NCBI GenBank assembly: GCA_002269645.1
Contig: NIVC01000860.1
Span: forward strand, 62,001 to 126,000
Length of the DNA: 64,000 nucleotides
Origin: Macrostomum lignano
Lineage: Eukaryota
Reading direction: 5' to 3'
This document shows, one piece after another, positions 1 to 64,000 of this stretch. Both the position numbers and the translations under genes were made by a program. Position 1 is the first letter of the stretch, and each line of letters starts with the position of its first letter. Below the pieces are notes generated by a model. That model did no database searches and had not been told where the DNA came from. It saw only the letters and a list, made by a program, of their open reading frames with translations.

Positions 1-216
1 GGAGGCGGCGGGAGCTGTTGCAGATCTCCGAGCCGTGGAAGGAGCAGCGGGAGGATCAGATGTCGTGGCGGATGAAGCGGCTGGCGGCGGGTCGCTGCCT
101 TCGACGGTTGGCTGCTCCGCGGCAGTGGTCGCTTCAGCAGAGACTGTGGTGTGGTCATTCTGGGACTGCTGGGTCTGGTCGCCAGATTGGTCAGTTGTCG
201 ATGGTGTGATGACCAT
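1..216 (-). CDS. N-terminus of gag-like ORF of LTR retrotransposon A (runs off the left window edge)
   Basis: ATG at 216-214, 5 nt downstream of the PBS, opens MVITPSTTDQSGDQTQQSQND... with no stop to base 1. Position after LTR+PBS is where gag is expected. Confidence 0.55.
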   Translation of the reverse strand, partial: MVITPSTTDQSGDQTQQSQNDHTTVSAEATTAAEQPTVEGSDPPPAASSATTSDPPAAPSTARRSATAPAAS

Positions 217-220
217 AACG

Positions 221-231
221 CTCTGCTACCA
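221..231 (-). other. Primer binding site complementary to initiator tRNA-Met
   Basis: Minus strand reads TGGTAGCAGAG, the reverse complement of the eukaryotic tRNA-iMet 3' end (CUCUGCUACCA), 4 nt after the LTR-terminal CA. Confidence 0.8.
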
Positions 232-235
232 AAAT

Positions 236-491
236 TGTCGAATAGACAATAAACTAATAAAATGTGATTAGTGGTGCAGAAAGGAAGAGAGTGAGAGAAG
301 AAGTGAAGGGCCTAAGCCGCGGGTTGAAGTTGTATTTATACTAACAATAATGAACAGGCCAGCCGAATTGTCTGTGGTAAATGAACGGTTACGATAGTCT
401 GTGGGAAAGGCATGGTAGACAAAAGGAGACGGTTAACTGAAAAGTACAAGGTAATAGAAAGTACAAATATTTGGAGGATGGAAATCCGACA
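236..491 (-). mobile_element. 5' LTR of LTR retrotransposon A (256 bp)
   Basis: Minus strand begins TGTCGGA and ends TTCGACA (TGTCG...CGACA inverted termini), contains TATAAATA, and is followed by the PBS and an ORF. Confidence 0.7.
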
Positions 492-887
492 GTTACCTTG
501 TTACCTGTTACCTGTTACCTGTTTCCTTGTTACCTGTTTCCTGTACCTGTTTCATGTTACCTGTTACCTGTTACCTGTTTCCTGTTACCTGTTTCCTGTT
601 ACCTGTTACTTTGGTACCAGTTAACTTTTACCTTGTTACCTGTTACTTTCTTACCTGTTAACTTTTACCTTGCTACCTGTTACTTTCTTACCTGTTACTT
701 TGTTACCTGTTAACTTTTATTTTGTTACCTGTTTCCTGTTACCTTTTACCTGTTACTGTTTCCTGTTACCTGTTTCCTGTTACCTGTTTCCTGTTACCTG
801 TTTCCTGTTACCTGTTTCCTGTTACCTGTTACTTTGGTACCTGTTAACTTTTACCTTGTTACCTGTTACCTTGTTACCTGTTACCTC
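492..887. repeat. (TTACCTG)n-type minisatellite
   Basis: Degenerate tandem TGTTACC/TGTTTCC 7-mers; the same family recurs at 15536-15765. Confidence 0.9.
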
Positions 888-911
888 TGTTATGTCAGAG
901 GCAACCTGATG

Positions 912-2304
912 TCAAAGATTGTCAATGAAATGATTGTCACCTGATTGCCAAATGTCAGATGTTGTGATTGGCAACCCATCTTGACTGAGCACTGCTCCAA
1001 TCGCTACCTGAGACGCGTCGCACTCAAGCTCTAGATGCTTCTTGGGGTCATAGGTCGCCAGCATGGTTTCTTTAGACAGAGCAGCCTTGATTTTCTTGAA
1101 CGCTGTCTCTTGTGCGCCAGTCCACATGAACTCGCTATCATTGCGTCGCAGCTTTGACAGCGGCTCGATCAGGTCAGCCAGATTTCTAATAAAACGGCCT
1201 GAGAAGTTCACCATTCCAATGAACGATTCTAATTCAGCGATGTTTTTAGGAGCTGCCATCTACCGAATGGCTCGTACTTTCTCCTCACTTGGCTTAATTG
1301 TGCCAGCTTCTAAGACAAATCCAAGAAATTGCACACGGTCTTTAGCTATTTGGCATTTCGACTCGTTGATCTTGAGCTCATAACGTGCCAACTGCGTCCT
1401 GACCTCTGAATCTCGTTTTTGCAGTTCTTGCTTTGTCGGGCCACCAATCAATATGTCATCAACATATGCCACGGCTCCTGGAATTCCTTGAATCACCTCA
1501 GAGATAAGCCGCTGAAAAATACTTGGCGCTGTTTTGATTCCGAAAACTAAAGGATTGTAGCGGAAATTTCCGAACGGAGTGGCCATCACTGTTAGCTCCT
1601 ATGATGCTTCATCTAACTCTATTTGATGATGGGCCTTTTCTAAACCCAAGATAGAGTAGACTTTACAACCCGTGACAGCTGAAAAAGCCTTCTCTGGAGT
1701 CGGTGACGGGTAGCTGTCGTTGACAAGCTGGGGATTTAACGTTTGCTTGTAATCCACACACAGCCTAACACCGCCTTCCGGCTTTTGGATGAGCACAATG
1801 GTGACGCCCAGTTTGAGAATTTCACTGGTTCGATAATTCCGTCCTTTAGGAGCTCGTCCAATTCAGATCGAGCTTGTTCTTTAAAGCAAACGGGACCGGG
1901 CGTGCTTTAATGTACCTTGGTGTGACGTCATCCTTGAGCTGTAAGTGTGCCTTGAACCTTATTTGGGCATCAATTGGGGGCAACTCCTGTCCGGAATCCA
2001 GCACATGTGAGTGCCCAATTGATATTGCCTCCAGGTCAACGTGCACCACATCTCGCCCCAGTAAGGCGAAGCTTCGATTGGATGCCACGACGTGGAACGT
2101 GACGCTAATCGGACCACCGCTCCAGACAGCCTGTAGCTCAAGTTGACCTAGAAGTTTGAACTTGTGGTCATCAGTGTAGCCGACCAGCACAGCCTTGCTA
2201 GGTTGTAGCTGCGGCCTACCCAGGCTTCTCCACAGGTTGCTCGACATGACAGACACAGTAGCTCCTGTGTCAATTTGGCAGCTGAATCTGTCTGCTCTGA
2301 CCAT
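912..2304 (-). pseudogene. Gypsy pol remnant (protease-RT-partial RNase H)
   Basis: ORF fragments 1846-2304 (DTG protease), 1599-1796 and 1260-1589 (RT, YVDD), 912-1259 (RT thumb/RNase H), separated by stops or frameshifts. Confidence 0.9.
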
Positions 2305-2470
2305 TTATGGAGCACAACAGCTGGTCGGACACGACATTCCACTGGATGCCAAGCAGTTCACAACTGCCAAAACGTCAGCCGTTAGAGCGTCTTCTATTTG
2401 AGCTAAATAGTGTTGACTCTCGACTTTCGATTTGCACTGCTTTTCGAAATGTTAGTTTGTCTTCCTACAT

Positions 2471-3216
2471 TTACGACAAATTTTGCCGATGGCTGGGCAA
2501 CCCGGACTTGTTCTTGTGACCGCCGCCACACCTCGTGCAACGGAAACTGCTTGCGAAGTTAGATACAGTGGACTTCCTGTCAGCCGGCCTCCTCGATTTC
2601 AGCAATGCTTGCTTCCCCACTTTCATGATCTGCTCAGAACGGGGTGCTGCAGCAGATTGCAGTATTTTAGTGTCTTTTAGAGCTAGAATCGCTTCGGCTT
2701 CGGAGACTGCCATTTTGAAGGTGAGATCTTCATGATCCTTCACTAGCAGCTTGGCTATAATCGCCTTGTCATTTAAGCCAAGAATTAACTGATCTCGAAG
2801 GCGCTCCTCTCTATTGGAAAACAGGCACCTGACTGATGCTTTCAGCAAGCGCTCAGCAAATAATCTAACAGATTCCATCGGTTCACGTTTCAGGCTTTGA
2901 AAGGTGAAACTTGCTCAGCTAGTGCGTAGGTTTGTGGTTGCAGAATCTCCTTTAGAGCCTTTTCCAGTTGTTCAAAGTTCTTCGAGCTGGGCGCATCCGG
3001 GGACAGGTGGTCGACGATACTGTCATGCAATGCTGGAGAAAGTCTCATTAGCAGAACCTGCGCCATGTCGTCTCTAGTCCATCTGTAGAATCGAGAAGCG
3101 ATTAAGAAGCGGTCTAGCCAACGCTGAAACATTCTGCCATCTTCCAGCTTTTCAGTGTCTGCCATTTGAGTCATAGCGCGATTAAAGAGTCCGTCATTAA
3201 ACTGGTAGCCAGCCAA
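2471..3216 (-). pseudogene. Gypsy gag (frameshifted)
   Basis: ORFs 2890-3216 and 2471-2878: RLRDQLILGL motif and CTRCGGGH knuckle typical of invertebrate Gypsy gag. Confidence 0.8.
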
Positions 3217-3787
3217 CTGCTGATTTACGTCTCGAACCGGTGACTTGGATGGTGTTTTCCCTTTAGATGATCCTTAGACACTGTCTTAGCAGCTCCCATA
3301 ACAGGTGACTTTGCAGCAGGCGATTTTACTTGCGAACTTGTAGTGCCGGTGTCCTTGCTCATTCTTATGCTTGCGACGCCACTGTTATGTCTTTATGCAG
3401 GTTGACGGAAATGATGTCGAGGTCTGTTTGTTTAGCAAGGGTTGAACTGAGTCCCTTTTCTCGGTGTCCTTTCTGTTGGACTTTTTTCCTTTATTTTATT
3501 TGTGCCTTATTAACCATTCATTTCCCAGTGGCAGCTCTGCTGCCGCAAGCTCACCCCGACTCCCTCCCGTGATTACAGAATTTCTGCGTCTATGGCAAAC
3601 AGACTTCCTACCCCAGCACCCCTTTAGTCTCCCGCAGTCGGCAGTAGAGCTGCCGCAAAAAATTGTTTCGTTTAACTGCCCGCTATATTTTGTTCCACTT
3701 TGTCAAGGACACAAATGTCTATGGCACAATAATAGTAATACCCATGCTTTAAGGGCGTTAATGGGAAAATCAGAGGGCACCTAGACG

Positions 3788-4486
3788 ATGGAGCCAGTAA
3801 GTAGCATAGGAAAAATGCGAGCGAAGCCTGTTACACAGGAGGCGCGAAGGATGCACGTTGAATGGATGCTGGACGAGGGAAGCCAGGTGAACACCATCTT
3901 CATGGACGAGTTTGGGGTGAACATCTGGACGGCGAGGACTCAAGGCCGCTCAGCGAAGGGGCTCCCAGCTGTGACTGTCGTCAGCGGACAGCGTGGGCAG
4001 AATCTCACCATCTGCCTGGCCATCTCGCAACTCGGCCTGATTCACAGCACTCTCTTCGAAGGAGGCTTTAAGAACGAGCACTTCATGGAATTCCTCTCTG
4101 AGATCGATGTTCTGATGGAAGAAGAGTTTGTGCTACTGTCCGATGGGGCTCGCGCTCACCTAGGTGTCCCTGGGATGTCTGAAGGTCATGCTCACCGATT
4201 CCTGCCTCCATACTCGCCGTTCATCAACCCGGCGGAGTACGCAGGCTCAGCGCTGAAGGCCAAGCTGAAAACGCAATTGCAATCACCTGCCATTCAGCGC
4301 GAGGTGGCAGATACTGGACTGGCTGCTGCAGCAGGTGCGACACTGCATCAGCACAGGATGCGCATTCTGAAGAGAGAAGTGCAGCAAGCACTGAACTGCA
4401 TCACGCCTCTCAAGTGCCTGCGCTGGATCAACCATTCCCAGACGTACTTCAATCGGTGCTTGAATGCTGAGGACATAATGTTCTGA
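3788..4486 (+). CDS. IS630/Tc1/mariner-superfamily DDE transposase, catalytic domain (N-terminal HTH not found)
   Basis: IFMDEFG (D1), LLSDGARAH (D2), FLPPYSPFINPAE (E); 30 residues between D2 and E; no TIRs recognised. Confidence 0.85.
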   Translation: MEPVSSIGKMRAKPVTQEARRMHVEWMLDEGSQVNTIFMDEFGVNIWTARTQGRSAKGLPAVTVVSGQRGQNLTICLAISQLGLIHSTLFEGGFKNEHFMEFLSEIDVLMEEEFVLLSDGARAHLGVPGMSEGHAHRFLPPYSPFINPAEYAGSALKAKLKTQLQSPAIQREVADTGLAAAAGATLHQHRMRILKREVQQALNCITPLKCLRWINHSQTYFNRCLNAEDIMF

Positions 4487-4814
4487 CTTCGTGCATGTAT
4501 TGTTAACATTCTTTATCGTTATTGTTATGCTATTGAGCTGCTATCTTCAAGCTGGCAAATTAGCTCGCAGTTTTTACCAAATTGGTTGCGCTAGCGGTGG
4601 CTGTCTATGGAAAATTGCTGCGGCTGCGTCAGGCTGAGCCGTGGCCAAATTGGTTGCAGTTTTTATCAAATAGAACGTAAAAAGGAATATTACTTAGTCA
4701 TTCTTCACCTCAGGAGTAATATCTATGGCTTTTTATTTCGACTTTAGATAAACGAGCTGATTGGGCATTCTGGTGTATTCTGTGGTAAAGTTAATGTTTT
4801 GTAGACTAGAAAAG

Positions 4815-4985
4815 GTTTTAGGTCAGGTGACCGTTTGAAAGGTCAGGAGAGGGTTTGGGAGGTCAGGTGACTTTTTTGAGAGGTCAGAAAAGGGTTTGGG
4901 AGGTCAGGAGAGGGTTTGAGAGGTCAGAAGAGGGTTTGAGAGGTCAGAAAAGGGTTTGGGAGGTCAGAAGAGGTTTTGGGAGGTA
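4815..4985. repeat. ~20-bp tandem repeat (GAGAGGTCAGAAAAGGGTTT-like)
   Basis: About 8 degenerate copies visible. Confidence 0.8.
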
Positions 4986-5249
4986 CAAGAGACTTTGGGA
5001 CGTAATAAATAACACACCGAAGTAAACAGACTACTCTTAGTACTAGACTGCAAATCCTGATGCAAGTTAATGCAGTTCTTAGGCCATACTAGCCGTATAT
5101 GCTGCATATATATGCACATATATACTCGTATATATGTGCTTAGATATCTGAAGGTCACTACGAGGAATCGGAAAAATTCAGTGTAATGCATTCATTTGTG
5201 ATCCATTAGTTAAGATAACATGCACTCACCTTGGTACAAAAGCAATGTA

Positions 5250-5800
5250 CTTTTACGCGCACACGTGGTTGAAAGGGCGTAAATTGCTAGCGACAGAGCA
5301 AAATTTGTAAGCGACACAAGCATTCAGAGCACGAGGAACAACTGACTTTAACTTGCTCACGTACCGACCAACCTTTTCAGTCTGAAAGACCACCTTGATA
5401 TGTCTTTCAAAAGCTCTCAGAAAAAGGCTTTTCAAGCTTCTTCTTAAACTGCATAGACGCAACACCAAAGAATGGCAGAATAATCTATAGATTTGGCTCA
5501 GAACTCTCAATTCAATCCAAGAACTACACACAGAGTATAAAGCACGATGAAACATATACACATCTGATCAAGCCAATTTTCCACTGTCTAGGACATGCAG
5601 AGCCTGATATAGTTTAAAAAAAGGCCAGTGAACGTTCACAGTAGTAGAAATGCACCCATACGTCAACGTGCAACCACTTCTTCTCCAAATAAGCCATGCA
5701 GATGTTGGCAAGAGTTGAGAGCAAGGAGGCTCCCCATCGAACAACCATCATTTTCATTTTTCATTTTTGCAATTTCACTTGAGCCAATAAACTGCTTGAA
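5250..5800 (-). pseudogene. Internally deleted Penelope-like retroelement remnant (RT and GIY-YIG pieces)
   Basis: Minus-strand translation gives DGCSMGS / TLANICMAYLEKKWL (PLE RT motif 4-like), HRALYSVCSSW, and VVFQTEKVGRYVSKLKSVVP...CVAYKFC (linker into GIY-YIG), with frameshifts. Confidence 0.65.
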
Positions 5801-6254
5801 AATGGTCAATGGAGATCAAAATGCGTCACTGTAGAAAATCATCTAATGCTGATTTTGAGCTTCCGGTTCCTTTCTATACTCAAGCAAGAGTCAGAAAGTC
5901 CTTCGGAAATAATCGAGCTTGTATTGTAAGAGCTAAGTAAGGTATAATCGGAAAAAATAATCATTATGTTGGTATATTTGAATTGGTTTGGAAAACTGGC
6001 ACAGTAAAAATTACCACTAGTTCCTAGCTACATACAAAAGTATGGTAGGTTTTTTAGTATAGGAAATTCTTGCGTTTTTGCTTCATAGTAGAAAGTGGAG
6101 TGGTGGTTATATGAGAAAAATCGTACTTGAGTGGTTTCGTCAAAATAGTTTAAAAGTAGATAAAATAATCGAAGAGTTTTCAGTTAATCAATCCAGCTCG
6201 ATCTTCTCCAGCAGCGGACTCTGCCGCGGCAGTTCTCGGTGGCTGCGGCGGCCG

Positions 6255-6584
6255 TCACTGCTTGCACACAGCGGCCAGCAGGGCCAGAGCCGCGGTCAGA
6301 AGGAGGCCGCTGGGACCGAACTGCCTCGGCGAGGAGTTGCACAGGTCGGTGTTGCAGCACCAGGTGTTGGTGCTTTCCACGCAGGCAGCGACAGCAGAGC
6401 GGCCAATGACGCCAGCCACATCCGTCTTCATGCAGTAGGTGCCGCTGGCTGTCGCGGTGCTGCTGGACACGGTGCTGCAGGCGGCGCAGAAGTAGCAGTT
6501 GACGGCGTCGGCCGGGGCGGGCAGAAGGCAGGCGACGACCAGGAGGCCGAGAGTGGCCAGACGGAGCACTTGCTGACGCTGCAT
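6255..6584 (-). CDS. Ly6/uPAR (three-finger) GPI-anchored protein, copy 1 (109 aa, intronless)
   Basis: Signal peptide MQRQQVLRLATLGLLVVACLLPAPADA, LU domain CYFCAAC...CCNTDLCN, hydrophobic GPI signal. TATA-like TATTTAAG about 100 bp upstream on minus. Confidence 0.9.
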   Translation of the reverse strand: MQRQQVLRLATLGLLVVACLLPAPADAVNCYFCAACSTVSSSTATASGTYCMKTDVAGVIGRSAVAACVESTNTWCCNTDLCNSSPRQFGPSGLLLTAALALLAAVCKQ

Positions 6585-7214
6585 GCTGATGGCAGGTGAT
6601 GCGTTGCTGAAACTGGGGGCTGCTTGAGGCGGTGTGTTGAGTTCTGAGCTGGCTGAGGCCGCTCCGCTCCGGCGCTCCGACTTAAATAGACGCGAGCGGC
6701 GCCACCCCACGCAGCTCTCCGCCCCAACTCCCGTTGCTAGGCCAAGAACTCCTGCTATATAGAAGTCTGGAGTAGTGAAGTCTCGAAGAGTTCAACCGCA
6801 TCGTATACAATTACAGCGTCATGGCTGGTACACATATTCATAGAATTAAAAATTCAACTCTGATTTGCGATACAATTTTCATGAATATCAAGTTGCATAT
6901 TGTGACAATCGTGCACTTGTGAATGTTCGCACAGCTGCTGTTTCCAGACTTTCATGCATTTAGATGTCCTTTTCTTCTCTCATCTCCCCTAATCCCCGTG
7001 GGTTCTCCTATGCGTTGTCATGACGACTTAAAGACCAACCAATTTTCTCTATGCCTAACTCATGGACTTGAACTCTTGGCTTTTGTCATGAATTTTTTGT
7101 CTCCTACTTCGTCTACGTTTCAGCCATCGTCTGCATGCTCACCCTTTCATTCCATTTTCATTCTATTAAGAGCTTCTATCTAATCTACTCTACTCTGCTC
7201 TACTCTACTGTATC

Positions 7215-7935
7215 CTATCTACCACAGGCTGCCCTATCTACCACAGCCTACCATATCTACCACAGCCTACTATATCTACCACAGCCTACCATATCTACCA
7301 CAGGCTGCCCTGTCTACCACAGCCTACCCTATCTACCACAGCCTACACTATCTACCACAGCCTACCCTATCTACCACAGACTACACTATCTACCACAGCC
7401 TACACTATCTACCACAGCCTACACTATCTACCACAGCCTACCCTATCTACCACAGACTACACTATCTACCACAGCCTACCCTATCTACCACAGACTACAC
7501 TATCTACCACAGCCTACACTATCTACCACGGACTACACTCTCTACCACAGCCTACCCTATCTACCACAGACTACACTATCTACCACAGCCTACCATATCT
7601 CTACCACAGCCTATCCTATCTACCACAGCCTACACTATCTACCACAGCCTACACTATCTACCACAGCCTACCCTATCTACCACAGCCTACACTATCTACC
7701 ACAGCCTACCCTATCTACCACAGACTACACTATCTACCACAGCCTACACTATCTACCACAGACTACACTATCTACCACAGCCTACACTATCTACCACAGC
7801 CTACCCTATCTACCACAGACTACACTATCTACCACAGCCTACCCTATCTACCACAGACTACACTATCTACCACAGCCTACACTATCTACCACAGCCTACC
7901 ATATCTCTACCACAGCCTAGCCTATGTACCACAGC
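7215..7935. repeat. 19-bp minisatellite (CTACCACAGCCTACCCTAT)n
   Basis: Dozens of tandem copies; same family at 10328-10760. Confidence 0.95.
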
Positions 7936-8829
7936 AGGAATTCGAATCTAAAACCACTTCATTCAACGCATCAAAAGTGCTCCAGCGGCCTTTTGATGCG
8001 TTAAAAAAGTATCTATATCCAGACTTGATAATTTTATACTATACCTTCTTCTACCTACTGGCAGTCCGCGCAGCCACGCACAATGGGGGGCAGTGGCTCA
8101 AGCGTTATCATTAACTCACAATAACTCATCGCACTCCACCCACGTTCTTATAGAAACAAATTTTAATGAAAAAGAGATGAAGAAAAAGTACCTCGTATGC
8201 AATTTTTAGCACATCTTATAATAGAATTAAAGAAAACTAATTTTATCCCAAGCTTTGCTATTGTGCTCACACCACCAAGGAGAGAATTAAGGAGCCAGCA
8301 CACAGAGAAGAGATGGGGGCAGCCTCCTTCAACTCAAGATGCTTGCCAGCCGATGGGTCAGCAACCCCAGACTGGCTGAGACGCAATACGCCCGCAGAAG
8401 AAGACACGGAGGGTCAGCAAGCGGCTAAAGTTTAAATAGATTTGTCCCTTCTCTCGCATTCTCAACAATTTAACACAGCCTGTCATACAAATTAAAACTC
8501 TTGCGACGCATAGCAACAGTCTAAAAATATCACTAGTTGCCTGAGTGTGAATTTCCATTGCTTAAGAAAACTCTTGCGTTGCTAAGCACGCCAGCTAGCA
8601 GGCAAGATACTGCTGTTCGTTATTGTCAAGATTTTAACCTGTTCTCTTAGAAACTAAATTTATAATATGAGTAAACTGTAATTTTATTTGTCTCTAATAA
8701 ACTCCGATTTTGGATTGGAAAGTCATTACTGGAAAATATGAGCATTGGGGCACTGACTCTGGGGTAATCGCTAAGCGATCCATGAGTTATCTACTACATC
8801 TACCATTAGCTAACACATCTAAATGTAAC

Positions 8830-9700
8830 ACAGCTATTACATCTACCTTGACTATACCACATCTACCCTAAGTATACCACAACTATTGCATTGACTTTAG
8901 CTACCACATCTACAGTACCTTAACTACCACATCTACCTTAACTACCACATCTACCTTAGTTACCACATCTACCTTAGCTACCACATCTACCTTAACTACC
9001 ACATCTACCTTAGCTACCACATCTACCTTAGCTACCACATCTACCTTAGCTACCACATCAACTTAGCTACCACATCTACCTTAGCTACCACATCTACCTT
9101 AGCTACCACACCTACCTTAACTACCACACCTACAGTACCTTAGCTACCACATCTACCTTAACTACCACACCTTCCTTAACTACCACACCTAGCTTAGCTA
9201 CCACACCTACAGTACCTTAACTACCAAACCTACCTTAACTACCACACCTACAGTACCTTAGCTACCACATCTACCTTAACTACCAAACCTACCTTAACTA
9301 CCACACCTAGCTTAGCTACCACACCTACAGTACCTTAACTACCAAACCTACCTTAACTACCACACCTACCTTAGCTACCACATCTACCTTAACTACCACA
9401 CCTACAGTACCTTAGCTACCACATCTACCTTAACTACCACACCTACAGTACCTTAGCTACCACATCTACCTTAACTACCACACTTACAGTACCTTAGCTA
9501 CCACATCTACCTTAACTACCACACCTACAGTACCTTAGCTACCACATCTACCTTAACTACCACACCTACAGTACCTTAGCTACCACACCTACCTTAACTA
9601 TCGCACCTACCTTAACTACCACACCTAGCTTAGCTACCACACCTACAGTACCTTAACTACCACATCTACCATTAGCTAACACATTTGCATCTACCTCAGC
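8830..9700. repeat. 18-bp minisatellite (CTACCACATCTACCTTAG/A)n
   Basis: Tandem copies with CAGTA insert variants; related array at 26330-26640. Confidence 0.95.
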
Positions 9701-9809
9701 TATTGCATCTACTCAATTCCATGTTGCTTAAGTATATAACAAGCATTGCCTCACGGGCCTTCGTTTTGATTTTTTTTGACATAATGCGCTTTTAACATAC
9801 CGCTTCTAT

Positions 9810-10120
9810 ATATACCACATCTATATATACCACATCAACATTAACTATACCACATCTACATTAACTATACCACATCTACATTAACTATATCACATCTACT
9901 TTAACTATACCACATCTACATTAACTATACCACATCTACATTAACTATACCACATCTACATTAACTATATCACATCTACTTTAACTATACCACATCTACA
10001 TTAACTATACCACATCTACATTAACTATACCACATCTACATTAACTATACCACATCTACATTAACTATACCACATCTACATTAACTATATCACATCTACT
10101 TTAACTATACCACCTACCAC
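9810..10120. repeat. 20-bp minisatellite (CTATACCACATCTACATTAA)n
   Basis: About 14 near-identical tandem copies. Confidence 0.95.
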
Positions 10121-10205
10121 CACCACCACCTACCAATGTCATGCAGTTAGTCAAATGAAACAGTGATCGTGAATGTGGAGAGGCCGGGACTCAAAAGACT
10201 GCTGC

Positions 10206-10219
10206 GTTGTCATGGAAAC
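10206..10219. promoter_or_regulatory. RFX X-box consensus match
   Basis: GTTGTCATGGAAAC fits GTHNYYATRRNAAC exactly; target gene unclear. Confidence 0.35.
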
Positions 10220-10327
10220 AAAAAGGGAGGTGGGCTGGAGGCGAGCAGCAGCTGCTTCACGGAACCGGTTCAAGTGCCTTGCAGTGGACTCTTTGCTATG
10301 GTACAATGGCACAGGGTATCCCATACT

Positions 10328-10789
10328 GTCTGCCACAGCCTACCCTATCTACCACAGCCTACCCTATCTACCACAGCCTACCCTATCTACCACAGCCTAC
10401 CCTATATACCACAGCCTACCCTATCTACCACCGCCTACTGTATCTGCCACAGCCTACCCTATCTACCACAGCCTACCCTATCTACCACAGCCTACCCTAT
10501 CTACCACAGCCTACCCTATCTACCACAGCCTACCCTATCTACCATAGCCTACCCTATGTACCACAGCCTACCCTATCTACCACAACCTACCCTATCTACC
10601 ACAGCCTACCCTATCTACCACAGACTACACTATCTACCACAGCCTATCCTATCTACCACAGACTACCCTATCTACCACAGCCTACCCTATCTACCACAGC
10701 CTACCCTATCTACCACAGCCAACTTTATCTACCACAGCTTACCCATCTACTACAGGTAGGCTACCCACAGATAGGGTAGGCTGTGGCAG
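10328..10789. repeat. 19-bp minisatellite closed by one inverted unit (TIR-like)
   Basis: CTGCCACAGCCTACCCTATCT at 10328-10348; exact reverse complement AGATAGGGTAGGCTGTGGCAG at 10769-10789. Confidence 0.85.
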
Positions 10790-11381
10790 GGTAATGCTGT
10801 GTACAAATAACCATTGAAGCGTAGAATAAGTTGAAGCGTAGCCTTATACAGCCTACTCTTAGTACTAGCCTGCGAATGCTGGTGATGCAGTTTTAAGTCA
10901 TACGAGTGTATGCCGCATACACTGATCTGTGCTTAGGTCTATGGAGGTGACAACGAGAAATCGGTAGAGCTCAGTGCAACGCATTTGTGGTCCATTAGTT
11001 AATATTGCAAGCACATGCCTTAAGTACAGAAGCAAAGTTCGCTAATGATTCTGCAAGGGTCAGAAAGTCTGTGAAATAATTAAGTTTGTATTTTGCGAGC
11101 TGGTTATTATCGAAATAATAGTTATTATGTTGGTATATTTGAGTTGGGTGGGAAAACTGGCATATTAAGGATTACCGCTAGATCATGGCTACAATATATA
11201 TTGAATATACCTTTTTAACACAAGGAATTATGGTTTTTACTACTTCAAATTCATAAAGTGAGTGGTTAAGCAAAAGTCGTCTAGTCAAATAAATCTAATA
11301 GAGTTTCCAGTTCAATCAATCCAGCTCGATCTTCTCCAGCAGCAGACTATGCGCAGCAGTTCTCGGTGGCTGCGGCGGCCG

Positions 11382-11711
11382 TCACTGCTTGCACACGGCG
11401 GCCAGCAGGGCCAGAGCCGCGGTCAGCAGGAGGCCGCTGGGACCGAACTGCCTCGGCGAGGAGTTGCACAGGTCGGTGTTGCAGCACCAGGTGTTGCTGC
11501 TTTCCACGCAGGCAGAGGCAGCCGAGCGGCCGATGACGCCAGCCACATCAGCCTTGACGCAGTAGGTGCCGCTGGCTGTCGCGGTGCTGCTGGACACGGT
11601 GCTGCAGGCGGCGCAGAAGTAGCAGTTGACGGCGTCGGCCGGGGCGGGCAGAAGGCAGACGGCGACCAGGAGGCCGAGAGTGGCCAGACGGAGCACTTGC
11701 TGACGCTGCAT
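11382..11711 (-). CDS. Ly6/uPAR GPI-anchored protein, copy 2 (109 aa)
   Basis: Near-identical to copy 1; flanks also homologous (10855-11880 vs about 5030-6780), indicating tandem segmental duplication. Confidence 0.9.
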   Translation of the reverse strand: MQRQQVLRLATLGLLVAVCLLPAPADAVNCYFCAACSTVSSSTATASGTYCVKADVAGVIGRSAASACVESSNTWCCNTDLCNSSPRQFGPSGLLLTAALALLAAVCKQ

Positions 11712-12304
11712 GCTGACGGCAGGTGATGCTTTGCTGAAACTGGGGGCTGCTTGAGGCGGTGTGTTGAGTCTGAGCTGGTTGAGGCCGCTCCGCTCCGGCG
11801 CTCCGACTTAAATAGACGCGAGCGGCGCCACCCCAGGCAGCCCTCCGCCCCAACCCCCTGTCACCCTGGCCAGGTCTTCCTGCTGATATAGAAGTCAAGG
11901 ACTACTGTACTTAACAACTCAGGACATTACGCTCGCCAATGAAAGAAATTCTAGAAAAGGCCGATTGCTTTAGCTGTATCGGTGGCTTTTCAATAAGCTT
12001 CTTTGATAAAGAAGTAAGCTAACCTATCTAGGGATAAATGCTTATAAAACTTTCGTGCTACGAGTGTATAATTTATTTTTTTTTCAATTTAGAAATAATA
12101 CGTACAAATATAGTCAGCAAAACATCTTTGCCGAATGGTATAGCCAACAAGTGAATGCAATTAGTCATGGTTTATCATAGACGTTAAAGCACTTTATATA
12201 AAAATGTTTGGTGGATCAGTCAGCGTACAGAAAATCATGCATTATTGCACGCTGGCGACTGAAGCGTCAATCAGCATGCAGACAATGAGGCACTAAAGAC
12301 GGCT

Positions 12305-12735
12305 GGGAGTGTAGCAATCATGGATAAAGGAATAGGAAGGATCGCTCATCCGAAAGCGAGTCTATGGCCAAAAGCTCCTAAAAATTAGGATATTCCCCTC
12401 CATGAATTTCATTGGCTAATGGAATTTAATAATAGTACCCCTTTAAGTTCTTAATGGCTGAAGCTTGTACGCGGGGGAATGCTAAATTTCTTTCCCTTAA
12501 GCCGTCGTGGCCCAGAGGAAGAAAGCAGTTAAAGATGTCTAACATTAATTTGACTGGAATTTCCCTTGCGTACGAGCTTCAGCCATTAAGAACTTAGGCT
12601 GGGACTATTATTGAATTCCATCAGCCAATGAAATTCATGGGGGGGAATATCCCAATTTTTATGAGCTTTTGGCCATAGACTCGCTTTCAGATGAGCGATC
12701 CTTTCTATTCCTTCATCCATGGTAGCAACGCTCAT
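12305..12735. repeat. Long imperfect inverted repeat (about 175-bp arms, about 80-bp spacer); foldback/MITE-like
   Basis: 12305-12480 is the reverse complement of about 12562-12735 with scattered mismatches (e.g. GCGAGTCTATGGCCAAAAGCTC vs GAGCTTTTGGCCATAGACTCGC). Confidence 0.9.
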
Positions 12736-13215
12736 AACACGAGTGTCTATGGGCGTGGTTACACACGTAGTTACATTGTTTTCCTGTCCGTGCAACAATG
12801 CCATCTTTAATTTTTTTCTTATTTTTGCGTTTTGTCTATGGTAGCGTTCAGTGCCGTTCCGGGGGTGTGCAGCACGGACGATACAATTCTTCGATATGTT
12901 CTACCTTGTAGTCAGTGAGTTTGTCGTTTCCCGTCCCGAGATCGAGTAGTCCCTGGCCTACTATATCTACCACAGTTCAGTTGTGTCTGGAGGTTACCAC
13001 GTGGAAGCAGTAAACATTGATGACTTACTTGACTCAGCTGCAGGGGGCTCCGTGCATCCGGATGCAGCGAGCGTTGCCGCTCATTTCGCTAATCCCTGGC
13101 GACCACGGGCAGCTGGTGCTGCGGTGTCGCACAGGGAGATCCAGTAGTGTCGGTGTCCGCAGCGCGGTCCCCTCCGGAGAGTCCAGGAGGTGGACGGTCG
13201 CTTGCCCGGTAGCCC

Positions 13216-14067
13216 TTAGGTAGCGGACGAGCTGGCAGAGATTCTCGGGCCTGAAAACGTCGGAGAGGTTCGGGTTCGGGCCGAGATAGGTGAGCCTGTC
13301 CTGAGTAAAGGCGGAGCATTCACAGAGACATCCCCCAGAAGCTCTATGGCGCAGGAGCTGATGGCGAGAACTTTGTTCTGGAAAACGGTGGAGCAGGTGC
13401 CGGTGTGCTGGGAGAAGGTCGCCACGGTTCTCCCTCCAGAAATGATGTAGTAGCCGTAGCCAGAGGCGGAGTTGACTACCCTAGTCGAAGGTTTTCAACT
13501 CTCGACGAGCTGCTGCTCAGACTGGCTGTCGGCGGGCTGGATGTGAAGCGCGTGGTCCTCGACTTTCGTCTTTCGGACTTAGATGACGGTACCGCTCAAG
13601 ACCCACTTGACCAGTTGGAAATCCAACCTGCGCCAGACTTGGTCGAGCTGTTCGGCCGTAAGAGGCGTCTCCTGGCTCTGGATGATCAGGGCCGGTTGCC
13701 TCTTGGTCATTGCCGCATGGGTGCGCTTGGGCTTAGTGGTTTGGCCAGCGCCCCCCGCTTTGGATCCCTCCGCGGCCGTGGGAGTTTCCACACTGGCAGA
13801 GGTCCCGCCACGTGAGGGGCCAGCCGCACCAGAAGCTTCGGCAGCACCTGACGCTTCCGACCGGCACGCGGGGTCCGCCCCCTTGTCGGCTATCGGCCCC
13901 TCCGTGGGATTCGCTGAGTCACCGGCACCCTCCTCAGAGGCGGCAGAAGAGGCGGCTTTCGCACTCCTCCGATCCTCCACCTTGCTCTGGAGAAAGGCTT
14001 TGTAGCGAGAAATGCTACGGGCCTTCTTCTTAAAGGTCCGAGATCCGCTGCCCTGTTGTCCAACCAC
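13216..14067 (-). pseudogene. Degenerate ORF, probably ORF1/gag-like of a non-LTR retrotransposon
   Basis: Basic/Ala-rich N-terminus, then PALIIQ...LTAEQLDQVWRRLDFQLVKW; the same frame continues past stops at 13579 and about 13495. GC-rich block distinct from flanks. Family assignment is from resemblance only. Confidence 0.4.
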
Positions 14068-15289
14068 TTCACCAGTGTCCTGAGTAGCAGCAGGGGCTGT
14101 TTGAGAGTCACCGGAAGTTCCGGTGTTGCGAATGTCCGGCTGAGCCGCGGTGCCAACCTCAGTTGGTCCATCGAAAGTCCATCAGCGCGGTGCTACACTG
14201 GGCCCTTTAGGGGGACAAAAAGCTGTCACCCGGAGCCTGCGGACTGGCCGCATACCCTGTTAAGGTCAGAGGGTGATACCTGTTCCTCAAAGCCGTGGAT
14301 AGATTTACCTGATACCCACAGGTACACTTACGGGCGGAGCCCGTACCCAAAGCGGCCAAGACAGAAGCCAAGGTCACAGATGGGTTGCCGCCCAGTCAGT
14401 CCAGCAGCACCAGAGCTGCCTTGAACACATGCGGGATGTTAACCTCCGGTTCGGCTTGTGAGTCAACTCGGAGAGAGTTCTCATGCCATTCCTGCACGAG
14501 AATGCATCAAGCTTCGATACTATATAGAAATATTTTAGAGAACTGGTGTATAAGTAAATGTACCTAAGTGTCTCAACAGTAGATAAATTGATAAATGAAA
14601 ACTGTAGTAGGCATTTTAGCTCGTTAAATCTGACGTAATGGTAGATATAAAACAACAATGACCTTTGGAAGGCAGGGGACATTTGAACAATTAAAACTCC
14701 ATAGAAACAGAACTAGACATCGAAATTAAACTGCATTCTAAGTGTTAGCGCTCCATCTTCTCAAACTTTATCTTTATGAACTTATGGGCACAATCAGAAG
14801 TCCAGAACGTGAGATATTGTATAGCAGCTCCGATGCAGCTGACAACTGTGCTTTAATCAGCTCTACCCAACCTACCTGAGCACACCTACCGAACACCACA
14901 TGTAGTTTATCTACCACGTATCACACTAGCTACCACAAGCCTACTCTATCTACCACAGTCTGCACTATCTATACTGCAGTCTACCTTATCTACCACATAT
15001 TCACATATATTCCCCTGTCTCCCTCTCCTCCTCCCCTCTTTCCCTCTCCCGCTCTCTCCTTCTCTCCATTCTTCCTCTCCTTTTCTCTCCTTCTCTCCCT
15101 CTTCCTCACTCCCCTCTCTCTGACTCTGACTTACAACTCCTTGTACTTCCCACCGCCTGCTAATCCCCCACCCAAGTCCACGCAATTATCCATAAAACTC
15201 TTTCACAACACTGCTTCAGTTTACGTCTGTCAGCATTCCTTGAATTCAGTATTTCTAGCTCAAAGAAGAGCAAAGGCGCTCGCAGTGAA

Positions 15290-15510
15290 TTTGTGACCAA
15301 GCAGGGGGCCCATTGGTGGAAATGAACAATTTATTTCCTTGAGCAAGACACTTAACTCTGCATTGCTTCAGTTCACCCAGCTGTAAAATGGGTGCCAGCA
15401 TAAGCTGGGGTAATTGAGGGTGTGTGTGGCGACACCCCAGTCCTTGGACTGAACAGCCGTACGCAGCCTTCAGATGCGCCGCGCAATGGCTGCGGCTGAG
15501 CTGGCCAAAT
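15290..15510 (+). mobile_element. SINE, family 1 (head degenerate)
   Basis: CCTTGAGCAAGACACTTAACTC...CACCCAGCTGTAAAATGGGTGCCAG resembles conserved metazoan SINE central domains; homologous to the inverted copy at 16870-17100. Confidence 0.75.
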
Positions 15511-15535
15511 TGGGGAAGTGGTAATCCATTATTAT

Positions 15536-15765
15536 TAACTGTTACCTTGTTACCTGTTACATGTTACCTGTTACCTTGTTATCTATTACCTCGTTACCTT
15601 TTACCTTGTTACCTGTTACCTGTTACACTGATACCTGTTACCTGTTACCTATTACATGTTACCTTTATCTATTACCTCGTTACCTGTTACCTTGATACCT
15701 GTTACCTGTTACCTGTTACCTGTTACCTTGTTACCTGTCACCTGTTATCTTGTTACCTGTTATTT
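15536..15765. repeat. (TTACCTG)n-type minisatellite, second array
   Basis: Same unit as 492-887. Confidence 0.9.
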
Positions 15766-15900
15766 CGTAAGCAAAAGCTGATAAAAGCAAAAAATTTCTG
15801 CTTAGTTTCGAGCCTATCCAGTTTTTTGAATAGTTTGTTTTAATAATTTGAGGGTCACCAGGTCTCTGTATGTAACACAGCTTTCATCTTAAATATGAAC

Positions 15901-16290
15901 TTTTTTTTTATTTATTAGAGGCAGGGGGGTTGTGTGCACCCTGGCGCACTTTAAGCCACATTGGCACACAACCGGCGAGAGGCATTGCTGCCCATTCTGC
16001 CGACTCCCCTGAGCAGGCACACACTCACACAGGAGTGTACAGCGGCCCTAACTTTATTTTATCGTTAGGCATGTACACACTTCACTGCGCCTTGGGGGGT
16101 TGGCTCTCAAGGCCGTTAATTGCACGAACAGAGCCAAGCCCCCCGCTGTGTCTACGGACCACCCTGCAGCTAAGTCAAGAGCCAAGCCGAGATTCCAATT
16201 CAGCCCCAAATTAATGTGACTGCACTTGGAATCGAGCCTGGGTCGCTGGCACACCAGAGCAGCTGCGCTACCGCTGGGCTACGGCCCCCC
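15901..16290 (-). mobile_element. tRNA-derived SINE, family 2
   Basis: A box TAGCCCAGCGG (16281-16271), B box GGCTCGATTCC (16238-16228), A-rich tail AATAAATAAAAAAAAA at about 15901-15916. Confidence 0.75.
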
Positions 16291-16869
16291 TCAAATGAAC
16301 TAAAGTTAGATGTTGCATTTTTATAGAGTTAAATAACTCATTTTTTGCTGCATGCACTGAATGCACTGGCGCTTATGGAAAAATCCGACCTTCTGGTAGA
16401 ATCGTCGAATATCTCGACGGTCCGGAAGGCATTTCCTACTGTGTTGCGAGTAATTTTAACAATTTGTCTGCATGCTTGTTAATTTGAGTGGAGATTTTGC
16501 ACTTTTTAAAGCAACTGAGAGAGACGGTGGCAGATTGGCATATTGAAATTCGTGGAAACCAGTGTTTGCTAAATAGGCTACTCCAACAAGACCCTCTTGC
16601 CGAAGTATCTTACAGCGCTTGGCTGTTTGCTCAATCGACAAGCACCATTTCAGATGTTGCAGAGATGGAAATTACTCTCAGCATTAAAGAAATTACGATA
16701 TAAAAGGGTTAATACTGGAAGCTACAGCGACAATTACAGTAATCTACTGCTATTGTAAGGGTATACAATAGCCTCGCTACGGACACTTGCAACTTCTAAA
16801 GTTAGTTTCTCCATCATTGATTGAAAGTTTAGTACAGTGATCAGTTATATTAAATTGCAACCGACAACT

Positions 16870-17100
16870 CAGCCGCAGCTATTGCGCGGCGTATCTGAAG
16901 GCTGCCCAGGACTGGGGGGTCGCCACACACACCCTCAATTACTCCAGCTAATGCTGGCACCCATTTTACAGCTGAGTGAACTGAGACAATTCAGAGTTAA
17001 GTGTCTGGCTTAGGGACACAAATTGTTTTGAATGGGCTAAGAATCGAACCTCTGACCTTTCAGTAGTGTGTCTGAAGCTTGAACCACTAGGCTAAAACTG
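16870..17100 (-). mobile_element. tRNA-derived SINE, family 1
   Basis: A box TAGCCTAGTGG (17094-17084), B box GGTTCGATTC (17050-17041); body matches 15290-15510. Confidence 0.8.
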
Positions 17101-17985
17101 ATCTTAATTATATTCCCTAGATAGGCCCCTTTGTATTGCGGCAGATGGAGAAAGTGCTACCGCTGTTTTTCGTCACATCCGAAGTGTGATTCAAAATCCG
17201 AAGTGGGTTGCTTAGATTTTGAGTTCAGTAGCAGCTTAGGGACATAGGTGCTATTTTTTGAGAACTTAGATCTCATTAAGTAAGAGTAGATATTGTCAAA
17301 CATATTCACATACAAACATTTAACATACTGCAATACAATGACTACTGACAAAATTGAGTTCAGTAGTTGATTTTCGCGCTGTCGAGAGTTGCAAAATATT
17401 TCCCATTAGTTTTTACGGCCACATAAGTGTTTAATGAGTGGCTCATCTTGTGTAAATATGATCTTTTGGACTACAACCCCTTCCAGGCCATACGAGCGTA
17501 CGAGATGGTGTATGCTACATACGCTCGTATATGTACTTCAGTCACCATGAGGAATCTTTGAAACCCAATGCATTCATGATCCATCAGTTCAGATTCCATG
17601 TGCCTACCTTGTGCCAAATCAATGCTTCCGCAAGTCATTCGTCAATAATCGAGTTGTTATTGTGCGAGTTAAGTAGGTTGTTATCAAAGTAAATAATTAT
17701 TGTCAGTATATTTGAGCTGGGTTGGAAAACTGGCACAAAAAGGATCACTGCTAAATCACTTTTGATATATAGATCAAATATACCATTTTTAATGTAGAGA
17801 AGTATTGCATTTTTGCTTCAAATAAAAAAACTTGAGTGGTAGCTAGACGAGAAAAGTTGTACTTGAGTGGCTAAGTAAAAGTAGTTTAGTTAAAAAATCA
17901 AAGAATTTAAAGTTAATCATATCTCCCGAGCTTGATCTTCTCCAGCAGCAGACTCTGCCGCGGCAATTCTCGTTGGCTGCGGCCG

Positions 17986-18315
17986 TCACTGCTTGCACAC
18001 AGCGGCCAGCAGGGCCAGAGCCGCGGTCAGAACGAGGCCGCTGGGACCGAACTGCCTCGGCGAGGAGTTGCACAGGTCGGTGGTGCAGCACGAGGTGATG
18101 CTGGATTCCACGCAGGTACTGGAAGCGGAGCGGGTGATGATGCCAGCCGTGTCAGCCTTGACGCAGTAGGTGCCAGTGTTTGTTGGGGTGCTGCTGGAGA
18201 CGGTGCTGCAGGCGACGCAGACGTAGCAGTTGACGGCGTCGGCCGGGGTGGGCAGAAGGCAGACGGCGACCAGGAGGCCGAGAGTGGCCAGGCGGAGCAC
18301 TTGCTGACGCTGCAT
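17986..18315 (-). CDS. Ly6/uPAR GPI-anchored protein, copy 3 (109 aa, divergent loops)
   Basis: Same leader, GPI tail and Cys spacing as copies 1-2; many substitutions in the LU domain; homologous promoter. Confidence 0.9.
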   Translation of the reverse strand: MQRQQVLRLATLGLLVAVCLLPTPADAVNCYVCVACSTVSSSTPTNTGTYCVKADTAGIITRSASSTCVESSITSCCTTDLCNSSPRQFGPSGLVLTAALALLAAVCKQ

Positions 18316-19216
18316 GCTGATGGCAGGTGATGCTTTGCTGAAACTGGGGGCTGCTTGAGGCGGTGTGTTGAGTCTGAGCTGTTTGAAGCCGCTCCGCTCC
18401 GGCGCTCCGACTTAAATAGACGCGAGCGGCGCCACCCCACACAGCTCTCCGCCGCAGACCCCGTTGCTAGGCCAGCGAGTTCTGCAAATATAGAAGCCTG
18501 GAGTTGTGTTTTCTCAAGTTACACAATTATGGAGAAAGAATCAAACTACGGTAGAAAATGGTTAGCAAAAATTGTATGAATCGATTCCTCAGATTCCACC
18601 ACAGGAGTGACAACTGTTGGCACACAAAATGCCAGTGTTGTCGTGCGTTGTTTTTTCCGCACACTTACCGACGGTTAAAGAAGAAGACGTCTGAAGACGT
18701 TTCGTAGTTTCATAACAGTACACATGATAGTACATGATACGTACACCATACATGATCCATGCTTTTTCAACAGTCAAGATTAAAAATTTAACAAAATACT
18801 TGCTTGCAAACTGAACCTTTTCAAAGACAGAAAGATTAGCTAACGTGATGAACTCATAAGCTCTCTTCTCAAGCATTTTCCTACAGCCACTCTCTTTACT
18901 TCTATCACTTTGTACCTGTGTCTACATTTGCAAATTTATGTCTACATGAAACTTGCACAGCACTGCGCCAACCCGCCCGAGTCCCTGCTTATTTTCAAAG
19001 GGATGAAACACGTCTTTGTTTCTTAGAAAATATTTGAATTCCGGCTTACTCGTGAATTTATTGCGCAACAGGGATAGAAACATCTCGTAGTTTGTAGCTG
19101 GTATAGATAGCCTGTTTCCACTGGAAGCAGATCCAGTGCAAATCTTTTAATATGACTTAATATGATTTATTTACAAATATATATAGTGAAATTAGCTGGT
19201 ATAATACTTATATAAT

Positions 19217-19560
19217 ATGTCATCATGTTATGACAGCCGGAGAGGCTGCTCAGCGTACCTCAACGGTCTGGTTCCCGGCGTCCGCGAGGATCTGCGGCGT
19301 CGCCGCGGGATTGTCTGGGTTGCCTTTCGTTCTGTGAAGGCCCTGCTCGACCGCCAAAGGGCGGCGTTGTTCCAGACGGTGATCGAGACCGTCTTGCTGT
19401 ACAGCGACGAGACCTGGACAGACTCGCTCGGCCTTGGTCGTTTAAGCAGCCTGTTGCGCTGTCGGCGGCTCCAGCTGGCAGCCCACATCATCCGCGCCGA
19501 ATCGCGTTGCCCACAGCCGGCGTTTCGTCGACTACCTGCTGAACTGATGCCCCGGATTTG
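19217..19560 (+). pseudogene. Non-LTR retrotransposon RT C-terminal fragment
   Basis: ALFQTVIETVLLYSDETW and LLRCRRLQLAAHIIR motifs, comparable to LFRATVEPILLYG...RRQTLAGHVLR at 55146-55475. Confidence 0.7.
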
Positions 19561-19696
19561 TTTTAAGGTTTATATATTGAATTACATGTAAGTGTTTAAT
19601 ATATTCAAATAGATGTTCGATTTCTTCCTTCTTATACATATTGTGAGGCAATAGTTTTGGGTTTACTGCACGCGTACATATTTAGTAGATGACTTT

Positions 19697-19724
19697 ATCA
19701 TCATCATCATCATCATCATCATCG

Positions 19725-19786
<62 letters not shown>

Positions 19787-19798
19787 TTCTTCTTCTTC
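19697..19798. repeat. (CAT)n then (TTC)n microsatellite at the LINE 3' end
   Basis: About 30 CAT units (one CGT), then 4 TTC units. Confidence 0.95.
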
Positions 19799-22700
19799 TG
19801 TCCTTTTATCGCCGGGGGGGCGTGGACACGGGCACGTTTATTGAGAGGTGCAGGTACGTCTGTGTCTGGCCATGTTGGTCTTGGCCAGGAGTCTGCCGCA
19901 GCTGGGGCACGGTGCTCTCGTGCTGCGGTAGATCCTCGCGCCCAGTTCTTCCACTCTCGCCGGTTGCTCTGGCAGGTGGGCCTGGACTCTCGTTGGTCCG
20001 CAGGTTTTGCGGTGCCGCGCGAAATTCGACTTGCTCAGCCAGCTCCCGCATTGGGCGCACAGGACGAGGCCTCCAGCTTGCTTTTCTCCCTGGCATCGTT
20101 TCTGGTGGTTTTTCCTGGTTGCTTCTGAGGTGAACGTGGTCAAGCAAATTGGGCATGGTAGCTGCACTCTTTCGAAGATGTGGTGCATGCGCCTCTGGTG
20201 GATCGCCAGTCCTCCTCTTGACGCGCAGGTCTTAGTACACCCCTCGTAGCGGCAGCGGTAACCCGTTAGCTCGGATTCGCCCTGCCCGTCCTCTTCTGGC
20301 GGGGTCTCACTTGCCTCTGGTTGTCGCTTTTTTCTTTTGGCCTTCTCCTCCCGGTCCAGTTCTCTTTCGCGTTTCTTTATTCGTTCTTTCCATGCAGTCC
20401 GGTCCGCCACCATCCTCTCGAGGTCTAGCTCGTCGATCTTCGCCCCGCGGAGCATCTTCTTCCAATATGAGACGATCGTCTGCTTCCGTTTCTTGGCTTT
20501 TCGGATGCCCTCCAAGGTCTTATTCCAGCCTAGAATGCACGTCTTAGCTAGGTTCGAGTCGGGTAGGCGGAGCACGTGGCCCATACGCCTCCAGTGCGCT
20601 GCTTCAATTTTGTTGCTGATACTCTTGATGCCGAGTTCTGCGCGCACGTCCCACATATTGACTCCCTTCTCTTCCATTTCTATGAGCGGTGGTCTTGTCT
20701 TCGCGCTCCAGACGTATCTGTACTTTCTGTCCATTGTTTGCTGCATTCTCTTGACCTCGGATTTCTGGAAGGGTCTCGCTCCGGCGTTAAACAGCATGGT
20801 GCTTTCCACGCAGGCTTCGACAATGCGCGCTTGAGTGCGCTTGCTCAGCCGTGTGCGCCGGAGCATGTTCTTTGTTCCGTGCCATGCTTTGGCTGCTCGT
20901 TTCAGTCTTTGCGTCATATCCTGCTTCCTTCCCAGCCAGGTCCCGAGCATCCGGATGTTTCCGCTATCCTCGGTGCCTAGCGTAGCTCTTTCTTCTTTAT
21001 CGTCGTTTGTCCTTTCTTCAAGGTCTGCCATGGTCTCGATGATGACCCTCGTTCCCTGGTTGACCTCGGCTGCGGTCCCGATGACGGTGGTGTCGTCGGC
21101 GAACAATGAGCTCGTGATCTTGATTTCGACCGTCTCGTCGTTGCGGACACCAATTCTTTGCGGAGGTAGGCAGCTGCCTGGTCGGCGGACCCAGCGAATC
21201 CCGTGCACTTGTCCTGTTTCCTTCGCCAGAGTGGCTCGTCTCTCTTCAGCTAACCTCATGACTGCCTGGTGGAAGATATTAAAGAGTATTGGCGATGTGG
21301 CGCATCCTTCGCGGAGTCCCCGTTGCGGGTAAAACTCCGTGCTCCACTCATTATCACAAAGCACCTTGTACGCGGTAAATTCATGTAGGTCTTTAATCTT
21401 GTCAATCATCTTTTTCGGCATCCTGTAGTGCTCGAGGAGTTCCCACAGTAGTGGCTTGTTGACTCTCGGGTACGCTTTTCGGAGGTCAAGCAGGACGATG
21501 TTGGTGTCCGTTTCTGGGTCGTAATCCGGGCTCTCGCGGATTTTTTCGGCGTCCTCGTTCAAACGGAGGATGATTTGGGTCGCATCCATGGTGGATTGTC
21601 CTCGCCGGAAGCCAGCTTGATTTTCATCCATCAGTCCCAGCTTCTCCGCCCAGACGCTGAGTCTCGAGGCAATGATGCGTGCGATTATTCGGCTAAGGCA
21701 TGGGAGGAGGCAGACGCCGCGGAAATTATTCAGATTTGCTCTGTCTCCCTTTTTGTGAAGTGGTATGATGATCCCCACTTTTTGATCGTTTTCCCATGTA
21801 GATGCTGGATGTTTCCAGAGTCGCTGGATTTCCTGCTTTAGGACTACTTTTGCTTCGTCGCAGGCGTTCCTGATGTACCGTATTCTAAGATCGTCGACTC
21901 CTGGTGCTCCATCTTTGATTTTAGCAAGCTCCGTCTCTATCTCAGTGTCTTTCAGTTCACTGGCGAGATCCGCGTTTGCAATTTCAATCTCATTTACCGG
22001 TCTGCTCGTAGGGGGCATCCGGTGGACTAGGTGGAGCATTTCTTCTGGGTTGTTCTCGAAACGTTGGTCTTGGATTTTCGAGAGGTGGTTTTTAAACTCC
22101 TCCGCTGAGAAAAGCGGAGGATCTTGCTGTTATTGCTGTTCTGTGTGTCGCTTTTACCCATTCTCCTCAGGCAGTCATACATCCCTCCGGTGTTTCCACT
22201 GTCACAATGCCTTTTGCATTCTTCCGCGATTTCGGTCCACCAGCTCTCTTCCCATTCACGGAGCCTGTTTTTTTGTTGTTTTCTGATGGTTTTTAGGCGC
22301 TCTTCTGCCATTTGTACCCTGCTTACTCGCTCTGGTGTTTCTTGCTCGCGGAGCTGTCGTCGTGCGTTGTTCCTCTGTGCTAAGGCATCTTTTATCCCTT
22401 CGTTTATGTTTTTTAACTCTTCTTCGTGGCCAAACATCCAGCTGTTAGTCATTCTGGTTCTGATCCCGCAGACCTCCTTCGCTGCTTCTAGGAGCACTTC
22501 CCCGACTTCATTCCATTTGTTATTGTTTTCCTTTTCTGCTCCGTTCGCGTTCGCGTTCCTGAGTTTTTCCGTTGTCTTTTCTCGGTATTTTTCACGGGTT
22601 CGCGCGTCTCTCAGGTTTTCCCAAGCGATTGCCTGCTTTTTCGTTTTTGTGATGTAGCGTTTGGGGGGTGGCGCGCATTTCTCTATACTCTTTTTGTGGA

Positions 22701-23877
22701 AAGTGATCACCTTTGGGAGGTGGTCAGATAACTGCGGCTCGTGGTCTGTGCGGATTTTCTTTGCAATCCTGGGTCGTTGCTCCCTCTTCAGGATGAATCC
22801 GTCTAACTCGTACCAAACGCCTGATGCCGGGTTTTTCCAAGTCCCTTGTTTTTGTTGCGGGTAGAACGAGCTTGCCCACACCAGGTCCAGGCTTTCCAGC
22901 CAGATCAGGAGGTCCTCACCTTGTTGGTTTGTGCTCCCGCATCCAAATCTCCCTGCGCTGCTCAGGCCCACGGCATCTCTTCCGACGTTTGCGTTGAAGT
23001 CGCCTCCTATAACAGTCATTGCATTCTTCGCTGTGGTGCTGACTATGCGTTCGATTTCGGTCTTGATCGTCTCCAGCTCTTGCTCATAGTCCTGGCTTCC
23101 TTTCACTGGTTGGTAGACCGCGACTAGCACTATTTTGCCGATCTCCAGCGTTAGCGTCCTCTCTGATGGGTGCATTTTTCTGCCATCAGCGTTCCATAGT
23201 TCCCACGCTGTTTCACTGAGTAGGATCCCAACCTTGTGCGAGTGTATCAGAAAGGCATCTTTACCGATGGGGTGGTATTTTCGTATCCCGGTCGATTTCG
23301 TGTCCAGTTCCGTGATTAGTGTCACGTCCCAGTCTTTCCTTGCAGCGCATTTGATCATTTCGCCAAATCTTCCCGATCCTATATTTGCTCGTCTCGCGTT
23401 CCACGTGGCTACTCGGATCTCTGCTTCTTTCCACTTCTCTTCCGCTTTCTCGTGTTTCTTTTTCCTCTTTTCATCTTGCTTCCGTTTTCTCTTTGTCATC
23501 CGCCGTTTATTACGGGCCTTTCTTTGTTCCACATTCCTGGGTCCCGGGTTTTTTTCTACAGTCCTGAGCGCCAGAAAAATTTCGGTGCTTCTCCGCCGTC
23601 TCTCTTCTGCTCCGTCTTTTTTTGGTTTTTTTGATTTTTTCTCTTTTCCCTGTCTCCTCTGTCTCCTCTCTTTCCGTGTCCGTTTGGCCTTAATGTTGTT
23701 TATAGAGGTGCTCGGTTCGGTCATCTCCGGGCCGCTCTGTTGGAGGGAGGTTTGCCTACAGAACGCAGTTGTTAAACTGAGTCTGTAGGCCTCTCTCCCC
23801 CCCCGACTTCTTCTTTGCCAACCTGTTTCCAGGCTGCCCGCTTGGCACTGTCGAGAAAGTGAGAAGTCTGCGCCGGC
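19787..23877 (-). mobile_element. Near-intact non-LTR retrotransposon (APE-RT-zinc fingers, RTE-like architecture) within an (ATG)n tract
   Basis: APE motifs (VATWNAR, LITELD, VIGGDFNA, WYELDGF, SDHLP), RT motifs (FRGVCLL, QAGFR, LLDLRKAYP, GLREGC, LFADDT), four C-terminal Cys/His fingers; one frameshift near 22100; (GAA)n tail. Confidence 0.93.
19838..22109 (-). CDS. LINE reverse transcriptase plus C-terminal zinc fingers (-1 frame relative to APE)
   Basis: Frame is open from about 22109 (FSAEEFKNHLSKIQDQRFENNPEEMLHL) to the stop at 19838. Confidence 0.9.

Positions 23878-23913
<36 letters not shown>
22027..23913 (-). CDS. LINE APE endonuclease portion
   Basis: APE motifs as above, preceded by a basic RNA-binding-like region. 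True start uncertain: in-frame ATG array 23878-23913 or the MTEPST methionine. Confidence 0.85.
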
Positions 23914-23915
<2 letters not shown>

Positions 23916-23932
23916 GCATCATCATCGTCATC
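23878..23932. repeat. (CAT)n microsatellite at the LINE 5' end
   Basis: 12 perfect CAT units, then CAG/CGT-interrupted units. Confidence 0.95.
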
Positions 23933-24589
23933 TTCCAATCCGTATCCGAATCTCCATGTGACTCAAAAATCATTATAAATTTGAATTCCTTAAATTCACT
24001 TAATAAGGAAATTATAAATGAAAAGAAGAAATAAAGCAGGCAAGACATTAAAAGATTCAGAATAATTTCCTATAAATAAAAGTACAGCCGGTCTTTATAG
24101 TATTTCCTAAGAAGTAAAGTGCCCCGTTCTACTTATGCTGTTTAAGATTTTTCGTTGGTTGTTAGATAAAATAGCCAACTCATTTGTGCTTTATTGACCA
24201 TGAAAATAGCAAGTGATTGCAGAAGAGCCATGAGTTCAAAATTTCACGTAAGGGCCCGTGCAAATTTTGTATGCGAGTGGCTTGTCTATTGACTCTCTGC
24301 TTTGTGCTAGAAGCAGATTAGTAAATACCGCCAGTCTGCCGCTTAGTTGGCATGGAAACAGGGACGCCAGATCAATGCCCTCCATGAGTCCCCATTCGTT
24401 ATTTTTGTTTTATGACGTCTGCTCGACCTTTTTGGGCTTGGGTTGAGTTTAGCTCCACTCTCCTGCCTACAGATGCAACTGCTCAAAAATTGTACTGAGT
24501 GTTAGAGGGTTCCTTGGTGGTCACAATGACCTTTTGTAACCCCTTGTCCCCTGGTGGTCTGAATCTTTATCCTGTGGTCGTCACCATTT

Positions 24590-25600
24590 TCCTTTGGTGC
24601 GTTCCACTGTCTCTTGTTGGGTTCCACTGTCTCTTGTTGGCTTCCCCTGTATCTTGTTGGGTTCCACTGTCTCTTGTTGGGTTCCGCTGTCTCTTGTTGG
24701 GTTCCATTGTCTCTTGTTGGGTTCCACTGACTCTTGTTGGGTTCCACTGTCTCCTCTTGTTGGGTTCCACTGTCTCTTGTTGGGTTCCATTGTCTCTTGT
24801 TGGGTTCCACTGACTCTTGTTGGCTTCCCCTGTCTCTTGTTGGGTTCCACTGTCTCTTGTTGGGTTCCACTGTCTCTTGTTGGGTTCCACTGTCTCTTGT
24901 TGGGTTCCGCTGTCTCTTGTTGGGTTCCATTGTCTCTTGTTGGGTTCCACTGACTCTTGTTGGGTTCCACTGTCTCCTCTTGTTGGGTTCCACTGTCTCT
25001 TGTTGGGTTCCATTGTCTCTTGTTGGGTTCCACTGACTCTTGTTGGGTTCCACTGTCTCCTCTTGTTGGGTTCCACTGTCTCTTGTTGGGTTCCACTGTC
25101 TCTTGTTGGGTTCCACTGTCTCTTGTTGGGTTCCACTGTCTCCTCTTGTTGGGTTCCACTGTCTCGTCTTGTTGGGTTCCACTGTCTCTTGTTGGGTTCC
25201 GCTGTCTCTTGTTGGGTTCCACTGTCTCTTGTTGGGTTCCGCTGTCTCTTGTTGGGTTCCACTGTCTCTTGTTGGGTTCCGCTGTCTCTTGTTGGGTTCC
25301 ACTGTCTCTTGTTGGGTTCCACTGTCTCCTCTTGTTGGGTTCCACTGTCTCTTGTTGGGTTCCACTGTCTCTTGTTGGGTTCCACTGTCTCTTGTTGGGT
25401 TCCACTGACTCTTGTTGGGTTCCACTGACTCTTGTTGGGTTCCACTGTCTCTTGTTGGGTTCCACTGTCTCCTCTTGTTGGGTTCCACTGTCTCTTGTTG
25501 GGTTCCACTGTCTCTTGTTGGGTTCCACTGTCTCTTGTTGGGTTCCACTGACTCTTAGTGGATGCCACTGTCTCTTGTTGGGTTCCACTGTCTCTTGGTG
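24590..25600. repeat. 20-bp minisatellite (CTCTTGTTGGGTTCCACTGT)n
   Basis: About 50 tandem copies, some with a 3-nt insert. Confidence 0.97.
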
Positions 25601-26329
25601 GGTTGTGTGGTTGTTATATAGATTATCTCTTGAAGAGATGGCTAAATTAAAGTGATATCATTCTTTGGGTTTTCTGGCCTCGTTCGTTTTGTCTCTTTAG
25701 AGAGGCGATTGGGTGTGGCGAAGAGCTGATATCTTGATAGCTTTGTGAGCAGCAGTAACTAATTTCCACATGCAACTATAAACCTAACGCAAGACTATTG
25801 ACTCAAATATCAAGCTCAAACCACAGGAATATGCAATGCAAATAAGTCCTCCTCAAATGTGTGACGAAACAACCCAAGATGCTTGCCAACCAAGGGGTCG
25901 ACACTCAGCAACCACAGACTGGCTGAGTCACAGAGGGTCAGAAAGTGCCTGCAGTTTAAATAGATTTGCCTCTCCTCTCGCATTCGTTTAAAACAGCCAA
26001 TAAATTTGTCTTATGCTTAACCAACTCAAAACCTTCCTACTTGACAACAGGCTAAAATTACGAAGTATACGAATTTACATTGCTTAAGAAAACCCTTGCG
26101 TTGCTAAGAACGCGAGCCAACACGCAAAAGGCTAGGCTTGTACAAAGTGAATTTATGATATGACTAAATTTTATTTTCATTTGTCTTAATGGAACTCATT
26201 ATTCAAGTCGTTGTTATTCAACAATATGAGCACTGTGCACTGAGTGTGTAGTAATCAACATCATATCGATGTGTCATGTACTACATCTACTATATAGCCA
26301 ACACATTATCATCAACACTGCAGCTACTT

Positions 26330-26640
26330 TAGCTACGGCATCCGACTTAGCTACCATATCTACCTTAGCTACCATATCTACCTTAGCTACCATATCTACC
26401 TTAGCTACCATATCTACCTTAGCTACCATATCTACCTTAGCTACTATATCTACCTTAACTACCATATCTACCTTAGCTACCATATCTACCTTAGCTACCA
26501 TATCTACCTTAGCTACCATATCTACCTTAGCTACCATATCTACCTTAGCTACCATATCTACCTTATCTAACACTTCTATTTTAGCTACTATACCCCATCT
26601 ACCTTCACTAACAAATCTACCTTAGCTACCACATCTACTT
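26330..26640. repeat. 18-bp minisatellite (CTACCATATCTACCTTAG)n
   Basis: Tandem copies; related to 8830-9700. Confidence 0.95.
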
Positions 26641-27102
26641 TAACTATCACATCCAGTTGCGGTGTATTAAAGTTTGTTTCTTCTTTTTAAAAAGACAGAA
26701 TTTTCGCTAAAATATTAAGGGCTTCTTTGACTTTGTTAATTGAATGCCAAAATTGATATTTAAACGGGATAGACGATCTGCTACATAAGGAATATTGCCA
26801 GCCAGTATATTGAAACCAGTGTTTATTTTTATTGTTCAATAAGTTTCTGAAAAATTCGCAGTAAACCAGTTGCGTCACGCTTATTAGTGGTGCAAAATTG
26901 GCCAAAGTACAAATTGCTTGCACTGAGAGAGAAACTATTAAACTTATTCGAAGTGTTTAAATAAAGAAAACACAGAAGAACAGCCTGACTAATCAAATCA
27001 GGTATTTCCCTTAGAGAACAAGTGAACAAAGAGTTTTGAGTTTATCAACCCGACTCGGTCTTCTTCGGTCTCGGCAGCAGTTCTCGGTGGCTGCGGCGGC
27101 CG

Positions 27103-27432
27103 TCACTGCTTGCACACAGCGGCCAGCAGGGCCAGAGCCGCGGTCAGAACGAGGCCGCTGGGACCGAACTGCCTCGGCGAGGAGTTGCACAGGTCGGTGT
27201 TGCAGCACCAGGTGTTGCTGGATTCCACGCAGGCAGAGGCAGCCGAGCGGCCGATGACGCCAGCCACATCAGCCTTGACGCAGTAGGTGCCGCTGACTGT
27301 CTCGGTGCTGCTGGAGACGGTGCTGCAGGCGGTGCAGAAGTAGCAGTTGACGGCGTCGGCCGGGGCGGGCAGAAGGCAGGCGGCGACCAGGAGGCCGAGA
27401 GTGGCCAGACGGAGCACTTGCTGACGCTGCAT
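27103..27432 (-). CDS. Ly6/uPAR GPI-anchored protein, copy 4 (109 aa)
   Basis: CDS near-identical to copy 2; unrelated upstream region with its own TATATAAA at about 27521-27528. Confidence 0.9.
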   Translation of the reverse strand: MQRQQVLRLATLGLLVAACLLPAPADAVNCYFCTACSTVSSSTETVSGTYCVKADVAGVIGRSAASACVESSNTWCCNTDLCNSSPRQFGPSGLVLTAALALLAAVCKQ

Positions 27433-28199
27433 GCTGGCTGAAGTTGCGGTTTGGATAAAGACTGACAACAAGTTCTTCTCAAGCTGAAAGATGCTGAACT
27501 TTCGGTTCGCGGGTCTCTGTTTATATAGTCAGGCGGAGGCTGCCCAGAAGACTGGCAGAAGACGATTGATTTTTGATCGGGCAAGGCAGATCGATGTGCC
27601 AGCAGAGTTAGAGCTGCTGCCTGTGGAGAAACGCTCCACAGGCAGCTCCACAACTCCATCAAGTGGAACCCCCCGTCGCTTTCCTGCATGATGGGGTTTT
27701 CTACGCCCAAGTCATTAACTTTGCAAGTAGAGCAAGAGTATTTCTCTACCATTGTTCAGAGTCAAATATGCATCTTGAGTTGCTCTCAGGGAATCCAATT
27801 CCTCTTTGGCATTCTAAGACTGCAGAAGTGCAACGAAGCGTTGGGCCAGTTTCCCCAGCCAGTATTGCTGGGTGATCTGCATTGTTTATCGTGGCAGCTG
27901 AGGCGTTGCTCCAGATGGGAGCTTTTTCATGGGCCATCGGTCTCGCTTTCCTGGTTATGGAGACTTTTTTACCATGTTAATTGATCTGTGAAATACTCTT
28001 CAGTTGATGAGACTAGTTGGCTCGGTAGGCAATTAAAATATCGTGGGTCGTGCCACAAAATGCAAGGACTGAAAGTGGCTGATTAACAATAATTATATAG
28101 TCCGACTAAAGATGAAATCGATGTACGATGTTTAATTATTGACAAGTAATTATTGTACTTCTACTTGTCAAAGTATTTCTTTGTAAATTCGTAAAAACG

Positions 28200-28345
28200 G
28201 GAGACAGGGGGGGCCACCAAGAGACAGGGGCGCCTACCAAGAGACAGGGGGGCCCACTAAGAGACAGGGGCGCCCACCAAGAGACAGGGGCGCCCACCAA
28301 GAGACAGGGGCGCCCACCAAGACACAGGGGCGCCCACCAAGACTT
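28200..28345. repeat. 20-bp minisatellite (GAGACAGGGGCGCCCACCAA)n
   Basis: About 7 copies; reverse complement of the 42940-44560 unit. Confidence 0.9.
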
Positions 28346-28584
28346 TTTCAGTCCCTCATCCGCAGCGACTCAGCGCACCTCAGCCAGTCAACCATTGTGG
28401 ATGATTTTGCAATGGTATCATGTCTTGGATTTCGCCAGCTTATTTCGCCAGCGTCTGTAAACAGACGTGTTAACATAGGAGGCGCCATCGCTTTAAAAGC
28501 CAGAATATTCAAACGGCTTTTGTTTTTACATTTTACGAACTTTTTTTGGTAACATTACAAAACGTTTCGCATGCGATGCGGTTT

Positions 28585-28662
28585 TATAGTATTGATAGTA
28601 TAGTAGATTTCGTGTTATAGTATTGATAGTATAGTAGATTTCGTGTTATAGTATTGATAGTA
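28585..28662. repeat. 31-bp tandem repeat (about 2.5 copies)
   Basis: TATAGTATTGATAGTATAGTAGATTTCGTGT repeated. Confidence 0.8.
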
Positions 28663-28697
28663 GTGTGAAGGTGAAGACATCGTAGGGCTGAGGGCTA

Positions 28698-29210
28698 TGA
28701 GTTTATCAGGAGTGTCAGTTTATCAGGAGTGTCAGTTTATCAGGGTTGTGAGTTTATCAGGGGTGTGAGTTTATCAGGAGTGTCAGTTTATCAGGGTTGT
28801 GAGTTTATCAGGGGTGTCAGTTTATCAGGGGTGTCAGTTTATCAGGGGTGTGAGTTTATCAGGGGTGTCAGTTTATCAGGGGTGTCAGTTTATCAGGGGT
28901 GGGAGTTTATCAGGGGTGTGAGTTTATCAGGGGTGTGAGTTTATCAGGGGTGTGAGTTTATCAGGGGTGTGAGTTTATCAGGGGTGTGAGTTTATCAGGG
29001 GTGTGAGTTTATCAGGGGTGTGAGTTTATCAGGGGTGTGAGTTTATCAGGGGTGTGAGTTTATCAGGGGTGTGAGTTTATCAGGGGTGTGAGTTTATCAG
29101 GGGTGTGAGTTTATCAGGGGTGTTAGTTTATCAGGGGTGTGAGTTTATCAGGGGTGTGAGTTTATCAGGGGTGTGAGTTTATCAGGGGTGTGAGTTTATC
29201 AGGGGTGTGA
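28698..29210. repeat. 16/17-bp minisatellite (GAGTTTATCAGGGGTGT)n
   Basis: About 30 tandem copies. Confidence 0.95.
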
Positions 29211-29311
29211 CAGCACGATAGCTGTGAGGGTTTGAAGATGAGCTGATGTTTTAGGCAGGATTTGGGGATTTGTCAATCATTTGCCTTCGTCACCGCAGCC
29301 GGTCCGCGCCG

Positions 29312-29645
29312 TCACCCAGCCGCAATACTTAGCGTCATCCTCATCAGCAGCACCAGCGCCAGCGGCAGCAGCGTCGCCGACCGGACTGCCGAGACTGCCG
29401 AGTTGCAGAAGTCAGTATGGCAGCAGAAGGACTCCGGGCTGGCCACGCACGCCTCCGAGGCGAAGCGAGACACCACATTGTTGGTGGTGAGCTTGACACA
29501 CCAGGCACCCTGCTGGGAGCCCATCTGGGACAAGCTGAGCCCGTCACAGTTTGAGCAGGAGTAGCAGCTCACCGTAGCAGACAGGACCAGCTCAGGTGCT
29601 AGGAGCAAAAAAAATAGTTGGGAATAAAATTCTCAACTGAAGCAT
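29312..29645 (-). CDS. Ly6/uPAR GPI-anchored protein, copy 5 (divergent; 1-nt frameshift in the signal peptide)
   Basis: CYSCSNC...CCHTDFCN plus GPI tail. ATG at 29645 reads MLQLRILFPTIF and joins LLLAPELVLS if one base is removed from the A8 run at 29607-29614. TATAAAG upstream at about 29704-29710. Confidence 0.8.
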
Positions 29646-30109
29646 CTCAGCTTTGACGGGCTTTGCCGGTTCTGCTCAAAAAATGAGATTTGGTAAGAGA
29701 CTGAGATCTTCTCTTTATAGCTCTGTCACTGTTTTCGCTGGATGAAATGCTTTTTCTCCGTATTATATTTTAGCAACCAACCGAAGCCATCTGCAGCTAG
29801 CTAATTGATTTCCCTCATTTTAGGCATTTCAAAGCCATTCCTCAGTAACAATGTACCCCCCCCCATTCTGCTCTCTATTGTCTGCTGATTTGCTTCTAGC
29901 AAAGCTCAAATTATTGTCTCTCTGCGACAGCATACACTTGTTGTTATGGATTGCCTCTGAAAAATATCTCAAACATCGCAGCTAACTACTAATACGCGCT
30001 CGTAACAATACACGGAGAGACAGAGGTTTTCCTTTGTAACTCTATAGTAGGAAATATTGGTTACAGAGCAGGTTCCTCATAACTCGAAGAGCTGATATTT
30101 AGCCCCACT

Positions 30110-30432
30110 CTCTGCCCCAGTGCTACGTACACCAACCCCACTCCCTGCCCCAGTGCTACACCAACCCCACTCCCTGCCCCAGTGCTACACCAACCCCATT
30201 CCCTTTCCCAGTGCTACACCAACCCAACTCTCTACCCAGTGCTACACCAACCCCACTCCCTGCCCCAGTGCTACACCAACCCGATTCCCTTTCCCAGTGC
30301 TACACCAACCCAACTCTCTACCCAGTGCTACACCAACCCCACTCCCTGCCCCAGTGCTACACCAACCCCACTCCCTGTGTCAGTGCTACACCAACCCCAC
30401 TCTCTACCCAGTGCTACACCAACCCCACTCCC
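30110..30432. repeat. 28/29-bp minisatellite (CAGTGCTACACCAACCCCACTCCCTGCCC)n
   Basis: About 11 tandem copies. Confidence 0.93.
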
Positions 30433-30820
30433 TTCCTCAGTCTTCCTATTTTCTTACTCAATAATAGAGATGATGGAGTAAGATGATCATGAATGAGTAA
30501 GGCTTCAATGAAGAAAGTTTTCGCTAAAACAAGATGTTATTAAGACTCTCGAAGTCTTGCCCTCAGTTGCCCAATAAAAAATAGTTTTTAGAATTTTTTC
30601 TTTTTCCAATGGAACTTACTCGTTTTTAGGACCCATTTTTAACGAAAATATTAATAGTGCTCAAACAATAATACAAGAGGTAATACTTTTTACCATATTA
30701 AAAACTACAAGCACCTGCCTGTGCATACAAGGTATACGGACGCTCTTTAACACAAAAAGATAACAAAGCGTTAGGCCGTGCCACTAAATTATGGTCACCA
30801 CGACGCTGTTATCTCGCACG

Positions 30821-31150
30821 TCAGCCACTGAAGCCAAGAATGAAAGCCACAGTAGCAACCGCTATAGTCAGCATCAGCTGGACACTCGATCTGCCAACGG
30901 TAGGCGCAGCTTCGTTGCACAAGTCGGTGCTGCAGCAGACGGTTGTGGAACTTGGCGCGCAGGTTGGCACAGCGGCCCTGTTCACTGTGCTACCGTAGGT
31001 GGACTTCTGGCACACGGAGTTTGTGGCGGTCAGCGTGCTGGAGGACACGGTGGCGCAGTCTGCGCAGCTGTAGCATTTCACAGCTGTGGTAGAGGATGTC
31101 AGCAGAGCCAGCGTCAGAAACGACACGATAACTAACACACCAAGCTGCAT
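30821..31150 (-). CDS. Ly6/uPAR GPI-anchored protein, copy 6 (109 aa, divergent)
   Basis: Signal peptide, CYSCADC...CCSTDLCN with the same spacing as copy 1, hydrophobic tail. Confidence 0.9.
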   Translation of the reverse strand: MQLGVLVIVSFLTLALLTSSTTAVKCYSCADCATVSSSTLTATNSVCQKSTYGSTVNRAAVPTCAPSSTTVCCSTDLCNEAAPTVGRSSVQLMLTIAVATVAFILGFSG

Positions 31151-32487
31151 TATAGAGGCGCGAATCGATCAGCTATACTCGTTTCGAAAACAACAATTTC
31201 CAGTTGAAAGCTTTTCAGTCTGCTTTTAGTCGTGTCTCACTAACTATAAATTGCACAAAGAACCGAAAGCGCGGTGACTTTTTAATCGATTTAAACATTA
31301 GAGAGGCTTGGCCTTGCACTTGGCACAGGGGGGGGGGTGGTTGAAACAGACCAAAGAGACGGGAGAGAAAGGTACAGAGAGTGCACCTTCATTGTTTGCC
31401 ATGCATAGCCATGCCTCACCTTGTGCGAGCGAACGATCCATGCGTCAGAACTGCGTAGAAATTCTCTTCATTCACTCTTGAGCACGAATGCAGCACGAAG
31501 GCCGCTTGAGCAGTTGCTCAACTGGCTGGGAGACAATGCAGAAAGCAGGAAATTTTCAGTATTCTCTATGCAGTTGACATTCGCAAATAGAATTTTGGAA
31601 GATTTTCACGGGTAAACATTTAATGCTTGGCTGTTCACACAGGAATTTTTGTATGTGTAGTACAGTGTAAGCAATTTGAGCACCACGAATAAATCGTTTG
31701 CTTAATTTTGTTTGATTTTAGTCACGCTAAAATTCTAGCAGCAGTTTCAACCGTCATTTAAAGGTTGATTAATCCTAAGAAGTTATTGAATTGTCGTTAC
31801 ATACTACTTGATAGTACGCAGTTTCTACTTATAAAGATAGATTCAGACGTTAATTCAAGGCTAAATTTGAGGATTTAGTCGGTACATAGACCGTGGGTGG
31901 ATTAGTCAAATAAGCAACGAGGTACATGTACGAGGTAGGATTCAGTATTTTTGGCGCCAATGCAAAAAGCACTAAGAAAGGTACATTAAAGAGGGACCAT
32001 CTTTGTGTCCCTTGTGCTGGCCTCCAGCCAACTCCAGCCTCCAGCGACTTAATTTGACCCTAATGAAGAGCCCCGGCTAAGCCTTAGTGTGTTAAGGTAG
32101 ATGGATCTAATTTATCGTTGCTGTTTTTGCAAATCCAGGATGTTCTACAGTAGAATTTCTGAATAAAAAATCTTTTAAATCCACGATGTGAGAAAATACT
32201 GCTTGATTCGTGACTGCTAGGGCTATGCATAATTGCGCAGCAATAAAGCAAATTAACTTGCGCAATAACATTGAGAACGCACAAAAAACAAAGCGGGCCA
32301 TAAATAACTGCCAAGAGATTTCAAGCAACACTTCAACCCCCTTTGGTCATTATGGCAAGAAAATTTATGAATTTTTTCACATCCTTATGCTGCCTTTAGC
32401 TGCATAAATACTCAACTGAAGGAGCTAGGGCAAACTTAAAAAAGCGCCTCGTAGAAATCGTAGCGACAACATCAAGCAACACACAGA

Positions 32488-33189
32488 ATGGCCCATGCCC
32501 AGTTTGCCCAGGTTAATAGGCACAATCTGCAGGTGCAGGAGACTAGCAAGAGAGCTTCTGTAGCCAATGACCCCATCGCTCGGCTGATGTACTATCTGAA
32601 GTGCGTCGAGAATGTCGACTGCGGAGACTTCCCATCCTACATGACCGACTACGCGAACTACCGGAGGCTGAGCCAGAACCAGCGCAACAGCATCATCGCA
32701 ACGGCCAGTCGGAATGAACCAGATGATGTGTGAGAGAATTTATTTTCCCTGTTAAGTATCATGGCGCCTAGTTGTACGAGCGTATATATGTCCATCGAAA
32801 TTCCCTACAGACTTCTGTTTGTGGAAGTGGACGAACTGCCGGACAATGACTCTAACAAGTTCCTGCAGCTGTCTGCCCAGGAGGAGAGCTTGACCGCCTT
32901 CGGAATCCGAGGCGGCGGTCAGGCCATGATGGGGCTGCGAAGGCAGCTGGGCAACAAGCAGAAGCTCATCGACATCATGGTGCACACCGATTCGTGGGCT
33001 CAGCACAACTATTACCGACCTCTGAAGCAGCTCGCTGAAGACAGCGACAGCGATGATTCTGACGCGGCGGCTGCAGCCGTCGGCATGCTGATGCTGTTCA
33101 GGTACAGGCCGAATAATCATACTTTAATAAATATCGTCACAAATCAACTTCTATATCTTCCATGTGTTTGCAGAGCTCTACAGATGTAA
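32488..33189 (+). CDS. Uncharacterised protein, 3 exons (32488-32729, 32811-33101, 33174-33189), 182 aa
   Basis: GTGAG...TACAG (81 nt) and GTACA...TGCAG (72 nt) introns with compatible phases; GC-rich codons; motif NDPIARLMYYLKCV; no domain recognised. Confidence 0.7.
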
Positions 33190-35072
33190 GGGACGCAAGC
33201 TCCCTTGTTGCGGTTGTTGCAAGCGCGGCAACACTCACGGTGTAAAAATAACTCTGAATGCGGATCATCCTTACCAAAATCGTCTTTCGACTTTTGTTAT
33301 ATGACTCATTTTCGGTGGAAAATGTTTTAAGAAAGTATTCATAACTAAAAAACTGATTTAAACTGGCACAAGTAGCGTGTAAATAATTGTCTGCAAAAAA
33401 TTTCGATTGAAAACATTAGTAACGCTGTTAGTGTTTATGTTATGAAACTGATCATCCACACTACCTCTGGGTACATTACAGTTAAAATCCACATTTTTTC
33501 TGTTTTTTAATCTATCTGAAGACAAGGAGGGAAGAAGTTTCATAAATACAAAATATGCGTACTGTTATACATAAAATATTTCGGTAAATACACTCTATGC
33601 CAGGATCTAACTATATATAGTAACGAAAGTTTTCGCTATTGAAAGAAATTATTTGTCATGGTCGTAAATTTTTAAACAGACATTGGGCTTGTTTCCTTTC
33701 GACGGACTCTGCATTATTTTTGTTCATAAATAAATTCCCAATAACCTTATCATCGATCATCTCGTATGAATTTGGTGTGTCAAAATATTATCGTTATAGT
33801 CGGTTAACAACCTTTAAACTTGTGAATTTTTATCGCTTCCAAAAATTACAAGAAGTAGGATTAAAATCTTGTTTATTCGTTAGTTTTTCATCAATTTAAT
33901 GTTTATCTAAATGATTCACATGATGAAAAACTGTCAATTCTTTTCTTAATTAATACCCCAACAAGTTAAACTAGTTTTGTTTAGACTTTTTTCGTTTGAA
34001 ATGATCACGTGATTCTCCCGCGAATGCGGATGATTTAAAAAATTTCTAGCTAGTTGTTTTTCCATGATGTGAGCTGCTTTTTAGCTAGCTTGAGAGTTTT
34101 TACTTACTAATTTTGTTTACTTCTGTTTTTGAGCGAGCTGTGAAAGTACTGCTCAAGTGCAAAACAGCTTAAGACAATAAAACTAAGCGAAGACGCGAGA
34201 TGAAAGTTCGAAAAAAAGAATGAAGAAAGCCAGCCTCGGTCATGGCTCAGGGCTTACCTCAGTAATGAAAAGATTTTGCAGCCGGTGACCTAAGCAGCGA
34301 GGGCGCCAAATGTACAGCCTAATGTTTGTTCGTTTGCTGCCTATATGTATCGCGTACATGCATGACGTCGAGTGTGAACTATACACTATATTAGCTTAAA
34401 TACATTGCTTTGCATACTTCTTCGCGATGTTAAATTAGATATAAGATTGATCTTAACATTTTTTGTTTAAGCAACAGTCTTATCTAGATGAGTTCTGAAA
34501 TCAAGCTGTTTGTTTTATTCATTCTCACAATCGTTTAGCAACATTATCCGAATTGAGTAGCTAGCTAGTTGCTGCAGGGAAACTGCGCGTTTTACTTAAT
34601 TAGCTGACAGCTGTATCGATGCTGAATTGAACTCCCTAGCTACTTTTAATGCAGTTAAATGCTTTTAATACAACAGGCTCGCTTCTATTTCTGTATCTGT
34701 ACATGTATCTGACTGCCACAAGCAACCTATCTGTCATTCTAACCTCCAAAAAGCCGCCATATTGTTTGCGGCAGAGCATTCCAAAAAAACGAATGAGAGA
34801 CTTCGCTCGGCAGTTACATCCAAGATTTGCAAAAAAATATTTTTTAATTCACTCCATCCGGTTGAACTCTAAAATTCACCAACAATGCAAGCGAGAAAAA
34901 CAAGTTATCGTACAAAAGTACTCGAGCATTACTCACTTGCGCTCCACCAATTAAAACTCGTATACCATTCGAAAATGGAGATATATAGACCCTACAGAGC
35001 GTTATGAAGCCTTTGGAGCTACGCGTCTCAAAGTAAACTGTCCAGCATCCGAGCAGATCTTCTACCCCAGCG

Positions 35073-35165
35073 ATGGCCCAGATTGCTCAGGTCAGCGGTC
35101 GCCGATTGCAGGTGACGGAGACCAGCAAGCGATGCACGGTACCAAACGATCCCATAGCCAGGCTC
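35073..35165 (+). pseudogene. Truncated paralog of the 32488 gene
   Basis: MAQIAQVSGRRLQVTETSKRCTVPNDPIARL aligns to MAHAQFAQVNRHNLQVQETSKRASVANDPIARL; homology then stops abruptly. Confidence 0.75.
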
Positions 35166-36028
35166 TCATTACCTTTTTGTCTCTTCTCGATCTTTACGTG
35201 TTATAAGCAAACTTATTTTAAAAAATTTTCAACAAAGAATTTTTTTTTAATTTTTGACGACGTTACCGACTTGACACAAACGTACGTGTACAGTACAGTG
35301 CCATTTTCGGAAAAAAGCATCACATCTATTCTCTTTTCATGTCCTGTTTGCATGGCAACTGTTCAGGTTTTAAGCTATATAGTATCTGCAAGTTGGACTT
35401 TACAGTCGCTTGTAATATATTGTCATAATAGCAATTATCAATTTCGGAGCCACTTCATGCCGTCATTGGCCTCTCACAGTCCTGGGAGTATAAAGAGTTC
35501 ACACGAGACTTATGAAAGTAACATGTACAGAGAATGTAAGAGAGAATTATGATTATTACGCTCGTTCGTATGCCGAATTAATTGAACAATATCATTTGTG
35601 ATCAAAGCCGAGTGATAGCATGTTGTAGAATTAGCTATCGCTCCCATCAACTACATGAAAGAAATTTTTTGTCAGTTTTTTTAGTTAACAGTGTATTTTC
35701 CAGATAGATTTTAATTGCAGTAAGACTCAGAAAATAAAGCTCTTAAATTGTGGTGCTATAGAGGTTTTTGGACAGACTATAATTTCAAAGAGTGGCTTGA
35801 AAAATATTTAAAGAAATCTGCAAACTTCAAAGAGAGAAAAGTATTTTTGCAGCATGTGAAACGACATAGTCTGAACAATTTAATAATATTTTTATCGAGT
35901 TTCAGCTACTTCACTGAGACATTCATTCTTTTTATTTTTTCAATCGTTTTTTCAACGATTTTTGGCGCCAATTCAAATAAAAATTTCATTGCAGCCAATT
36001 TAATTCATTATCAGACATCGATGCTTCT

Positions 36029-39000
36029 TTACTTGCGCGACGTGGACGAAGCCGAGCGCAGTTCGCGGGAGCCTCTGGCGCTGTCGGCGCCTCTCCCGAG
36101 GCCGCTAGAGGCAGCGGCAGTCGCTGTGTCGACGTCCCAGCGTTCCAGCTCGGCGCGCATCAGCTCCTCGGCGCGTCGGCTCCGTTCAGCCTCGTCGCTG
36201 CCGGCCCCCTCCATGCCAGACAGAGCGTCCAGCACGCGGGTCATCGCCTCGCGTCGGCGCAGCTTGGCCCGCTCCATCAGCTCCAGCTTGAGCAGTACGG
36301 AGTCGATCTTCTGGACAATGTCGCCGATGCTCATCTCGACGCGGTCGACACGTTTAACCAAGACCTGCAAGGGTGACAATAGTAAGAGACCACCCGCTTT
36401 GAGCACTGCCGCGAATCGATGTGACAGTCGTGAAGGCACTCTGGAATAGAAATGAAATATCATGGAACCTACCTGGAATTCAGCAGGGCTGACTAGCTTG
36501 CGTCCTCCGCCGCGGCCGCGACCTCCTCCACCAGAAGTCCGGGTTGAAGCCGCGGTAGCAGCAGCCGGCAGAGCGTCTCCGTCGGCTTCCATTTCGTCCT
36601 CATCGTCGGGCTCAAGTTCTTCGTTCGCAGCTTGTTTGCTGTTAATCATCTGGTCGAGGTTTTCCTGGATTTTGGTAGACAAATGAGTGCATCTTATCGG
36701 CTTAAGTCAAAGAAGCTGGGTGCAAGTTAAAACATTTTCCTGACTTAATTTGTAAACTTACACGCTGTCCCTCAAGCTCGAGGTGCATCTGACGCTGCTC
36801 CTCTTCATTGAGGACCCGATCTCCGTCCAGATCGAACTTGGCAAAGAGTGCTTCAATCTCGCCGTCAGCGTAACCGCGTCTACAATTTTTTTTTTCATAG
36901 CGCACAGTGACTTCGCAAAACTTAGCATCTCTTAAAAAACATCTACAAAAATATCCAGCCATACTTTTAAAAATGTGACCCATATACCAGGCGATCCTTT
37001 TACCAGGTGACCGTTTTACCAGGTAATTCTTGTACCAGGTGACCGTTTTACCGGGTGACCGTTTTTCCAGGTGACCCTTTTACCAGTTGACCGTTTTACC
37101 AGGTGACCCTTTTACCAGGTGACCCTTTTACCAGGTGACCGGTTTCCCAGGTGACCCTTTTACCAGGTGACCCTTTTACCAGGTGACCCTTTTACCAGGT
37201 GACCGTTTTACCAGGTGACCCTTCTACCAGGTGACCCTTTTACCAGGTGATCCTTTTACCAGGTGACCCTTTTACCAGGTGATCCTTTTACCAGGTGACC
37301 CTTTTACCAGGTGACCCTTTTACCAGGTGACCCTTTTACCAAGTGACCGTTTTACCAGGTGACCCTTTTACCAGGTGACCCTTTTACCAAGTGACCCTTT
37401 TACCAGGTGACCCTTTTACTTCTAGTTGGTAACACTTCTGGGTAAAATTATATAGCTCATATATTGAATATAGAGTTTGCTCACTGTTTCAGCTCAGCCC
37501 TCCACTCCTCAAAGTCCAGCTGCTTGTCATTGTTGAGATCGGCCGATTGAATGGCCTTCTGAATGTCGACAATCTTGTCGCGACGCAAATTCAATTTCGA
37601 CAGCATCCGACTGGCCCTCTGCTTGAAATAGTCGGTCATTTCGAATTCGTTCTGCTGCATTGACAGGTCAGACTTCACCTGGCTGTAGGTGTCGTTGATG
37701 ATGGCCAGGAACATGTTGATCAGCACGAAGAAGACGAAGAACACATACAGGATGAAGAAGATCGGTCCCAGTACGCGATTGGCAGTTTGCAGCGAGTTGA
37801 AATCGAAGTCGCCCAAGATGATGCGGAACAGGGTGAACACCGACTGCTGGAACTCGCGGAAGTCTTTCACCTGGGTGCCGAAGATCAGGTAGCCCAGCTG
37901 GGCGAAGGCGAAGAACACAATGAAAAACATGATAGCAAAGCCCATCAGATCCTTGGCGCAGGCGCCCAGAGTGGAGCTGAGCTGCGTCATGGTCTTGTTG
38001 AAGCTGATGTACTTGAAGATCTTCACCCAGGCGAAGAACACCGTGATGGCAATGCCGTGGTTGAACTGCTGCTGCCAGTAGGACAGGAAGTCAAAGTCAG
38101 GAAAGTTATTCTCGTCTTGCAGCAGGGTGGTGAGCTTCTGGCCCACCGCGACGGTCCGGTAGACGTTAAACGCAGCACAAACAGTGCTGATGACAATGAC
38201 AAGGATGTCCAGACAGTTCCAGAAGCAGCGGAAGTAGCGCCACTTGTGCTTCTTGATCTCGAGGGCCTCCTCAACAATGTAGTAAAGGATGAAGAGCATG
38301 AAGACGCACTCGCAGGCTAAGATGAAGTAGTCCATGGGCTCAACGTAGCGCAGCAGCTTGACGGTACGCAGATCCCAGGTGGGTAGACAGCCACCTGTAC
38401 ATTAAATGCGACAGAGCACAGTTTGTATGATCAAACCGAGTGATATTGTCGTAGATTAATTGCTGTTTCTCTATTTGGAAGCCGAATCGTTTGTTAAGGA
38501 CATTCTGCAGTATTTTTGCTAAAATCGCCTACGCTAGGGGTTCGGAAAAGTCCGGCCCGCAAAGCCTCTCCGGCCCGCAAAGCCTCTCCGGCCCGCAAAG
38601 CCTCTCCGGCCCGCAAAGCCTCTCCGGCCCGCAAAGCCTCTCCGGCCCGCAAAGCCTCTCCGGCCCGCAAAGCCTCTCCGGCCCGCAAAGCCTCTCCGGC
38701 CCGCAAAGCCTCTCCGGCCCGCAAAGCCTCTCCGGCCCGCAAAGCCTCTCCGGCCCGAAAAGCCTCTCCGGCCCGCAAAGCCTCTCCGGCCCTCAGATCC
38801 TTTAAAGCTTCACAATCGCAATCCGGCGCGCTGGAGGTTTGTGTCTCTTCTCATCTCCACTCGCCTCCTCTTCTCTCCTCTCTCCTGTCGTCTCTCCTCT
38901 CCTCTTCTCTCATCTCCTCTCTCCTCTCCTCCCCTCTCTCCTATATCTTCTCCTCTCCTCTCCCCTCTCATCTCCTCTCCTCTCTTCTTTCCTCTCCTCT

Positions 39001-41755
39001 CCTCCCCTCTCTCCTATTTCTTCTCCTCTCCTCTCCCCTCTCCTCTCTCCTCTCCTCTCCTCTCCTCTCTTTTTTCCTCTCCTCTCCTCTCCTCTCCTCT
39101 CTCCTTTCCTCTCCTCTCCTCTCCTCTCCTCTCCTCTCTCCTTTCCTCTCCTCTCCTCTCCTCTCCTCTCCTCTCTCCTTTCCTCTCCGCTCCTCTCCTC
39201 TCCTCTCCTCTCTCCTTTCCTCTCCTCTCCTCTCCTCTCCTCTCCTCTCTCCTTTCCTCTCCGCTCCTCTCCTCTCCTCACTCCTCTCTCCTCTCCTCTT
39301 CTATCTGATCCTTTTTCCTCTCCTCTCTAGACTCCTCTCCTTTCCTTTCCTTTCCTCTCTCTCTTTCCTCTTCCTCCTTTCCTTCCTCCTCGATTCCTTG
39401 TTAGGAAGCCCCTTAGTGAAGCATGGTCAATGAAGGATTTTATTCCCTGTCAGGTCTAAGCAACAATTTTTGCGTCGTTTGCCCTCTCTCCCTGGGAAAC
39501 AATCAGCTCACCCGTAGCCATGAACTCCGTGACCAGCCGGATGACGCAGAACAAGTTGATGTTGGCATTGTAGAGCGTGAAGTCGATGAAGACGGCCCTG
39601 GTGCCGCGGTTCACCCACAGCTTGCTGTAGAGCTCCTTGAGAATGGCCTGCGTCGTGGCCTTGTCTCGGGATAGTTCAACAGCGAAGCCGCCGCCGTCGT
39701 AGGACGAAATTTCGGCGTTGTGCGACCGGCCGTCGAGCTGCTCCTCGCTGCGGTACTGCCAGGCTGTGCTGTTGCCGAGGCCGAAGCTGCTCTTGTCAGT
39801 GACGCCGTAGCTGTACTTGGCGTAGCAGGTGGAGATTTTGCCCTGAAAGTAGGACGCGATGTTGCAGGACTGGTTGCTGACTCGAAGCTGACGGAGGCGT
39901 GGAACTCCGAGCAATTTGTTCTCGTAGTAGATGAAGTTCTTCTCGCGCGGATCCGAGAAATTGGCGCTGTTGTACCAGGTGTCCCAGTACAGGCCGTTCA
40001 TCAGCGGGCCGTTCACGAACTGCGGTTGTTAAAGTACATTTAAACTACTTTTCGGCCATGCACTCGAACAAATACAAAAGACCGAATCTTAGACATAACT
40101 TTTTGGTTTCTCGACGCAAAATAAAAAGGACGTTCTACATCAGATGTCGGCAGGCAAAACTTTTTTAGAAGAACCTATCGCATGACTGCGGACCAGAGGA
40201 GGGGAGAACTGAGAGAGATAAGCAACAGAGAGATGAGAGGCGAGAGGCGATGCGAAAAGAGAGGAGGGGAGAGGAGGGGAGAGAGGAGAAGAGACAGGAG
40301 ACAGGAGAAAGGAGAGAGGAGAGAGGAGAGAGGAGAGAGAAGAGAGGAGAGAGAAGAGAGGAGAGGGAAGAGAGGAGAGAGTAGAAGAGAGAGGAGACGA
40401 GAGAGGAGAGAGGAGAGAGGAGAGGGAAGTGAGAAGAGAGGAGAGAGGAGAGGAGACAGGAGAGGAGACAGGAGACAGGAGAAAAGAGGGAGGAGAGAGG
40501 AGAGAGGAGAGGGAAGTGAGAAGAGAGGAGAGAGGAGAGGAGACAGGAGAGGAGACAGGAGACAGGAGAAAAGAGGGAGGAGAGAGGAGAGAGGAGAGGG
40601 AAGTGAGAAGAGAGGAGAGAGGAGAGGAGACAGGAGAGGAGACAGGAGACAGGAGAAAAGAGGGAGGAGAGAGGAGAGAGGAGAGGGAAGAGAGGAGAGA
40701 GGAGAGAGGAGAGAGGAGAGAGGTGAGAGGAGAGGGAAGAGAGGAGAGAGGAGAGAGAGAGACGAGAGGAGAGGAGGCGAAGGGAGCTGAGAAGACACGA
40801 ACCTTGAGCAGGCCGGATTGCTATTGTGAGTTTCAAAGGACGCCATGGCCGGATAGAGAGGCTTCGCGGGCCGCATATGGCCCACGGTCCGGAGTCTGCC
40901 AACCCCATGCAGTTCTACATGTATAGATTTTGTCTTTATAAGTTTTGGCAAATTTCAAAATTTTCTTTAAAAAAAGGGTCAAAGAAAACCAAACCTCTAA
41001 ATATTCAGAAGGGCTTTTCATCACTTATCACCAAAAAGGCGATCTAGTTTTACTGCCACAATGCCGATAAAAATTGATTCTGAAGCAACCCGGAAAGACT
41101 CACGCTCCACCAGTCGCCCATATTTCCAACGCTGCGATAATTGTTAGTGGTGTTTTCAATTTTGGTGTCCAGAAAGAGGTCGCTCAGCACCTTCGTGTAA
41201 TAGTACATTGTGCTGCTGGTCATCCCGAAGGTAACTGCAATTAGCGGTAGCGTTAAAATGAAAGCTGTAGTGTCACAGGGACTCTTTTCACTAACGGTAA
41301 TAAAACTTACTGATCATGAGCACAATGATGAAGATGCAATAGATGATTAGCTCCCGCAGAGTGGTCTTGATGTACAGCTCTCGGTCCTCTTTAGTGTCCT
41401 GCGTGTCTCGAGTTCGCCATATCGCTGCAAAATTTTTAGAGGGGGGACAGAGCATAAAATATTTAATTTTAATAGAGCCGCCATACATGCTAAATTTGAT
41501 TTACAAGCCCCACTCACACTGTAGGCCGTGCTTGCAGGACTTCAGGCAGCCGCAGCCGCTCTTGCCATCGCCGTCGCCGTCTTTGCCATCGGCGTCGAGC
41601 TGACGATGCCCTCCGGCGCTTTGGCCTCGAACGGCGATCGGTTCGGTGTCCAAGACGTTCGGGTTCTCGAGTCCAGTCTCCCAGGCCTGCATCGTGCTCG
41701 ATCGGCCGGTGGACGGCCTCGACATTGGTGGCTCGTTTGCTTGGGCAGTCGCCAT
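36029..41755 (-). CDS. PKD2: Polycystin-2 / TRPP cation channel, 8 exons, 848 aa
   Basis: Exons 41755-41518, 41424-41311, 41234-41104, 40019-39512, 38394-37485, 36879-36762, 36664-36473, 36364-36029, all GT-AG with consistent phases (2547 nt). Motifs [61 protein letters not shown]-hand, [17 protein letters not shown]. Confidence 0.95.
36985..37420. repeat. 16-bp minisatellite (ACCAGGTGACCCTTTT)n in PKD2 intron 5
   Basis: About 26 tandem copies. Confidence 0.95.
38535..39415 (+). mobile_element. hAT-like MITE, copy A, with an amplified 18-mer and a (CTCCT)n tract, in PKD2 intron 4
   Basis: Starts TAGGGGTTCGG; (GGCCCGCAAAGCCTCTCC)x~13; shared segment TCCGGCCCTC...CCTTT...ACAAT.GCAATCCGG...GGTTTGTGTCT; about 550-bp pyrimidine tract; ends GAAGCCCCTTAG. 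Confidence 0.6.
40140..40910 (-). mobile_element. hAT-like MITE, copy B (inverted), with a (GAGAG)n tract, in PKD2 intron 3
   Basis: Minus strand GGGGTTGGCAGACTCCGGACCGTGGGCCATATGCGGCCCGCGAAGCCTCTCTATCCGGCC resembles hAT subterminal motifs and matches copies A and C. Confidence 0.6.
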
Positions 41756-42939
41756 TCTTAGTGCTCCTGTTCTCGGTTCAAGAAGAATTAATTTCCTCCG
41801 TGTAATCCTCCGGGTAAAATCCCAACCTTGGCTGCTTTTATGCCGGAATCCACAGGTAAACACACGGTGCGACACGCTCGCAAGCCCAGCCCTTACTCGG
41901 CAGGCCCATTCTGGACTGAGGAGGGGCCAGAGTTTCTCTCATCTCCATGACAACAATCGGATAAACAATAGAGAGAGAGGAGAGAAAATGAGATTCAGAG
42001 GTAGAGAGTTGAACGGGGGACGCACGGCTTTTGTTAGGATTCTCAAACAGCAGGAAGAAGTTCGTAGCGACCTGCGGCTAGTGGGAGAAAAGAGCATTTT
42101 AGAGGAAGTTTGACGAGCAAAGCGGGGGAAAGGGAGGGGACGCCGGGAACAGGGGGTGGGGACCTGGACCAATATTTGTCGTAGAAACTGGGTAAACACG
42201 CGAAGGATGAAGGCGAAGCAGCCCAGGCAGACTGAGCAGGGAGTATTGACTGATGGAGGCAGCAGCTGCTGCTTCAGCAAGACCTGCTCCACGGTTTTGG
42301 TCTCTTCCATCTCTGCCTATGGAGGGAAAACAATGGATTTCTGGCTTCGTGTGAAACAGCTGTGTAAAAGCTGGAAAATCGAAGCCCCCAAGCATTGATT
42401 GTTGCTGCTATTAGTGGACCAAACTGAGCACAGGTATAGCAGCTGATGTGGAGTGTATCGCGAAAGACTTTTGGTGCATTTAGTGCTTGCGTCCAAGCCC
42501 GCGCCGATTTCCATGCAATCACTTCGGATCTAAAAGCAAGATCTTATAAGTGATTTTCCTATAAGTGAGTACCTCTGAAAGTCATGTACTGTAAAGACGG
42601 CGTGGGTTGCACCACAAGACTATATTAAATCGTTACTGTTGTCCTCTTTGTAATGTTGCACTTTTAACGTTTTAAATACAATCGTTTCGGCTTCGTCTAT
42701 GGCCCAGCCCGATATCGGGCAGAGAATGGGCCATTTCTTAAGCAGTCTTGCCCGCAAAATCAAGCAAGAATAAGTTGCATGGCTGCTCTTATATGATTCG
42801 GATCTAAAAGCAAGAATAAAAGTTTCATGGCTGCTCTTGTGTGAAAATGAATGAACTTTTTAAGCCTCCCGATGTAGCAAGCGTTGAAGAGCCTTCAGTA
42901 AAGTTCTTCATCAATCGGTAAATTTAATTTAAAGGGACG

Positions 42940-44560
42940 TCCCCTGCCTCTCGGTGGGCGCCCGTCTCTTGGTGGGCGCCCCCTGTCTCTTGGTAAGCGC
43001 CCCTGTCTCTTGGTGGTGGCCCCCTGTCAATTGGTGGGTGCCCCTGTCCCTTGGTAAGCGCCCCTGTCTCTTGATGGGCGCCCCCTGTCAATTGGTGGGC
43101 GCCCCTGTCTCTTGATGCGCGCCCCTGTCAATTGATGGGTGCCCCTGTCTCTTGATGGGCACCCCCTGTCAATTGATAGGCGCCCTTGTCTCTTGGTAGG
43201 CGCCCCTGTCTCTTGATGCGCGCCCCTGTCAATTGATGGGTGCCCCTGTCTCTTGATGGGCACCCCCTGTCAATTGATAGGCGCCCTTGTCTCTTGGTAG
43301 GCGCCCCTGTCTCTTGGTGGGCGCCCTTTCTCTTGATGGGCGCCCCCTGTCAATTGGTGGGTGCCCCTGTCTCTTGGTGGGCGCCCCTGTCTCTTGGTGG
43401 GCGCCCCTGTCTCTTGGTAGGCGCCCTTGTCTCTTGGTGGGCGCCCCTGTCTCTTGGTAGGCGCCCTTGTCTCTTGGTGGGCGCCCCTGTCTCTTGGTAG
43501 GCGCCCTTGTCTCTTGGTGGGCGCCACCTGTCAATTGGTGGGTGCCCCCTGTCCCTTGGTAAGCGCCCCTGTCTCTTGGTAAGCGCCCCTGTCTCTTGAT
43601 GGGCGCCCCCTGTCAATTGGTGGGTGCCCCCTGTCCCTTGGTAAGCGCCCCTGTCTTTTGGTAAGCGCCCCTGTCTCTTGGTAGGCGCCCCTGTCTCTTG
43701 GTAGGCGCCCCTGTCTCTTGGTAGGCGCCCCTGTCTCTTGGTAGGCGGCCCTGTCTCTTGGTAAGGGCCCTTTCTCTTGATGGGCGCCCCCTGTCAATTG
43801 GTAAGCGCCCCTGTCTCTTGATGGGCGCCCCTGTCAATTGGTAAGCGCCCCCGTCTCTTGATGGGCGCCCCCTGTCAATTGGTGGGCGCCCTTGTCTCTT
43901 GGTGGGCGCCCCTGTCTCTTGGTAAGCGCCCCTGTCTCTTGGTAAGCGCCCCTGTCTCTTGGTAGGCGCCCCTGTCTCTTGGTAAGGGCCCTTTCTCTTG
44001 ATGGGCGCCCCCTGTCAATTGGTGGGCGCCCCTGTCTCTTAATGCGCGCCCCTGTCAATTGGTGGGTGCCCCTGTCTCTTGATGGGCGCCCCCTGTCAAT
44101 TGGTGGGCGCCCCTGTCTCTTGGTGGGCGCCCTTGTCTCTTGGTAGACGCCCCTGTCTCTTGGTAAGGGCCCTTTCTCTTGATGGGCGCCCCCTGTCAAT
44201 TGGTGGACGCCCCTGTCTCTTGGTGGGCGCCCCTGTCTCTTGGTGGGCGCCCCCTGTCAATTGGTGGGCGCCCTTGTCTCTTGGTGGGCGCCCCTGTCTC
44301 TTGGTAAGCGCCCCTGTCTCTTGGTAAGCGCCCCTGTCTCTTGGTAGGCGCCCCTGTCTCTTGGTAAGGGCCCTTTCTCTTGATGGGCGCCCCCTGTCAA
44401 TTGGTGGGCGCCCCTGTCTCTTGGTGGGCGCCCTTGTCTCTTGGTAGACGCCCCTGTCTCTTGGTAAGGGCCCTTTCTCTTGATGGGCGCCCCCTGTCAA
44501 TTGGTGGACGCCCCTGTCTCTTGGTGAGTAGTCCTTGGGTGGGCACCCCCTGTCTCCTAT
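42940..44560. repeat. 20-bp minisatellite (CTCTTGGTGGGCGCCCCTGT)n with AATT-variant units
   Basis: About 80 units in higher-order blocks. Confidence 0.97.
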
Positions 44561-45801
44561 CTGGGCGCCCCTATTACCTTGGTAGGTGTCCCCACCCCTG
44601 TCTCCAAGGCCTGTGGATGCCCCGTCCAGGAGGTGACAAAGTTGTTGAAACCATGTTATTTATCAAGCTTGATTGCCTGTTTCAGTTAGTTTTTGGAAGA
44701 ATGAATTTTTGTCAAGCTGCTTTTGGAGTACTGCTCTGGACCGGCTCAACCGCATGGAGACCCCAGAAACCGATAAAAAGTGGCATGGTAACGAAGCCTT
44801 CGGATTGGTTGCATACCCTGCTGTACCGTAATTTTGTCGAAGCAGCCATAGACAGTACGTTGTGGTGTCAAAGGATCTCTGATAGCTTGTAACATCATTT
44901 ACTAGCACCTGTGTAGATAAAGGAATTCTTAGGACCCCGGATATTAACCTGGAACTAATTTTAACTTAGAACACAAGGCAAAAGCGTGCACATTACTGCT
45001 TGTCTCTGTTCTATAAAAGTACAGAGTTTTGCTATCATTTAAAAATGAGTCATAAAACAAAGAAGTCAGAATTTTCTCTTTCTGAAACATTTCTCAGAAA
45101 AAATGAAAAAAACAAATATTCAAGAATAATAAATGATTAAGACACATATATTCAGCCGATTTTTGTTAAGACTCAAACAGTAAACGCATATTTAAGTTTG
45201 TCTTTAAAATTTTGTATAAAACTTGTCAGAAAAAAAGTGTGCAAGACGAAGCATGGGCACTAAAAGCCATAACATGCATTGCACTTGATAATAAATAACA
45301 CAGAAATTAAATAGTTTGTTAGTTAATTATCTCAAAATGTGTCATTAATATTGTTCAGCATTGTTTCTAAGAAACAACAATCAATGCCGTTTGTTTAAAA
45401 ATCACTCACGAAATTTAAACAAATTATTATTAGAAAATCTAGAAGACTCGAGGACAAGGCAATTTGTCTGTAGAGGTGCTACTGAATCACAAAATAAATT
45501 TTTATGGCTTGGTAAAACAAAACTTTTGTAAATTTTTGAAATAAATGTAATTACAAACATAATAGAATTTATCTAAATTAGTAATATTAATTGCTCAGTG
45601 TATGCATAGTGTCGTATAGACAAATTTAACACTAAAATATGTCAACAGTATTGCAGAACAACAGAGAATAAATATGAAAAGATATGAAAATTTCTGATTG
45701 AAAAAAAATATAGATAAAAACTTCGAGATTCGAAATTGCAAGTTATATTTTGTTCCCATGCACTACTAACACCAAGTAGAGTCGATTGCATTTTATACAG
45801 T

Positions 45802-48800
45802 TCAATTTTCGCCAATAAGAGCCAGCAAAATTTTGCAGTAATCCCCGCTTGTGTCGTCCTTGATCCACTGGGCCAAACTCTGGCCGAATTCTTTCTGGAA
45901 GGCGTCCTTGATCTGCACCATGTCCACCTCGCAGCGGCTGATAATAATGCGCAGGAGGGTGCGGTCGTCCGTGCCTGTGGGTTCCAGTGAGATCGGCTGT
46001 GCACCCTGCATCAATCCAGACTCCCTGCATCAATCCAGGCACCCTACACCAATCCAGGCACCCTGCATCAATCCAGGCACCCTACATCAATCCAGACTTC
46101 CTGCATCAATCCAGGCACCCTACATCAATCCAGGCGCCCTAAATCAATCCAGACTCCCTGCATCAATCCAGGCACCCTACATCAATCTAGGCACCCTACA
46201 TCAATCCAGGCACCCTGCGTCAATCCAGACTCCCTGCATCAATCCAGGCACCCTGCGTCAATCCAGACTCCCTACATCAATCTAGGCACCCTACATCAAT
46301 CCAGACTCCCTGCATCAATCCAGGCACCCTGCGTCAATCCAGACTCCCTGCATCAATCCAGGCACCCTGCGTCAATCCAGACTCCCTACATCAATCTAGG
46401 CACCCTACATCAATCCAGACTCCCTGCATCAATCCAGGCACCCTGCGTCAATCCAGACTCCCTGCATCAATCCAGGCACCCTACACCAATCCAGGCACCC
46501 TGCATCAATCCAGGCACCCTACATCAATCTAGGCACCCTACATCAATCCAGGCACCCTACATCAATCCAGACTTCCTACATCAATCCAGGCACCCTACAT
46601 CAATCCAGGCACCCTACATCAATCTAGGCACCCTACATCAATCCAGGCACCCTACATCAATCCAGACTTCCTACATCAATCCAGGCACCCTACATCAATC
46701 TAGGCACCCTACATCAATCCAGACTCCCTGCATCAATCCAGGCACCCTACATCAATCCAGGCGCCCTAAATCAATCCAGACTCCCTGCATCAATCCAGGC
46801 ACCCTACATCAATCCAGGCACCCTACATCAATCCAGACTTCCTGCATCAATCCAGGCACCCTACATCAATCCAGGCGCCCTAAATCAATCCAGACTCCCT
46901 GCATCAATCCAGGCACCCTACATCAATCCAGGCACCCTACATCAATCCAGGCACCCTACATCAATCCAGACTCCCTGCATCAATCCAGGCACCCTACATC
47001 AATCCAGGCGCCCTAAATCAATCCAGACTCCCTGCATCAATCCAGGCACCCTACATCAATCCAGACTTCCTGCATCAATCCAGGCACCCTACATCAATCC
47101 AGGCGCCCTAAATCAATCCAGACTCCCTGCATCAATCCAGGCACCCTACATCAATCCAGGCACCCTACATCAATCCAGACTCCCTGCATCAATCCAGACA
47201 CCCTGCGTCAATCCAGGCACCCTGAATCAATCCAGGCACTCTACATCAATCCAGACTCCCTGCATCAATTCATGCACCCTGCATCAATACAGGTACACAA
47301 AAGTACCAATCTAGGCACTTGGTACTGATATCCAGGCACTCACCCAGTCCTTTCATGGACTTTTGCAGCGCCTTGGCAAAGTAGGCTGGCTTATTCTGCA
47401 CGCATCTGATGAGAGTCAGCATCGCTTTGAGCAGGTCGCCCGACATCTCCGACTTCAAGGAATCCTCCAGCGTCTTGCCAGTGAGGCTCTCGTACTCGGC
47501 GAACACCGCCCGCAGGTGGGCATTGTTGTTGCCGCAGAGGATCTCATTAAATTTGCTCTCGTCGGTGCCCCACTTGCCAATGCCGGCCTCCTGCAGGGCC
47601 TGGGCGTCCTTCTTGGCCTGCACGGGGTCGAAGGAGCTGCCCTCGGGCCGGGCGCCAGTCAGCAGCGACACCAGAATGCGCTTGAAGTGGCCGGAGGTCT
47701 CCGACATCACGTCCTCCTCGAGGTCGCGATTGTACACTGCAAAGAGACGGAAGTTGACCGATCAGTTGTCAATCGAGACTAAGACCTGATCACTTCGACA
47801 CCTAAAGTACATCGCGTACGAAGAACAAAATAAAGCAGTGCGCTCACTGTTGTGGTAGATTTTCTTCACCTCCTGCACCTGGGCTTGGGTTCTGGTGCAG
47901 ATGACCTCGATCAGGCAGTCCTCGTCCGTGCCGAGGCCTTTCATAGCCGCGCGCAGCTCCATAGCGTCGTACTCGGCCGCGCCCAGGCACAAGTTCTGGC
48001 AGATTTTGTTGAAGTTGCCGCTCAACTCGCTATCCAAATCAGCTTTGAGATCCTTGCCGTACTTCATCTTGAAGGCGCGGACAATCTCCTGACGCTGAGA
48101 GACGGTCCGATGGCCCAGAACATTGATGATGCTCTCCTCGTTGGTGCCGAGGCCTTTCATGGCCTTACGCAGCTGCTCAGCGTCGGCGTTGGCGTTGAAG
48201 CTGTCGTAGGGCTTCAGCGTGCCCTCCTGGACGTACTCCTCCTGCTGGAAGTAGGCCTCGTCCACTGGCTTGGGCGGCTGCTCCTCCGGCGCCTTCAACT
48301 TGATGGCGTCGGCCTTCTCGTGACTGGTCTGCTTGACCTCCGTCTCCATCTTGTGATTCGGCGGGGGCGTCGGGTTCCTGCGCCTCGGCGGCGGCGGAGT
48401 CGGCGCCTTCTTGGCTGGCGGCTGTTTCGGCTTCGGCGGCGGCTGCACCTTCGGCTCGCTCAACGGCTTCTTGTAGCCCGGCTTACCGATCTGCACCGTC
48501 AGCAGGTAGGAGTCGGTGGACTCGTCCAGCTCAGCTGAAATCACCTGCGTCAGGTCGGGTAGTCAGTCGGAGGAAGGGCGTGGTGAAAAAAACAACTTAA
48601 AAGCGTTGAAATGTGACTCCAGGACTCCAGGGTTGAAATGTGACCAGCACAAAATGGAATTCATAGGCAAAATGATCCCACTAGTACCAGTATGAAAATG
48701 TGGCATCAACCTGAAGTTCCTTTAACTCCAAGATAAACTTCAACGAAGTTTTAAAAGCTTTCCACAAATGCTGGGTGTAAATAATTGGTCTGAGGCTAAA

Positions 48801-49643
48801 ACGTTCCAACCTTTCCAAATTTTGGCCCGCCAACGGCCGCCTGAAAGTCGCCATCGGAGCGAGCGTACTGGAGCAGGTGAGCGTAGACGTGCTGCAGCTG
48901 CTTCTTGAAGTCGCCGTCTCCTTTGCTGACGGGCAGGCAGGCTGGGTCAGCTGACACGGGCTGCTGCGGAGGCTGCGAAGGCTGCTGCTTCTTTTTGTCT
49001 TCAACCAGCCGGCGAATGTCCTGCAGCGTGCTCTGTCGAGTTTCGTCCATGCGTTGGCTCAGCTGAGCAGCGATAAGGTTGAGCTGCTGCGGCGTCACTC
49101 CCTGCGGCGTGGCAGATTAGATTATCATAATCATAATTATTTCCCTAAATATTACAGGGAAATACAGCTGGTATTTACACAGCTCGGAGCTCTCCTAGAT
49201 GCCATTGATTTTGTCTTTTGAATTAAAAACACCTGTGTAACAGTGCAAAGATGATTCTTACCTGATCCGGAGCAGGCAGCGCCGGCTGCGGCTGTTGCTG
49301 TTGCACCTGCGGTGCGAAGCCGCCCCTGAAGTTGACATTGTTCGGCGTGCGCACCTCCCAGCCCATCAAGCCGCCGGCTGGGCCGCCGAAGCCGCCACCG
49401 CCTGTTCCGGCGCCTGGTGGCCCGCCGCCGTACAGATTGATCTGCGTGCCGGAGTGATTGACCGCGGCGAAGCCCTGATCTGGCGGGATGCCCAGCTCGT
49501 CCAGCGGCGACGGCTCGGCAGGCTTAGGAGGAGCGGCTTTGTCCCAGGCTCGGCGTCTGGAGCCGCCACCAGAGGCGCCTTTGCGGGTGCGCAGGCCGTC
49601 CTCAAGGTCGCTGTCCCAGCTGCGGGGTAGGGAAGTTCGAATG
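45802..49643 (-). CDS. Annexin with long N-terminal extension (5' end upstream, not resolved)
   Basis: Exons 49643-49262, 49101-48811, 48544-47848, 47736-47344, 45974-45802, GT-AG and phase-consistent. Four annexin repeats (KAMKGLGTNE, AAMKGLGTDE, AGIGKWGTDE, KSMKGLGTDD; SGDYCKILLALIG). Possible further exon at about 50626-50533. Confidence 0.92.
45998..47300. repeat. 20-bp minisatellite (CATCAATCCAGGCACCCTAC/G)n filling the last annexin intron
   Basis: About 65 tandem copies. Confidence 0.97.
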
Positions 49644-49682
49644 CTGGTGAGGAATCAGATAGCGCTTGTTGAAGTCTGTCTG

Positions 49683-50432
49683 GAGGTGACACTCCTGTCT
49701 AACAGGTGACACTCCTGTCTAACAGGTGACACTTCTGTCTAACAGGTGACACTCCTGTCTAACAGGTGACACTTCTGTCTAACAAGTGACACTCCTGTCT
49801 AACAAGTGACACTCCTGTCTAACAGGTGACACTCCTGTCTAACAGGTGACACTCCTGTCTAACAGGTGACACTCCTGTCTAACAGGTGACACTCCTGTCT
49901 AACAAGTGACACTCCTGTCTAACAGGTGACACTCCTGTCTAACAAGTGACACTCCTGTCTAACAGGTGACACCCTGTCTAACAGGTGACACTCCTGTCTA
50001 ACAAGTGACACTCCTGTCTAACAGGTGACACTCCTGTCTAACAAGTGACACTCCTGTCTAACAGGTGACACTCCTGTCTAACAGGTGACACTCCTGTCTA
50101 ACAAGTGACACTCCTGTCTAACAAGTGACACTCCTGTCTAACAGGTGACACTCCTGTCTAACAAGTGACACTCCTGTCTAACAGGTGACACTTCTGTCTA
50201 ACAGGTGACACTCCTGTCTAACAAGTGACACTCCTGTCTAACAGGTGACACCCTGTCTAACAGGTGACACTCCTGTCTAACAGGTGACACTCCTGTCTAA
50301 CAGGTGACACTCCTGTCTAACAAGTGACACTCCTGTCTAACAGGTGACACTCCTGTCTAACAAGTGACACTCCTGTCTAACAGGTGACACTCCTGTCTAA
50401 CAGGTGACACTCCTGTCTAACAGGTGACACTC
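49683..50432. repeat. 20-bp minisatellite (ACAGGTGACACTCCTGTCTA)n
   Basis: About 37 copies; each unit has an ACAGG/CCTGT self-complementary stem. Confidence 0.97.
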
Positions 50433-52789
50433 TTATCCAATACAGACACTCCGATCAGGATGGCACTAATATCTAACAGGTTCCACCTTTGTCCATTAGG
50501 TGACAACAACTCTTACAGTCGCTCTCACTTACGCAGTAGAATCCGTGGTGACGCTGCAGTCGTCATAGCAGTCGTCGGTCTCATTCCAACCGTGTATATC
50601 CTCACAGTGGTAGGTTCTCGTCGTCACTGCGCTTAATTGCCGGGTAACCCGGTGCATAGCAACCGCCTTGACAACCCGCTTGCCAGGCTTCAAACAGAAT
50701 GGGGCCCGATATTTAAACGTGACCTCGCGTCCATTGACTTTTCGCTGTTCCGGATTGGGTCGAGTTCCGTCCGTAGTAAAGAAGATGTGGCAGTTTGAGG
50801 AGTCTGCGCGAAAGCAATATTGCTGAGTATTTAATGTTATTTTTTAACGCAAGTTTCTAAATAAGCCGTTCAATTTCAAAATCAAATGAGACCCACCGCA
50901 CGCCATCTCAATATACGTAGCTGAATCAATGCAGTGAGCTGGTTTTCCAGACACTGGGCCTTTCAGTGCAGTTAGCACTGGTGCAGCAATACCACCTGCA
51001 GGCGGCATCTGAAAATTATGAAATGATTCATACTAGTTTTAAAGTAATTTCGCAAACTAGTTGAGTTTCAAAAAACTAATCAAAAATAATTTTGGATAAA
51101 GTAACACACATTTTTGTATGTCTCTCAGATCTTAGACAAAATTACTTAGACAGACGAAAAGGTTTTTAATTTTTTTATTATAAATCAATTAAATTCAGTT
51201 AACAACTTTGAATTGTAATTTTAACTTTACAGTTATAAAAGTTGATTTACAAAAGAGTCTAAACATCATTCAACATAAGATGTATATAGTATGCATATGC
51301 ATCATTTTCAACAAAAAGTTTCCAAACTTTACTAAAAAGTAGCCAATTATATTTAAAAACTATTCAAATACATGACCAGTATTCATTGTTATAGATACTT
51401 GACCATTATAATGTTAATATATATATGATATGACTTTTCATAAAGAAAACAAATAAAAATTATATTTTTCAGATGAAATCTGTAAATAACAATCCCAATG
51501 CATGTCTTATTTGTCTACTAGACCACACTATTATTGATAAGGAACAAAATAGAATTAATTAGCTAGCTAATCGATTTTTAATACATCATTAGTAAATAAA
51601 TCATTATGATATGGCATGTTGTTTGGCAGCGATGAGCGAAGCGAGTTAGCTGGCTTAATTCTGATATTAAATCAATGCATCCATAACGCTTCCTTGTAGG
51701 TCCTACTTGTACATATTTTTCACAAAAAGCGAGCTGTTGTCGCTGGGCAAACATTTTGATATTTTTAGTTAAGTTGCCATGTTATGGAGTGTTAGTCATA
51801 TAGTAACTTAAAGGGCATTTGCTTTTAAACGTGTTTATAATGCTTTGTCCAACTGTTATAGATAGGTCTCTCGTTTCTACAAAAATATATATGTTATTAA
51901 AGCAATCTTGAACTAAGCGCTACATAAACGGTGTTGAATGTTACTATGATACAGTTAAGTAACAGTAATTTACTTTTTGTATGCTTTTAAAGAATAATAC
52001 TAGTTAGAAAGAAATACGATGCAAATATTTAACGCTGCCTTAATAATAATAATAATAAAGTTTAATAAAATGTTTCGTTATAGTTTTCCTACGTAATAAG
52101 CTTAAAACTGTAAAATATCGAATAAAAAAGAGGAGAATATAGTTGCTGTTTGTGTCTTTAACTTATTGACACAATAAGATAAAGAAGTGTACAATAAGTT
52201 ACACAAGTTACAGAAGTTACACAATAAGTGTTTTCTATTTAAAGAAAGCACTAAAAATTGCAAAACAAAGACTTCAATTTCATAATGTTTGTAATTTTCA
52301 CAACCACGGCCTGGCATGTTAAAAACCGATCATCCAATTCTTAGGATGCGACGGCTCCGACTGGGTTTTGGAACCATGGGTCGAGCGTGACTTTTCTCGC
52401 CTGTATTTATAGTCCCAGGGACTTAAGTAGTCCTTGCGTGGTACAACAGGATGTAAAACTTAATTATCGTGTATTAGGCCAATCCTGAAAAAATGCACTG
52501 CGGAAATAGAAAATATTCTTTTTTCTTCTGATATAGAAAGGATATTATCTCTTCATCACAAATTTAGTGATTACATTAAATTGCGACCCCGCCGCGCTAA
52601 GGGTCATAAAACTCGGTAACAATTGTGAATGTACATTCGACACTGCATGTACATTGGCAAGGAGAGGCCTAAATGGTTGAACTTAACAATTAGATAATAA
52701 AACGGAGCGCCCATTAGAAGCATTAACAAAACGTTTTCTGAATATAAGACCCACTTCCAAATCGAATTTTTCATCAAAAAAGTTATCAA

Positions 52790-53205
<416 letters not shown>

Positions 53206-54469
53206 CGCAAAATTAGTATATATATTTGATATGGGGCAGGGAAGCTTTCTATTCTTTTAATTTAGCATCCACAACATATGTTACCATGTGATATTTTATA
53301 TGGCTATGAAAGATTTATCTCCATATTACGAGCTACATGTATATCCTTTTATATTTTCATAAACCCCATAGTTGAAAATACTCAACAAGTGGCAACACAT
53401 GGTAGCTGAACTTTTGTTTTCTTCCTTCTTGAAGCAAGTATATTTGTAATAAAAATGTTGCATGCAGGTACCCTTAAGCCATTTGTAGGCACAATTCCTC
53501 TTCAATACCATATCGACATACATACTGTACGGCCACATAATTAGTGCCATACAGCTAGACTACGCAGCTATCCACAACAGAGTAACATACATGTATGCTA
53601 TGAATTCAAAGAATGGTAATATTCACACTGCCCTGATTCACCTCGTTTTCACTGTCCAATAATTTAATCAAGCGAATTCCCGCCGATTGCAAGCTTTTTC
53701 CTGCCGAGGTTTGCCCGAGGGTGGCGGGCGGGGCAATGCAGACGAAATCTATGCTCTGTGCGTAGAAGTCACAATAAACTTACATGTATTTACCGTGACT
53801 TAGTTTGTTAAAAACCAGTCTGATAAGTCTATTTCGAGTGCTGAAGTAGGCGGTACCCTTCCTATAATATGTTCCCTACAACCAGCATTAGATGTTAACA
53901 TTTTAGATTGCAGGATCGCTAGATCTCGCTCACTTATCATCGACAGCCATGAAGGAGCTGGAAACTTGCGGGAGGCACTTGGCTATCTGCGGTGTTGCAA
54001 AACAGTAAAAAATAAAGCAACAAACACGTATAGCGGACTAATTGGAGCCTCCTCTGCTAGGTTGCGCATGGCTATTCGTACAGATTGTGTACAGCTCTTG
54101 CACATCTGCGTTTCTGCACTCAAACGGGCTTTTGTTAAGGCTAACTCATGACAATGTTCTCTCAAATAGTAAACCTCGTGTACAGGCCTGTCTCTGTTCT
54201 ATATTTCTGTGCCTTCGTTAAATCTCCGTTTCTGTTTTCTCATTACTGTTGTACCGTCTCTATCGGCGCAAGCACGAGCATTATAAATCATGCAGCTTAT
54301 ACGCAAGTATCTGATAAAACGAGAAGTCGGGCTTATAGTCAGCAGCCGAGCAACTCTGCGAACGAAAGCTGGATAGAAATGGCCGCATGTAATCGACAGA
54401 GCAGCCACGAAAGTGACCAGGTAATTAGCTACAACCACCTCTTTTCTGACTGACTCGGCACATCCTTGC

Positions 54470-54893
54470 TAGCTGTACCAAATGCGGTCCGCAAAGCCTC
54501 TCTATCCGGCCCTCGGGTCCTTTGTAACTTTACAATTAGCAATCCGGTCTGCTTAGGGTTTGTGTCTGTTGTCAGCTTCCTTCTCTCTAATATCCTTTAT
54601 CTTTTCTTTTCTCACCTTTTATCCTTCTCTCCTCTCATTTCTCTTATCTCCTCATTCCCCCTCCTCTCCTTCTCCTCTCCTCTTTTCCTTCCTCTCCTTT
54701 CTCCTCTCCATTCTCTCCTCGCTCCTCTAATCTTCCCCTCTCTTCTCCTAAATTCCCTCACCCCTCCTTTCTTCTCTCTGTCTTCTCTCTTTTCTATTCC
54801 CTCTCCTCTCTCCACTCCTTTGGCTTGCAGTCATACGCTATGCACGCGGCTCTCTATCTGGTCTTTGAGGTAAACTAAGTTTGGCGACCCCTA
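54470..54893 (+). mobile_element. hAT-like MITE, copy C, with pyrimidine tract
   Basis: TGCGGTCCGCAAAGCCTCTCTATCCGGCCCTC...AGCAATCCGG matches copies A and B; right end TTGGCGACCCCTA. Confidence 0.6.
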
Positions 54894-54970
54894 CAGCAGA
54901 AAGTTTCTTAAATGTCCAAGCGTTCAACATGAAGACAGAAAGAAGCGTCAATCTGGATAGGTTTGAACTA

Positions 54971-55516
54971 TAGAATAGAATAGAAAAGACGCATAGGGTT
55001 ACAGACTCCTAGCGCGCACGCGTTCGCAAAACAGTTCAGAGGGGCAGAGAGCAGTGTTACTCGGGGTCAGGTCAAGGTCTCTGAGGTCGTCAGTCAGAGC
55101 CTGGATCAGCATGGCAGCACGGCCTTGGCCGCCTCGAAGCCGTTCTCACGGTGGGTGAAGCAACGCCATCGCGAGAGGGTTCACTTCACCGCGACCGTGC
55201 CGTCGCAGAACGTGGCCGGCGAGGGTTTGTCGCCGCCACCGCAGGACAACGCTGAGAGTCGGAAGGTCTTGGCGCCGGTCGAGATCGCGGTTCGAGATGG
55301 TCTCGTGGAATCGGATGCCTAGTGTGTAGCGGAGAAGCGCCCGGTAGATGCCGTTTAGCGCGTTTTCTCGGGTGGTGGTCACCGGTACGGCTTCCAGTCC
55401 GTAGAGCAGGATCGGTTCGACTGTGGCGCGGAAAAGCTTGATCTTGAGGGCGTCAGGCGCTGCGGAGTAGAACATAGGGCTGATCTTGACTGCAGCACGC
55501 CAGGATTGTGCTTTCG
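54971..55516 (-). mobile_element. 5'-truncated non-LTR retrotransposon with 13-bp target-site duplication
   Basis: TSD TAGGTTTGAACTA at 54958-54970 and 55517-55529; RT C-terminus KIKLFRATVEPILLYGLE...RRQTLAGHVLR; (TTCTA)n tail. Confidence 0.9.
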
Positions 55517-55643
55517 TAGGTTTGAACTAATCGAACAACTAGGAAATATGGGAATATGGATGAAAGCAGTCTGTACAGAACTTTATCCATGTGTCCTACA
55601 CTCGCATTTAGAATAGACGATTTTTATTCAATACGCTTCGCAG

Positions 55644-57392
55644 GAAACCGCTAGTCTGCTGGACCCCGCGAGTTCGGAGTCAGCTGATGGCCAGCCAATC
55701 GAGGCCAGTCCCATTTGCAAGCTAAAATGCCTCGTCCTTGGTCTGGTTATCGTTGCCATCGGGGTCGTTGCCTCGCTGAACAAAGGCGCCGCGACCTACC
55801 AGGAGAAGCACGAGATCCCGCTCAACAAAAGTAACTGGCCATGGCACCAGAGAGACAACCCAAACTTGTGGGTCTGCTGGGTTATTAAGTGCATTCAATT
55901 GTTGACGGGCATTGCCTCAATGGTCTTCCTGAACAAAAGAGTAATGCAAGAAGGCAGAATTACCAATGCTATTTATCAAAACCCGGCTCTACCGCAGTTA
56001 CGATATTTGCTGGGAAATTTGCGTCGATTTCAAGAACTGCCAGAGAACTTTTCCAACTATCCAACCAAAATGTTTATTTCAATATTCATCATATTTGCCA
56101 TCCTTGGCATAGTCTGTGCCATTGCTGAGACAATTAGCGACCTCATCGAGGCAATTGATCCTAATGTATACGAGATGCTGCCGTACGCGGATGTACTGCG
56201 CTGTGTCCTGCTGTTTGCATTCATACTACTGCAGGCTTGGTTCTTTACTAAAAACAATCGGATGTGTCTGAATTGGAAGCTGGACGGAGCCTGGGTAGCC
56301 ATGACAATTATACTGGCTACCAATGTGTCATTGTGGTTCTTCTACATCTCCTATGAAATTTCCAAGATAGCCGGGGAAAACCACACTTGCCATACCAATG
56401 AAACAACGAGGAAGAAACTTCACGAGAGCTTTGATATGATAGTCGAGATCATGTTCCCGTTTCTGATTGAATTCTTTCTCATGGGAGCCATACTGGCAGC
56501 CAGTTTCTTGTCTAACATTGGGCGGCTGAGCTGTATTTTAAAACAGCTGCAGCAGAGTGTCCCCTATCTGACTAACGACGCTATTCGGGACAAGCTGTTC
56601 AGCTCGTCGGCTGCTCAACGAAGTCTAAGAAATTTCAAATACCATCTTCGTAAACACCTGCGCAGCCTGCTCTTAGGCATCGCGTTGGCCGGTTCAGCTA
56701 TCCTCATCTCCTTGATGATGAAACTGTTTACATGCGAAAGAGAACCGTGGCACCTCCTGACACTCTACATTCTGGCCGTACTATTCGTGGCCGGATCGGT
56801 ATGCTGCGTTGTGCTGCTGCGAGCCTTCAGGGCAGCTGGAGAAGCTACGGTTGAGACGAAGGCTCGAACTGCGGCAGACAGGCTGATGCTCTGGTTCTGT
56901 GTTGTGGCCGTAGTAGTAAATGACCTGAACCGGTTATGGGGCTTGTTTCAGAGTGACAAGCCACTCTACAATGCTATTGGCACCGGTTTGGTTATTGTGT
57001 TTGACATCGTACAGAGCGTGCTGCAAGTTTACGTGCTCGAGTGCATCCTGCTGAGGCGGATTAAGTCCACGAACGTGCAGGTTGGCGGCAGTCACAGTTG
57101 GGGCGCTCGCTTACTCACCGTTCTCATGGTGATCAATGCGCTTGAGTGGCTGGTCAGCGCCGTAGCCTTCAGTCTGTTTTTCTTCACCAGCAACAGCCAA
57201 AGAAGTGCAGCCACCATGGCTCTGGTAGTGATTAGCGCACCTCTGCAGGTGTTCTTCCGGTTTCATTCGGTTGGCTGCATCCATGAATTTCGGAAGCACT
57301 GTCGCGAGGTCAACGAGCCGAGAAGGCCAGTACCGCCCAGCATCCCGATCGACTTCCCGAGCATAACACCTCGGTATGGAGCTGTGGTATGA
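55644..57392 (+). CDS. Otopetrin-family proton channel (one large exon, open 55644-57392; start not resolved)
   Basis: Many hydrophobic helices; ATNVSLW, FPFLIEFFL and C-terminal PLQVFFRFHS match otopetrin motifs (ATNL..W, YP..IEY, FYR.HS). Frame is open from the CAG acceptor at 55641-55643, with no in-frame ATG back to the TAG at 55614. Confidence 0.8.
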   Translation, partial: ETASLLDPASSESADGQPIEASPICKLKCLVLGLVIVAIGVVASLNKGAATYQEKHEIPLNKSNWPWHQRDNPNLWVCWVIKCIQLLTGIASMVFLNKRVMQEGRITNAIYQNPALPQLRYLLGNLRRFQELPENFSNYPTKMFISIFIIFAILGIVCAIAETISDLIEAIDPNVYEMLPYADVLRCVLLFAFILLQAWFFTKNNRMCLNWKLDGAWVAMTIILATNVSLWFFYISYEISKIAGENHTCHTNETTRKKLHESFDMIVEIMFPFLIEFFLMGAILAASFLSNIGRLSCILKQLQQSVPYLTNDAIRDKLFSSSAAQRSLRNFKYHLRKHLRSLLLGIALAGSAILISLMMKLFTCEREPWHLLTLYILAVLFVAGSVCCVVLLRAFRAAGEATVETKARTAADRLMLWFCVVAVVVNDLNRLWGLFQSDKPLYNAIGTGLVIVFDIVQSVLQVYVLECILLRRIKSTNVQVGGSHSWGARLLTVLMVINALEWLVSAVAFSLFFFTSNSQRSAATMALVVISAPLQVFFRFHSVGCIHEFRKHCREVNEPRRPVPPSIPIDFPSITPRYGAVV

Positions 57393-57734
57393 TCTGCCGT
57401 AACTCGACGCAATTCTGTCACATTATGCACAACTTTCTGCGGTTTCGATATTATCCCGGAGACAACCTTTTAACTAAACTAAACGTCCTGTAAATGTGTT
57501 TATCGGATAACTGTTTGGATTTTTAATTTTTTTGCTACGATTTTTCCAGAAAGTTGAACATCTTATTTATTACGCTGACTAAGTAGGAAGTGGTTATTCG
57601 ACCATCTATTCAGTTCATCAAGCCTTGCCTCTGTTTATCGGTTTTTCTCTTTTACTGTATAGTTCAGCAGGGTTTGGTTCTGATTATCTCTCTCCCACGC
57701 TGGCGCCAGCACGAGTATAAGGAGCTCCAATTTT

Positions 57735-57870
57735 TAAGCTAAGGGGCGCAAAGAATGCGTGTAGGGGGCGAAAAGTCAAGCTTAAGGGCGCAAAGATTGC
57801 GTGTAGGGGGCGAAAAGTCAAGCTTAAGGGCGCAAAGATTGCGTGTAGGGGGCGAAAAGTCAAGCGAAAA
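57735..57870. repeat. 42-bp tandem repeat, 3 copies
   Basis: TAAGGGCGCAAAGATTGCGTGTAGGGGGCGAAAAGTCAAGCT repeated. Confidence 0.85.
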
Positions 57871-58379
57871 GTGTAGCGGGCAATTCTCGGTAAGCAAATC
57901 TGGACGGGCAATTAGTCTGCGGGCATTTCTCATGGACCCGAGTAGGTGTCAGTGTCAGAATCGAGGTTAAATTTACATACAGTCAACAACAATTGGGAGT
58001 GTTGGTTTCGAAAAAGTTCAGTTTTAACAACAAAAGACCGGCTACACTGCAGTGTAAAACCTGAATTCCGTTCAGTCCCAGTTTAACAACAGTAGTAGTA
58101 GGGCGAATCATGATACTGCCGCATATGCACTGGCGAGATAGGCGGCAAAAAGGATAGGAAAAATACACTGCGGAGAGGGATCCTATCTCTATGCAATGGG
58201 CCCTTGGGGGACGGCTAAACAATGCGTTTTTGGCTTGTATTCAGGGCCCTAGCCGGGGGGGGGGCAAGACGGGCCGCGGCCCCCCCCCCAATCGGCTGAC
58301 AAAACTTTGCGGCGCCCCCTCCCATCAGCGGGTCTTGGTCGTCAGTAGAAGGCATGAGGGGGCTTCTGGGACAAAATTT

Positions 58380-58690
58380 TTCACGTCCTCCATAATCCAC
58401 CTAAATCCATCCATATTATCCCCGACAGAATCAGAAAAAAGGGGGGTCGCACTCGCTCACAAAACCTCCTCCATAATCCACCTAAATCCATCCATATTAT
58501 CCCTGACAGAATCAGAAAAAAGGGGGGGGGTCGCACTCGCTCACAAAACGTCCTCCATAATCCCATTAAATACATCCATATTATCCCTGACAGAATCTTG
58601 AAAAAGGGGAGGGGTCGCACTTGCTCTGAAAACTTCGAACATAATCCTATTAAATCCATCCATATTATCCCCGACAGAATCAGAGCATAA
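58380..58690. repeat. ~82-84-bp subterminal tandem repeat, 4 copies
   Basis: TCCTCCATAATCCACCTAAATCCATCCATATTATCCC.GACAGAATCAGAAAAAAGGGGGG.TCGCACTCGCTCACAAAAC recurring at about 58386, 58467, 58551 and 58635. Confidence 0.9.
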
Positions 58691-58893
58691 AAAGTGTCCA
58701 CTGACACCTGTTATGCTCACTGACACTGACATAAATCCACTGACATTTACCCATAGCATCTTCGAAACAATCAGAAAATAATCTGCATTCTTCTCCCCAC
58801 ATTCAATCCGCAACGTGCTACCAGATCCCTAAGACTTTAAATAATCAGCGCAGGGTCCTCACCCTTTGAAAAAAATTAAATTCTCAATAAAAA

Positions 58894-59133
58894 ATGTTTC
58901 CAGTTGTCTCTCCAGGTTCTTATTATACTCAGCCTAATCCATTGTACAAATCCAAGTACCAATGCAAACTTGAATGCAGCGAATACATGAGAAAATATTG
59001 GCCCAGCGTTGATATCAATGTCCCTAATATTAATCTAGCTCTCCAAAGACACTGGTTTCATAAGTATGGAGTAACCTACGTAAAAGATTACGACAGCTAC
59101 TATAACTTTGCAGAAATCATTAGGCAATTGTAA
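58894..59133 (+). CDS. Hypothetical viral protein (79 aa, Tyr-rich)
   Basis: AATAAAAAATG start like the neighbouring viral ORFs; convergent with the penton, 8 bp apart. Confidence 0.6.
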   Translation: MFPVVSPGSYYTQPNPLYKSKYQCKLECSEYMRKYWPSVDINVPNINLALQRHWFHKYGVTYVKDYDSYYNFAEIIRQL

Positions 59134-59141
59134 TTCTTTTC

Positions 59142-60004
59142 TCACATTCTCTCAATGATCAACGTCAATACAAACTCTTCACCGTTGAAATCAACGCCCA
59201 TCCCATCTTCAGTCTCAAACTGTAGCACAATCTCGTGAATCTCCTTATTACTCAATACAACTCTTTTCACTGGATTTGGTTTCTCTACCACCATCTGTCC
59301 TCCAGCAACAGAGTTGGAGATGTTGTACAAAATATTCGTTCGCTTTCCCTTAAATACCCAATCAAGACTGAGATTGCTTCTGATTAGAATATTCAAACCC
59401 TTTACAATGTCTGCAATATTGGGTGCTAAGAACAAACCGCTTACACTTTCCCGGACCATTCTAACAGTCCCCGATGCTTGAGTGGCGGTCTGCGCCGCGG
59501 ATTCTGCCTTATAAACTTTCTTCTCGAATCCTAGTTCCCTATACCAAGTGTCATCTTTAAACTCAACCTCCGCATTTTGTGAACTTGCATGACCACTCTC
59601 ATTACAGTGAGATCATAGGTTAGTTTGACAGGGAACAGTTTCTTCTCTGGCTTACTCGCATCAGGTGTCTCAAAATGGCCTCTCTTAGTAAAGACATTTT
59701 CTAGAAAGTTATTGTAGGTATCCACACTTTGCGTGCTCACATGGAATACCACAGGGTCTGCTGCTGCACCTTTCCATTTGTAATAAAACTTATTATTTGC
59801 TGCCATCACATTAGGAACGTTTGACCAACCGGTGAAGTCGTTAAGATAGACATGGTAATTAGCACCTGGATCCAAGCGAATCGCCTGCTCTAATTTTTCA
59901 ACTAATATCCCGTTTGAGTCATTAATTCGCCCAGTTATTGTAATAGGAATGCTCTCCTTAGAGTGAGAAACAATATTATTTAGTCTTTCAGCAATCGCTT
60001 CCAT
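59142..60004 (-). CDS. Minor capsid (penton-like) protein, about 287 aa, split by a 1-nt deletion
   Basis: ORFs 59531-60004 and 59142-59459 join if one A is added to the run at 59575-59578 (HKNAEVEFKDDTWYRELGFEKK). C-terminus EIHEIVLQFETEDGMGVDFNGEEFVLTLII resembles the Polinton penton pattern; sits directly downstream of the MCP. Confidence 0.78.
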
Positions 60005-60026
60005 TTTTTTTCACAAAAAAAAATAT

Positions 60027-61313
60027 TTAAACTTTACTGGATGAATTGTTGATCATGTTAAGCTTCACCTTCCTCTCAAATGCATAGATAATGTACAGGT
60101 CCACGGGTGTTGCGGTAGTCCTTTCAATGTTAGTCACGATATTCACAGGGCTGTTATCAGTAGGCATTTGTCTGGCAGACACATCAGCGCCAAACATCGG
60201 ATATAGAGTTCCATATTGAAGAGCAGTGATAGCAATTCCATTGTTCTCTTTCACAGCCAAGTCGACCAACTCGCTGTAAAATTTGCTAATCTTGTTCTGA
60301 CTGAAATCTCCATTTTGTGGCAGTGCAGGGTAAAGATTATCACTGATTTCATGCTGAATGGACCGCACGTCTCCATGCATGTAGCGTATGATGCTATTTG
60401 GGTTTCTCATATTAATAATGATATACCTTGGATTGCTGCATGATCCCTCTTTAATGCAGATATTTGTTCTAGTTTCGTTTCGCTCATCTCGACACATGTA
60501 GGCTGTGTATGCAACATCAATGTCCTTCTCTATTGCCTTAAGATAATCCGCTTTTAGTGCAGTCTTTGGCTCAATGACTTCCAAATACAGCTCGATTCCG
60601 GTTAGCTTCACCTCCATCCTTGTGTGGTCCGCCCCAGTCCACAACACTCTACTGCGATCATCTCTAGTCATCCTAAATGTGTAGCTAAAGTTACTAGTCA
60701 TTCGATTAAATGTATTACAGAATCCACTCATGAATCTCAATGGTACAAATACATCAACAGACCGATACTGCGGGTTCTTAGCAGCATCATCTGCACCTTG
60801 CAATGCATAGTTGTATCTCTTCTTCCTCTTTTTATAGCCACTGTCATTGATATCTCCTTCTTTTTCATCTGCAATAAAACCCGCACCACTTCCCAATTGA
60901 ATAAAATCAGGATTCTCGATCAAACAATGAGCGTCATAGACAATTCCAAAGTTGGCGATTCGCTCCAACTCAGTGCTCCCATTCGATACACTAAACTCCT
61001 TGAACATGTACGCCCAAAAGTTACTGATCAGAGCCACATCCGCATCATGCTTGTCAACGTTAGCACGAGCCGCATCCGCACCACCTTTTGTCTTGAATTG
61101 AAATGTCATATGGAAGCCGCTCTTAAGACTGTGCACACTAACCAGAGACGAACATCCATTGTATGTAAATGTCAGTGTTTGACCTGGACCCAAATTAGTT
61201 TCATTCTGGTTCTCGTGACTCGGAACTCTAACTTGTGTCGCTTTGATTGTGCTATCATCACTCAAAATAGGCTTGTTAATTTTGTAGAAAACTGGTGTCA
61301 GTGGGTCGTTCAT
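60027..61313 (-). CDS. Major capsid protein (double jelly-roll, Polinton/adintovirus hexon-like), 428 aa
   Basis: Intact ORF of typical size with beta-strand-rich alternation; motifs FVPLRFMSGF, KLTGIELYL, PRYIII, LYP...DF...FYSEL, YPMFGADVS recalled from Polinton MCPs; adjacent to penton and ATPase. Confidence 0.8.
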   Translation of the reverse strand: MNDPLTPVFYKINKPILSDDSTIKATQVRVPSHENQNETNLGPGQTLTFTYNGCSSLVSVHSLKSGFHMTFQFKTKGGADAARANVDKHDADVALISNFWAYMFKEFSVSNGSTELERIANFGIVYDAHCLIENPDFIQLGSGAGFIADEKEGDINDSGYKKRKKRYNYALQGADDAAKNPQYRSVDVFVPLRFMSGFCNTFNRMTSNFSYTFRMTRDDRSRVLWTGADHTRMEVKLTGIELYLEVIEPKTALKADYLKAIEKDIDVAYTAYMCRDERNETRTNICIKEGSCSNPRYIIINMRNPNSIIRYMHGDVRSIQHEISDNLYPALPQNGDFSQNKISKFYSELVDLAVKENNGIAITALQYGTLYPMFGADVSARQMPTDNSPVNIVTNIERTTATPVDLYIIYAFERKVKLNMINNSSSKV

Positions 61314-61343
61314 TTTTTAACTAAAAATAAAATAAAATAAGAA

Positions 61344-62558
61344 ATGAAGCGGAAAAGTTCATATCATATCTCTGAACTAGAAAAGCTGGCGCAAGCAGAG
61401 AAACGAGTTACCGGACTAATCAACAAAGAACAACAATCTTACAATGAATTCGTCCAAGCAGCCACCGAATTTCACAAACCTGGATACACAGAAGCGAAGA
61501 AAAACATCGACACTGTGAAGGAAACAATTGATGATATTCAAGAGAGCCAGTTGCAAAACACATTGGGTAAAATCCCATCTTCACCGGGACAACCACAGGC
61601 TCAGCAACCAGGACAACCAGTGCAGATGAAAGTGACGGATAACTTTTTTGGCCCCGTAACGGATGATGGAAAATATATATTTGGAATTAGCGCCTGGCGA
61701 AAAAATATCACCGGGGAACCGGCGGATTACAACATTGAAGTGACGAAGGAAACTATTTCAATCAATAAAGGCGCAGAAACTAAACGAATCCCCTTCACTC
61801 AAAGTTTACTCGACTACATGACTAAAAATCAGGAAAAAATATCCGAGAAGCAATTAAAGAATTATAGAGATCTGGTTACCTTCGCTTTAGAGAGGGACAT
61901 AGACATTCTCAAGAACAACGGTGTTTTGAAAGTTTTACATGAAAACAGGATTGACTTGAACAGGTTTAGAAAATACAAATACTTTAAACAATGGTTTGGT
62001 TTGCCGGATCAAGAAGAGGTCATAAGACAACAACCACAACAACCACAGCCACAACAGCAGCAACCACAACAGCAGCAACCAAAACAACAACTACAACAAC
62101 CACAACAGCAGCAACCACAAACACAACCACAACCACAACAACCTCCACCGCCACAGCAACAAATCACACCCGAACAAGTACTAGAAGCACTTGAAAAAGC
62201 AGGGCCAAATGAGATTTCCCAGTACAAAGATACAAACCCTGATACTTGGCGACAATTAGAGCGGCTCTCCCCAGAACGAATGAAGCGAATCAATGACAGA
62301 GTATTCACACCTCAACAAAGACAAGCGCCACATGACAGTTCCTCCTCTGACCAATCATTCGAATCACCTCCAAGCTCTTCCGGAAAAGGCATGCCTGAAT
62401 TCTACAAGCGGTTAGCTGTTCTTCTAGGAGCGGCAAAGACCGGAATGAAAGACGAGAATAGAAAAGAATTTGTCAACATCCTGGACAAAATGCTTGAGAG
62501 AAAATATATCGATAAAAGAGCAAGAGAACTTTTGCTTTCACGGTTTAACAAAAAATAA
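61344..62558 (+). CDS. Conserved Polinton-type hypothetical protein with Q/P-rich insert (404 aa)
   Basis: N-terminal coiled coil, FTQSLLDYM...LKNYRDLV segment, CAA/CAG repeat at about 62030-62165, C-terminal GKG...KRLAVLLGAAKTG...EFVNILDKML. Confidence 0.75.
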   Translation: MKRKSSYHISELEKLAQAEKRVTGLINKEQQSYNEFVQAATEFHKPGYTEAKKNIDTVKETIDDIQESQLQNTLGKIPSSPGQPQAQQPGQPVQMKVTDNFFGPVTDDGKYIFGISAWRKNITGEPADYNIEVTKETISINKGAETKRIPFTQSLLDYMTKNQEKISEKQLKNYRDLVTFALERDIDILKNNGVLKVLHENRIDLNRFRKYKYFKQWFGLPDQEEVIRQQPQQPQPQQQQPQQQQPKQQLQQPQQQQPQTQPQPQQPPPPQQQITPEQVLEALEKAGPNEISQYKDTNPDTWRQLERLSPERMKRINDRVFTPQQRQAPHDSSSSDQSFESPPSSSGKGMPEFYKRLAVLLGAAKTGMKDENRKEFVNILDKMLERKYIDKRARELLLSRFNKK

Positions 62559-62574
62559 ATTTCTATTTAAAAAG

Positions 62575-62953
62575 ATGCCGATTATTTTTTGAGAAAGACG
62601 TGGAAAAATACTATGACAAAGAGGAACTTAATCTTATTAAACGCGGATCTGGACTTTTCCCTGCAGGCCACTATCCAAGAAAAGAACGCTCAGGGAACGG
62701 TCTTGCCGATTTGATCGCTCAGGGGGCCAAGATTTTTAAGGTCATTGGAGAGAACAAAGAGAACATCAAGAACGTTGCCGAAGCGGCTGGCAGTGTAGCC
62801 ACAGCAGCCAAAAAGATAAAGGATACTGTAACACCTAAACAAGAGATTCAACCGCTGGCTCCGCTGGCCCCAAATCCAGACAATGTGGACCCTGCAGTCT
62901 ATGAGAAGATGAGAGCTAGCATTAAAAAGGGAAGCGGTTTCAAATTTGACTAA
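62575..62953 (+). CDS. Small core/lytic-like virion protein candidate with GxG motifs (1-nt frameshift at the N-terminus)
   Basis: ATG at 62575 gives MPIIFEKDVEKYY if one T is removed from the T6 run at 62585-62590; KRGSGL, RSGNGL, KKGSGF motifs; amphipathic LADLIAQGAKIFKVIGE. Confidence 0.65.
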
Positions 62954-62997
62954 AGGGTACTTTTCAAGGGTACAAGACATGTAAGAGTATAAGACTA

Positions 62998-63102
62998 GTC
63001 CTGAAATGACACATCTAAGTCCCAAAATGACACATCTAAGTCCCAAAATGACACATCTAAGTCCCAAAACGACACATTCAAGTCCCGAAATGACACATCT
63101 TC
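62998..63102. repeat. 21-bp direct repeat, 5 copies, in viral intergenic region
   Basis: (CCCAAAATGACACATCTAAGT)n immediately upstream of the ATPase. Confidence 0.9.
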
Positions 63103-63145
63103 TAAATGATTTATTATTTAATTTTTTTTTCAATCATAGAAAAAA

Positions 63146-63946
63146 ATGGACTTCTCAAACGACTTCAATCCTCACTGGACGCGTAATCAGATTAAGTTTT
63201 CTCATCACGAGTCAATCCCGAGTCACTTCAGATGCATTGTTGTTGGTTCGTCAGGTTCAGGTAAAACATTCAGAGTCTTTAACATGCTTCTTAGACCTGG
63301 ATTTATCGACTATGACACTCTGCACATCTACTCTCCCACACTGTATAAAGATGAGTATAGAATGCTGATTGCAGGGCTTCAAAACAAGCTGAACAAAGAG
63401 GACATTATTGCATGTTTTAATAACCAAATGAGCCTTCCCAGTAACCCTGAAATTGTAGCTGCCGAATATGCAAAGCACCTCAAAGACAATGAAAAATGGC
63501 AGAACATTAAAGTGTTCACCTATGGAGATCCACAGGCTGATCCAAAGACCAAACTTCTACCCCAACCAGATGAGCTAGAAAAGGGGAGAAAGCATTTGAT
63601 CGTCTTTGATGATTGTATGACAGGCCCACAGAAGCAGATAGAAAACTATTTTACAAGAGGGCGACATAACAATTGCAATGTAATTTACATTGCACAGAAT
63701 TGGTTCGAGCTCCCGAACAAAACAATTCGCGGGAACTGCAATCTGATTCTCCTGTTTCCAACCATTCCACAGGACAGGTTAAAAAGATTTTACAATGAGG
63801 TCATTGCGCCTGCCTATTTCATAAATCCAACAAAAAACTCAAGCAGAAAGATTTCACAAGAGGAATTCGTTAATCTTTGCTATGACAAGTGGAATCAGCC
63901 TTACCAGTTTGTGATTATCAGCAAAGAAAAAAGAACTGTAATTTAA
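63146..63946 (+). CDS. A32/FtsK-HerA family DNA packaging ATPase (266 aa)
   Basis: Walker A VVGSSGSGKT, Walker B HLIVFDDCM, A32 signature FTRGRHNNCNVIYIAQNWFELP...IRGNCN. Confidence 0.93.
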   Translation: MDFSNDFNPHWTRNQIKFSHHESIPSHFRCIVVGSSGSGKTFRVFNMLLRPGFIDYDTLHIYSPTLYKDEYRMLIAGLQNKLNKEDIIACFNNQMSLPSNPEIVAAEYAKHLKDNEKWQNIKVFTYGDPQADPKTKLLPQPDELEKGRKHLIVFDDCMTGPQKQIENYFTRGRHNNCNVIYIAQNWFELPNKTIRGNCNLILLFPTIPQDRLKRFYNEVIAPAYFINPTKNSSRKISQEEFVNLCYDKWNQPYQFVIISKEKRTVI

Positions 63947-63962
63947 AATTTGCTATTAAAAG

Positions 63963-64000
63963 ATGTCGATAAACTTTGCAGGTGAATCCATTTCTGGCAA
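63963..64000 (+). CDS. Start of next viral ORF (truncated by the window edge)
   Basis: TATTAAAAGATG start context like that at 62575; MSINFAGESISG is open to the end. Confidence 0.4.
   Translation, partial: MSINFAGESISG

Follow-up and report, generated by a model that had tools for sequence, protein, structure and literature searches.

The window, a 64 kb stretch of Macrostomum lignano contig NIVC01000860.1, carries a tandem array of six single-exon genes (Table 1). The six open reading frames, spread over positions 6255-31150, encode the pattern C-x2-C-x2-C-x14/15-C-x16-C-x7-CC-x4-CN. A six-frame regular-expression scan of the window returned exactly six matches to this pattern, all on the minus strand, against a roughly estimated chance expectation of ~1e-5 matches per 64 kb. 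A tblastn search of the 64 kb for extra copies or fragments gave none beyond the six. Outside the window, ~20 kb upstream on NIVC01000860.1, there is a seventh close copy. The array comprises three divergent subtypes, namely copies 1-4, copy 5 and copy 6. Amino acid identity to copy 2 is 93.6% for copy 1, 95% for the copy 4 coding sequence and 86% for copy 3, which has diverged furthest among the four close copies; the divergent paralogues are ~46% (copy 6, over the domain) and ~41% (copy 5) identical to copy 2. Copies 1-4 and 6 are 109-codon ORFs that run from ATG to stop with no interruption. The longer ORF listed for copy 1 (6255-6710) was rejected as a GTG over-extension, the conserved ATG being at 6584. 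Minisatellites are abundant in the array region, which also holds a retrotransposon.

Table 1 Genes and promoter elements of the array, in window coordinates.
Feature	Position	Strand	Description
Copy 1	6255..6584	-	109-aa Ly6-like gene; 8-Cys domain 6336-6497; 54-aa LU-like
TATA-like box TATTTAAG	6681..6688	-	104 nt upstream of copy 1 ATG
Copy 2	11382..11711	-	109-aa Ly6-like gene; 8-Cys domain 11463-11624
TATA-like box TATTTAAG	11807..11814	-	103 nt upstream of copy 2 ATG
Copy 3	17986..18315	-	109-aa Ly6-like gene; 8-Cys domain 18067-18228
TATA-like box TATTTAAG	18411..18418	-	103 nt upstream of copy 3 ATG
Copy 4	27103..27432	-	109-aa Ly6-like gene; 8-Cys domain 27184-27345
TATA box TATATAAA	27520..27527	-	95 nt upstream of copy 4 ATG
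Copy 5	29312..29645	-	Divergent paralogue; 8-Cys domain 29402-29566; ORF 29312-29608
TATAAAGA box	29712-29719		Copy 5
Copy 6	30821..31150	-	109-aa Ly6-like gene; 8-Cys domain 30914-31075

The annotation of assembly GCA_002269645.1 was built from RNA-seq and transcriptome data (PMC5730564), and the annotated copies therefore have transcript support. These are copy 3, to which database protein P0003 is identical (its gene model derives from transcripts and is extended at the 5' end), copy 6, which exactly matches a single-exon gene model of this assembly on NIVC01000860.1, and the upstream P0001. The database look-up showed no separate annotated protein for copy 1, 2 or 4. M. lignano paralogues were found using copy 2 as the query. 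P0007, a homeologue 98% identical to copy 6, bears the UniRef name 'UPAR/Ly6 domain-containing protein', and the order PKD channel, copy 6, copy 5 and a copy-4-like sequence is conserved on a homeologous contig. In copy 5, no in-frame ATG was found for the ORF, and the ATG at 29645-29643 lies one base out of frame with it; as assembled, the frame breaks within a T8 run at ~29610-29617, in the signal-peptide region, where copy 5 and its homeologue differ by one base. The homeologue, on NIVC01001655.1, has an intact frame and a normal signal peptide, which leaves two readings of copy 5, a pseudogene or a homopolymer assembly error.

The 5' flanks of copies 1-3, which hold the TATTTAAG box, are 93-94% conserved. 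The promoter of copy 4 differs from theirs: its homology to copies 1-3 stops a few bases 5' of the ATG, leaving an unrelated 5' flank (39% identity), and decays past the stop codon.

The predicted gene product is a protein of ~109 aa with a cleavable signal peptide, one LU domain and a hydrophobic C-terminal signal of the GPI-attachment type. In copies 1-4 and 6, the N-terminal hydrophobic stretch reaches a maximum Kyte-Doolittle value of 2.9-3.1 over 10 residues, small residues precede the likely cleavage site (ADA|VNC, TTA|VKC), and the C-terminal hydrophobic tail scores 2.6 over 12 residues; these calls were made from such sequence features only. The domain spans 54-55 aa from the first cysteine to the last asparagine, its eight cysteines being spaced 2-2-14-16-7-0-4 (15 in place of 14 in copy 5), and retains the flatworm-style C1-xx-C2-xx-C3 N-terminus and the CCxxxxCN end. 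Finger I is a 14-residue loop consisting of 57-64% Ser/Thr. The original prediction of six 8-Cys domains with this spacing on one strand was thus borne out, as was its reading of the 'RxC' position, which is RSA in copies 1-4, RFA in copy 5 and RAA in copy 6. The signal peptide and GPI tail that it assigned to all six proteins hold for copies 1-4 and 6, by these features; the signal peptide does not hold for the frame-broken copy 5.

Several lines of evidence support homology of the window proteins to the Ly6/uPAR/three-finger superfamily. A profile restricted to 8-Cys sequences (A8) matched solved three-finger proteins, namely haditoxin (E=8.5e-7), PSCA (1.6e-4) and SLURP-1 (1.9e-3). The window-family profile reached 8-Cys proteins of rotifers (E=2.9e-7), of which P0009 scored above the Pfam Toxin_TOLIP threshold (22.9 bits against a cut-off of 21.2) and P0052 above that for Toxin_cobra-type. 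At E <= 0.1, 20 of the 47 family members matched CD59, 17 Toxin_TOLIP and 6 QVR, mostly under the curated Pfam cut-offs. A 10-Cys LU domain of M. lignano itself, P0033, matched every window copy at 1e-7 to 1e-11, and databases automatically label close relatives of the window proteins UPAR/Ly6. None of the window proteins passed the Pfam thresholds alone (best: CD59, E=0.02, copy 6), and a profile of M. lignano sequences only found nothing significant in the PDB (best E=0.15), yet its matches were three-finger toxins in 7 of 7 cases. The AlphaFold model of copy 6 (pLDDT 76.5, pTM 0.58) has strands at 24-30, 33-39 and 48-51. In Foldseek, three-finger proteins made up 17 of its 18 PDB matches, with TM-scores <=0.64 (TMq 0.63 for WTX and 0.64 for CD59) and E-values >= 0.7 throughout. 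The model of the copy 2 domain is poor (pLDDT 63), and in both models finger I is of low confidence and has no beta hairpin.

Canonical Ly6/uPAR domains have ten cysteines in five disulphides (3-26, 6-13, 19-39, 45-63 and 64-69; PMC4839075). Alignments with 10-Cys relatives and with solved structures, by which C4 and C6 were placed, support the view that the pair absent from the window proteins is C4-C6, i.e. disulphide Db2. The window proteins have 'SGTYC' in place of the 'NCTYC', and 'GRSAASAC' in place of the 'SRQCLSAC', of 10-Cys relatives; the register with C4 and C6 missing recurs against PSCA, SLURP-1 and haditoxin, and the C5-to-C7 spacing is 16 in 8-Cys forms and flatworm-type 10-Cys forms alike. 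By homology, with C4 and C6 lost, Db2 (CD59 Cys19-Cys39) could not form, and the remaining pairs would be C1-C5 (Db1), C2-C3 (Db1a, the CxxC mini-loop), C7-C8 (Db3) and C9-C10 (Db4). Loss of the 2-3 pair, as in short snake toxins, or of the 7-8 pair, as in uPAR domain I (PMC7053344, PMC6337849), was rejected, the alignments giving C4-C6. Both the superfamily membership and the loss of the 4-6 rather than the 2-3 pair had been proposed beforehand from the sequence, and both agree with these results, the copy 6 model adding fold evidence for the former.

Db2, together with Db1 and Db4, is described as strictly conserved (PMC7053344). Other LU variants with eight cysteines are known: short-chain snake three-finger toxins are without Db1a (PMC7053344, PMC6337849), and Db3 is absent from the N-terminal LU domains of uPAR, C4.4A, Haldisin, TEX101, CD177 and SmLy6D (PMC7053344, PMC6337849, PMC4492491). 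Like these, the window proteins would place four disulphides on a three-finger scaffold that tolerates the loss of one bridge. The bridge lost is, however, Db2 and not Db1a or Db3, and domains without Db3 are confined to the first position in multi-domain proteins, whereas the window proteins are single-domain. Compared with CD59, PSCA, SLURP-1, Lynx1 and Drosophila Quiver/Sleepless (Pfam PF00021, PF25152, PF17064), the window proteins share the LxCxxC and CCxxxxCN motifs and, by prediction, the GPI-anchored architecture, but they lack the equivalent of 19-39, their domain is 54 aa rather than roughly 70-80, and their genes are intronless.

The closest known proteins are uncharacterised 8-Cys Ly6-like proteins of the bdelloid rotifers Adineta vaga, A. 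ricciae, A. steineri, Rotaria socialis and R. sordida, for example the CAF-series 'unnamed protein product' entries, some with the automatic UniRef names 'Protein quiver' or 'Snake toxin/toxin-like domain-containing protein'. They are 43-44% identical to copy 2 and have the same order of CxxCxxC, C, C and CCxxxxCN without C4 and C6, a signal peptide and a hydrophobic tail; the loop-I motif CSSVSSST of the window proteins recurs in one subgroup (P0009-11, P0028). Their loops are longer (18-22 residues against 14, 16-20 against 16 and 11 against 7), N-glycosylation sequons usually take the place of the Ser/Thr run in loop I, at least one gene has an intron, and P0018 has two tandem 8-Cys domains. 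Across a large set of Adineta and Rotaria proteins, the spacing is as a rule 2-2-18..22-16..20-11-0-4. Hence, of the lineage-specific expanded family suggested by the original prediction, the tandem expansion stands but the restriction to one lineage does not, and the 8-Cys pattern, which it allowed might be the standard form of a described subfamily, is usual in this set of bdelloid proteins, although our literature search found no paper describing a Db2-less 8-Cys variant. In published surveys of flatworm Ly6 proteins the entry requirement was at least 10 Cys, so such a variant would escape them. A variant predicted to lack a bond held to be invariant in this fold is common to M. lignano and bdelloid rotifers.

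Parasitic flatworms have a Ly6/CD59-like family, represented by SmLy6A-K (SmCD59.1-7) and Sm29 of Schistosoma mansoni and FhCD59/FgLy6 of Fasciola (PMC3812095, PMC4492491, PMC8763315). Its members resemble the window proteins in the single LU domain, signal peptide, predicted GPI anchor, flatworm-specific C1-xx-C2-xx-C3 start and CCxxxxCN end, and in forming clustered, fast-diverging gene families. They differ in having ten conserved cysteines, among them the C4 and C6 (in C4-xx-C5 and C6-xxx-C7) that are absent from the window proteins. The window domain is also the shorter one, its host is a free-living macrostomid, and no direct significant sequence match between the two groups was obtained.

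From the sequence, the array products are candidate GPI-anchored surface binding modules with fast-evolving loops, and we consider it probable that the locus is a tandem array of small, Db2-less, GPI-type Ly6/three-finger surface proteins acting as such modules. Models and composition suggest retention of the C-terminal knot and of the central sheet that fingers II and III form, while finger I would be unstapled from the core, probably flexible and O-glycosylated. On the outer membrane leaflet, the predicted GPI-anchored proteins may act as small binding modules by analogy with Ly6 proteins, using variable loop residues to contact a partner in cis or in trans, be it a receptor, a channel or a ligand. 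The paralogues would vary the mature domain with promoter, signal peptide and anchor signal held constant. Between copy 3 and copies 1/2, DNA identity is 82-86% in the mature domain, 93% in the 5' flank, 95-98% in the signal peptide and 96-99% in the tail. The mature-domain dN/dS of copy 3 against the other copies is 1.0-1.6, with 8/8 cysteines invariant; values near 1 from few substitutions would likewise be given by relaxed constraint.

It is unlikely, in our judgement, that the array consists mostly of decaying, non-functional duplicates drifting neutrally after recent tandem duplication, with the odd cysteine pattern merely tolerated. The mature-domain dN/dS of about 1 or above would fit such decay, as would the broken frame of copy 5, a copy-4-like remnant and protein P0006, both frameshifted and on other contigs, the lack of separate annotated proteins for copies 1, 2 and 4, and the minisatellite-rich, retrotransposon-bearing surroundings. 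However, the eight cysteines, the K that follows C5, the R that precedes the lost C6 and the CCxTDLCN motif are all invariant across paralogues at 40-50% identity and rotifer relatives at ~30-45%, five of six ORFs are intact, the promoter, TATA box, signal peptide and tail are conserved above the 3' flank, and transcript-based gene models exist. Moreover, the 8-Cys state is old and common to a second phylum, so it is no recent defect. We hold it equally unlikely that the proteins are released, as secreted toxins, antimicrobial or adhesive peptides or pheromones, with the C-terminus serving as a propeptide or transmembrane stub. A 54-aa domain is within the size range of secreted snake three-finger toxins, many toxins are among the best profile and fold matches, and secreted toxin and pheromone families typically pair a fast-evolving mature domain with a conserved signal peptide. 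Yet secreted three-finger proteins end soon after the CN motif, whereas every family member, in flatworm and rotifers, has small residues and a short polar spacer followed by a terminal hydrophobic tail of 12-20 residues, the classic layout of a GPI signal.

A new fold variant, in which the eight cysteines are rewired away from the connectivity expected by homology rather than Db2 being missing, appears improbable, even with finger I poorly modelled and without its hairpin in both predictions. One precedent is plethodontid modulating factor (PDB 2MHY), a salamander courtship pheromone of the three-finger family with rewired, non-canonical disulphide pairing; it gave a weak profile match (E=0.35). 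It is likewise small, 8-Cys and hypervariable, but it is a secreted vertebrate protein, the window proteins being predicted GPI-anchored flatworm ones, its cysteines are rewired whereas a canonical pair is simply absent here, and there was no sign of a specific relationship. Modelling of S. mansoni proteins also left the Cys6-Cys9 pair unresolved (PMC3812095). Against rewiring, six of the cysteines fall in the same alignment columns as those of Db1, Db3 and Db4 in solved structures, the remaining two, 2 residues apart, are paired by elimination, and the copy 6 model superposes on CD59 and WTX (TM ~0.63). Least credible, and very improbable, is a non-LU origin as a convergent small cysteine-rich domain or a metal-binding CxxCxxC module. 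The window proteins taken alone have no significant Pfam or PDB match, and there are weak LIM and zinc-finger matches, which are spurious and due to the CxxC motif. Significant transitive links, with the 8-Cys proteins of rotifers as the bridge, nevertheless connect them to Pfam three-finger families and to solved LU proteins, the same-species 10-Cys LU domain is directly similar, the two LU signatures, an LxCxxC start and a CCxxxxCN end, are both there, the fold-search matches are almost all three-finger proteins, and the proteins have a secretory-pathway context.

A six-frame scan of the 64-kb window returned exactly six matches to the eight-cysteine pattern, all on the minus strand, which bears out the original prediction of six such genes on a single strand. 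A tblastn search of the whole 64 kb with family members gave no copy or fragment beyond these six. The cysteine spacing is 2-2-14-16-7-0-4 in five of the copies, with 15 replacing 14 in copy 5, and the domain, counted from its first Cys through its final Asn, measures 54-55 residues. The N-terminal motif of the Ly6/uPAR (LU) three-finger domain, L/V-x-C1-x-x-C2, takes the form V/A-x-C-Y-x-C in all six copies, the spacing of CxxC never varies among 47 aligned relatives, and the CCxxxxCN signature is present throughout, as CCNTDLCN, CCTTDLCN, CCHTDFCN or CCSTDLCN. In copies 1-4 and 6 a hydrophobic N-terminal segment is followed by small residues (…PAPADA-VNC, …SSTTA-VKC), and the C-terminus consists of small residues, a short polar spacer and a hydrophobic end of 12-18 residues. 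Such layouts are as expected for a signal peptide and GPI attachment; besides these five copies, the intact homeologue of copy 5 shows them too. A signal peptide, proposed for all six, is predicted from these features for copies 1-4 and 6 but not for copy 5, the ORF of which has no in-frame ATG. Antisense ORFs overlying each copy (e.g. 6078-6599 and 11262-11726 on the plus strand) were judged by-products of the GC-rich coding strand, since it is in the minus-strand frame that the Cys are conserved and that other phyla have homologues.

Ly6-like genes and other features of the window (window positions unless a record is named)
Feature	Position	Strand	Remarks
Copy 1	domain 6336-6497; ORF 6255-6584	-	six-frame scan; uninterrupted 109 codons
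Copy 2	domain 11463-11624; ORF 11382-11711	-	six-frame scan; uninterrupted 109 codons
Copy 3	domain 18067-18228; ORF 17986-18315	-	six-frame scan; uninterrupted 109 codons
Copy 4	domain 27184-27345; ORF 27103-27432	-	six-frame scan; uninterrupted 109 codons
Copy 5	domain 29402-29566; ORF 29312-29608	-	six-frame scan; without in-frame ATG
Copy 6	domain 30914-31075; ORF 30821-31150	-	six-frame scan; uninterrupted 109 codons
P0001 gene (seventh close copy)	L002 10001-10390 = NIVC01000860.1:41869-42258		loop-I variant 'TDKAS'
Minisatellite arrays	7215-7935, 8897-9684, 9826-10113, 10329-10755, 24594-25604, 26346-26646, 28698-29210, 30103-30441		17-20-bp and 29-bp units
Non-LTR retrotransposon	19838-24048	-	between copies 3 and 4; endonuclease PF14529 and reverse transcriptase PF00078 ORFs
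Polycystin-2-like cation channel exons	36029-40016	-	PKD_channel E=1e-76; Polycystin_dom E=2e-48; immediately upstream of copy 6
Annexin exon	47762-48544	-	PF00191, E=3e-39
Otopetrin-like multi-pass membrane protein ORF	55866-57392	+	PF03189, E=2e-13
AT-rich block	60027-63946		reaches the window end; three long intronless ORFs

The ten cysteines of canonical LU domains form the pairs 3-26, 6-13, 19-39, 45-63 and 64-69 in CD59 numbering (PMC4839075). Db1 (C1-C5), Db2 (C4-C6) and Db4 (C9-C10) have been called 'strictly conserved' (PMC7053344), and the presence of 'at least B1, B2, B4' is the rule cited in PMC3812095. In the window copies the cysteines of Db1, Db1a (C2-C3), Db3 (C7-C8) and Db4 are kept and both cysteines of Db2 are replaced, C4 by G, S, T or N and C6 by A, in all six copies as well as in all M. 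lignano and rotifer members of the subfamily. In the alignments, …N-C-T-Y-C… and …S-R-Q-C-L-S-A-C… of ten-cysteine relatives correspond to …S-G-T-Y-C… and …G-R-S-A-A-S-A-C… of the window proteins. The same register was obtained independently by HMMER against PSCA (K-G-C-S-L-N-C), SLURP-1 and haditoxin (R-G-C-T-F-T-C), and C5 and C7 are 16 residues apart in the eight-cysteine proteins and in flatworm-type ten-cysteine proteins alike. Register and spacing together identify the lost pair as C4-C6, that is, Db2; the proposed loss of the 4-6 pair, with RSA, RFA or RAA at the 'RxC' position, is therefore confirmed by the alignments with the ten-cysteine relatives, PSCA, SLURP-1 and haditoxin. By homology, the remaining pairs would be C1-C5, C2-C3 (a CxxC mini-loop), C7-C8 and C9-C10; rewired three-finger proteins do exist.

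Membership in the superfamily was reached through intermediates. A direct Pfam scan of the six window proteins gave no significant match (the best was CD59, E=0.02, for copy 6), and a profile built from M. lignano alone, run against PDB sequences, returned three-finger toxins exclusively, none of them significant, so that a wider eight-cysteine profile was needed. When the window copies were combined with their M. lignano paralogues into a profile, it matched bdelloid rotifer proteins at E=2.9e-7, and an exhaustive HMMER search of 1.84 billion representatives found 20 proteins at E <= 0.001; where a name was retrieved, these came from M. lignano and bdelloid rotifers, the exception being one metatranscriptome sequence. 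Two rotifer eight-cysteine proteins pass Pfam's own cut-offs, P0009 for Toxin_TOLIP and P0052 for Toxin_cobra-type, and among 47 family members 20 match CD59, 17 Toxin_TOLIP and 6 QVR at E <= 0.1, mostly below the curated cut-offs. The wider profile, A8, built from 28 flatworm and rotifer sequences with eight cysteines only, matched the solved three-finger proteins haditoxin (E=8.5e-7), PSCA (1.6e-4), three-finger toxin 3b (1.2e-3), SLURP-1 (1.9e-3) and candoxin (2.2e-3). All window copies are also matched, at 1e-7 to 1e-11, by P0033, a ten-cysteine LU domain of M. lignano, and the automatic UniRef name of close relatives, including a 98%-identical homeologue of copy 6, is 'UPAR/Ly6 domain-containing protein'. 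From the rotifer Pfam matches, the A8 matches, P0033 and the UniRef names, homology of the window proteins to the Ly6/uPAR/three-finger superfamily is well supported. Two other assignments were rejected: a 'two-finger toxin' or Argos-like fold (PMC12236594) belongs to a different family with no link to the window sequences, and a metal-binding reading of CxxCxxC fails because the LIM and zinc-finger matches span the CxxC motif alone.

The AlphaFold2 model of the copy 2 domain was poor (pLDDT 63, pTM 0.47), with Foldseek matches mostly to three-finger toxins and PSCA at E >= 1, and the model of copy 6, obtained from a deeper alignment (pLDDT 76.5, pTM 0.58; strands at residues 24-30, 33-39 and 48-51), was therefore preferred. 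Of its 18 PDB matches, 17 were three-finger proteins, among them WTX, cardiotoxin, SLURP-2, bucandin, mambalgin, CD59, GPIHBP1 and short neurotoxins, with the best query-normalised TM-scores at 0.63-0.64 (WTX, CD59), but every E-value was at least 0.7, as is common for domains this short. In both models finger I, from the third to the fourth Cys, has the lowest confidence and forms no hairpin. The models are consistent with a three-finger core, short of proof. For the structural part of the original prediction, an LU domain that lacks the 4-6 disulfide, homology gives support and modelling gives moderate support.

To our knowledge, the sole recognised natural exceptions to the core disulfides are those in which the loop-I bridge or the 7-8 bridge is missing; short snake toxins lack the 2-3 pair. 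The 7-8 pair is absent from the first domains of uPAR, C4.4A, Haldisin, TEX101, CD177 and SmLy6D (PMC7053344; PMC6337849; PMC4492491). Both kinds of recognised eight-cysteine variant lose other bridges than the window proteins do. In single-domain proteins (CD59, GPIHBP1, kappa-bungarotoxin), mutating a consensus disulfide leads to misfolding (PMC7053344). Ly6/CD59-like proteins of parasitic flatworms have a C1-xx-C2-xx-C3 start, ten cysteines and C4-xx-C5 (PMC3812095). The window proteins resemble the pattern of SmLy6, FhCD59 and FgLy6 minus C4 and C6: they share the C1-xx-C2-xx-C3 start, the C4-xx-C5 doublet is reduced to C5 and C6-xxx-C7 to C7, and their cysteines number eight rather than the ten that define the family, the full pattern of which is carried in M. 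lignano by P0033. Published censuses of flatworm Ly6 proteins admitted only sequences with at least ten conserved Cys and the C1-xx-C2-xx-C3 and C4-xx-C5 spacing (PMC4492491, PMC8763315), and would therefore exclude proteins like these, a blind spot by which such surveys systematically miss eight-cysteine members. Literature searches on Macrostomum or rotifer Ly6 proteins found no paper, and, as far as the literature searched shows, the Db2-less variant is real and undescribed. The three-finger fold of Ly6/uPAR proteins and snake toxins is taken to require its four core disulfides, and a natural single-domain subfamily conserved in two phyla without the 4-6 bridge would reveal which parts of the scaffold are dispensable, a matter for workers on three-finger proteins and on flatworm surface proteins; the 54-residue minimal version of the LU domain could also serve structural and engineering work.

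The family is not lineage-specific, as had been supposed, for bdelloid rotifers possess many proteins with the same eight cysteines. The rotifer proteins differ in their longer loops (2-2-18..22-16..20-11-0-4), their equivalent of the finger I loop carries N-glycosylation sequons, and in one rotifer subgroup the loop-I motif CSSVSSST is common with the flatworm proteins. In rotifer P0009 (L003 10001-10481, Adineta steineri CAJOBB010001540.1), the gene extends over 481 nt although it has only 120 codons, which implies an intron, in contrast to the genes of the flatworm; the part from loop II through the CCxxxxCN motif is on its second exon. Across the two phyla the scaffold is kept in all eight Cys, Lys after C5, Arg before the lost C6, and CCxTDLCN. 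The shared pattern may reflect common ancestry, convergence or transfer, with some 55 alignable positions and only three ten-cysteine outgroups being too few for a tree to split shared origin from convergence.

As to how these proteins might work, we propose that the signal peptide is cleaved and a GPI anchor attached, so that cells would display the 54-residue domain as a surface binding module. Finger II, a tight 16-residue hairpin with the highest predicted confidence, is so short that it may not need the Db2 staple, and the loss of C4 would free the loop of finger I. This 14-residue loop is 57-64% Ser/Thr in five of the six copies, which, together with the rotifer sequons, suggests that the loop is flexible and glycosylated. 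Among the recent copies, the DNA of the mature domain has diverged more than most of its surroundings: between copy 3 and copies 1/2 the identity is 82-86% in the mature domain, 93% in the 5' flank, 95-98% in the signal peptide and 96-99% in the C-terminal tail. When copy 3 is compared with the other copies, dN/dS in the mature domain comes to 1.0-1.6, with zero Cys changes, although at such small counts (about 20 non-synonymous vs 5 synonymous) diversifying selection and relaxed constraint are not separable. A family of surface recognition molecules or modulators would fit either. In a joint reading, which we regard as rather unlikely, Db2-less LU proteins would be an old subclass of macrostomids and bdelloids, owed to spiralian ancestry or transfer, with finger I free, glycosylated and pinned only by the CxxC mini-disulfide, and the tandem paralogues would be under positive selection as cell-surface recognition molecules, e.g. 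for gametes, mates or microbes, in a sexually highly selected hermaphrodite. The adjacent polycystin channel gene was rejected as evidence for channel modulation or a functional link. The gene identifiers (Mlig028996, Mlig017753 and others) do not occur in the paper texts searched or in the supplements of two M. lignano papers, and the searches brought up no data on expression or function; transgenesis and RNAi are available in M. lignano, which makes the function of these genes directly testable.

Copy 6 coincides exactly with a single-exon gene model on NIVC01000860.1 of GCA_002269645.1, the Mlig_3_7 assembly of this free-living flatworm. By the coordinates of this model, the window takes up bases 62001-126000 of the contig. 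The annotation was built from RNA-seq-guided transcript assemblies (PMC5730564), so the annotated copies have transcript support, and M. lignano genes average 4.9 introns (PMC5730564), which makes the intronless state of the copies unusual here. P0001 and P0003 are transcript-derived models in which about 20 codons of the 5' UTR have been translated. P0003 is copy 3, and P0001, on the same contig and about 20 kb upstream of where the window begins, adds a seventh close copy with 98% identity to copy 2; the array thus reaches beyond the window. Further paralogues or homeologues lie on at least five other contigs, and the homeologous contig NIVC01001655.1 keeps the order of polycystin channel gene, copy 6, copy 5 and a degenerate copy-4-like sequence, the polycystin gene adjoining copy 6 there as well.

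A unit of about 600 bp recurs in copies 1-3, made up of the CDS with about 185 bp of flank on its 5' side and about 100 bp on its 3' side; in each of the three, a TATTTAAG box precedes the ATG by 103-104 nt. Copy 4, the CDS of which is 95% identical to copy 2 in protein, has a 5' flank unrelated to theirs, where a separate TATATAAA box lies at -95, and copy 5 has a TATAAAGA box at -74. In copy 4 only the CDS and about 30 nt of 3' flank are common with copies 1-3; the homology ends a few bases upstream of the ATG (27433-27650 vs 11712-11896), and the TATA box differs. This pattern suggests either gene conversion limited to the CDS or a duplication that captured a new promoter. The old paralogues of the array are copies 5 and 6, which share about 41% and 46% identity, respectively, with copy 2. 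Transport of the genes as mobile-element cargo was rejected because the conserved unit comprises only these ~600 bp of promoter, CDS and short 3' flank; the retrotransposon between copies 3 and 4 is a separate insertion. The inter-gene spacers (1.5-9 kb) are filled with 17-20-bp minisatellites, and some related repeat units turn up in more than one spacer, e.g. at 8.9-9.7 kb and 26.3-26.6 kb. Unequal crossing-over in the array might be promoted by these minisatellites.

In copy 5, the ATG at 29645 and the ORF differ in frame by one base, and a T8 run lies between them. The homeologue on another contig is intact, encoding MLQLRILFPAIYLLLAPELVLSA followed by KVNCYSC…, and the DNA comparison places a one-base indel inside the T-run; copy 5 is therefore a pseudogene or the product of a long-read homopolymer error. 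Frameshifted relatives on other contigs (L005 14709-14732, at the locus with the intact homeologue, and the protein P0006) all pass, within the domain or after it, into one and the same alternative frame (…SSVPAAS…) and would be either decayed copies or recurrent homopolymer errors of assembly.

At the far end of the window, a piecewise Pfam scan of the AT-rich block found a double jelly-roll-like domain (PF21738, E=2e-5) in one of its ORFs and the Walker motif of an A32-like packaging ATPase (PF04665, E=3.8e-6) in one. By these matches, the block resembles a portion of a virus-like insertion of the Maverick/Polinton type in the genome of the flatworm.

Follow-up and report, generated by a model that had tools for sequence, protein, structure and literature searches.

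The last 5.9 kb of the window (the whole stretch of Macrostomum lignano DNA analysed, 64 kb) were read as a Polinton/Maverick provirus (Polintoviricetes, adintovirus-like) of which the left arm is visible, inserted next to an otopetrin gene, with a life cycle taken from the family and a proposed mode of expression. We put the probability of this reading at about 0.82. A terminal (AGT)n motif, a double jelly-roll (DJR) major capsid protein (MCP), a gene of the penton family and an A32 ATPase were present, the flanks were animal, and we infer strict Polinton membership. The viral identity proposed in a first-pass annotation of the same DNA holds on the capsid fold, the penton family, the ATPase and the terminus (Table 1). 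Its description of the element as near-intact was overstated: the penton gene and a gene of 134 codons are each frameshifted, and 5.9 kb are visible of an element expected to measure approximately 12–25 kb. As given, the sequence is not an intact Maverick in the sense of PMC8097293, where core ORFs are uninterrupted.

Table 1. Features of the viral stretch, in window coordinates
Feature	Coordinates	Strand	Basis or remarks
Candidate TSD AACAAC, 6 bp	58085..58090	.	Read from sequence
Left terminal motif (AGT)3AG	58091..58101	+	Predicted origin of protein-primed, jumping-back replication (putative function)
Non-coding terminal region, candidate left TIR, 803 bp	58091..58893	.	Reported TIRs 46–1447 bp
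G-run/C-run palindrome	58254..58290	.	Inside terminal region
Subterminal tandem repeat	58383..58684	.	84-bp unit, 3.6 copies, 87% match
Accessory ORF, 79 aa	58894..59133	+	Start context resembles other genes
Minor capsid protein (penton, PX), frameshifted	59142..60004	-	N-half and C-half in different frames
DJR MCP (PY/hexon), 428 aa, open	60027..61313	-	Pfam, AF2, Foldseek, VIA
Spacer between two divergent start codons, 30 bp	61314..61343	.	93% AT
404-aa protein, open	61344..62558	+	Coiled N-part, Q/P-rich linker, GKG motif, 59-aa C-terminal helical domain
134-codon basic frame	62549..62953	+	Three K/R-x-G-x-G motifs, predicted amphipathic helix
Intergenic tandem repeat	62997..63100	.	21-bp unit, 5 copies
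A32/FtsK-type genome-packaging ATPase, 266 aa, open	63146..63946	+	Pfam; Walker A and B in translation
Next gene, opening 12 codons	63963..64000	+	Truncated by window edge

Genomic context and layout

The left end of the element carried the motif AGTAGTAGTAG, that is (AGT)3AG, which was the sole copy of this 11-mer on both strands of the window (approximately 0.03 expected from composition). A viral terminus had been proposed in the first pass and was borne out by this Maverick-type motif at the left end. The commonest end of vertebrate Mavericks is given as 5'-(AGT)2 in section 7 of PMC8097293, and a 6-bp TSD is described as the norm for Mavericks in the same paper. The flanking host genes (otopetrin, polycystin and annexin) were those of an animal, and the insertion point lay approximately 700 bp downstream of the otopetrin gene. 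The terminal region gave no blastn match to the rest of the window, and there was no Rfam match in 57300–64000. A search for its inverted partner within 57400–64000 returned only matches of 12–16 nt, at chance level. One inverted match of this size, between the flank (57943–57959) and 58698–58732, was too short to shift the boundary. A MITE nested in the terminal region was considered and rejected, as a matching inverted end was not found.

From 58894 to the window edge, 95% of the DNA was coding and most intergenic gaps measured 8–30 bp, which confirmed the abrupt change to dense ORFs noted earlier. The GC3 of the element's coding DNA was 0.38–0.44, compared with 0.60 in the adjoining otopetrin gene; a drop in GC is not distinctive on its own, because GC also falls to 28–40% elsewhere in the window. 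The genes formed two blocks diverging from a spacer of 30 bp, and the capsid block lay directly inside the left terminus, divergent from the ATPase block, as originally described. Neither the 79-aa ORF nor the truncated gene at the window edge had been annotated in the first pass. The former was convergent on the penton gene, with 8 bp separating the stops, and had no family match. Inspection of the ORFs and Pfam matches within 58091–64000 yielded no pPolB, RVE integrase or adenain-like protease, all of which are expected past the window edge.

Virion proteins

The 428-aa MCP matched Pfam PF21738 with an E value of 2e-5, under the gathering cut-off; the same family was matched by 92 of 97 aligned MCP relatives. 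The AF2 model was of high confidence (pLDDT 92.9) and resembled the Sputnik MCP in Foldseek (E 8.8e-20, TM 0.65) and PBCV-1 in VIA (Z 25.0, rmsd 4.0, 360 aligned). The first-pass annotation had called this protein MCP-like and had proposed a check of the AlphaFold plus Foldseek type, in which the DJR fold was found. The top structural matches included virophage, adomavirus and MELD capsids, and Polintons were not ranked above virophages or NCLDVs, since all identities were 6–15%. A sequence search of the PDB with the MCP profile gave 0 matches, and a scan of GTDB genomes with the close MCP alignment gave 49 pattern matches, of which none was confirmed, and no related locus.

The closest MCP relatives were nine in all, seven with 70–77% identity (three of them partial) and two with 43–44%; P0002–P0010 and P0017 were treated as close relatives. 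In a quick tree of 50 of the 165 MCP hits, picked as near-full-length, 10 MCP rows formed one branch (SH-aLRT 100), and all rows were unnamed. This clade was placed on a long branch (0.79), and relatives outside it were at most 28% identical. The MCP departed from conserved columns at 20 of 254 positions, compared with 12–24 of 246–258 in four relatives, and was thus without excess.

Both halves of the penton were 56–66% identical to all six relatives found (P0011–P0016), which are ORFs of 277–332 aa, five of them open at 277–280 aa; the search for penton relatives gave identities of 56–62%. The frames change hands at approximately 59555–59582, at a short T run, and the C-half carries an insertion of 22 residues relative to the relatives. 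The N-half departed from conserved columns 8–11 times, at the upper end compared with 2–9 in the relatives. The model of relative P0013 was of low confidence (pLDDT 60, TM approximately 0.3) and aligned with the mavirus penton (Z 8.6, rmsd 9.6, 208 aligned) and with viral minor capsid proteins (E 2e-9 to 3e-8). In the ESM Atlas, P0013 matched viral clusters without names at 0.98, a weak result because the recognition value stayed under the threshold. The protein described earlier as penton-like accordingly belongs to the penton family, with a fold modelled at low confidence through P0013; a single jelly-roll penton gene appears to be present, though frameshifted.

The 404-aa protein had four relatives (P0166–P0169; 34–42% identity), and 36 of the 59 positions of its C-terminal domain were invariant in the five sequences. 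It had no credible match in Pfam or PDB (E 0.22 with the family profile), and its C-terminal domain had no usable match in the ESM Atlas. We take it to resemble a PZ/GasderminX-type core protein, for which it is probably a candidate. Decay of this protein was considered and rejected: it has more private changes than its relatives (28 of 140, compared with 5–12), but it also diverges most among the five (44–48% identity, versus 50–63% among the others).

The 134-codon frame lacked an in-frame start; a well-formed ATG at 62575 was out of frame, and the break, which the first pass did not mention, lay near a T6 run. The protein had no match in Pfam, NCBIfam or PHROG, and the hydrophobic moment of its amphipathic helix was not above that of shuffles (55 of 300). 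Presumably it resembles the PW/Cupiennin type, and it is probably a core/membrane protein of that kind, as a candidate. The two further proteins with GxG motifs reported earlier were recovered as such: the 134-codon frame held three copies against 0.74 expected, and the 404-aa protein held one against 0.71 expected, which was invariant in all five family members. The sites depart from the consensus for adenain, quoted as (M/I/L)xGxG in 10.1101/341131. No PLA2 match was found among the visible ORFs.

The assignment of the ATPase as an A32-type packaging enzyme stood, as its match to Pfam Pox_A32 (PF04665; E 3.8e-6, 27 bits) exceeded the gathering cut-off of 22.8. Weak matches in Pfam, PHROG and NCBIfam to Zot (E 0.011), DUF1104 (E 1.4e-4), the terminase large subunit (E 1.2e-7) and PRK00155 were dismissed as generic P-loop or coiled-coil signal. 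Searches with the ATPase gave no match to phage records (tblastn), 63 matches but 0 confirmed and no related locus in GTDB genomes, and an uninformative best E value of 0.39 in the PDB.

In a life cycle modelled on the family, an RVE integrase encoded further right would have made the insertion with a 6-bp TSD, and a protein-primed PolB would copy excised linear DNA starting at the AGT repeats. An icosahedral shell would be assembled from trimers of the MCP and pentamers of the penton, and the ATPase would pump the DNA into it. The two core proteins, of 404 aa and 134 codons, may be matured by an adenain-like protease at K/R-x-G-x-G-like sites, and this maturation would release a membrane-active peptide. 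The copy as written is without a penton or a full small core protein of its own, and another copy would have to supply both in trans.

Predicted expression

All seven assigned starts had an AT fraction of at least 0.8 in the upstream 30 nt, compared with 2 of the 215 other ATGs of the element, and these leaders contrasted sharply with the starts of four host genes, which are GC-rich. An AG lay within 10 nt before the ATG at five of the seven starts (shuffles averaged 1.6, and 24 of 5000 attained the observed count), and an AG with a pyrimidine tract at three (shuffle mean 0.47, 29 of 5000), in a test that was designed post hoc on sequences already seen, with two of the seven starts picked partly by context and with shuffles that break up the A-rich run preceding the ATG. 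The starts of the penton gene and the 79-aa ORF had no AG nearby.

Since gene gaps of 8–30 bp are too tight, separate promoters and UTRs are unlikely. Most likely, a few long host Pol II transcripts, spliced to acceptors shortly before the start codons, would cover the packed genes; we propose splicing because the acceptor-like AG sites precede ATGs as in adomavirus late genes, for which splice acceptors directly upstream of ATGs are described in 10.1101/341131. Among the papers listed by one literature search, no title or abstract opening described the use of spliced leaders by a Polinton/Maverick.

Integrity and origin of the element

The two frameshifts could be assembly errors, in which case the provirus would be intact in the animal and potentially virion-forming. 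We consider this variant of the Polinton-arm reading quite possible, if short of even odds. Both breaks fall at single-base runs (T4 at 59575–59578, T6 at 62585–62590); runs of at least 6 have only 6% of the element's coding DNA within 10 nt of them, and runs of at least 4 have 36%. The MCP without conserved-column excess, the lack of internal stops in the three long ORFs and a retrotransposon elsewhere in the window that is likewise frameshifted at a short run agree with such errors. However, genuine slippage mutations also arise at such runs, and indels are not general in the present sequence, since the otopetrin frame runs through 591 codons without a break, as do four close host paralogues of 109 codons each through theirs. 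Genuine lesions would also be unexceptional, as endogenous Mavericks are mostly defective (96% in vertebrates) and split pentons are common among the Polintons of PMC4028283 Table S1, and the upper-end count of departures in the penton N-half points the same way. Broken genes (two of the seven visible) would likewise suit a truncated or non-autonomous derivative, in which little or nothing survives beyond the visible arm or the replication genes have decayed; non-autonomous, gene-lacking Polintons are on record in the same table. Against this stand the sharp terminus, the open long ORFs and the gene that opens at 63963 with the same start context and crosses the window edge, and we regard such a derivative as unlikely.

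It is highly unlikely that the element is instead a Polinton-like or MELD virus, with a helicase-primase or tyrosine recombinase in place of pPolB or RVE, and not a strict Polinton. The accessory genes, which we take to resemble the animal adintovirus set, count against this, as do the (AGT)n end, a motif linked to protein-primed replication, and the membership of the MCP in a Pfam DJR family common to nearly all aligned relatives. In its favour are the virophage, adomavirus and MELD capsids among the best structural matches, the long branch under the MCP clade and, in section 5 of 10.64898/2026.06.19.733378, a Maverick-Polinton group whose members often have SF1/SF3 helicases in place of pPolB. 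No less improbable is a virophage-like element, whose AT-rich leaders would be late promoters for a large cytoplasmic DNA virus and which would form particles only on co-infection. One AT-rich spacer serving two divergent genes, leaders so unlike the starts of the host genes and the Polinton-like elements contained in entomopoxvirus occlusion bodies (10.1101/2023.10.16.562556) would fit such a dependence; yet no helper virus is known here, splice acceptors explain AT-rich leaders with an AG before the ATG at least equally well, and no helper is described for the hosts in which coral and planarian Polintons are transcribed. That the viral stretch is a free virus or a foreign contig, wrongly joined to the scaffold of the host, is barely credible: environmental contamination of assemblies by adintoviruses is on record (PMC8502044 part 2), but the join sits exactly on the terminal motif, as integration predicts.

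For the Polinton arm as preferred here, the recent integration proposed in the first pass is compatible with the data, because the MCP has no excess of conserved-column changes and internal stops are absent from the ORFs of the MCP, the ATPase and the 404-aa protein. The further suggestion that the element could make virions is unsupported for the present copy as written, because its penton is split. The lineage is taken to be under constraint, since its near-full-length close MCP relatives (n = 5) are 71–77% identical and five penton relatives are open; as judged from sequence, the relatives with open genes show the genes to have been kept functional in the lineage.

Relation to known elements

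Vertebrate Mavericks/Beta adintoviruses (group 1 in the mapping of PMC8502044) share with the present element the (AGT)n terminus, intronless genes and two opposed blocks, and, according to PMC8097293 section 7, the DJR MCP, penton and A32 ATPase. By the labels of PMC8502044 Fig. S2, Beta adintoviruses also share a small ORF between the PZ-like gene and the ATPase. The described vertebrate order, int-penton-PW-MCP-protease converging on PolB-ATPase-PM-PZ, sets them apart, and their modules usually point inward (outward in a cane toad element). In the present element, unlike in vertebrate Mavericks, the MCP gene lies upstream of and adjoins the penton gene, the capsid block extends nearly to the terminal region without an adjoining integrase or protease, and the second block begins with the PZ-like gene and ends with the ATPase, diverging from the 30-bp spacer. 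Virophages (Sputnik, mavirus) and adomaviruses have MCP and penton folds as found here at a sequence identity of only 8–12%; the present element gave no evidence of a helper giant virus or of a circular genome replicated by S3H.

Literature searches found nothing relevant on Polintons in Macrostomum and nothing on Polinton/Maverick capsids in Platyhelminthes, and the part of the adintovirus supplement that was available contains no flatworm names. For the planarian Schmidtea, Polintons with a complete set of capsid genes are already on record in PMC4028283 Table S1, where Polinton-1_SM and Polinton-2_SM of Schmidtea mediterranea (14.9 and 15.9 kb), likened to the present element by their gene listing, appear with MCP, penton, ATPase and protease. 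What is distinctive here is the divergent, long-branched capsid clade, the capsid genes at the terminus, the 30-bp divergent spacer and the acceptor-like sites before the starts.

According to published statements, virions of animal Polintons have never been observed directly. Their formation is an open question, to which a locus is relevant if it is intact and expressed and its host is tractable. The single copy described here does not advance this question, because the window truncates it and two of its genes are broken; with a well-preserved capsid gene, a divergent clade and several open relatives, the family is a reasonable target. It is decidedly unlikely that the locus belongs to an undescribed active Polinton lineage with its own layout and acceptor-spliced genes (possibly through spliced-leader trans-splicing by the host), sister copies of which form particles in a laboratory-kept invertebrate; if true, this would provide a system for viewing animal Polinton virions. 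On the plasticity and expression of Polinton genomes, the element contributes modest, testable detail through its rearranged gene order and its acceptor-like leaders. The relatives of the MCP, the penton and the 404-aa protein were unannotated and lay on short contigs (930–3702 nt). Planarian Polintons are described in PMC8532177 as PIWI-repressed and de-silenced upon differentiation.

Left terminus and gene layout

From position 58091 to the window edge runs the left arm of a Polinton-type provirus; it is well preserved, but two of its genes are broken as written and the window edge cuts it off. The (AGT)n-type left end proposed in the first-pass annotation was recovered as the 11-mer AGTAGTAGTAG, which occurred once in the window with both strands counted (approximately 0.03 expected). 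The element had no blastn match elsewhere in the window. Before it lay the host otopetrin frame, separated by approximately 700 bp of non-coding sequence that includes a 42-bp tandem repeat; the element's own terminal region had no match in Rfam. The first Met of the otopetrin frame lay approximately 100 codons in, so an exon or leader further upstream may be spliced onto the frame. The repeat region just outside the terminus (3.1 copies, 96%, then short GC-rich repeats) could be a non-autonomous DNA transposon of small size.

From 58894 to the window edge, 95% of the sequence was coding, with seven visible genes. Penton and major capsid protein (MCP) on the minus strand and the ATPase block on the plus strand diverged from a 30-bp spacer, confirming the predicted capsid block behind the left terminus, divergent from the ATPase block. 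Three of the four gaps between co-directional genes measured 16–22 bp. GC3 was 0.38–0.44 in the element genes versus 0.60 in otopetrin. An AT content of at least 0.8 in the upstream 30 nt was found at 7/7 assigned starts versus 2/215 other ATGs of the element, two of the seven having been picked out partly by this AT-rich context itself. The flanking genes (otopetrin, and polycystin-2 and annexin exons) identified the host as an animal; scans of GTDB genomes found no locus related to the element.

Features of the window, in window coordinates
Feature	Position	Strand	Basis or remark
Retroviral-type aspartyl protease fragment	1846–2304	-	
DDE_3 (Tc1/mariner-type) transposase fragment	3785–4486	+	
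Small cysteine-rich genes, 109 aa, tandem cluster	6258–6584, 11385–11711, 17989–18315, 27106–27432	-	81–94% to first copy
Two diverged, weaker cluster members	29399–29608, 30839–31144		
RTE-like non-LTR retrotransposon	19838–24069	-	Endonuclease and reverse-transcriptase domains, overlapping frames, split near 22100
Polycystin-2 channel, large exon(s)	37481–40028	-	
Annexin with proline-rich linker, large exon(s)	47270–48562	-	
LINE-like C-terminal remnant	55146–55526	-	By eye only
Host otopetrin frame, intronless, 591 codons	55617–57392	+	Pfam, E 2.9e-13
42-bp tandem repeat region	57736–57865		
Terminal region, non-coding	58091–58893	.	G/C palindrome, 84-bp repeat x3.6
79-aa ORF	58894–59133	+	
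Penton	59142–60004	-	
MCP, 428 aa	60027–61313	-	
404-aa ORF	61344–62558	+	
134-codon frame	62549–62953	+	
ATPase, 266 aa	63146–63946	+	
Next gene, first 12 codons, cut by window edge	63963–64000	+	

Capsid proteins

For the 428-aa protein, Pfam gave the family DJR-like_dom at E 2e-5, which falls short of the curated cut-off. A word-based search yielded nine relatives (seven at 70–77% and two at 43–44% identity), and their profile retrieved 539 representatives at E ≤ 0.001. In the alignment of 97 near-full-length sequences drawn from the best 150 of these, 92 matched the same Pfam family. The AlphaFold2 model (pLDDT 92.9, pTM 0.90) was closest in the PDB, by Foldseek, to the capsid protein of the virophage Sputnik (E 8.8e-20, TM 0.65, 8% identity); capsids of iridovirus, PBCV-1, mavirus and PRD1 ranked next. 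BFVD matches were capsids of virophages, adomaviruses, MELD/adintoviruses and NCLDVs, and VIA-align superposed the model on a PBCV-1 capsid chain (Z 25.0, rmsd 4.0, 360 aligned). Through these matches the double jelly-roll capsid fold was shown for the modelled MCP, the order among the distant structural matches assigning no group, and the earlier MCP-like designation was borne out. The element belongs to a divergent clade. In a quick tree search on 50 of 165 MCP sequences, the window protein and nine relatives formed one branch (SH-aLRT 100, length 0.79), with relatives outside it at 28% identity or less.

With the N-terminal penton frame as query, 262 longer candidates yielded six relatives (five of 277–280 aa, one of 332 aa). 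Each aligned to 60004–~59560 in one frame and to ~59580–59145 in another (56–66% identity). Since every relative spanned both frames, the two frames in the window are parts of a single, frameshifted penton gene. To examine the fold, an open relative (P0013) was modelled from a six-sequence alignment, giving a weak model (pLDDT 60). Its top BFVD matches (E 9e-10 to 4e-5, TM about 0.3) were minor capsid/penton proteins from NCLDVs, a MELD virus, mavirus and adomaviruses. Against 48,161 chains, the five best VIA matches all came from capsid structures of double jelly-roll viruses, among them the mavirus penton at Z 8.6 (rmsd 9.6, 208 aligned), but unrelated jelly-rolls came next at Z 6.5 and below. 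Assignment of the family as penton is well supported by these model matches and by its position adjoining the MCP; the penton-like claim thus stood for the family, but the gene itself is frameshifted as written.

ATPase and accessory genes

Against Pfam Pox_A32, the 266-aa ORF scored above the gathering threshold, and it contained Walker A and B motifs, in agreement with its annotation as an A32-type packaging ATPase. The 404-aa protein had four relatives (34–42% identity) sharing an invariant GKG and then a C-terminal domain with 36/59 positions invariant; no named match was found in any domain, structure or profile library searched. The 134-codon frame contained three GxG motifs (0.74 expected), each with K or R two residues before it, as likewise before the GKG in three of the four relatives of the 404-aa protein. 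It had no in-frame start, with the ATG at 62575 out of frame and the break near a T6 run. Of the two further GxG proteins claimed, both carried the motif, but the shorter frame is broken at its start. As a tentative lead, we take the 404-aa protein to resemble PZ/GasderminX and the basic 134-codon frame to resemble PW/Cupiennin proteins. Both types are described for Beta adintoviruses in PMC8502044. The GxG sites of both proteins do not fit the adenain motif (M/I/L)xGxG given in 10.1101/341131, and we therefore only infer cleavage at K/R-x-GxG-type sites.

Intactness of the copy

Two of the seven visible genes (penton and 134-codon frame) were frameshifted, at odds with the description as near-intact. 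Both breaks lay at single-base runs, which fits assembly errors and slippage mutations alike. A retrotransposon in the same window carries a similar break, favouring assembly error, whereas four close host paralogues and otopetrin are unbroken; these numbers are too small to choose between the two. The element showed no sign of long decay. The MCP differed at 20/254 columns conserved in four close relatives (leave-one-out range of those relatives 12–24), and the penton halves carried 8–11 changes at conserved columns versus 2–9 in relatives (N-half) and 4–5 versus 1–8 (other half). The proposed recent integration is compatible with these data. Split pentons are frequent among tabulated Polintons (PMC4028283 Table S1), and defective copies make up 96% of vertebrate Mavericks according to PMC8097293. 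Rather than making virions by itself, as had been suggested, this copy as written would need penton supplied by complementation.

Proposed working of the element

The element would work like a Polinton, of which it is a putative member in the strict sense. No integrase, pPolB or cysteine protease was found within the visible arm (58091–64000). The family scheme in PMC4028283, PMC11161782 and PMC8097293 comprises RVE integrase, a 6-bp TSD, protein-primed replication, ATPase packaging and a cysteine protease. By analogy, an RVE integrase would insert the element with a 6-bp TSD (predicted AACAAC), replication would be protein-primed at the AGT repeats, the ATPase would package DNA into the MCP/penton shell, and a cysteine protease would mature the particle.

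An AG lay within 10 nt of the start in 5/7 genes (reached by 24/5000 shuffles), and an AG with a pyrimidine tract near the start in 3/7 (29/5000), in a post hoc test whose shuffle ignores the A-run before the ATG. The pattern fits splice acceptors directly before start codons, as shown for adomavirus late genes (10.1101/341131). The tightly packed genes may be expressed by splicing to such acceptors, from a shared cis leader or by spliced-leader trans-splicing if the host has it. Short promoters before each gene, read by a helper virus (cf. 10.1101/2023.10.16.562556), are less likely.

Comparison with known elements

Mavericks, Polintons and adintoviruses form one recognised class (10.64898/2026.06.19.733378). 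The gene order of the element differs from the vertebrate Maverick/Beta adintovirus layout, although outward-pointing modules also occur in the cane toad Maverick. PMC4028283 Table S1 lists four Polintons from Schmidtea, of which two have the full set of four virion genes, and PIWI is known to target Polintons in planarians (PMC8532177). The lineage was not described in the literature searched on Macrostomum or platyhelminth Polinton/Maverick capsids, a search lying outside most subscription papers and Repbase. Polintons or Mavericks were not mentioned in the searched portions of two Macrostomum papers (PMC12801592 main text and PMC5730564 supplements), the passages of PMC6431247 added nothing on flatworm Polintons, and PMC10748475 and PMC3671162 contained nothing on the terms looked for. 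Virions of animal Polintons are still unobserved according to PMC11131425. An MCP relative (P0004) and a 404-aa-family relative (P0169) shared a source type and a longest contig of 3512 nt, which faintly suggests that these genes also lie side by side in a relative.

Other features of the window

The 109-aa cysteine-rich proteins had signal-peptide-like and hydrophobic tail ends and resemble Ly6/uPAR three-finger proteins; the one copy scanned had no Pfam match at E 0.01. Minisatellite arrays were very numerous across the whole window (65 TRF rows), with 16–38-bp units and several arrays exceeding 1 kb.
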